Assembly (NCBI GenBank): GCA_048213135.1
Contig: PS015406.1
Span: 1 to 59,904, forward strand
Direction: 5' to 3'
Source of the DNA: Reclinomonas americana ATCC 50394
Lineage: Eukaryota
Length of the DNA stretch: 59,904 nt
Both the position numbers and the translations under genes were made by a program. The first letter of the stretch is position 1. Every line of letters starts with the position of its first letter. The notes beneath the pieces are model-generated. The model saw only the letters and a list, made by a program, of their open reading frames with translations. It searched no databases and had not been told where the DNA came from. This document shows, one piece after another, positions 1 through 59,904 of the stretch.

Positions 1-106
1 GTCGTCGTCGTCGTACTACGTACGACGACGACGTACCTCGTACGTGGTCGGCGACGTACGTACGACGACGAGACGACGTCTCTTCGTCGTCGTCTCTCTA
101 CGTCGT

Positions 107-109
<3 letters not shown>

Positions 110-186
<77 letters not shown>

Positions 187-200
187 CGTGTGTGTGTGTG
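110..200. repeat. (TG)n microsatellite
   Basis: About 90 bp of TG dinucleotide repeat; an equivalent tract lies at 6799-6900. Confidence 0.95.
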
Positions 201-537
201 AATGCAGTTGATGCCGCCTCCTCGACCTGTGCTTGTTGCTCGTCCTCCGCAGCCTCCAGCTGAGGATGTGTCGCAAGATGAGAGTGGAGCTTCTTCTTCT
301 TCGTCTTCCTCTTCTTCGTCGAGTGCGAGGCGGCCGCGGGTGGTGATTGCCAGTGTTGATGGGACTGAGGAGATTGCGCAGTCGGAGCAGATGCGAGTGC
401 GATCGGCGAGAGGTGGGTAGAGGAGAAGGGGAAGAGGGGGAAGAGGGGGAAGGAGAGGGAAAGTCCGATCACTCAGTGAGACTCTCGTGTTGTGCAGCCT
501 CTTTGCGCCTTATATTGATCTCTCTCTCTCTCTCTCA
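110..537 (+). repeat. Duplicate of cytochrome b5 gene exon 2 and its flanks (second copy about 6799-7250)
   Basis: The 205-nt exons 208-412 and 6921-7125 differ at 5 positions; flanking TG tract and downstream intron start are shared; homology ends at a (CT)n run. Confidence 0.9.
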
Positions 538-567
538 TTCCTCACAGTTCACCTTTCCCCCATTCAG

Positions 568-1720
568 GTATCAACCCATTCCCATCCACTCCTCACCCAT
601 CGCTGTGGACACTCTGCTGCGGCCGCAAGACAGCTGCCCGGCGTTCTACGAGTCGTTTGCCACGCACGTCTACTCGCTGCCCGAGTTCCAGCGCAAGAAG
701 AATGAGACGCTGCCGTTGATGGAGGTGGGTCTTGTTTGTGCAATTGTGTCCAGTCTCCAGACTCACCACCGCGCAGCGCATGAACGAGATCTTCGGCACC
801 AACTTTGGCATCGAGGATGTGTGGCGTGGGTATAATGACCTTGTGTGCTCTCCTTTGCCTTTCCTGACTTCTTATTTCAACAGGCATTGAGGACGTGGTG
901 TACACGCACTACGTGCACGGCTACGAACTGGCGCCACAACTCACACCCGAGGATCGCGACGAGCTCATTGAGCTGGCGAATTTTGTGGTGGGCATGCAGT
1001 GGGGCACGCTCAGCAATGTGGCTTATGTGACCACCAACTTTTTCAAGGAGGTGTGGACGAAGCAGGCGAGAGAGAGTGGTGCTTGATCTCAATTCACCCT
1101 CCATGTTATGGCAGGTCAAGGCACGACTCACCGAGGCCATGGACAACAAGGGCAGCAAGTTTTACATTTACAGTGCTCACGACACCACCGTGCTGCCCGT
1201 TGCATCTGCGCTGCGGGTGTTGCAGGTGCGCTTCTTTGTTTGCAAGTGAGGTCGCGCTCAGCTCTGAACTGTCGCATGTAGCCATCCATCCCGAAATATT
1301 GTGCGCACGTTGATTTTGAGTTGCACCGCACCACCGACAACAAGTACATGGTGCGCGTGTTGTACGACAATGCGGCTGCGTACCTGCCGTACTGGTTTGT
1401 GGTGTTTGGGGGAAGAATCATGTCTCTTGCATTGTGATGGAGTTTGACTCTAGTTTGTGTCGTGCAGCGAGTCGTACGACTGCCCTGTGGATAAATTTTT
1501 CGCGCACCTCGACCAGTACATTTTGGCGAACTGGGAGCAGCAGTGCCGCTCCGGGTCGAACAAGCCCACGGACAACTCGGGTTCCGTGTCCACACTAAAT
1601 TGGATTCTGCTGGCGGTGAACGGTGGTCTGATTCTGGCGGTTGTTATTCTGATTGTTGTTGGCGTGATGTTGCGTGGGGACGTTGGGGGAGGGAGTGATC
1701 GGATTGATGGCGATGTCTGA
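568..1720 (+). CDS. Histidine acid phosphatase, lysosomal/prostatic type (3' exons only, 5' end not seen)
   Basis: GT-AG exons join in frame: YQPIPIH...CP..., YSAHDTT catalytic HD motif, FELH...MVRVLY, YCESYDCPVDKF, then a C-terminal TM helix (WILLAVNGGLILAVVILIVVGVML); stop at 1718-1720. Confidence 0.85.
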
Positions 1721-1855
1721 CGTGGTGATGATGTAGGAGAACACGACGGAATGCGCCACGCAATCATGGGTACATGCGGGAGTTGGAGAACTTGTGACAT
1801 GGTGTTGGGAGTGAATCTACGTTCTCAACAGAGGAGTCCACATCCAAGTTTCATT

Positions 1856-4800
1856 TCAGAGAAGTACGCACTTTCTTTGCTTCGCATCGGTAAAGTCAGG
1901 AATGTGAGCGCCAATCACTCGCACCAATAGATCGCCTCGCCCATGTCGATGAAAAATATGAACGTTGCTGCCATTCGCTCGAGCAGTGATGCCAGCGGCT
2001 GCTGAATAGCTCGGCAACAAACTATCGAGATAAGCTTGCGTACTCCCACGCAGATTCTTGCCAGTTGCCAGCGACCACACCCGTACAGTCTTTTCACGAC
2101 TGCCACTCACAATGTGCTGTCCATCGGGTGTCACTGCCACTGAATACACAGAACCCGTGTGGCCTTCCAGTCGGCGCACCTCCTCGCCACTTGCCAGTGA
2201 CCACACTCGCACAGTCTCGTCATCACTACCACTCACAATGTGCTGGCCATCGGGTGTCACTGTCACTGCGAACACCACACTCGTGTGGCCTTCCAGTCGG
2301 CGCACCTCCACGCCACTTGCCAGCGACCACACTCGCACAGTCTTGTCCTCACTGCCACTCACAATATGCTGGCCATCGGGTGTCACTGTAACTGCTTTCA
2401 CCGAACCCGTGTGGCCCTCCAGTCGATGCACCTCCTCGCCGCTTGCCACCGACCACACTCGTACAGTCCACTCATTACTACCACTCACAATGTGATGTCC
2501 GTCGGGTGTCACTGCCACTGAACGCACCCCACTCGTGTGGCCTTCCAGTCGGCGCACCTCCNNNNNNNNNNNNNNNNNNNNNNNNNNNNNNNNNNNNNNN
2601 NNNNNNNNNNNNNNNNNNNNNNNNNNNNNNNNNNNNNNNNNNNNNNNNNNNNNNNNNNNNNNNNNNNNNNNNNNNNNNNNNNNNNNNNNNTCGCCACTTG
2701 CTACCGACCACACCCGTACAGTCTTGTCTCGACTGCCACTCACAATGTGCAGATGATCGGGAGTGATGACAACAGACAATACTTCGTCCATGTGTCTCTC
2801 CACATGCAGCACACCGTCGCCATATATCACAGACCACACCCGTACAGTATTGTCATCACCCCCACTCACAATATGTCGGCCATCGGGTGTCACTGCCACT
2901 GTAGTCACTAAACCCGTGTGGCCTTCAAGTCGGCGCACCTCCTCGCCACTTGCTAATGACCACACCCGTACAGTCTTGTCCTCACCGCCACTCACAATGT
3001 GCTGGCCATCGGGTGTCACTGCGACTGCATACACCTCTCTCGTGTGCCCCTTCAACCTCCGCACCTCCTCGCTACGTGCCAGCGACCACACACGCACTGT
3101 CCTGTCATCACTGCCACTCACAATGTGCTGCCCATCGGGCGTCACAGCCACTGTAGACACAACACCGGTGTGACCCTTCAGTCGGCGCACCTTCTCGCCA
3201 CTTGCCACAGACCATACTCGTACTGTCTTGTCCCCAGTGCCACTCACAATGTGCCGGCCATCGGGTGTCACTGCCACTGCATATACCCAAGCTGTGTGGC
3301 TTTCCAGTCGGTGCACCTCCTCGCCACTTGCCAGCGACCACACCCGCACAGTCTTGTCATAACCACCACTCACAATGTACTGGCCATCGGGTGCAACCGT
3401 TACTGCCCACACCTCACTCGTGTGGCCTTCCAGAAGTCGCACCTCCTCGCCACTTGCCACCGACCACACCCGCACAGTCTTGTCATAACCACCACTCGCA
3501 ATGTACTGGCCATCGGGTGTCACTGCCACGGCAAGCACCGAGCTCAAGTGGCCTTCTAATCGGCGCACCTCCTCGCCACTTGCCACCGACCACACCCGTA
3601 CAGTCTTGTCATCACTGCCACTCACAATGAACTGGCCATCGGGTGTCACAGCGACAGCTCTTACCCAATCAGTGTGCCCCTTCATCGGCTTCCTCGGCCA
3701 TTTCACATCCGTTACATCAGCCCCCCTGAAATCTACCTCCCTTGCATACGCCATGCACACATTCACACCATGCAAATCCGCTCCCCTCCACACCGTCCTG
3801 TGCATCAACGCATCCCTCAAATCCGCACCCCTCACTCGCACACCCGACAGATCTCGCCCACTGAACGACACTTGTGCCACACACAACACAGTCGCTGCAT
3901 TCGCTGCTGCCGTCACCAACAGCTCCTCATCCACCTCACGTGACATTTCAACAACCTCCCATAGTCTCGCCTGCAATGCTGGAGACCGTCGCACCACCTC
4001 GGCCATCTGCTCCACCAACGATGGTCGATCATTCAGCGATCGCACTGCCAACACATGCTGCTGCACATCTTGCACCGACAATCTCCTCTCCTTATCCCAC
4101 GTCTCCCACGCAAATACATGTCGGGCCACACAGTGCTCCAGCAACGACAGATGCACAAATCCCCACTGTGTCGTCCCATATCGTCGTACAATCGGACAAC
4201 AAACTCGCAAAGGCTGGTTCCTGCGACCAAGGAACTTGTCAAAAGGTCCCTCCTCCACTCGTTGCAAGGCGAGTGGCGCACCACTAAAGTCATCCTCCTC
4301 CCAATCGTCGCCTGACCGGTTCTCCACCACAGACACTCGTACCAAATTCTTCTCATGCATTAACCGTGCCAGTCCCTCACAGAATGCCAGACACGTCTCC
4401 TCACTCGGAACACGATCCGCACCAAGACGCTCCTGCCTTTCCTGCTCCCTCACAATCCACTGTCGAATGAATCGGTCAAACACATAACACCGAGTCGGCC
4501 GCTCCATCGCGCCACTCGCCACCAACTGCGGCAGCACTTGCACCACCACTGACAGCATGAACGGATTCGTGATCAACGATTGCAGGCCCTGTATTTCACG
4601 CAGCGCATGTCGATACTCGGCCACAGTACGCCATTCTGCTCGTTGGTACGCGACAAAATGCTGGAGATAGTCATCGATCTGAGCGTCATTGAATGGCTCC
4701 ACAGAGCGCTCCATCAACAACTGGAAATCCGAACGTCCATTGGCGTCGGTGGGGACAAAGAAGCGACGGTAATCGGTTCCACCGAGACCCATGCCAGCAG

Positions 4801-6547
4801 CATAATCCGCACGGCATGTCATAATCACTTTGACATCCAAGCATCCTCGGAGCTGTGACCACACAGCAGTCAGTCACCAAGATGCCACATGTGCAAGAAC
4901 AAAACGAGGAGGGATGAAGCAAACCTGCGCAGTGTCCATCAGATTGATTTCACGATACAGCTCGTCATACCCATCCAACAGCAACAGCAGCGGCCTCTGC
5001 TTGACGCACTGCACTGCAGCCTCCGACCACGTCGCTGGCAGCACTTCTTCCAGCAAACGATGCTCGACGTCACGCAGCGCGGACAAGGGCACACGCAGCG
5101 GCAACCGCCGGCTGCGTCCCTCTCGATATGCGCGCCAAGCGTGATCCGCCATCACCGTCATGGCTGTCGTCTTGCCAGCTCCACTGTTGCCGAGGAACAA
5201 CAAGACGCGTGCGTGGTTGTCGTCGGCAACGAATACATCGACCTCCGACAGCAGATCACGTGGCACTCCATTGACGGTGGTCAGCAGCGGCACGTACATC
5301 TGAAGTGTCTTGCGCAAGCTCTCGTCGTCGCGGAATGCTGACGACTCGCGCTCACTATAGCTCTCAAGCAACGCGGCGAATGCCGCGTCGGACAGGCCAT
5401 ATCGTCCTGCAAGAGAGAGAGAGCATTCTTTAGATGGACACCAGACGCAGAGAGATTCACATCAGACTTACTTGTGCGAATGTCTTCCAACAATGCAAGA
5501 AAGTGGGCGAGCGGGGCATCGCCAAGTTGGAGCGTGGAGATGGCTGTCACAAGACGCCCCTCAGCAACGCCGTCGCCGAGCAGATCGGTGACTTCATCGG
5601 CGACAGCGATAGGCTGATCTCGATGGCCGAGAACAGCGTGGCGAATGTCACGCAGCGTCTCCACTGCCCGGCGCTGCACAGCCGATGAGAGGAGTGACAA
5701 TAAGTGCAAGCACAGAGCAGCACACTGACCTCCACATCCGAGGCGAGCAGGAAATGGGAGCTTCCGTCATCCTCCTCGATCCCTCCATTCACAAGGATGG
5801 AACAGAGAGCTGTCAAGTCGAATGGCGGGCACGGCGGCGTGCTGGTGGGATCCGCATCGAATGCTGCCTTCCAGGTGAGCACATGCGCCCGCTGCTCATT
5901 GTGTTGCAAGAACACGTGATTGCCGCCGGGTTTGTACCTGCGAGAGCACACCATCATAGTTGATGAGAATGAAGCGAGAGGATGGAGAAGAGCACACCAC
6001 ACCAACCGCACAGGAATCTCACGGATGTTCTTGCAGCACCACGCTTCATCCACGCGCATTGTGGGATGCGCGAGACAGAACGCAGGCAACGCTGCGCGGA
6101 GTCGAGCAGCGAGCGCGTCTCTCACAATGCCCTGGCATCTTGCAGAAGATTGTAATTGTTCGCTCTTCTCGCACACACGCACGCACTGCAGATGAGATGC
6201 ACATCTCTCTCCCCTCTCAGGAACACACATAACAACGCACCCGCTGCCCTCCACATCCACCGTCAGTGTGGTCTCCGTCGAAATGCCAAGTTCTCGCAGT
6301 GTGGATTCATCTGACGCCCGCAGCACCACATCCGAGCGCACACGCACACGCGCATCCGCAGCGACACCCAGCAGGTGCAAGCCGCGCTGCACAAGGTCAC
6401 ACAGACGCATGTCGCCAGTGACGTCGGGCACCGTGATGCGCGCAGTGCCATCGGCGAGGCAAAAGAGGACAGGGAATGACTGCACGGAGACAGGGAAAGT
6501 GAGCGAGTGTATGGCAAAGAGTGGATGTGTGGGGAGACACACACCAT
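1856..6547 (-). CDS. NLR-like STAND NTPase: ubiquitin-like + DZIP3-type HEPN + NACHT + pentapeptide repeats + WD40 repeats
   Basis: Spliced model starting ATG|GTGTGT at 6547. UBL signature DESTLRELGISTETTLTV; HEPN-like FDLTALCSILVN...LRDIRHAVLGH; Walker A GNSGAGKTT; Walker B LLLLDGYDEL; NPFML; FVHLSLLEH; pentapeptides (GRDLS GVRVR GADLR DALMH); 12 visible 42-aa WD40 repeats plus a gap. Confidence 0.88.
2065..3680 (-). repeat. 126-bp tandem WD40-coding repeats with high internal conservation
   Basis: Repeated GHT..V.AVAVTPDG.HIVSG..DKTVRVWS.ASGEEVRRLE unit, similar at the nucleotide level. Confidence 0.95.
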
Positions 6548-6640
6548 AAAGAGAAGGACGATGGCTCACGCGCGATGCAGCGAAAGTCGTGTGTACCGCT
6601 GTGGTTCATTGATTGCGTTGGGCAGTGGATCACACACATC
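6548..6640. promoter_or_regulatory. Probable bidirectional promoter / 5' UTR region
   Basis: Only 93 bp between the divergent inferred start codons (6547 minus, 6641 plus). Confidence 0.5.
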
Positions 6641-8943
<2,303 letters not shown>

Positions 8944-8957
8944 GTGAAACCGATCGA

Positions 8958-11900
8958 TCACGTGTCGTACGAATCGCATTTCGGTGGCTCCTCCCCCTCC
9001 GCCGGTGGCGGCGGCGGCGATGGAGGCTTCTTCTGCTGGTCCTCGGGCTGGGTGATTTCGGGAATGCCCGCGCGCTTGCGCTCCTCCTTCAGTTCCTCCA
9101 CCATGCGCTCCAACGTGCATGGCGGGTAGTGTTCGAAAAAGAGACGCCACTGTAAGAGGGGAACGGGGTGTCAACAGGCGCTCTTTCCTTCCTTTTTCTC
9201 CTTGCCTTCACCCCCTTCTTCGTTCTCTGCGTTTGCACGTCTTCCTCCTTTCCTTCCTTTCTCTTTGCCTTCCCCCCCTTCTGTGCCCCCCTTCTTTGTT
9301 CTCTGCGTTTGCACGTCTTCCTCCTCTCCTTCCTTTCTCTTTGCCTTACCCCCCTTCTGTGTCCCCCCTTCTTTGTTCTCTGCACGTCGTCTCACTTGTG
9401 GACACGAAGACCGACGACACACTCACCAAGAACGCCTCGGTGCCAATGGGAAAATCGTCGCGGGCGGCGCGTAGGAACCGCTCGTCGAGCATCATGCGGC
9501 TGACCACCGACATGGAGTGGTACGACTTGCCGTCCATCACCACGTTGTAGGCGTGGCGCGTGATCACCTGCTCCACGAACTGGTTCTTTTGCAGGTCGCG
9601 TGGGGCCGTGTATGCGCCACTTGCTGTGACACAAAATGAGGGGCGAAGAGGGGGAAGAAGCGGAGCTTGATTGGCAAACCTTCGTCCAAAAAGTGCACTT
9701 GAATGGGAGCCATGGCGCGAGCCAGGGCTTGACGGTGGGCCATGGTGCCAGAGTTCGTCGCCACGAAGACCTTGGTGATGTTGAGCGAGGCGGGAAGGCG
9801 CTCCACGAACTCGCGGTACAAGGGGCCAGCGATTTCTGCGAGGGAGGGGGGAAAGGGGGGAGAAGGGGATGAGAGGGAAGGGAGAAAAGCAAAAGAATGG
9901 AATGAGAGGAAGAAAGCAAATGAAAGGGGATGAGAGGGAGGAAAGCAAAGAAAGGGGATGAGAGGGAATAAAGCGAAGGAAAGGGGATGAGAGGGAAGAA
10001 AGCAAAGGAAAATGGAAGAGAGGTAAGAAAGCAAAAGAAGGAGAATGAAAGGGAATGAGAGAGAGGAGGCAAAGAAAAATGGAATGCGAAGGAAGAAAGC
10101 AAAGGAAAGGGAATGTGAGGGAAGAAGGTAAAGAAAGGGAATGAGATGAAGGGGAATGAAAGCAAAAGAAAGGGGATGAGAGGGAAGAAAGCAAAGGAGA
10201 CGGAATTGAGGGAAGAAGGTAAAGGAAAAGGGAGGAGAGGTATGAAGGCAAAGGAAAGAGGATCAGAGGACAAAGGTAAAGGAAAGCTAATGAGAGAGAA
10301 GAAAGCAAAGGAAAGGGGATGAGAGGGAAGAAAGCAAGGAAAAAGGGGATGAGAGGAAAGAAAGCAAAGGAAAGAACGAGAAGGGGTGGAAAGACGCAAA
10401 GAGGTAGAGGATAACACAATTTTGACAGGTACTGCGCGTCAGAATTCACCGGGGAAAGGACTTGCGGTCATTCAACAAAGGAGAACCACGTATTCTCGGT
10501 ATGAACTCTTCTTCATCTCCAAGGTCACACAAAGAAAGTATGCACTCGGTAAGGATACGGAAGAGCGAAAGACTCACTCACACCTCTCTCTCTATCTGTC
10601 TTTCCTTTTCCTTTCTTCTCTCTCTCTCTTGCATATAACGAACAACTGCGACTATCCCTTCCCAAACAGCGACTCCCTCCTCCCTCATCACCGCACCTGG
10701 ATCACTGATCACCGCATGCTTCAGCCCTACCTCCTTCATCTCCGGATGCGAGCGGTCACCGCGCCGCCAGTGCACAAACACAAACTCGCCCGTGTGCAGA
10801 TCGAGACGGCGCATCACCTCGGCGGCCTACGATCAACAATAAGGAAAAAACTCACCCAAAAAAGAGACCCTTCTCCATCCACGCAACTCTCTCCTCGTAC
10901 TCCTTCCGCAACACAAAGTGCCTGCGCAGCTCAAAGTACGTCGTCGACCCCTGATACATGTAGATCTCACGCGTGACGGTGCCGCGCCCAAAATGCACCG
11001 TCAGATGCTTGTCGGCACCCTGCGGGTCGCGCACCCGAAAGTACTCATTGAGGCTCTGCTTCGTCACATACGAGGTGTGATCGGAGACATCGTGCGTCGC
11101 GCGCACCGCCGAGTGCGCCGGCAACGCCAGTTCGCGATCGACGCGAAACGTCAGCGTGCTCTCCGTGAGCGTGAAGCGACGTGGGACGCGATTGGGGAGC
11201 GGCGTGCGCAGCAGCCGGATGCGACCGCGAATGAGTCGGTGGTATTCCGGCAGTGGCATGTAGCGCCCGTTGACGTACTTGCGCAGCGGCTCTTCCTGCG
11301 TGGTGGATGAGAAGGGCTGCAGGCAAAGAGGCCTTGTGCAAACCAAAACACCTCAAAAATCTCGCTGAGTCGCATCGTGCGCTCGTCCAAATTCTCGTAC
11401 TCGTAGAAACCGAAAACGCGGGAGGGGTCCTCGTACGCGGTGCTGTTGCGGACTTCGGAGAGCAGCCACGGCTCGACGAATACGCGGCCGGTGATGCGTG
11501 CAGTGAGCGCCGCTTCGAAGACGGCTTGGAGGAGGGCGTTGAACTGCAAAAGAGAGGGAAGTGAGGGCGAATAGGGGGGAAGGGAGGAAGGGGGGCTCGT
11601 ACCAGCTCGAGCGATGGTGGTCGTTTGGAGACGGGCATTTCGACGAAGAGGAGGTAGCCTTCTTTTGCGTCGCCAGGGCCGCCGCCGATCACGGCCTATG
11701 AGGGGGGAAGGGAGGTGAGAGGATAGCAAGGGGAGGGTGAGGCAAAGGGAAGGGAAGGGGGGAGGCAAAGGGAAGGGGGGAGGCAAAGGGAAGGGGGGAG
11801 CAAGAGAAGAGGAAGCAAGGGTGGACGAAGAGGAAGACAGGAGAATGAGAGACAGAGACAGACAGAGACAGACAGACGGGCAGGTATGCAGACTGACAGA

Positions 11901-12265
11901 TAGGCAGAGAGACAGACTGACAAACAGACAGACAGACAGACAGACAGAGAGAGAGAGAAGAGTGATGGTTATAAACTGCAAGCAGGATGCTCAGCAGAAT
12001 ATCGAGACAGCACTGAAGATGGGAAAGGCGACCGCAAAACTCGCAACAGAAACAGGTGTCGCTGACAGAGTAGCAATGGAGAGAGGAGGCATGAATGTGC
12101 CAGGGGAGGATGCAGCGAGAATCCAACGTAAACACCGTGGTAAAGAGAGCAGCACCGCACCGTGGCAGCTCACTCAATGCGAGAAGGGGAGCGAGAGTGT
12201 GTGTGCGAGAGAGCGAGAGAGAGAGCGAGAGAGCAGGAGACAAGTGCTCAAAGTGAGACTAAACA

Positions 12266-12317
<52 letters not shown>

Positions 12318-12382
12318 GAACGANNNNNNNNNNNNNNNNNNNNNNNNNNNNNNNNNNNNNNNNNNNNNNNNNNNTCTCTCTC

Positions 12383-12416
<34 letters not shown>

Positions 12417-12708
12417 TCTCCCTTCCCTCCCCTCTCTCTCCCCCTCACACACTCACCAACTCCTCCGTAAGCACCACCACCTCTCTCCCCAACGCCCACA
12501 CCACCAACACCACCAACACCACCGTCAACGCCACCAACGGCAACACAGTCTCCGCAGGAGGCGCATACTGCTGCCTCGCAGCCATCCACGCGCGCACAGA
12601 CCGAGGACATTGTCGCACACAGACGCGCTTGAGACAGTCGAGGATGGAGGGGGAGGCGTGTGGGCGGTTGAAGGAGAAGGGCGAGGTGACGCGGTGGCCA
12701 GCGCGCAT
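8958..12708 (-). CDS. GDP-fucose protein O-fucosyltransferase-like glycosyltransferase (POFUT2/GT68-like), type II membrane
   Basis: N-terminal signal anchor (VLPLVALTVVLVVLVVWAL), RVFVEP, FVFVHWRRGD and KVFVATN motifs, VEQVI; last exon 8958-9150 joins in phase 0 at AFL|WRL. Start Met is 12708 or 12585. Confidence 0.7.
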
Positions 12709-14520
12709 TCTGTTGCAAAGAAGAGAAGTGAGAGGACAGGGAGGACAGCTGGTTTCTTGTACAATCAATTAATACACAGTATCGATATCTTCTTTTCTCT
12801 CTGTACCAGCACAATAAGACAGCAGGATGCAGCTGACATGAGAAGAGAGCAACGAGAAGACCAGTGTGTACAAGCACGGTGAATGCCCTCGCTGCGAGCT
12901 TCTCTCTCTTCTTTTCCCTCGCGCTGCGCTCACTTGCTCTCGTCACCCTCTCCTTCTCTTCTCTCCTTTCCATATCCAAGCAGGATGACTGCACTTGAGA
13001 GATAACTCTGCTTCTCTTTCTCTCTCTCTCCCCCTCTCATCGCCTTCTCCTTCTCTTCTCTCCCTTTTCCATATTGCTGCCTCGCAGCCATCCACGCGCG
13101 CGCAGACCGAGGACATTGTCGCACACAGACGCGCTTGAGACAATCGAGGATGGACGGGGAGGCATGTGGGCGGTTGAAGGGGAATGGAGAGGTGACACGG
13201 TGGCCAGCGCGCATGATTGCAAGGAGAAGAAGATACAAAGAGGACAGGGAGGACAGCTGGTTTCTCCCAAGTACATGATACCACAATATCGATATACCTC
13301 TGCTTTCTTTCCTCACTGTTTCTCTGTGCCTTCGCAATGAGATAGCAGGATGCAGCTGAATTGAGGAGAGAGCAACGAGAAGGCAAGCGTATACAAATAG
13401 GATGAATGCACTCGGGCTTCTCTCTCGATCGAGCTCTCGTTACCTTCTCCTTCGCTTCTCCCCTTTCCATATCCAAGCAGGATGATTGCACTCGGGAGAC
13501 AAATCTGCCTCTCTTTCTATCTTCTTCTCTTCCCCCTTTTCCATATTGCTGCCTCGCTGCCATCCACGCGTGCACAGAACGAGGACATTGTCGCACACAG
13601 ACACGCTTGAGACAGTCGAGAATGGACGGGAGGAGTGTGGGCGGTTGAAGGAGAATGGAGAGGTGACGCGGTGGCCAGCGCGCATGGTTGTAGTGAAGGG
13701 AGGACAAGGAGGACAGCTGGTTTCTCCCAAGTACTGATACACAATATCGATATACCTCTGCTTTCTTTCCTCACTGTTTCTCTGTGCCTCACAATGAGAC
13801 AGCAGGATGCAGCTGAAATGAGAAGAGAGCAACGAGAAGACAAGCGTATACAAACAGGACGAATGCACTCAGGCTTCCCTCCCTTTCTTTTCCCTCGAGC
13901 TCACTTGCTCTTGTACATGTCACCTTCTCCTTGTCTTCTCCCCCTTCCATATACCAGCAGGATGATTGCACTTGGGAGACAAATCTGCTTCTCTTTCTCT
14001 CTCTCTCTCTCTCCCTCTCATCGCCTTCTCCTTCTCTTCTCCCCCTTTCCATACTGCTGCCTCGCAGCCATCCACGCGCGCACAGACCGAGGACATTGTA
14101 GCACACAGACGCGCTTGAGACAGTCGAGAATGGACGGGGAGGCGTGCGGGCGGTTGAAGGAGAATGGAGAGGTGACGCGGTGGCCAGCGCGCATTCTGTT
14201 GCGAAGATACAAAGAGAGAGGACAGGGAGGACAGCTGGTTTCTTGCAAGAGTACAAAGCAATATCGATGTACCTCTCCTTTCTTCTCTGTGCCCCCACAA
14301 TGAGACAGCAGGTTGCAGCTGAATTGAGAAGAGAGCAATGAGAATACCAGCGTGTACAAGCACGATGAATGCCCTCGGGCTTCTCTCTCCCTTTCCTAAT
14401 TTCTTTTCCCTCGCGATCGAGCTCACTTGATCTCGTCACCTTCTCCTTCTCTTCTCCCCTTTCTATATACAAGCAGGATGACTGCACTTGTGAGACAACT
14501 CTGCTTCTCTCTTTCCCTCT
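12574..14520. repeat. Tandem array of four about 490-bp units containing the fucosyltransferase 5' end
   Basis: The motif cata(c/t)tgctgcctcgc recurs at about 12574, 13071, 13542 and 14050, each followed by a shared HRVTSPF..RPH..LKRVCVRQCPRS-encoding segment. Confidence 0.9.
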
Positions 14521-14612
14521 TCTCCCTCTCATATTCCCCTTCTCATTTCTGTTTTCTCTCCCAGCAGTTCTCATTTACTCGAGGCCTCCTCTNNNNNNNN
14601 NNNNNNNNNNNN

Positions 14613-28390: not shown

Positions 28391-28501
28391 CGACCTCCAA
28401 TTAAAAGAAGACATAACACACACACGGCATTCCAATTTCTTCGCGCTCGGTTTTTTTCATCGCGGTCTCAGTCGCCACTGCAGTCCGCGATGGGCTAAAT
28501 G

Positions 28502-31500
28502 CTATCGACGCCTCGGCGGGGTCGCCGCATACATCTCACTCTCGAAACCCTCCTCAAACTGCTTCTCGCTCTGCTCGCGCAGCTTGGTGATCTTGGCGCG
28601 ACCGAAACTTGGGATGTTGAAGGCCTCCTGTGGAGGGGGGTGAGAAGGGCAAAGGGATAAAGGAGAGAATAGAGGGAAGGGCGAAGGTAGGGTAGAGGGA
28701 AGGGCGAGAGGGAAGAGTGGAGGGAGAAGGGAGAGGAGAGCGAAGAGTGAGGGGAGAAGCGTAAAGGAGGAGAGAGAGAGAGAAAAGATAAGAGTGAGAG
28801 GGGCAAAGGGATACAGGAGAGAAGTGTGAAGGGAGAAGAGGGAGAAGGGAGAGGAAGAAGGAAGAGAGAAAAGAGAAGAGTGAAGGGAGAACACGGCGAA
28901 GAGCGAAGGGCGAGGAGAGAAGAGAGAATGAGTGAAGGAGAAAAGAGAGAAGTGAGCAGCGTTGAGTGACGGGAGAGGAGAAGGGAAACAAGGGCTAACG
29001 GAAGGGAGAGAAGGGCATAGGGAGGAAGAGAGATGAGTAAAGAGAGAATAAGTGATGGGAGAAAAGAAGAGAGAACAGAGAGTAGAGAGATGGATTGAAG
29101 AAGGGGAGAGAAGAGAGGGAAGAGAGAAGGAGAAGAGAGTGTGAAGGAGAAAGAGAGAGAGAATGGAAGGGAAAGCAAAAGGGAGCAGAGAGAAGAGAGA
29201 AAGAGGGAGAAGAGAGGAAGAGGAGGAGAGAAGGAAATATGCGTGAAGGGAGAAAAGAGAATAAGTGAGGAAAGAAGAGAGATGAGTGTAGGGAGAGGAG
29301 AGAAACAGTGAAAAGTGAAGAATGAAGGAGAAGAGAGACATGAGCGAAGGCGAAGAGAGAAGAGAAGGAAGAGTGAGGTGAGAAGAGAGCAGAGAGGGAC
29401 GTTGTGAAGCGAGAAAAGAGAGAAGCGAGAAGAGAGAGACGAGTGACGGGTGAACAGGGCGAAGAGAGGAGAGACGAGAGGGATGAGAGAGATGGTAGAG
29501 TAAAGGTGAAGTGAAGGGAGGGGACAAAGTGAGACGGAGATTGAGGCAGAAGAAAAAACAGAGAATGAAAGAGAGAATGAGATGAGTGAGAAACAAGAGA
29601 GACGAGCGAAGGAAGAAGACAGAGAGATGTGAAAGGGAAGAGAAATGAGTGAAGGTAGACGAGGGGGAAGAGAGATGAGAAGACAGTGGGGATAGAGAGA
29701 TGAGAGAAGCGAGACGGGAGGCGAGACAAGGGTGAAGAGAGAAGAGAGATTGGAGAGAGCAGAGAACGGGCAACGGGAGAACAGAGAACGGGCAAAGGGA
29801 GAAGAGAAAGAGTAGAGGAAGTAGAGAGAAAAGACAAGGAGTAACGGAGAAAACTGAGAAGAAAGAGAATATGACAAGACGAGAGAGAAAAGAAGCGAGA
29901 AGTGATGCGCGAAAAAGGAATGAGTGAACGAAGAGTGAACAGAAGAGAAGAGAGAAGAAAGATATGAATGAAGAGAGAAGAGCAAAGGGAGGAGAGAGTG
30001 AAAGGAGAAGAATGCAGGGAGAAAAGAGAAGAGTGAAGAGAGTGTGAGTGAAAGAAGAGTGAACAGAAAACAGAAGAGAAGAAAGTGATGAATGAAGAGA
30101 GAAGAGCAAAGGGAGGGGACAGACAAGAGAAAAAGAAGGGAAGTGGACAGACAAAAATGTGAGTGAAGAGAAGAGAGAAGAGAGGAGAATGCTTCCTTCC
30201 CTGTCCACCCCCACTTCCTCTTTCCCTTCCCCTTTCCTCCCCCTCCCCTTCCCTTCCCCTGTCTACCCCTTCCCCTTTCTGCGCACCTGCATCAACTCAT
30301 CCGCATCATACGCCGCCGCCGCCGTCTCCGACAAAATGCGCATAATCTGCCCCTGATGCGCCGCCCCGAGCAACTCCTTCTCCGCGCGCATCAGAATCGC
30401 CAGGCACACGCGCANNNNNNNNNNNNNNNNNNNNNNNNNNNNNNNNNNNNNNNNNNNNNNNNNNNNNNNNNNNNNNNNNNNNNNNNNNNNNNNNNNNNNN
30501 NNNNNNNNNNNNNNNNNNNNNNNNNNNNNNNNNNNNNNNNNNNNNNNNNNNNNNNNNNNNNNNNNNNNNNNNNNNNNNNNNNNNNNNNNNNNNNNNNNNN
30601 NNNNNNNNNNNNNNNNNNNNNNNNNNNNNNNNNNNNNNNNNNNNNNNNNNNNNNNNNNNNNNNNNNNNNNNNNNNNNNNNNNNNNNNNNNNNNNNNNNNN
30701 NNNNNNNNNNNNNNNNNNNNNNNNNNNNNNNNNNNNNNNNNNNNNNNNNNNNNNNNNNNNNNNNNNNNNNNNNNNNNNNNNNNNNNNNNNNNNNNNNNNN
30801 NNNNNNNNNNNNNNNNNNNNNNNNNNNNNNNNNNNNNNNNNNNNNNNNNNNNNNNNNNNNNNNNNNNNNNNNNNNNNNNNNNNNNNNNNNNNNNNNNNNN
30901 NNNNNNNNNNNNNNNNNNNNNNNNNNNNNNNNNNNNNNNNNNNNNNNNNNNNNNNNNNNNNNNNNNNNCAATCACCTTCCAGCCCTCGCACATCACGGCG
31001 TCCCAGATACGCGCCGCCGTGTCGTGCGGCACCGTGCCGATGAAGCAGGTGAGGAACCACTGGGTGGCGAAGAATGCCGGACTCGCCTCCATGGTGACCA
31101 GCACGTCAAAGAGGCGGCGCATGCGGTTCTTGATCCATTTTTCGAGCATGAGGAATTCGACTTTGAGGCCGCGGAGTTTGTCGGCGAACATGTCCGAGGG
31201 CATCACATCTGGCAGAGGGAAAGGGATGGGGAAAGGGAGAGGGAAAGGGGGTGAGAAAGGGGAAGCAGGTGGGAAGGGGAAGAGATAATGACAGTCGCAA
31301 CTCTCAGCCAAGTTCTTAAGCGTCCAAAATGCGTCCTCTTCTTCTTGATGCAGCAGGAGGAAGGCAGCCAAGAAATTCAGGCCTAAAGCGGAGTGCGGGT
31401 GTGAGAAATGGAGCAGGACAAGAGGGACAACCGCAGAGAAAGTGGACCTTGGCAGTATCCAATGTAGGTGGCTCGCGAAAATGCCACCAACACGTTCTTC

Positions 31501-34426
31501 AACTTGGCAATGGTGAGCTCGTCCTGGAACTCGGGGTGATCGGGGAAGCTGCGATTCAGGTCCTGCGGGATGCGATTGCAGGTGAGCAAACAAGAGAGAG
31601 GCGGTAGGCGGTCTTCTTCGCGAATGACCTTGTCAATGGCCTCCAGGTCGTCAGGGGCGGCGTGCTCGTCGTCGCATAGATTGCTGTAGCGGACGGAGCT
31701 GATGTCGCGGAGTTCGCGTGCGCGGGAGATGATGTACCACACCTGCAGGGAAGGAAGAGGGGAGTGTAAGGGGAAGGGAATGGGGGAAGGGTAAGGGGGA
31801 AGGGAAGGGGAGGGAANNNNNNNNNNNNNNNNNNNNNNNNNNNNNNNNNNNNNNNNNNNNNNNNNNNNNNNNNNNNNNNNNNNNNNNNNNNNNNNNNNNN
31901 NNNNNNNNNNNNNNNNNNNNNNNNNNNNNNNNNNNNNNNNNNNNNNNNNNNNNNNNNNNNNNNNNNNNNNNNNNNNNNNNNNNNNNNNNNNNNNNNNNNN
32001 NNNNNNNNNNNNNNCACACACACACACACACACACGACGTGCATCCGGACTCCTTCTCCTCACGACCCTTCCCCCACGTACCTTGCCCCTCAGTGGTCGC
32101 GGCACACCCAACCGACACGCCTTCTTCAACTTGCTGGAGATCTTTGTCACCGGCCGCGACGCATACTCGGCCAAAAACGTGACGAACAACGCATTCTGCT
32201 CTCCCAGGCGCGCATTCCAATTCACCATGTTGGTGTAGTACGCCTGCGGGAACACTCTCAGCAATCACACACCTCACAAAAGAGTGAATACAGTACTGTG
32301 CTCACCGCAACAAATTCTGGCGGTACGTCAAAGCCACACACGTCGCGCACGGTTGACGAGCTGCCCGAGGCCGCACTACGACGGAGAAGGAGATTGAGCG
32401 AATGGCGAGGAGAGTGGAGTGGATTGGAGAGATGAAGCGACAATAGAGGAGAAGCGATGATGCATGTAACACAAACACCGAGAATGCAGGACGCGTCGCC
32501 AACGCGGACGCCAGTGGAGAGGCAATAATGCATGCAACAGAAAGAAACGCTGCACGAAAGCAGGACGGGTCGTACAGCACGGACAACACTGGCAAAGCGA
32601 CGCTACAAAGGACGCGTCGCTCTACAAGGACAACGGTGGACAAGAGATGATACACGACGGCAATGGACTACACGAACGCATAGAAAGCAGAACGCGTCAC
32701 CCTACACGGACGCACACGCCCCAAACACACGCACATGCATCAACCCACCATCCCATTCACACACACTCCCAATCTCTAACTGGCACACACAATGCTTCAC
32801 AAAAATGAGAGTGACTGAGGGCGAGACATCACGCACAGAGGATTGAAGCTCACGAACGAAACAGGGAGGAAACACTCACACATATCAATGGGAGAATTCG
32901 GTCGAACAGATGCAGAGAGGGGAGCAAAAGCAACAACTGCGCCACACTAACTGCCACACAAAACGCCTTCGCCCATCTTCCCCCCTTCCCCCTTCCCCTT
33001 TCTCCCCCTTTCCCTTTCCGACAAACCTCGGCGCCGCTACCGCGGCCAGCTGACGCGGCGGTCCGGTCCGCACGGGGGCCTCGGCCACACTCACCGCCGA
33101 CATGAATGTATTGGAGGCCGCCACCGACTCCACCGTCGGCTGATGCCGATGGCGCGCGTGCGCCGCCGCAGACGCCGCCGACGACTCACTGCCGCTGCCA
33201 CTCACCGGCTCCGACTCGTGATGCTGATGGCGACTGCTGTGACGATGTCCGCCCTCCTCCGCATCAACGCGATCGTGATGGCCGGTGGCGTGGAACGATC
33301 GCTCGTGCTCGGTGACGGCGCGGCGAATGGCGCGTGTCTCGGCGTCGACCGTGGCCGCTGCGCCGTGCGTGACCGTCACGGGCTCGTGGTGGAGGATTTG
33401 GCTGACGCTGCTCTCCGCTGCGTGGTGGTCATCGTGGGAAGGGTGGTGATCGTGGGTGTGGATGCCGTTGGTGGCGGGGGTGCTGCAGGAGGGGAGAGGG
33501 AGGTGAGACAGGGAAAGGGGGGGAGAGGGGAGGTGAGACAGGGAAAGGGGGGGAGAGGGGAGGTGAGACAGGGAAAGGGGAGGAGAGGGAAGGAGAGGGG
33601 AGGAGAGGGAGAAGAGGAGAGGAGAGGGAGAGAGAGGAGGAGAGGAGAGGGGAGGAGAGGAGAGGAGAGGAGAGGAGANNNNNNNNNNNNNNNNNNNNNN
33701 NNNNNNNNNNNNNNNNNNNNNNNNNNNNNNNNNNNNNNNNNNNNNNNNNNNNNNNNNNNNNNNNNNNNNNNNNNNNNNNNNNNNNNNNNNNNNNNNNNNN
33801 NNNNNNNNNNNNNNNNNNNNNNNNNNNNNNNNNNNNNNNNNNNNNNNNNNNNNNNNNNNNNNNNNNNNNNNNNNNNNNNNNNNNNNNNNNNNNAGAGGAG
33901 AGGGGAGGAGAGAACAGGAGAGAAAGGATGAGGGGAGGGAAAGGGCGAACGAGAGGGAGAAAGAGATGGGAGGAAAGGATAAGGATAGGAGAAGGAGAGG
34001 GCATCAGAGGGAAGGCTGGGGGTGGAGAGCGAACGAGAGGCGAGGAGAGGGAGGGACAGGCAAGGAGAGGCAAGGAATGGAAAGCGATATGAGAGACGGG
34101 CAAGAGGAGAGGGGGAAAGGAGAGGAGAAAGGAGAGGGAACGAAAGGGGAGGGGAGGGAAGGATAGGCAAGAATGAGTAGCAAGAGAGAGAAAAGAGAGA
34201 GAATGCTTCTGAACGCTCGCACGCTCACTGTGCATGTGTGTTTCTGCGTGTGTATAAATGCATTGTCAATCAATCGCCCTCAGTTGTCACGAGAGACTTC
34301 TCACTCATCGCGCGCTCAGCACACAAGCAGAGAGAGAGAGAGGGAGTGTGTGTGAGAGAGAGAGAGAGAGAGTGAGAGAGAGAGTGAGAGGGAGTGAGAG
34401 AAAAACGAAATGCAATGCTTAAAAAC

Positions 34427-34458
<32 letters not shown>

Positions 34459-34481
34459 TGTGTGTGTGTGAGTATGCTTTC

Positions 34482-34527
<46 letters not shown>

Positions 34528-34999
34528 CACACAACAGCGCACAGAGCAAACGCGAAAGAGCAAGAGATGTCCAACTCACTCACTCACTCACACACAACAC
34601 ACACACGCACACACACACAGACACACAGATGCACAGAGGAGTGTAAGAGAGTGCATGAGAGTGAGAGTGAGAGTGTGAGAGAAAGAAAAACGTTGCATTC
34701 TCTTGTCACATAGTCACAGAGAAACAGAGAAAGAGAGAGAGAGAGAGAGAGAGAGTGAGTGAGTGAGAGAAGAGTGTGTGCGTGTGTGTACAAGAAAGTA
34801 ACACACTGAAAGAGAAAGAAAGCGATCACTGCAGAAAAACCTATACACAAAAACAACTTCGCTTTCTCTCACTCACACAGTCTCTCATTTGCTCTCTCTC
34901 TCTCACACACTCACTCTCTCACACACACGCGACTCACCTCACATGCTCATCTGCAGCAACAACTGCAGGTGTCTCTGTCGCGCCACTCTCTGCGCTCAT
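28502..34999 (-). CDS. TBC-domain Rab GTPase-activating protein
   Basis: LKKACRLGVPRPLRGKVW, IDKDLNRSFP (IxxDxxR finger), GYCQGLNFLAAFLL (YxQ finger), EEDAFW, FATQWFLTCF, RIWD; exon 1 MSAESG... at 34999 joins in phase 2. Confidence 0.92.
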
Positions 35000-35109
35000 T
35001 CTCTCTCTCTCTTTTACACACAGACACACGCACGCGCGCAAACAAGCAAATAGAGAGAGAAAGAGAGAGAAAGAGAGGGAGGCACTGTCGACTTGCGCGC
35101 GCGCTCAAG

Positions 35110-36130
35110 TCGACGTCGAGGGGTGAGCAGGACACGCTTTTTTGACGGCCTTGCTTCTTTGTTTGCACTTATCGCGCATGTGTATGAGCAGTGGTTGTCT
35201 CACTTGCATCCACTGCTTCGGCGCGCGTGCATGATCACGCACAGTGGCAGACGTCGACATCATGGATGTTCGCAGGACACGCTTTTTTGACGGCCTTGTT
35301 TCTTTGTTTGCAGTCACTGCGCGTGTGTATGAGCAGTGGGTGTCTCTGTTGCATTCACTGCATCGGCGCATGTGCATGTTCATGCAGAGTGGCAGACGTC
35401 GACATCATGGATGTGCGCAGGACACGCTTTTTTGACGGCCTTGTTTCTTTGTTTGCAGTCACTGCGCGTGTGTATGAGCAGTGGGTGTCTCTGTTGCATT
35501 CACTGCATCGGTGTACGCACAGTCGCAGACGTCGACATCGTGGATGTGCACAGGACACGCTTTTTTGACGGCCTTGCTTGTTTGTTTGCAGTCACTGCGC
35601 ATGCGTGTGAACAGTGGCTAGCTCTACTGCATCCGCTGCATCGGCGTATGTGCATATCCACGCACTGTGGTAGACGTCGATAACTCGACTGTGCACAGGA
35701 CACGCGCTTTTCTCTCGCTGCAGTCCCGCCTTCACGCTGTACACATACGATCCGTATACTGCGTTTCTGTTGCACCCTGTGCTCCACTTTTTGCGCTCAT
35801 CTGCAAACAGAGAGAGGCACAAGACTATTTTTCATCTGCAGGACACGCTTTTTCTCTCGTTACAGCATCGCTCTCACGCTATTCACTATTCTCTCACGTG
35901 CAACTGTCTCCACTGTACACGTACCGCCACTTGTTGCGCTCATCTGCAAACGGAGAAAGGCAACAGCCTTGTTTTCGCTGCAGGACACGCTTGTTTGAAG
36001 TCGCTCTCACTCTCTCTTTTACGCCCAGTCAACTCATGCACTCAGCGTATCATCGACAGATGCATCCGAACGCACTCCACTCCCTCACTTTCCCTCAACG
36101 TCAGTGACCATTCTGCGCAGGACATTTTCA
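35110..36130. repeat. Tandem array of about 145-bp units (7-8 copies)
   Basis: The anchor caggacac(gc) occurs at 35128, 35273, 35418, 35551, 35696, 35839, 35981 and, degenerate, at 36118; the first four units are closely similar. Confidence 0.9.
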
Positions 36131-36160
36131 ATCTCTCACTTAACTCTTTGTTCTCAGTCA

Positions 36161-39075
36161 ATGTGGCGAAGCGGTTTGCGGTGTTGTCTTGCACAAGCAC
36201 GACTTGTGCACACTGGTGCAAGTGCAACTGTTGCTGCAGCAGTTGAGTTGTGATCTGGATGCGATTTCTTGCATCTCTCTCTGTCTCTCACTCTGTCTCT
36301 CTCACGTGCATCTCTTGCATTGTTGTGTTTATGCAGTGACTTAGTTGCCTCTTTGTTTGTTATCTTCCTTGTTCTTCCTCTCTCATTGCAATCACTTGCA
36401 TCATTCTCTCAGAGATGCATCACTGCCTCCTTTCTCTCTTCTCTCTCTAACATGCATCCTTGTCGTGTTTATGCTGCACTTGATTGCTTCTTGGTTTCTT
36501 CTATCCTCTCTGTCTCTCACACTCTCGATCCTCTCTCCGTGCATCCTTCTCCCAGAGAACTTGCATTACTGCCTCCTTAGAGAGATACTCGGTCAGTGTT
36601 CTTCTTTTCCCTTCACATCTCCCTCTCACCACTCCTCTCTTATCCACAGCCACCACTCTCCACCACCGCCTCATTCCCACCGATTGTCCTCTCCGGCATC
36701 CAACCCACTGGCGCCCTGCATCTCGGCAACTACCTCGGCGCCGTGCGCAATGTTGCGTTCCATCACCCTCCGCGTGTCTCACCGCTGTCGTCACTGGCTC
36801 ATTGGCGAGGTGCAGTGGGGTGAACTGCAGCGACGAAGCGATGCTCCGTTCGACCGCGCGCGACATCTGTTCATGATTGCCGACTTGCATGCGCTCACTG
36901 GCACGCAGGTTTGTCGCGCTCTCGCTCAGTCACGTCCGTCTCGTCTCATGGCGTTTCTTTCTCGTTGTGGACGGCAAGTTCATATTCGTTCTCTGTGATT
37001 GTGCCCCCTTCACCGACCCTCACGACTGCACATTTCCCGCGGTGTCTTGCCTCTCCGTTCTGGTGATGTATCAAGCCGTTCCTCTCGTTTACCGCGTTCT
37101 ATCCCCCTTCAACCTTGCCTCTCTTTCTCTCCCGCCTTGCCTTGCCTCATTTCGGTCATCTCGTGGCGCATGCTCTTCTAGCTTTCTTCGCTGTCCTTTT
37201 TGTTGATCACATTCTCTCCTTCTTCAACCATACTTGTCCTTGTCTTTCCTGGTGTCCATTCATTTGCGCTGATATACCTCTCTCCATCCCTTGCATGGCC
37301 TCTTTTTTCTCTTCCCCCTCTCCTTCTCCTCTCACATCTCCCTTCTCTCTCATCCCTCCCTCCCCCCTCCACAGGTCATGCTCGGCTCGGAACTCCAAGA
37401 GGCCTCCCTGCACATGGCAGCCTCACTGGTCGCCTCCGGAGTGGACCCACGACGCGCCACAATCTTCCGCCAATCGCAGGTGCCCGGGCACGCCGAGCTC
37501 ATGTGGTACCTGTCGTGCGTGGCCTCGATGGGAGCCCTCAACCGCATGCACCAGTTCAAGCAAAAGAGTGCCGACTCGCGGCGGCAGGTCGAGCTGGGCC
37601 TGTACTCGTATCCCGTGTTGATGGCGGCCGATATTTTGTTGTATCGGTGCGGGAAGGGGGAGGGTACAGGGGGAGGGGGGAAGGGGGGTAAAGGGGGGAA
37701 GGGCGGTAAAGGAGGGGGAGGGAGAGAGACATGAGAGGGACAGGAGCAAGGAGAGAGAAAGAGACAGTTGAGATATTGTCTACGGAGGGGTGAGAAAATG
37801 ACTAAAGTTGAGGGATAGGTATATGAGTTAGAGAGAGAGGGAGAGAGGAAAGAGAAAGTTGAGGTGCTGTCGACGGACGAGTGAGAGAAAGAACGAGGGA
37901 AGCAAGGAGAGAGACAGATGAGATTTTGTCTTGGGGCGTGCGAGATTGGCTGAAGTGGCGGGGCAGGAGTGCGAGTGTGTGTGTGAGAGAGGGAGAGAGG
38001 AAAGAGAGTGTTGAGGTGCTGTTGACGGACGAGTGAGAGAAAGAATGAGGGAGGTAAGGAGAGAGACAGTTGAGATGTTGTCTTGGGGAAGAGAGAATGG
38101 CTGAAGTGGCGGGACAGGAGTGCGAGCGAGCGAGAGACAGACGAGGTTTTTGCTGTGTTGACTTGTATGTGTGCTTGGACGTCCACGGTGAACTCGTTTT
38201 CCTCCTTCGTGTCGTTCTTTCTTCGTCACAGTGAGTAGTATTCATTCTGTTCATGTCGCCCGCTTCGGTGAGAAATCGCGCCTGCACGGCCGTGATTGTC
38301 AGTTCTGTTTTGCTGCTGAGTTCCACCACGCGTCCTTGTCGCCGCATAGAACCTTGCTGTACATCATTTGCTTGTCTTATTCTGTTGCAGTTCTTGTCCT
38401 TCTTTCATTGTCATTTGCCGATGCCGGTCATACTTCTTGTCGTCCCTCTGTTTATTCGATTCACCTCTCGACTTTTCACTCACTGTCTTACTCGCCGCAG
38501 AGGAACACACGTGCCCGTGGGCGACGACCAAAAGCAGCATCTCGAACTGGCTCGCGACCTTGTCATTGCTTTCCACGCGCGCTACGGCCCTGATATCTTC
38601 CCGTTCCCGGAACCCGTATTCAGTTGCGCGATGTTGTCAAACTGTTGGTTGCAGTGCTTCTCTCTCCTTCAACCGACCTGCATGGTGAAGCTTACATCGC
38701 ACGGCTTTTGTTGTTGGTCTCTTTCTCTCTGTATGCATCATTCTCTCTTTCTCTGTGCATCTCTCTCTTCATTACTCCTCTCATGTTCTCTCTCTGTCTC
38801 TTTCTCTCTCTCTGTTACTCTCTGTGTATCATTCTGTCTCTTCCTGTCGCTCCCTTCCTACGCCCCTCTCCCATCTCTCTGTGCATCTTTTTCTATCTCC
38901 CTCTCCGCGCATCTCTCTCTTTCTGCGTATCTTTCACTACACCTTTCTTTCTCTGTGCATCGTTCTCTCATTCTCAGTGCATCTTTCTCCGTCTTTCTGT
39001 TTCACTGCTCCTCTCTTTTTTCGATCACACTTCGTGTCTCTTTCATATTCTCTCTTACTTCTGCCACTGCTCCTC

Positions 39076-39149
<74 letters not shown>

Positions 39150-39517
39150 ATGTGTGTGTGTGCATAATTCTTTTCTTTCTGTGCATCCATCTCTCCGTGC
39201 ATCTTCCTCTGTCACTGATCCTTTCTTGGTCAAACTCTCTGCGTATCACTCTTACTCTCTCTCGCCCACTGTGCATCTCTCTCTTTCATTGCTCCTCTCT
39301 TGTTCTCAATCACTCTCCGTATCTTTTCCACGCTGTCTCTGTCTCTCTGCATCTTTCTCATTCACTGCTCCTCTCTTGTTCTCATTTCCTCTCTCTCACT
39401 CTGCGTGCATCATTCTCTCTTTCTCTCGTTGCATCATTCTCTCTCTGTCTCTCTTACTCTTTGCGTTCTTCTTTCAGTGTATCTCTTTTGCTCTCTCTAA
39501 CTCTGCCTCTGTCTTCG

Positions 39518-39557
<40 letters not shown>

Positions 39558-39590
39558 TCTCGTCTCTCTTCTCTCGTCTCTCTTCTCTCT

Positions 39591-39653
<63 letters not shown>

Positions 39654-40378
39654 TCTGTCTGTCACCATTCATTTCTCTTTTTGTTACCCCCATTGCTCTC
39701 CTTCTTCTTCTTCTTCTCTCTCTCTCTCTGTCTGTCTGTCTGTCTCTCTCTTTCCCTTCTCGCCCCTTTCTTCCCCTCCCTTCCCCCTTCTCCCCCTCCC
39801 CCATTCCCTCACTCCCCCTCCCCCTTCCCCTCCCTTCGCCTCTTCCCCCTTCCCCCTTCCCCGCTTCCCTCCCCCCCCCTCTCCCCCTTCCCTCACTTCC
39901 CCCTTCCCCCTCCCCTCAAGCGTCCACCGCCCGCGTCATGAGCCTCCGCGACGGCAAGGTGAAAATGAGCAAATCGGACCCGGTCGAGGCCAGCCGCATC
40001 AACCTGAACGACACCGCCGACGACATGGCGCACAAGATACGGCGCGCCAAGACCGATTCGCTCCCCGCGCTCACCTACGATCGCGAAACGCGCCCCGAGG
40101 TGGCCAATCTGCTGGAGATCCACGCGGCGCTGTCGGGCCGCACCGTGGCGCAGCTGTGCTCGGAGACGAAAGACATGGCGCACTTGAAGCGGGAGGTGAT
40201 CGAATTGCTGCAGCAGCACGTGGTGCCGTTGGGGAGGCGCACGGCGGAGTTGCTGAACGAGGGGCGCGGGGAGCTGGTGGCGATTTTGCGGAGGGGGGAG
40301 GAGGAGGCGCGGGAGGAGTCGTTGAGGACGTTGCGGGTGGTGCGCGAGCGAGTGGGTGTGGGGGAGGTGGGGGTGTGA
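36161..40378 (+). CDS. WARS2: Tryptophanyl-tRNA synthetase, mitochondrial/bacterial type
   Basis: [21 protein letters not shown] (HIGH), [41 protein letters not shown]; putative transit-peptide exon [15 protein letters not shown]... Confidence 0.95.
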
Positions 40379-40701
40379 GAGGAGGTGCAGTGTAGAAATG
40401 GAGAAATAGAGAAAACGCCGGCCACCTCTTTTCATCAATCCTGTTATCTCATTGTCCAATGTTGAAGACAGCGGTTGTGTACATGTACTTCCCTTCCTTA
40501 CGCGACGCCCTTAGCAGACCCATTCCTGCCAGCACCAGCAGCTCATGAGCAGTCACCATTTGTCAGGTGTCACATGGAGATTTATTTCGATATTTGTGTA
40601 ACACTGTATTCTTACGTGCCTGTACATGTCATTGGCGTCGGAGATGAACACTGCTATTGTCGGTGTTGTTGTTGTTGTTGTTGTTGATTCAGATCAAAGT
40701 A

Positions 40702-42120
40702 TCAGCAGCCACGAGTCCGTTGCCCGTCGCGGTCGTAAAAGAACGGCATGCTGACTCGTGTAGCCGTGTCTGACACTCGCAAAACGCGGTGGCATACTGC
40801 CTGAAAGTAGCCGTTGGAGGCGTCCTCCAGCGCACTGCCAGTGTTGACCAAAATCGCTCCGGGAATGGGAGCCGGTGCAGCCAGCCACGCTGGTGGGATG
40901 TACTCGGCATCGTGGCGCCGACTTGCCAGCACTTCCAATCCACTAATGTTGTCTTGCAGAAGCAGAGTCAGCCAAGAAGCGTCGCGATGGCGCGCTGTCG
41001 TTACCACCCTCTCGCCAGCCTCCCCAAGTGGACCAGGCGGGTAGACAAGTGCGCGAAGTCCCAAGTACCGTCCGCGAGAGAATTCTTGACGCCACCCTGG
41101 CATCGAGCCTTCCGTGACAGCCTGAGAAAAAGCCAGCGCGTGCAGCAATGTGTCCGACAAGGATTCCATCGCACAGAAAGAGTTCATCACCATGCGTCGA
41201 TGACGATCTGTCTCATCCGGAAAATACGCGCATTCGCAGTGCCTGATCGTTTCGTCTCGCTTCTCCATGAAAGAGAGGTGCTCCTTGCAGTGAGCGTCGT
41301 CGGCGCCAAGCCCGATCGGTGGACGCGATCCAGCGCGCAACTTCAGGGTCTGAAAAAGGTTGGCCGGCACGTCATGCGCGACGACAAAGAACATGCCAAT
41401 ATCAGTGGTAGCACGACCAATCTGACACACGGTCGAAAACAGCTCGCGCATATCTGCGGTGTCGCTGCGGCAAAGTTCGTCGACACTGCTTGCTGTCGCC
41501 AGCAGACGAGCGTGTGTTCGCAGCAGCGTCACGTCAACGGTCGGGATCTCAGCAAGGCGAACACGCCACCGCGTGCTGTTGGGCGGCGGCACACCGCCAG
41601 CGTCGTCGCGGTCCGACAGGAGGGTGCACACTGTTTGTTCGTCGTCGGATAGAGTCAAAGTGGCAATGGTGGGCCGGTGGCAGTGCTCGGAAGACACGAA
41701 CAAGTGAAATCCGTCGCCATCGTCGGCACGAGTCCAGCGCCAGCGCTCCCATCCTCCGGGCGGGCACGCGTCTCGGAATCGAACCTTGCACAGATGGCGT
41801 TCGTCGTCCATGCCCACAGGGGACACGAAGCGAGCTGCAGCGTTTTCCAGGGAGAATTCGATGTCGTCCGGCGCAGAACCGTCACTTGCCCGGCCTAGGC
41901 CGCTGACACCATGCCGCAGACGGAAGACCGAGCGCGCATCGTCTGCTGGCTGTTCTCGACACACAGACAAGCGAAGGCGAGCAACGGCATCTCCGCCTCG
42001 GGCTTCAGCGGCAAATGGGTCGTCGTCGATGGCGAGGAACAGGGGAGTGCGACCGTCGGTTCGCGACAAGGTGTAGATGAACACAGCGGCACCATTCGGA
42101 ATGGAGCACGGGGTGTCCAT
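40702..42120 (-). CDS. 2-oxoglutarate/Fe(II) dioxygenase (IPNS-like) with an N-terminal beta-rich extension, intronless
   Basis: IGMFFVVAHDV, HRD (HxD), LTLLLQDNISGLEV, ILVNTGSALE..SNG, CHRV, RVSMPFF (RxS); alternative start at 42171. Confidence 0.88.
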   Translation of the reverse strand: MDTPCSIPNGAAVFIYTLSRTDGRTPLFLAIDDDPFAAEARGGDAVARLRLSVCREQPADDARSVFRLRHGVSGLGRASDGSAPDDIEFSLENAAARFVSPVGMDDERHLCKVRFRDACPPGGWERWRWTRADDGDGFHLFVSSEHCHRPTIATLTLSDDEQTVCTLLSDRDDAGGVPPPNSTRWRVRLAEIPTVDVTLLRTHARLLATASSVDELCRSDTADMRELFSTVCQIGRATTDIGMFFVVAHDVPANLFQTLKLRAGSRPPIGLGADDAHCKEHLSFMEKRDETIRHCECAYFPDETDRHRRMVMNSFCAMESLSDTLLHALAFSQAVTEGSMPGWRQEFSRGRYLGLRALVYPPGPLGEAGERVVTTARHRDASWLTLLLQDNISGLEVLASRRHDAEYIPPAWLAAPAPIPGAILVNTGSALEDASNGYFQAVCHRVLRVSDTATRVSMPFFYDRDGQRTRGC

Positions 42121-42813
42121 TTTTTCGTCACGGGGTGTGCTCTGCTCCAAGGAATGCAAAAAATACAACACGCCGGAGAAGACAGGTTCAGTTGGATTCT
42201 GTTGCCGGATTCATGTTGTCTGGCGTAGCGTGACCAGTAAATCTGTGTTGGCGCATCGGACGATAAGCTGTACATGTGTCAACAGACGACAAGTTTTTAC
42301 GCACTCTGCCGTGTCCAGGGGGCTGAGAGTTCGTGCATTGTCCGCGCGTGAAAGTCGACTGCAGAGGGTGCAACTGCAGTCAGTACATCCTTCAAAAAAA
42401 TCAACAACTGATGGCGCAAAAATGGCAAAGTTGCCACTAATTGCAAGTTCCACAATCTGGAGTGTTGCAGTAGTCAGCTGCCGGGAACAACATCTGCACT
42501 GATATCAACCGCAGCAGCCAGAGCGAGACTCACCGCTCGCTCCAGAGAGCCGACGGCGGAGCGCGTGACAAAACGATGTTGACAACTCCGCGTAATGTAC
42601 AAGCGACTTCGGTAGACAACGAAGTCTTTGTCACTGTGTAGGCACTTAGAACTTGCTGTCTTGTAGCCAACTATCCTGTCGCCCTGAACACAGTTCAGAC
42701 ACCCACAGTTGCACTGCTGTACATTGCCTCACTGTGCCCATTAACTGACACAGACGGTATGCACAACTAGCTCACCTTCTCACCGTTCCCCTTTTTTCTC
42801 TCTCTCTCTGCCA

Positions 42814-43260
42814 CTACCAACACCAACTCCTGTACAACAGCGCATTCGCATCCTCCCGCAAAAAGCATCGCAGCACCATCAGCGGCAGCGGCTCCGGTGC
42901 ATCGGCATCCAATCCATCCATCTCACGCATCGCACCCAACGCGGCATCCACTCCCGCCACCTCCTGCTCCAGACACCAGCTGCGACTCCACGGTCCTGGA
43001 CACAAGACAACACGATTGAATTGCATACCCGCCTCTCACACTTGCAGTTCCCCTCTCTCTCTTGATGGCAAGGCTCTGATAAGAGCAGTAGCATGGGAAA
43101 CAACAAGCACCTGCAGCCCACACTCGAATTGCACCATCCCACGACACCGACACGATGCGACCGTCGCGTAACGCATCGGCTCCACTCGCCCAACCCTCAT
43201 GTCCACGAAAGACAGCAACACACTGGCGCCTGCCGACGTGCCACACACGCACCGTCATGT
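42814..43260 (-). CDS. WD40 protein, C-terminal exons with ...LPLMVLRCF motif
   Basis: DMTVRVWHV...GHEGW...[12 protein letters not shown], then the final exon ending at stop 42814. Confidence 0.8.
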
Positions 43261-43532
43261 CTGCTCGCAAACTATCATTTGTCAGCAGACCCAGCACCAA
43301 GGAGTTACACAGAAGGGCAAAGCGAGGTGACAGGCACGGGCAGCGTGAGCAGAGGTAGGGACGGGGAAGAGTGAGTGGACCAGGGAGTGGGCAAGTGATG
43401 TTGCAGAGAAGGGCTAAGAGAGGAGGACGATGGAGCACCACTAAGAACTATGACAACGAACACCACCACCATAGCAACAACAACAACAACAACAACCACA
43501 ACAACAACACCACCACCACCAACAACAACACC

Positions 43533-43564
<32 letters not shown>

Positions 43565-44355
43565 NNNNNNNNNNNNNNNNNNNNNNNNNNNNNNNNNNNN
43601 NNNNNNNNNNNNNNNNNNNNNNNNNNNNNNNNNNNNNNNNNNNNNNNNNNNNNNNNNNNNNNNNNNNNNNNNNNNNNNNNNNNNNNNNNNNNNNNNNNNN
43701 NNNNNNNNNNNNNNNNNNNNNNNNNNNNNNNNNNNNNNNNNNNNNNNNNNNNNNNNNNNNNNNNNNNNNNNNNNNNNNNNNNNNNNNNNNNNNNNNNNNN
43801 NNNNNNNNNNNNNNNNNNNNNNNNNNNNNNNNNNNNNNNNNNNNNNNNNNNNNNNNNNNNNNNNNNNNNNNNNNNNNNNNNNNNNNNNNNNNNNNNNNNN
43901 NNNNNNNNNNNNNNNNNNNNNNNNNNNNNNNNTCGGTCTTCCCTCTCTCGCTCATGGATGCTCTTGCTCCATCCAACCCTCCATTTCATCAACCATCTCT
44001 TTTCTCTCCTTCTCTCTCGTTCTCAGTCGCCCGTCCATTAGTGCACGTCACTCTTGCGCCATGGTCGCGATTATCCCGTGGCCTCCTTCATTCTCATGCA
44101 CACTTCTCCACTGCACTTGCCACCTCGTGTCTCTCCTTCTCTCTCGATCGCCCTGCTCCCTGCTCTCTTCGCGCATTCTACTCTCGCGGAATGAATGGGC
44201 TCTCTCTCTCTCTCTCTCCTCTTTCTCTCGCTTGCCCTGCACCTGATCTTTGCCTCTCTCGCGCACTCTCCCTTGTCTTCCTCCTCCCTGTCCGCTTTCC
44301 CTTCCCCTCCTTCCCCTCTCACTCTCCCTTGTCCTCCTTATCCCCTTCCTCGCAG

Positions 44356-45073
44356 CTTGTGGCCGCGGGCGGCAATTGCGGCCGCCACTCCCCCACCTGT
44401 CTCCGCATCTTTGGCATGTTCGAGAGCGCCACGCAAGACGGGCGGCAGCTGGCTGCGCCGACCGATTTCGCGGAAGATCTAGGCAGCGTGGCGTTCTCGC
44501 CGACCGACTGGCAGGTGTTGCTGAGCGGCGGCCACGCCACTGAGCCCTCGGTGATTCGCTGGGACTTGTCGGAGGTTTGGGAGACTGGACGTGCGCGAGT
44601 CGTGTGGCGCAACGACGAGGATCACGCTGACGCGGTGGTGGCCATGGCCGTCACTCGCGACAACCAATACGTGGTCACCGGCAGCTACGACTACTCCATT
44701 CGACTGCTGCTCCTGTCGACGGGTGAAGTGGTACGCGAATTCGACACATCGGACGTCAACATTGAGGGCGTCAATGCGCTGGCGCTGATAGCCGGCGACT
44801 CAATCGCCATCAGTGGATCAAATGACGGCACGACCATTTGGTGGCGCGTGGCGACCGGGAAACCCGACAGAGAGGGGGAGTACTTTCCATTCAGCAACGC
44901 CATCGCTGTGTCGCCGGATGAGAGTCTGGTGGCAACGGGCGGCAACAATGGTTCGCTGCGCTTGTACGACAGCGCAACTCGGACGCAGGTGTGCAAATTG
45001 GGAGGTCACACGGACGAGATTGCGTCGCTTCATTTTACCGACGACGGGAGTCACCTGATCAGTGCCTCGCACG
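44356..45073 (+). CDS. WD40 protein, internal exon (likely the same gene as 42814-43260; contig appears flipped)
   Basis: WD40 repeats end ISASH-G|GTTGCG; a phase-1 join to AC ATG ACG at 43260 gives ISASHDMTVRVW. Confidence 0.8.
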
Positions 45074-45385
45074 GTTGCGTTGTGAGTGTTGTTGTTGTTG
45101 TTGTAGTCGAAGGGACTGCGTGTCGGATCAATGAGATGTGTGGGATGAGTGAGAGAGAGATAGAGGGGGGAGAGGGAGAGAGAGAGAGAGAGGAGACTGT
45201 GCTAAAGGCTGGGACGAGGCGCGCGGGAAAGTGTGTGAGAATGTGCGCATCCAGCTGAGTGATTGAGATGAGGAATGAGTGAGAGAGAGACCTCTTCTTG
45301 TTCTTCTTCTTCTTCTTCTTCATCCTTCATTTTGACCGTCTTCTTGTTCTTGTTCTTTTTCGTCTTCATTTCGATAGTCATGTTA

Positions 45386-45416
<31 letters not shown>

Positions 45417-45690
45417 TGTTGTTGTTGTTGTTGTTGTTGCTGCTGTTGCTGCTGTTGTTGTTGTTGTTATTGTTGTTGTTGCTGTTGCTGTTGCTGTTGC
45501 TGNNNNNNNNNNNNNNNNNNNNNNNNNNNNNNNNNNNNNNNNNNNNNNNNNNNNNNNNNNNNNNNNNNNNNNNNNNNNNNNNNNNNNNNNNNNNNNNNNN
45601 NNNNNNNNNNNNNNNNNNNNNNNNNNNNNNNNNNNNNNNNNNNNNNNNNNNNNNNNNNNNNNNNNNNNNNNNNNNNNNNNNNNNNNNNNN

Positions 45691-46878
45691 TGTGCTGCAG
45701 TCGGCACTCCGTTTCTGCCACAAGAATGAGACACAACATCAGTGTCATGATACGCTCCTTTCCTCACAGAGCACACTCACCAAGATGCCGCTGCATATCC
45801 GCCAATGCACACTGCTGCTGACATCCACGCGGACACGCCCGCATGCATCCACTCCAGCTGTGCTCCACCATCTCACTCAGTGCCATCCGTGCTCCACACC
45901 CGAGTGGACACTCTCGCAGGCATCCACTCCACTCGTGCTCCGCCGTGCGATCCAGTGTCATCTGCTGTCCACATCGCTCGCATGCATGCGGGCACTGCGT
46001 CAGGCCATGCGTGCGATAATAGTCGCCGATAGTCTGGTAATCCACCAGTGAGGAGAAAGAATCAAGCAGAGCAAATCTCAATGACAACACAAACCATGGA
46101 TGCATGGCAGAGAGGACATGCAATCTGTTTTCGTGAGTACACAGTGTAGAAAACACGCACACATTTCATGGAGAACAGCAGCATGCACACCTTCAAGTTC
46201 TCATACGTCAGTCGCAGTCGGCGTTGCACCTCATGCGCCGTGGCACGAGACGTGACTCCGTCGCCACACAGATCCACTCCGGCCTCCGTCACGTGCTCAC
46301 TGTCACGGGCATCAGCTCCGCAACACCAACAACGTCGAGAACAAACATGAAGTTTCCTCACCGGCACAAGTGATGAAGCTCGCTGGCGCACAACACAAAG
46401 TCCAGTGTGCACAGATCCTGAAAGAGGGAAAAGAGAGTACTCCGAGTCATTACACAATCGATGCGCACTGAGAGAGTGAGAGAGACAGAGAGGAGGAGGA
46501 GGAGGAGGAGAAGGATCTCCTCTCCTCTCTTCTTCCTCCCTCTCCCTTCCGTTCTCCTCCCTTCCCCTTCTCCCTCCCACTCACCAAACACACTGGACAC
46601 ACATAATCCTCCGCCTTTTCCCGCGACTCCTGCGCCACATGCTCCATCCACAAACGCGGAGGCTTCTTCTCCTCTCCCACTTCCGATGAAGGGTGACGAC
46701 GACGATGCACAGCACGCACCACACAAAACACATGTTGCTCCTCAGCGAGTGCATTCCTCACTCGCATCACTTGCTGCTCGAGAACAATCTCATCCTCGGA
46801 AGCAGGAGGAGGAATGGGTGGAGGAGGAGCAGATCCGCTGCCTTCTCCACCACCTCCACCAATGTCCTCAAAGCCCAT
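45691..46878 (-). CDS. RING-like + TRAF-type zinc finger protein, N-terminal half (TRAF-TLDc paralogue)
   Basis: MGFEDIGGG..., CPVCL|DLC..C...HHLC, repeated C..CG..M....EH...C fingers; closely similar to 50370-52100. Confidence 0.8.
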
Positions 46879-47096
46879 TTCTCCGTCAACGAACACAACA
46901 ATGAAGAGAGTGTGGGACGAGGACATGATGGCACAGGACGCCTCCTTCTCTCACGGTGGCAGCGCATCACTGTACACGGCTTACTGCATGCAGAGACAGA
47001 GAGAGAGAGAGAGCACTGCTGACAACCAAACACGCAACGTCGACCATGTCACTGTTGATGTTACATTCTCCTCACACTCTTTGTTTTGTGGGGTGA

Positions 47097-48382
47097 TCAC
47101 TCGACGAGGAACACTTCGTAGTCTGCCACTTGGAACTTCTGAGTTCCCATCAACGTCGTGCTGTCCACTGCTCCGCCGTCTGTGCTCTGGAACGAAACCT
47201 GAGGGTTGCTGCAGCTGTTGCTGTTGATGTTGCAGTCGGCATACAGGCCAATTCCACCATGGAATCCGATCAACGGCCCATATTCAACACTGAGAAGAAC
47301 GGCACAATCTTTTTGGTCGCTCTTCAGTGCAAAGCGCCGCGCACGGGCACCACTCCACGACGCCGAGAACAGGAAGGTGGTGCCAGATGGATCGGTAGCC
47401 CAACCACCCGCAGACTGAAACGACACAGGCATGTACGCGCCACACACTCGTCCCGTCGACGACTTGATCACAATCAGCGTCGCGCTGCGCACAGTCACTC
47501 GCCAGTCAGTCATCAGCCACAAGCTGTCCTTCTCCCATTTCTCAATCACGCACCCACGGTTGTCACATTTCTGATGGAATGTGGCTAACTTGAACCCATC
47601 CCTACTGGCCTTGAACAGCAACGTCAGCTTGGGCTCTCTCCCACCGCCTCCTCGTGCTTGCTGCACCCATTGCAGCACCACTCGTCCATCCGCCGCACTC
47701 AGGAGGTCGCTGTCGATCTTCCTCATCGCCAGCTCGCGCTCCTCCCGCTCCCTGGCCTGCCTCTCTTGCTCCTCCTGCTTCCCGGCCAACCGCTCACGTT
47801 CAGCCGCCTCGCGTTCCTGGTGCGCTCGTTCGCGCATCTCCAGCGGCTCGAGACGATCGAGCAGCTGCAGATGGATAGGAGACAAAGTGAGGAGAGGAGA
47901 ACTCAAATCTGTACACCGGTAAGCACAAAACACAGACCTCAGCAACACGTCTCTCCAGAGATTCGCGCATGCGCCGCTCAGCAGCCAGCTCATCGCGAGT
48001 CGCTCGAGTCGCCTGTCGCTCTTCAGCTAGTTGTTGGCGGCACTCGACAAGTTGCTCCCTGCTCTCAGCCAGCAGCTGCGACAGCTCGCGCACTGGGCCA
48101 TGTTGCTGTGCGAGCAACGGAAGGCGGATCCAGCATGAATGAATGACCTAGCAGCATCCACTGTTCATCGCTCCAACTCACCTCTCGCAATGGTTGCCGC
48201 AGCACATCACACTCTCGCTCATGCTTCTCTCTCTCTCTTCCGCACTGATTCCACGCCATGCACACCCCAGTTCACCACCACGACACGCTGTGTGCTGCAG
48301 TCGGCACTCCGTTTCTGTCACAGAGACACAACATAAGTGTCATGATACGCTCCTTTCCTCACAGAGCACACTCACCAAGATG
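47097..48382 (-). CDS. TRAF finger end + coiled coil + TLDc domain (C-terminal half, paralogue A)
   Basis: LLFKASRDGF..TFHQKCDNRG, TLIVIKS..GRVCGAY, FLFS, YGP, FQVADYEVF. Confidence 0.88.
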
Positions 48383-48420
48383 NNNNNNNNNNNNNNNNNN
48401 NNNNNNNNNNNACGTACGAC

Positions 48421-48469
<49 letters not shown>

Positions 48470-48545
48470 ACTGCTGACAACCAAACACGCAACGTCGACC
48501 CTGTCACTGTTACATTCTCCTCACACTCTTTGTTTTGTGTGGTGA

Positions 48546-49831
48546 TCACTTAACGAGGAACACTTCGTAATCTGCCACCTGGAAGTGCTCCGTTCCCATC
48601 AACGTCGTGTCGTCGCATGTTCCACCGTCGGTGCTCTGGAATGAGTACATGTTGCTGCCGCTGTTGCTGTTGATATTGCAGTCGTCAAACAAGCCAATTC
48701 CACCATAGCATCCAATGCATGGTCCATATCCAGCGGAGTGAAGAACAGCATACTGTTTCTGATCTTCCTTGAGGGCAAAATGTCGAGCACCCGCACCAGT
48801 CCACGACGCCGAGAACAAGAAAGTGGTGCCAGATGGATCGGCGACCCATTCACCCGACGCGTGAGTGTTAAACGACACAGGCGTGTACGCGCCACACACT
48901 CGTCCCGTCGACGACTTGACCACAGTCAGCGTTGCTCTGCACACACGTAATCACTCATCCATCAGTCATCAAGCGGCCATACGCTGTTTTGCTCCCCTTC
49001 CCTCAATCACGCACCCACGGTTGTCACATTGCTGATGGAAGGTGGCAGTCCTGAATCCATCTCGGCTGCCTTTGAACAACAAATACAACACGGGCGCCCT
49101 CCCACCACCTCGCGCTTGCTGTACCCACTGCAGCAACACACGCGCATCCGCCGCACTCAGCAGATCGCTGCTGCTGATCTTCCTCTCCGATCGCTCGCGC
49201 TTCTCTCGTTCCCTGGCCAGCCGCTCCTGCTCCTCACGCTCCCTCGCCACGCGCTCCCGCTCCTCCTGCTCCCCGGCCAACCGCTCACGTTCAGCCGCCT
49301 CCCTTTCCTGAATCGCTCGTTCACGCATCTCCAGCGGCTTGAGACGGGCGAGCAGCTGCAGATAGACAGAAGTGAAGAGATGAAGGTGCCCTGCGTTAGC
49401 ATTCATACAACAGACCTCAGCAACACCTCTCTCAAGAGTTTCGCGCATGTGCCGCTCAGATGCAAGTTGCTCACGAGCGGCTTGATTCTCGGCTTCCCTC
49501 GCCTGCCGCTCAGCAGCCAGCTCATCGCGAGTCGCTTGAATCGCCTGTCGCTCCTCAGCAAGAAGCTGGCGACACTCGACAAGTTGCTCGTGATCAGTTT
49601 GCCTCGCCTCTCTCTCCTGAGCCACCATCTGCGACAACTCTCGCACTCGGCCATGCAGCTGCGGACACAACAGAATCACATCAGCTGCACGAATGGTCCA
49701 CAGTCAATCATTCTTACTCGCCTCTCGCAGCGGTCGCTCCACTCGCAACACATCACACAGTCGTTCATGTTCCTCCTTCTCGCCAATGATACCACGCCAT
49801 TCACACCCCAGCTCACAGCCACGACACACTG
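48546..49831 (-). CDS. TRAF finger end + coiled coil + TLDc domain (C-terminal half, paralogue B)
   Basis: LLFKGSRDGFRTATFHQQCDNRG...FQVADYEVFLVK. Confidence 0.88.
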
Positions 49832-50239
49832 NNNNNNNNNNNNNNNNNNNNNNNNNNNNNNNNNNNNNNNNNNNNNNNNNNNNNNNNNNNNNNNNNNNNN
49901 NNNNNNNNNNNNNNNNNNNNNNNNNNNNNNNNNNNNNNNNNNNNNNNNNNNNNNNNNNNNNNNNNNNNNNNNNNNNNNNNNNNNNNNNNNNNNNNNNNNN
50001 NNNNNNNNNNNNNNNNNNNNNNNNNNNNNNNNNNNNNNNNNNNNNNNNNNNNNNNNNNNNNNNNNNNNNNNNNNNNNNNNNNNNNNNNNNNNNNNNNNNN
50101 NNNNNNNNNNNNNNNNNNNNNNNNNNNNNNNNNNNNNNNNNNNNNNNNNNNNNCGTTAAGTGATCACCACACAAAACAAAGAGTGTGAGGAGAATGTAAC
50201 AGTGACAGGGTCGACGTTGCGTGTTTGGTTGTCAGCAGT

Positions 50240-50278
<39 letters not shown>

Positions 50279-50369
50279 ATGCAGTGAGTCGTGCACAGTG
50301 ATGCACCCAGAAGCGCCGTGCCATCGTGTCCTCGTCCCACTCTCTCTTCATTGTTGTGTCGACGGAGGA

Positions 50370-53300
50370 ATGGGCTTTGAGGACATTGGTGGAGGTGGTG
50401 GAGAAGGCAGTGGATCTGCTCCTCCTCCTCTCTCTCCGCCTGCTTCCGAGGATGAGATTGTTCTCGAGCAGCAAGTGATGCGAGTGAGGAATGCACTCGC
50501 TGAGGAGCAACATGTGTTTTGTGTGGTGCGCGCTGTGCATCGTCGTCGTCACCCTTCATCTGAGGTGGGAGAGGGGATGGCAAAGCCTCCGCGTTTGTGG
50601 ATGGAGCATGTGGTGCAGGAGTCGCGGGAAAAGGCTGAGGATTATGTGTGTCCAGTGTGTTTGGTGAGTGGGAGGGAGAAGGAGGGAAGGGAGGAGAAGG
50701 GAATGGAGAGGGAGAGAGGGAGAGGGAGAGGAGAAGAGAGGATGGACACCCCCTGCATGCAACTGTCTGCGTCTTTTGTATTTTGTGTCCGCCACTCTTT
50801 GGTTTGCTGTGCATTCTTGTGTGTGCGTGTGGGTGCGTGCGTGTGTTTGTATGCATCTATCCTCTTCTCTGTATGTATTGCGTGGGATTACTCTTGTGTT
50901 GCACTTCAATCTCTTCTCACTCTCTCACATTCTCTCCTTTCCTTGTCCATCCTTCTCTCCTTCTCCTTCCTCTTTCCTCTTGCTCTCTCTCTCTCTCTGT
51001 GCATCGATCGTGGCGTGACGCTGTGTGTGATTGTATGTGTCCCCCCTCGCGTTTGCTCTGTTTCTCTTTGCGCTCTTGCGTGCGTGTGCTTTGTGTGTAC
51101 ATCTCTCCTCCTCTCTCTCTGTGTGCGTGAGTGGAAACGCTATTGTGTTGCACGAATTCCCCTCTATGTCGTTCTCTCTCTGTGCATCGATTATGTTTTG
51201 AATCACTGCTTGTGCATGTCCCCCCCGCGCGCGCTATCTCTTGTTTCACGGTGTGCGTGTGCGTAAATGAGTGAGGGATTGCTCTTGTGTTTCCGCGTCT
51301 GTCTTTCATATATTCTCACTCTCTGCACTGATCCTGACGTGACCCTCTTTCCATCTTACAGGACTTGTGCACTCTGGACTTTGTGTTGTGCGCCAGCGAG
51401 TTGCATCATTTGTGCCGGTGAGGAATCGGTTATGATGCTCCCGAGTTTGTTGGTGTTGTGAGACTGATGCCCGCAACAGTGAGCACGTGACGGAGGCCGG
51501 AGTGGATCTGTGTGGCGATGGAGTCACGTCTCGTGCCACGGCGCATGAGGTGCAACGCCGACTGCGGTTGACGTATGAGAACTTGAAGGTGTGCATGCTG
51601 CTGTTCTCCATGAAGTGTGTGCGTGTTTTCTTCACTGTGTTCTCACACTTAGGTGACGAAAACAGATCACATGCCCGCTGTGCCACGCACCCATGGTTTG
51701 TGCTGTCATGCAGAGTTGCTAGTACTTGGATTCTCTCTCCTCACTTGTGGATGAGCAGACGGTGGGCGACTATTACCGCACACATGCCCTGACGCAGTGC
51801 CCGTATGCGTGCGAGCGGTGTGGACAACAGATGACATTGGATCGCATGGTGGAGCATGAGTGGAGTGGATGCTTGCGAGAGTGTCCACTTGGGTGTGGCG
51901 CGCGACTGGCGCTGAGTGAGCTGGTCGAGCACAGCTGGAGTGGATGCATGCGGGCGTGTCCGCGTGGATGCCAGCAAAAGTGTTCACTGGCGGAGATGCA
52001 GCGGCATCTTGGTGAGTGTTCTTGGAAGGAGAGAGGTGTGGATCATGACACTGATGTTGTGTCTCTGTGGCAGAAACGGAGTGCCGACTGCAGCACACAG
52101 TTTGTCGTGGTGGTGAATTAGGGTGCGGGTGGCGTGGTATTATTGGTGAGCGAGAGGAGCATGAGCGAGTGTGCGATGTGCTGCGAGTGGAGCGACCGCT
52201 GCGAGAGGTGAGTAAGAATGATTGACTGTGGACCATTCGTACATCTGATGTGAATCTGCTGTGAGCGCAGCTTCATGGCCGAGTGCGAGAGGTATCTCAG
52301 ATGGTGGCTCAGGAGAGAGAGGCGAGGCAAGTTGTTGAAGATCGACTGGCTCGCGAGGAGCGATCGGGGCAAGTTACCGCTGAGCGACTGGCCGATTGTG
52401 TGGGAATGCTTGTCGAGTGCCGCCAGCAGCTGGCTGAAGAGCGACAGGCCAGGCAAGCTGAGTTGCAGGCTGAGCGGCGCGTGCGCGAATATCTGGAAAG
52501 AGGTGTTGCTGAGGTCTGTTGCGATTTCGGTGGACTGATTCGAGTTCTCCTCCCCACTCAATCTCCTGTCTATCTGCAGCTGCTCGCCCGTCTCGAGCCG
52601 CTGGAGATGCGCGAACGAGCGATCCATGAACGCGAGGCGGCTGAACGCGAGCGGCTGGCCAGGGAGCAGGAGGAGCGAGAGAGGCAGGCCAGAGAGCGAG
52701 AGGAGCGGGAGCGCGAAGCAAGGGAACGAGAGGAGCGGGAGCGTGCGGAGAGGAAGATCGACAGCGATCTGCTGTGTGCAGCAGATGGACGAGTGGTGCT
52801 GCAATGGGTGCAGCAGGCGCGTGGTGGTGGCGAGAAGGTGCCCAAGCTGACGTTGCTGTTCAAGGCCAGTAGGGATGGGTTCAAGTTAGCCACATTCCAT
52901 CAGAAATGTGACAACCGTGGGTGCGTGATTGAGGGAATGAGTACTCTTGTTGTAATCGAAGACTGACTGGCGAGTGACTGTGCGCAGAGCGACGCTGACT
53001 GTGGTCAAGTCGTCGACCGGGCGAGTGTGTGGCGCGTACACGCCTTTGTCGTTTAATACTCACGCGTCGGGTAAATGGGTCGCCGATCCATCTGGCTCCA
53101 CCTTCCTGTTCTCCGCATCGTGGAGCGGTGCCAGTGCGCGACGCTTTGCACTGAAGGACGATCAGAAACAGTTTGCCGTTCATCACGTCGCTGGACTTGG
53201 ACCGTGGATTGGATTCTCTGGTGGAATCGGCTTGCAGGAAGACTGCAACAGCAACAGCAACAGCGGTAGTAACGTTCGCTCGTTCCAGAGCACGGACGGT

Positions 53301-53378
53301 GGAGTACTAGACAATACGACGTTGATGGGATCGCAGAACTTTCAAGTGGCAGACTACGAAGTGTTCCTTGTTGAATGA
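50370..53378 (+). CDS. Complete RING-like-TRAF zinc fingers-coiled coil-TLDc protein
   Basis: Spliced model: CPVCL|DLCTLDFVLCASELHHLCR|EH...C, ITCPLCH, 3-4 TRAF-like fingers, E/R-rich coiled coil, TLDc ending FQVADYEVFLVE*. Confidence 0.85.
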
Positions 53379-53775
53379 ACGATCCTTTTGACAACAACGT
53401 TAACCAAGGCTCGGTTTGTGCACTATACTCGACTTCGCGACTGCTCTGGTTTTCCTCGCACGCTCGCGGTATTATATGTGGAACTCTAACCTCTGTCGTC
53501 CGATATCGTGTGCTTGCATGCGTACTCGATCGGTGCAGCTGGCGTTTGCTTGCAGAGTGAGTGGAGGTGGAAGACAGCCGGTGCTGCAGCTTGGGCGTGC
53601 GAGCTGTGGAGAGGGCTCAAGTGCGCGACGTCGACTTCGCGGCATCTAAATGCGCGTCACTGCCTTCTGCACAAAGTAACCTTTTTACGTGCCTTTACTT
53701 GCCCGCTGAGACACAACAGCAGCAAGCTGCGAAGTTGTCTCGTCCTCATTTCGTCCCAAGATTCACTGATTCGCA

Positions 53776-54770
53776 ATGTCGTCTCCGCGCACAACAGAGG
53801 TGCGTATCTCTCTCTCTCTCACGCACACACTCACAGTCATAAGTAAGTGAGAGAACAAGCGAGATGAGCTCACGGCATGTGTGTGTTTGAGAGAGAAAGG
53901 CGGGAGAGTGTGAGAAAACGCAGACAAACTTTCTCATGTTCCTCTGTTGCCCTCTCTACCTCCTCTCTGATGCGTGTATATTCAGTCCTCTCCGTCTCCC
54001 TCTCACACTAACATTCAGAGGGCAAGTGTGTGTTTGAGAGAGAGAGAGAGAACGAGAAAGGAGAGAGAATGCAAGGAAACACTATATTTCCTCACTCACT
54101 CCTCTTGTGTGAGAGTATGCATGAGTGCGTTGTCTGTACTGAGAGAGAGAGAGAGAGAGAGACTGAGAGAGAGACTGAGAGAGAGACTGAGCTCTCTCTC
54201 TCTCTCTCTCTCACGCACTTGCACTCACTCCCTTTCTCCCACATCACATGCATATGCGCATCTTCCCTCTCCCTTTCTCTCCCTTCCCTCTCTCTCCTCC
54301 CAGTGGCGCCACCGCCGCGCAGCCGACGCCTCCCACTCCGGCACTCCCCCTTCCTCCACGCCCTCTCCTCTCGCCCAAGCCGCAGCAGCAGCAGCCGACG
54401 ACGACGAAGACGCCAGTGGCCTGATCTCTCTGCAGTCACCGCCTGCCTCCTCCATGTCTTCGCCTCCTCCTGTTCCTCCCGCTGCTTCTTCTTCGTCAAC
54501 GATGGATCCTGTCACGCGAGCACTGGCTGCGGAGGGCGAGCGACGAGCAGCGGCGATTGAGGAGGCGCGGAGGTCGTCGGATCCGATGCCGGCCCCGCTC
54601 AAGCGGTTCTCGTCGACTGGGTCGACGGAGGGTGGGATTGGTGAGATGCGGGTGGAAGGGAGGGAGGAGAGGAAGGGAGAAGGGAGGAAGAAAGGGAGAA
54701 GGGGGAAGAGAAGGCAAATTGATTGAGAAAGACGCCAGGAAGAGGGAGTGAGAACGAGAGGCAGAGTAGG

Positions 54771-54828
<58 letters not shown>

Positions 54829-54831
54829 GAG

Positions 54832-54867
<36 letters not shown>

Positions 54868-57800
54868 NNNNNNNNNNNNNNNNNNNNGGAGATGAGAAAC
54901 TGATTGAGAAAGACGGCCAGTAAGAGGGAGTGAGAACGAGAGGCAGAATGGATGGAGGTATAGAGAGCCACAGAGAGAGAGAGGAGAGGGAGAGGGAGGG
55001 AGGGAGGGAGAAGGGGGAAGAGCACGGCAGAGATGAGAAACTGATTGAGAAAGACGGCCAGTGAGAACGAGAGGCAGAATGGATGGAGGTATAGAGAGCC
55101 ACAGAGAGAGAGAGGGAGGGAGGGAGGGAGAAGGGAGAAGAGAAGGCCGAGATGAGAAACTGATTGAGAAAGACGGCCAGTAAGAGGGAGTGAGAACGAG
55201 AGGCAGAATGGACGGAGAGAGGAGAAAGAGACGGAGGTGTTGTCTGCTGCTTCTATTTGGCTCGGTCTTTTTTTCCACCGCCATGTGTATCCTTTTACTT
55301 TCGGGTGGATTTTCTGCTTATTCTTTGACTATTCGCGCTGTCTGCATCTCCTCCCCATGCACCTTGCATTCATCGGTTCTGTCCCTCCTCCCTCCCCTCA
55401 TTTCCTCCCTCCCCTTCCTTCCCCTCATTTCCCTTCTCCTATTGCAGCCTCCCGCTTCGTCTCCGCCTCTGCCGGCCAATCCCCCCGCTCCTCCGGCGGC
55501 GGTCCCAGCACGCAACCAAATGCACCCCTCTCTCCATCGCGCATGGACATGCCGCGCTTGGCCTTCTCCGACATGCACAAGGGCGACACGTCGCTCAAGC
55601 TGGTGCGTCTGCCATAGCCGGTGCCTCCTCTTTGCCTTGCTGATTCCACCGCGCAGGTGCTCGTGTTGGTGGGCCTGCCCGCGCGAGGCAAGACCTACAT
55701 CGGTCGCAAGATGCGCAACTACCTGTCGTGGCTCGGCGTGAGCACGCGCGTGTTCAATGTTGGCAACTATCGGTGCGTGCGATTGTCTCTCTCTTTCAAC
55801 TCTCTTTCTGCTCTTCATCTCCTTTCATTCATCTCATTCTCATTCATTCTCTTTCTTTGTCGCTCTCTTTCTCATTCAATCCCTCTCTCTCTCTTCACTT
55901 TCACTTTCTGTGTCGTTCTCTCTCTCTCCGTCACTTACCTTCTCATTCTTTCTCTCTCTTCTTGTTCTTTCTCTTTCTCACTTGCATTCCTCTCTCTCTC
56001 TTTTCTCGCTTGCATTCCTCTCTCAATTTTTCCGCTCTCGTTCTCCCTGTTTCTCTGTCTCATATTCTCTCTTTCTCTTTCTCTCATTTTGTTTCTCATT
56101 CTTTCTCGTTCTCTCACTTTATTTTCTCTCATTCTCTCATTTTCTTGCTCCTTCTCTCTCACTTTCTCTTATTTTCTTAATCTCTCTTTGATTTCTCTTT
56201 CTCTCTCTTTCTTATTCTGCCTCTTTCTCTCGCTCATTGTCTCACTCTTTTGTTCTCTTCCTCCTCTTTCACTCTCTTACTCAATCTTGTTCATTCAATT
56301 CTCTCTTTCTTGTTCCTCTCTCTCTCTCTCTCTCTTCTATCTTCCACCCTCCCCCTTTTCCCTCCCCCTTTTCCCCCTCTCCCTTTTCCCTCAATCCCCC
56401 ACCCAGCCGCGAAGTCCTCGGCACATACCAACCCGCCGAGTTCTTCAACCCGCGCGACGAGGAGTCGGTGCGCAAGCGTCGCGAGCTCTCCAATCGCGCC
56501 CTCGACGACCTCTTCCAGTGGCTCGACGGCGGCGGGCAAGTGGCCATTTTCGACGCCACCAACACCACCGAGGACCGCCGACAGCGCATTCGCGCCCGCT
56601 GCTTCGAGCACTGCCTCGACCCGATCTTCATTGGTTAGGAAAGCGGGTTGAATGGGAGAGAAGCGGAGCGAGGGAACTCACACGCTGTTGTAGAATCCGT
56701 GTGCACCGATGAGCGCATTGTGGCGCGCAACATTCTCGACACCAAGCTGACCATGCCTGACTACCGTGGAATGGATCCGGAGGTATGATCCTACTCAGCG
56801 CTTCTCCTCCTGGTCTGCCTATCTCGTCTTTTTCCCCCCTTTATCGCTTCCCCTTTTCGCTTCTCCCTTCTCTCTTCCCCACTCGCTTCCCCACTCGCTT
56901 CCCCCCTTTGTTTCTCCAATCCTTCGCTCATTCTCTTCCCCCTTGTGTCCCCCCTTGCTCTTCTCCTGCCGTTCCCCCCTTCCGTTCCCCCTTCCGTTCC
57001 CCCTTCCATTCCCCCTTCCGTTCCCCCTGCCGTTCCCCCTTCCATTCCCCCTTCCGTTCCCCCTTCCATTCCCCCTTCCGTTCCCCCTTCCGTTCCCCCT
57101 TCCGTTCCCCCTTCCGTTCCCCCTTCCGTTCCCCCTTCTGTTCCCCCTTCTGTTCCCCCTTCCGTTCCCCCTTTCTCTTCCTCCTTGCTCTTCCCCCTTT
57201 GCCTCCCTCATCGCTTCCCTTTGCTTTCCCCATACCTTCCCCCGCACTCATTTTCCCCTTTGTCCTTCCCCTCTTGTGCAGGCCGCCGTCCGCGACTTCA
57301 AGGAACGCATCAAGTACTACGAGGCGGCCTACGAGACCATCAGCGACGACACCTGCAGCTACATCAAGCTCATCAACGTCGGCCAGCAGGTCATTCTCAA
57401 CCGCATTCAGGGCTACCTACCCGGCCGCCTCGTGTTCCTGCTCATGAACATGCACATTCATCCGCGCACGATTTTCCTCACTCGGTGAGTGGCTTGTGAA
57501 TGCGAAAGGGTTGTCGGAGTTCCTCATGCGTGGCTGCGCAGGCACGGCGAGAGCGCATACAATGCCGACGGCCGCATCGGTGGCGACCCTCCGCTGACGG
57601 AGAATGGACGCCATTATGCGCGGCTGTTGGGCGAGTTTATCAAGGTTTGCTTCTTGGTGGCAGATGTCATTGTCACGTTCGCTCACCCCCTTCGCCCGCT
57701 CAGAAAAAGAAGGACGTGCTACTGTCGGAGGGCGGTCACCCGCCGCTCACCGTGTGGACCAGCTCCCTTCGTCGCACGGTGGAGACCAGCATCGAGGCCG

Positions 57801-59150
57801 CGTTTGTCGGCAACGACTTGGAGTACTCGGTGCAGCAGTGGAAGGCGCTGGACGAAATCGACGCTGGACTTTGTGAGGCGAGTCTGAAGCTCTAAGTCTC
57901 TCGCTTTCTCTCTTCGCTGTTGGTTGGGTGATGTGATTGGATGTCCTTCTATCTATCTTTGAGAGAGACAAAGAGAGACGATGTGAGACGAAGAGAGACG
58001 GAGAGAGACGGAGAGGCGGTGAGAGCCGACGAGAGGCTAAGGGATGAAGATGAGAAACTAAGCGAGACAGCGAGTTCCCAAGACAAAGAACGTGAGAACC
58101 GAAATAATTAGGAAGACAGCAAAAAGAAACTCGGAAGAGCAGCTCCGTGGCTTACCTTCTCCCTCTTATCTCTCGTTCTTCGTGTTCCCGTCCCACTTCG
58201 TCTCTCTTTGTCTCACTTTGTCTCTGTTCATCTCAGTTCATCTCTCTTACTCTTTTCTCGCTCGCTCTCTTCGTCGCTCTTCGTGTCTTATCCTCCTCTC
58301 CGACTGTTGTCGTTTTCTTCATCTCTCCTCATTTCTCGCCGTCTCTCTTCATTAATGACCGCTTTTTTTCGTCGTTCGTCGTCACCCGTCGTTTCTCTCC
58401 GACTGTCTTCGTTTCCCTTCGCCTCACTTGCCTCTCATTGTCCCTCTTCTGTTCTGCTTTTCCTTCCTTTCTCTTTGTTTCTCCTCTCGCCTCTTTCGCT
58501 CTCTGTTTTTCATCGTCTCTCCTCTCTTTTGCACTCCTCTCTTCTTTAGCACCGCTTTCCTTCGTCGTTCGTCGTCACCCGTCGTTTCTCTCCGTCTGTT
58601 GTCATTTCCCTTCGCCTCACTTTGCCTACTCTTATCGTCTTTTTTTTTCTGCTTTTTCTTCCATTCTCTCCTTCCTCTTTGTTTCTGCTCTATTCTGTCC
58701 TCACTCTTCTCTCTCCCTTTCCACCTCTCCCCTCCTCTCCCCTACACAGGGCATGACCTACGAGCAAATCGAGAAGGAGATGCCGGACGAATTCAAGGCC
58801 CGCCAGCACGACAAGCTCGGCTACCGATACCCGCGCGGCGAGAGCTACGAAGATGTGATTGTGCGCATCGAGCCGGTCATTACCGAAATCGAGCGACGCC
58901 GCGAGCGTGCCGTGCTTATCATCGCGCATCAGGTGCGTTCTCGTAACGCCCCTCTCTTGACCCTGATCACCGAGTCTCACCACCGCCAGCGCAGGCCGTG
59001 TTGCGTGCCCTGTACGGCTACCTGGCCGAGCGCAAGATGGACGACGTGCCGCACCTCGATATTCCGCTGCATACGGTCATTGAGTTGACGCCGCGTGCGT
59101 ATGGTGTGGAGGAGAATCGGCATTTGTTGTTGGAGTTGGATCGAATGTTG
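53776..59150 (+). CDS. PFKFB: 6-phosphofructo-2-kinase/fructose-2,6-bisphosphatase (3' end uncertain at a gap)
   Basis: [87 protein letters not shown]. Confidence 0.95.
54720..55210. repeat. Intronic repeat, 4 copies of tgattgagaaagacg(g)ccag...gagaacgagaggcaga
   Basis: Units start near 54720, 54900, 55040 and 55160. Confidence 0.8.
56970..57172. repeat. 12-bp minisatellite (ccgttccccctt)n in a PFKFB intron
   Basis: About 16 near-identical copies. Confidence 0.9.
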
Positions 59151-59904
59151 CGTGGCGAGGACAGGGAAGGGGAAGGGGGAGAAAGGGGGAGGGTGGAGCA
59201 GTGCAATGGACAACGGGAGGGGGATAGGCGGAAGGCACTGTCTCTGTCGTTATTATTTCGTGTTGATGTGAGATGTGGTGCAGGGAAAGGCCGAAATCTC
59301 TTCNNNNNNNNNNNNNNNNNNNNNNNNNNNNNNNNNNNNNNNNNNNNNNNNNNNNNNNNNNNNNNNNNNNNNNNNNNNNNNNNNNNNNNNNNNNNNNNNN
59401 NNNNNNNNNNNNNNNNNNNNNNNNNNNNNNNNNNNNNNNNNNNNNNNNNNNNNNNNNNNNNNNNNNNNNNNNNNNNNNNNNNNNNNNNNNNNNNNNNNNN
59501 NNNNNNNGAGTGGTGCGTGGAGGTGGCCGGGCGATGCGCGGCGGGTGAGGCGGCGGGCCTGCAAGCGACGGAGGATGAGCAAAGGAGAAGGGTCTCACAA
59601 CAGAGCGCAGAGCCAATCGAAATTGCTCGTGCTGCGTGTGAAGCAAACGATGCGACAAAGAAGAAACGGCTTCTGCCGAGAACGCGCAAGAGAGACTGCA
59701 TTTGTCACACAGCACTTCAAGCAGAACCAGCGACGTAGACAACAGCTTTCGACAGCGCTACTTCGCATCAAACAAAAACAAGAAGTGAAAATGCCTTCCA
59801 TCGTCCTGCAGCACGTCTTCTCGCACATAAATACAAGGAACGATCGGAAACTACTTCTGCCATTCCCTCCAGCTCTACTCGCATTCAAAGAAGAGCAACG
59901 AAAA

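Follow-up and report, generated by a model that had tools for sequence, protein, structure and literature searches.

The window, by which we mean the whole 59,904-nt stretch of DNA that was analysed, carries a mitochondrial-type TrpRS gene, a gene of FN3 repeats, a WD40 gene, a TBC/RabGAP gene, an unnamed minus-strand gene, a TLDc-family gene copy and a PFK2/FBPase2 gene. The initial annotation had placed introns starting with GTTGCG, or once with GTTGAG, at eleven positions in six genes overall, most of them after an exonic A or T. The motif is found at all 11 coordinates (10 GTTGCG and 1 GTTGAG), with the two minus-strand copies occupying 10882-10887 and 31296-31301, and the exon ends in A or T at 10 of the 11, the exception being 45074, which follows a G. 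The number of genes did not hold, since the listed sites were counted in five.

Placement of the GTTGCG Donors

Five of the sites are well supported as GT-AG donors. In the TrpRS gene, the 64-nt intron at 36752..36815 (+; donor aat|GTTGCGTT, acceptor GTGCAG|tgg, junction GAVRN^WGELQ) was evaluated with a profile built from 107 bacterial TrpRS sequences, and is probably fixed without reference to the motif: among 26 in-frame GT/GC-AG pairs it scored highest (58.1 bits vs 55.3 for the runner-up), and a GTGCGC donor 9 nt upstream reached 48.8 bits. Three further donors are likewise probably fixed independently of the motif. The 93-nt intron of the TBC/RabGAP gene (31209..31301, -; donor aga|GTTGCGAC, junction KNLAE-N-VMPSD) gives the same spacing as solved TBC domains in each of three alignments (16, 11 and 7 residues), and a GTCATT donor 10 nt downstream would add three residues. 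In the FN3-repeat gene, the 78-nt intron at 18612..18689 (+; donor gct|GTTGCGTC, junction QYTIA^AYAVNAYGEG) uses one of two in-frame GT donors and yields a product in which Y is followed by N at +8 and by G at +11, as it is in the YVVNVRAVNSYG and YFIDVRGINGIG repeats of the same protein, while the 78-nt phase 1 intron at 21379..21456 (+; donor cca|GTTGCGCA) is the sole in-frame, stop-free GT-AG pair within the search ranges (1 of 1).

A more complicated arrangement is seen in the WD40 gene. The exon before 45074 ends in ...GHTDEIASLHFTDDGSHLISASH plus G, and the donor acg|GTTGCGTT (phase 1) opens the 5' part of an intron (45074..45502, +) that reaches a (GTT)n tract and an N gap. A continuation was found only on the opposite strand, in a partner exon at 43258 (-) across the gap, preceded by the 3' part of the intron (43261..43564, -) with (GTT)n at the gap edge, a CTGCTGAC branch-like motif and the acceptor GAGCAG|AC ATG... 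This acceptor yields D-MTVRVWH, completing the WD40 repeat as SASH-D-MTVRVW, and WD40 Pfam matches fall on both flanking exons. For the junction to work, contig 43933-45502 must be inverted in the scaffold; given that inversion, the donor is well supported.

Reading the motif as a GC donor (GTT|GCG) was rejected at three of these sites: at 36752, where this donor 3 nt downstream scored 51.9 vs 58.1 bits, at 31301, where it adds one residue too many, and at 45074, where it removes the D from the WD40 repeat.

The remaining GTTGCG sites are plausible donors, each with in-frame alternatives. Three lie in the FN3-repeat gene. The 70-nt intron at 18419..18488 (+; donor act|GTTGCGTC) is 86% pyrimidine, with a CTACTCAC branch-like motif and a CAG acceptor, and starts at the one of three in-frame GT donors that stands at the switch into CT-rich sequence. 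An intron is needed in the region of 19173 because of an in-frame stop at 19194; the 75-nt candidate at 19173..19247 (+; donor act|GTTGCGTC, junction GLWST^TVSVTT) uses one of seven GT donors among 22 in-frame pairs, and its product matches other FN3 repeat ends to within one residue. The 230-nt phase 1 intron at 23452..23681 (+; donor tca|GTTGCGTG) has a purine-rich start and again uses one of seven GT donors, here among 12 in-frame pairs. In the unnamed gene, the 61-nt intron at 10827..10887 (-; donor aga|GTTGCGTG, TAG acceptor, junction EYEER^AAEVMRRL) takes one of the three GT donors available in frame, out of 12 pairs once GC donors are counted; splicing from a GTGAGT 32 nt downstream would break the frame and shorten the intron to just 29 nt, and a Pfam search of both flanking exons gave no support. 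Lastly, the 1298-nt TrpRS intron at 38623..39920 (+; donor tca|GTTGCGCG, phase 1, acceptor CTCAAG|cgt) has the top-scoring GT donor at 155.0 bits, but an in-frame GC donor at 38626, 3 nt downstream, reaches 159.3 (+4.3). The spacing from DQxxHxE to KMSKS is 46 with the GT donor and 47 with the GC donor; in homologues it is 48 in 87 of 105, 47 in 14 and 46 in 2.

The single GTTGAG site would open a candidate first TrpRS intron (36242..36649, +; donor gca|GTTGAGTT) after a transit-peptide-like exon, in a part of the protein, the N-terminus, that is not conserved; only 2 of 41 in-frame candidate pairs use it. The initial proposal that all eleven positions are donors thus stands well at five, is plausible beside alternatives at five more, and is least constrained here.

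One further donor and several candidates were found outside the listed set. The donor, tct|GTTGCGAT, belongs to a 62-nt intron (52518..52579, +; junction VLLRS^LLARL) of a TLDc-family gene copy; in two paralogues this intron opens with tct|GTGTTTTG and tct|GTTGTATG, and the flanking exon sequence is conserved in all three copies. In the PFK2/FBPase2 gene, a candidate donor aat|GTTGCGTG (59147..59152, +) lies 12 nt past the last homology-supported residue, in a protein tail that is not conserved and is followed by an N gap. The TBC gene also holds a composite site (32306..32311, -), ttt|GTTGCG|GTGAGCAC, with both candidate donors in frame.

These alternatives raise the question of whether many of the listed sites are true donors at all, or whether gene models built on frame alone selected GTTGCG over another GT or GC, or where there is no intron. 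Half of the GTTGCG sites (5 of 10: 19173, 18419, 23452, 10887, 38623) have in-frame alternatives, the GC donor outscores 38623, the introns at 18612 and 31301 keep the reading frame open if retained, 45074 depends on an assembly inversion, and 32311, 45074 and 10887 each have an ordinary GTGAGT or GTGAGC 6-32 nt further downstream. However, conserved protein or the lack of any other solution fixes five junctions, and neither of the downstream GTGAGT motifs at 45082 and 10856 keeps the reading frame. Moreover, GTTGCG makes up 39 of 6,859 scored GT hexamers (0.57%), and chance would not be expected to bring motif-blind criteria to such a hexamer repeatedly. We regard widespread misplacement as decidedly improbable.

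Motif Frequency and Base Context

Counted on both strands, GTTGCG occurs 39 times in the window, compared with a mean of 36.78 (sd 6.65) in 100 shuffles, 43 of which reach 39. The motif is not over-represented window-wide, and the signal is its location at exon ends rather than its copy number. The excess over chance considered in the initial annotation is accordingly absent from the window as a whole (39 vs 36.8) and present among donors, where 5 of 18 strictly placed introns use the motif against about 0.1 expected by simple arithmetic; with all placed introns the share rises to 11 of 24.

That ordinary donors here follow a G was borne out, with a G at -1 in 11 of 12 other placed donors and in only 1 of 11 listed sites (Fisher p = 1.1e-4). 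The suggested tie between the motif as a donor and a non-G exon end held against other donors but not against other copies of the motif, since just 3 of the 29 unlisted copies in the window follow a G (p = 1.0 vs the listed sites). G being rare before GTTGCG throughout the window, the non-G exon end reflects an absence of selection for G and not selection against it.

Within the intron, the commonest local donor is GTGCGT, and GTTGCGT is the same string with one added T, as had been pointed out initially; the +5 G of the other tabulated donors (10 of 11) is matched by an invariant +6 G in the GTTGCG class. A T at +7 is found in 7 of 10 listed sites compared with 7 of 27 other GTTGCG copies (p = 0.023). 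The description of ordinary donors as GTGCGT or GTGAGT was too narrow, however, as those placed by homology include GTTTGT, GTTTGC, GTTAGG, GTATGA, GTCCAC and GCGAGT.

The sites are clumped by gene, with five in the FN3-repeat gene and none among the seven of PFK2. Of the seven introns of one gene among which the initial annotation counted five with the motif, the placements here cover those five. GC(A)CT precedes the motif in the first three FN3 sites, and GTTGCGTGG followed by a G/A-rich run is common to the copies at 1669, 10887, 23452 and 59147.

Recognition of the Donor Class

With GTTGCG(T) at the start of a large share of introns, standard recognition of intron starts hardly explains the pattern, and the placements support a second donor class that is routine in this genome. 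The reading we favour, tentatively and with somewhat less than even confidence, treats W|GTTGCG(T) as a real class of GT-AG donors, U2-type and in routine use, read most probably by snRNA pairing offset by one nucleotide. We infer the U1 and U6 steps of such pairing as follows. GTTGCG sites would be equivalent to G|GTGCGT with an extra U after the GU, which moves the +5 G to +6 and the +6 U to +7. Either U1 would be shifted by one, the intron G+1 replacing the exonic -1 G, or one of the +2/+3 U's would be bulged out; cleavage would stay at the GU in both cases.

Duplexes with the standard U1 5' end were calculated in ViennaRNA for ten GTTGCG contexts and eleven other donors. Predicted pairing averages -1.0 kcal/mol (+0.5 to -2.8) for the GTTGCG sites, with no stable duplex in any register, and -6.4 kcal/mol (-4.1 to -10.5) for the other donors. 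Because pairing is weak in every register, an offset register with ordinary U1 is energetically unconvincing. GTTGAG is predicted to pair better (-5.7) and yet is rarer (one uncertain site vs ten), although under standard U1 we would expect GTTGAG or GTTAAG to predominate in such a class. A pure register shift would also predict that the ordinary -3/-2 bases are mirrored before the GTTGCG class, whereas the exon bases there (mostly C, then T or A) are unlike them, in small numbers.

Alternatively, an altered snRNA could recognise the class while pairing in the normal register. A second U1 is one candidate and a lineage-specific 5' end of U1 another, with complementarity in each case to (G)UUGCGU or UGCGU and possibly with a matching change in U6. 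Besides the weak binding of standard U1 (predicted mean of just -1.0 kcal/mol), model calculations lend this some plausibility: a hypothetical U1 with G and C replacing the two central U's binds both classes (-7.4 and -8.7), and one fully complementary to GUUGCGU binds the class at -11.6 and the other donors at -5.1. GCG-type donors outnumber GAG-type donors in both classes, and a rigid GTTGCG(T) lacking exon preference resembles a dedicated snRNA reading a fixed donor, as U11 of the minor spliceosome does. Yet the U1 5' end is, to our knowledge, nearly invariant across eukaryotes, and the GTGAGT, GTATGA, GTTAGG and GCGAGT donors are predicted to match standard U1 well. An Rfam search for snRNA genes in the window found none. 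We consider an altered snRNA rather unlikely.

U1 complementarity is almost nil in some donors fixed by homology, namely aag|GTCCAC (aag|GTCCACTT) and the two paralogous counterparts of the 52518 donor, tct|GTGTTT and tct|GTTGTA, and the species may not be very reliant on U1 pairing. A real class would then be conceivable in which TGCG(T) does not serve for snRNA pairing, a short-intron species needing little beyond the GU, and the motif reflects a protein-bound intronic element, a common intron origin or local mutational bias. These donors speak for it, as do the clumping in the FN3-repeat gene, the shared GC(A)CT and the GTTGCGTGG run noted above. Against this, at least five unrelated genes carry the class, similarity among the introns ends (by inspection only) after their first 7-8 bases, and GTGCGT plus a T, with the G and T each moved one position, is what offset pairing predicts, a coincidence being unlikely. 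This possibility is, in our estimate, quite unlikely, and offset pairing remains the preferred reading.

Comparison with Known Donor Systems

Both the shifted and the +2/+3-bulge registers of U1 have been proven for rare human sites, according to PMC4856993. The human shifted-register donors (Roca and Krainer, 2009, via PMC4856993), as described there, are a rare exception that shares with GTTGCG the GT-AG ends, a poor complementarity in the normal register, a non-G exon end and conserved intron bases one position further downstream. Standard U1 pairs with their A-rich cores (about -6.5 kcal/mol for a model oligonucleotide; PMC4856993), whereas GUUGCGU is predicted to be without such pairing and, in this one window, opens roughly 28-46% of placed introns. 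Human bulge +2/+3 donors (Roca et al., 2012; Tan et al., 2016; PMC4856993), put in Table 3 of that source at 68 predicted and 54 after curation of 201,541, likewise have an extra U right after the GU whose removal gives back the local consensus. However, a bulge should still favour a G at -1, which is found in 1 of 11 sites of the GTTGCG class.

The rigid donor motif, the indifference to the exon end and the coexistence with ordinary introns are also reminiscent of U12-type introns. The GTTGCG donor is nevertheless not RTATCCTT, a TCCTTAAC-type branch site is absent, and the 3' ends resemble those of the other introns in the window, with a CTCAC/CTGAC/CTCAT motif, a pyrimidine tract and YAG in both classes. 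Such likeness points to the same type of spliceosome.

Placement of GTTGCG donors by gene structure

The window (59,904 bases, 54% G+C, 13 N gaps) holds many short introns of 55-95 nt, often CT-rich, together with some long ones. The initial annotation had reported 5' splice sites (donors) reading GTTGCG at 10887 (-), 18419, 18612, 19173, 21379, 23452, 31301 (-), 36752, 38623 and 45074, and one reading GTTGAG at 36242; direct reading of the sequence finds GTTGCG at 10/10 of these positions and GTTGAG at the last. The hexamer itself shows no overall enrichment, as the two strands together carry 39 copies where 36.8 would be expected, and the claim of a donor class therefore rests on gene structure. 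For each site every frame-preserving open GT(GC)-AG pair was enumerated and, where possible, the spliced products were scored by motif-blind evidence. A GT...AG intron whose removal restores an open conserved frame was found at 36752, 31301, 21379, 18612 and 45074, and five more sites are frame-consistent without being unique. Exon bases are given below in lower case, a caret marking the exon-intron boundary.

In the TrpRS gene, a profile of 107 full-length bacterial TrpRS sequences placed the junction at 36752 (aat^GTTGCGTT...GTGCAG^tgg, yielding GAVRN^WGELQ) at the top of 26 candidates with 58.1 bits, ahead of the runner-up pair (55.3 bits), a GC donor 3 nt downstream (51.9 bits) and an ordinary-looking GTGCGC donor 9 nt upstream (48.8 bits). 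At 38623, GTTGCG is the top GT donor with 155.0 bits, compared with 159.3 bits for an in-frame GC donor at 38626, and the spacing in homologues permits both the GT and the GC reading. Two further introns of this gene have the donors cag^GTTTGTCG and tcg^GTGCGGGA, the former placed by a margin of just 1.5 bits, and at 36242 there are 41 frame-compatible pairs with no conservation to arbitrate between them. The TrpRS at 36098-40378 is of the bacterial (mitochondrial) type with a transit-peptide-like first exon; its nearest relatives are alphaproteobacterial (55-65% identity), with no eukaryotic orthologue among the top 120 matches.

The donor at 31301 belongs to a TBC gene on the minus strand, within a small contig that has a gap on either side. 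Aligning the read-through ORF to solved TBC domains bracketed the segment for removal exactly: with the CCAG acceptor, the spacings between aligned blocks become 16, 11 and 7 residues, as in TBC1D1, TBC1D4 and RabGAP1 (3/3), and two other donors nearby would add three residues or one. The preceding intron (aag^GTCCACTT) is fixed by the contiguous motif YCQG^LNF; the one before it, placed by a motif, probably starts aag^GTACGTGG. The TBC/RabGAP gene (30969-32400, minus strand) runs across three contigs with N gaps between them, and did not show up among the Pfam matches in the first scan of ORFs, its exons being short or holding introns that read through.

Five of the GTTGCG sites fall in the FN3-repeat gene (about 17.9-25.8 kb). 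The donor at 21379 belongs to the sole possible pair. That at 18612 is one of two, and its use gives a Y followed by N at +8 and G at +11, a spacing that two further repeats of this protein share. At 19173 an intron is forced by an in-frame stop, and the GTTGCG donor, one of seven, matches the ends of other FN3 repeats to a single residue. Three donors are possible for the intron at 18419 and seven for that at 23452, GTTGCG being one of them in each case. Four introns of this gene measure 70-78 nt, all five end in CAG, and in most a CTCAC- or CTCAT-like motif precedes the CAG. A PDB search with an FN3 exon returned nothing useful. In the gene holding 10887 (-), the GTTGCG is one of three in-frame GT donors, and a GTGAGT 32 nt downstream would break the frame and shorten the intron to just 29 nt.

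The WD40 gene is split across strands in the window region 42926-45502. Its plus-strand exon (44350-45073), followed by the donor at 45074, ends in LISASH plus one G, and the continuation D-MTVRVWH sits across an N gap, at 43258 of the minus strand, with the acceptor GAGCAG^AC in matching phase and the exon running from 43260 downwards. The N gaps at 43565-43932 and 45503-45690 are flanked by (GTT)n in matching orientation on both WD40 pieces. Most simply read, contig 43933-45502 was probably scaffolded in inverted orientation, in which case 45074 would be the only donor in phase, a GTGAGT 8 nt downstream being out of frame.

Reading the class as GC-AG introns (GTT^GCG...) was rejected. It is worse at 36752 (51.9 vs 58.1 bits), at 31301 (one residue extra) and at 45074 (the WD40 D is lost), and better just at 38623, by 4.3 bits; 19173 does not decide between the two readings. 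That the donors have simply been mis-called is an explanation for which 38623 and the other sites with in-frame alternatives leave room and with which the sole possible pair at 21379 and the residue spacing at 31301 agree poorly; we regard it as quite improbable.

Other donors and the frequency of the class

Ordinary donors of the window were placed in the TrpRS and TBC genes and in two others. For PFK2/FBPase2 a profile from 45 homologues fixes seven introns, whose donors are tcg^GTGCGTGC, ttg^GTTAGGAA, gag^GTATGATC, tcg^GTGAGTGG, aag^GTTTGCTT, gag^GCGAGTCT and cag^GTGCGTTC; GTTGCG is not among them. The intron starting gag^GCGAGTCT, a GC-AG intron (57878-58749), scores 20 bits above the next donor. 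The TLDc gene is present as three recent paralogues (78-88% identical) with two introns in common, of which one starts tgg^GTGCGTGA in 3/3 copies and the other tct^GTGTTTTG, tct^GTTGTATG and tct^GTTGCGAT, the last, at 52518, being a further member of the class. A candidate intron of a NACHT gene at 4924 (cag^GTTTGCTT) found no support, its downstream exon having no NACHT match.

With paralogues entered once, and a TBC 'GTCATT' intron that is either intron or coding excluded from every count, a strict tally gives five well-supported GTTGCG donors among 18 placed introns and an inclusive one gives 11 of 24. GTTGCG makes up 39 of the 6,859 scored GT hexamers (0.57%), a share that predicts about 0.1 such donors in 18 introns. 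A scan of all GT hexamers for donor-likeness by composition gave 4/39 for GTTGCG (p = 0.019), a noisy measure in which CT-rich hexamers are dominant; an ORF-based scan for short introns returned 9,056 candidate pairs at 224 loci, so many because random ORFs run long in GC-rich DNA.

Exon ends and intron starts of the class

Exon ends and intron starts set the class apart from other donors. The exon ends in A or T at 10 of the 11 sites, as had been proposed, and the accompanying statement that ordinary donors mostly follow G also proved correct: the last exon base (-1) is G at 11/12 other placed donors vs 1/11 (p = 1.1e-4), in a test that leaves out the later-found aag^GTACGTGG. The suggested tie of GTTGCG to non-G exon ends thus stands against other donors and falls against the background, as copies of the hexamer that had not been called as donors follow G in just 3/29 cases, no different from the called sites (p = 1.0). 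Because those copies seldom follow G either, the class is described as being without the -1 G preference of ordinary donors, rather than as avoiding G.

Within the intron, the other donors, tabulated by hand, have G at +5 in 10/11, T at +6 in 6/11, G at +3 in 6/11 and C at +4 in 5/11, and the class has by definition G at +4, C at +5 and G at +6. The usual +5 G is in this sense found at +6, and the description of the class as an ordinary donor with one extra T holds as well: GTTGCGT minus one T is GTGCGT, with which PFK2 introns 1 and 7 and a TLDc intron begin. Beyond the defining hexamer, T occupies +7 at 7/10 sites vs 7/27 other copies (p = 0.023; candidate donors 52518 and 59147 excluded). 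The pattern from +4 to +7 is what would be expected if all bases after GU were displaced by one.

The +3 position of ordinary donors is a purine in most eukaryotes. Here T or C is often found at this position among homology-fixed donors (GTTTGT, GTTAGG, GTTTGC and GTCCAC, at 36909, 56634, 57645 and 31447 (-)); 4/4 of these follow G and 3/4 retain the +5 G.

Inspection covered the 3' ends of 10 introns of the class and of 11 others, and these look alike: both sets have a YTNAY-like motif (CTCAC, CTCAT, CTGAC or CTCAA) 15-35 nt upstream of the acceptor, with a pyrimidine tract. U12-type introns carry the donor RTATCCTT and a TCCTTAAC branch site near the acceptor, and inspection found neither in the 10 class introns. 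Since the 3' ends of both classes are alike and U12-like signals are absent, the class introns are, judged by their sequence, U2-type. An introner-like mobile family does not seem to be the source, the class introns having on inspection no similarity past their first 7-8 bases.

Proposed recognition by U1

Textbooks treat the reading of donors by an unvarying U1 5' end as a constant. Pairing of the standard U1 5' end with GUUGCGU was predicted with ViennaRNA at +0.5 to -2.8 kcal/mol in any register, compared with -4.1 to -10.5 for other donors (means -1.0 and -6.4 kcal/mol). The explanation we tentatively rank first is that the class is read by snRNA pairing offset by one nucleotide, either through a shift of U1, G+1 taking the slot usually filled by the -1 G, or through a bulge at +2/+3. 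The missing -1 G fits such a shift, because G+1 would pair where the -1 G normally does. A bulge at +2/+3 fits less well, because it would still profit from the -1 G: the exon-end G, which pairs with U1 C9, should then be kept and is present at 1/11, and the further expectation that removing one U after GU leaves a good consensus donor agrees with the data (GTGCGT). Against an offset with ordinary U1 stand the predicted duplex with GUUGCGU, which is near absent, and the rarity of the better-pairing form, GTTGAG.

A changed or second snRNA reading the class, which we rank after the offset register and consider unlikely, would ease that difficulty by calculation, which is not evidence: an altered U1 with G,C for the two central U's would bind both classes, and one complementary to GUUGCGU would bind this class only. 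A search of the window against Rfam found no family, snRNAs included. It is also possible, if doubtful, that two routine donor grammars, G^GTGCGT-like and W^GTTGCGT, coexist in this poorly sampled eukaryotic lineage because the pairing region of U1, or of a second U1 variant, and possibly of U6, has been altered to read UGCGU. The motif might finally be explained without any snRNA, and very weak U1 pairing does seem to be tolerated in the species, since homology-fixed donors such as GTCCAC exist; with the positional pattern from +4 to +7 set beside it, we hold this explanation to be improbable.

Offset registers, both the shift by one and the +2/+3 bulge, have been proven experimentally for rare human sites and make up no more than about 1.5% of sites, all registers taken together, with 68 predicted sites for the bulge (PMC4856993). 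The human shifted-register sites are freed of the G preference at -1, as is the class described here (1/11 vs 11/12). In humans such sites are rare exceptions, whereas here the class would serve roughly a third of the introns placed in the window. The literature retrieved on U1 registers, GTTGCG/intron and GUUGCG/splice held human work only on such registers, and its supplements may hold species surveys. Offset registers are themselves known; a fixed offset-type donor for roughly a third of introns would be new. If true, an offset by one nucleotide that is rare in humans would be a major mode of 5' splice-site recognition, directly raising the question of a changed U1 5' end in the lineage and offering a natural experiment on how the cleavage site is coupled to U1 and U6. 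Many genes of the organism would then be mis-annotated by gene finders whose training used standard donor models.

Further candidates and features of the window

Further GTTGCG candidates include 59147, near the end of the PFK2/FBPase2 gene, 1669, a composite GTTGCG^GTGAGC at 32311, and a paralogous trio at 47038 (-), 48493 (-) and 50216 (+). The trio reads gac^GTTGCGTGTTTGG followed by (CT)n, about 60 nt past the TLDc stop codon, and may mark a UTR intron. The TLDc gene forms a unit with a zinc-finger gene, present in three copies (two minus, one plus) at 45691-53378 that are 78-88% identical including introns; 48435-48555 and 50154-50274 are 100% identical over 121 nt and adjoin gaps, which may reflect an artefact of assembly. 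No sequence in a set of 1.84 billion representatives exceeds 58% identity to PFK2/FBPase2, and for a 2OG oxygenase in the window the ceiling is about 34%. Very long CT-rich low-complexity tracts lie at 9349-10467 and 38700-39900, including (CT)n-like runs within the 1.3-kb TrpRS intron, and are a source of spurious long ORFs with a high content of S, L, P and F. The GTTGCG copies at 1669, 10887 (-), 23452 and 59147, two of them among the sites first reported and two candidates, continue as GTTGCGTGG and then a G/A-rich run; the motif may extend this far, or the likeness may be due to chance.
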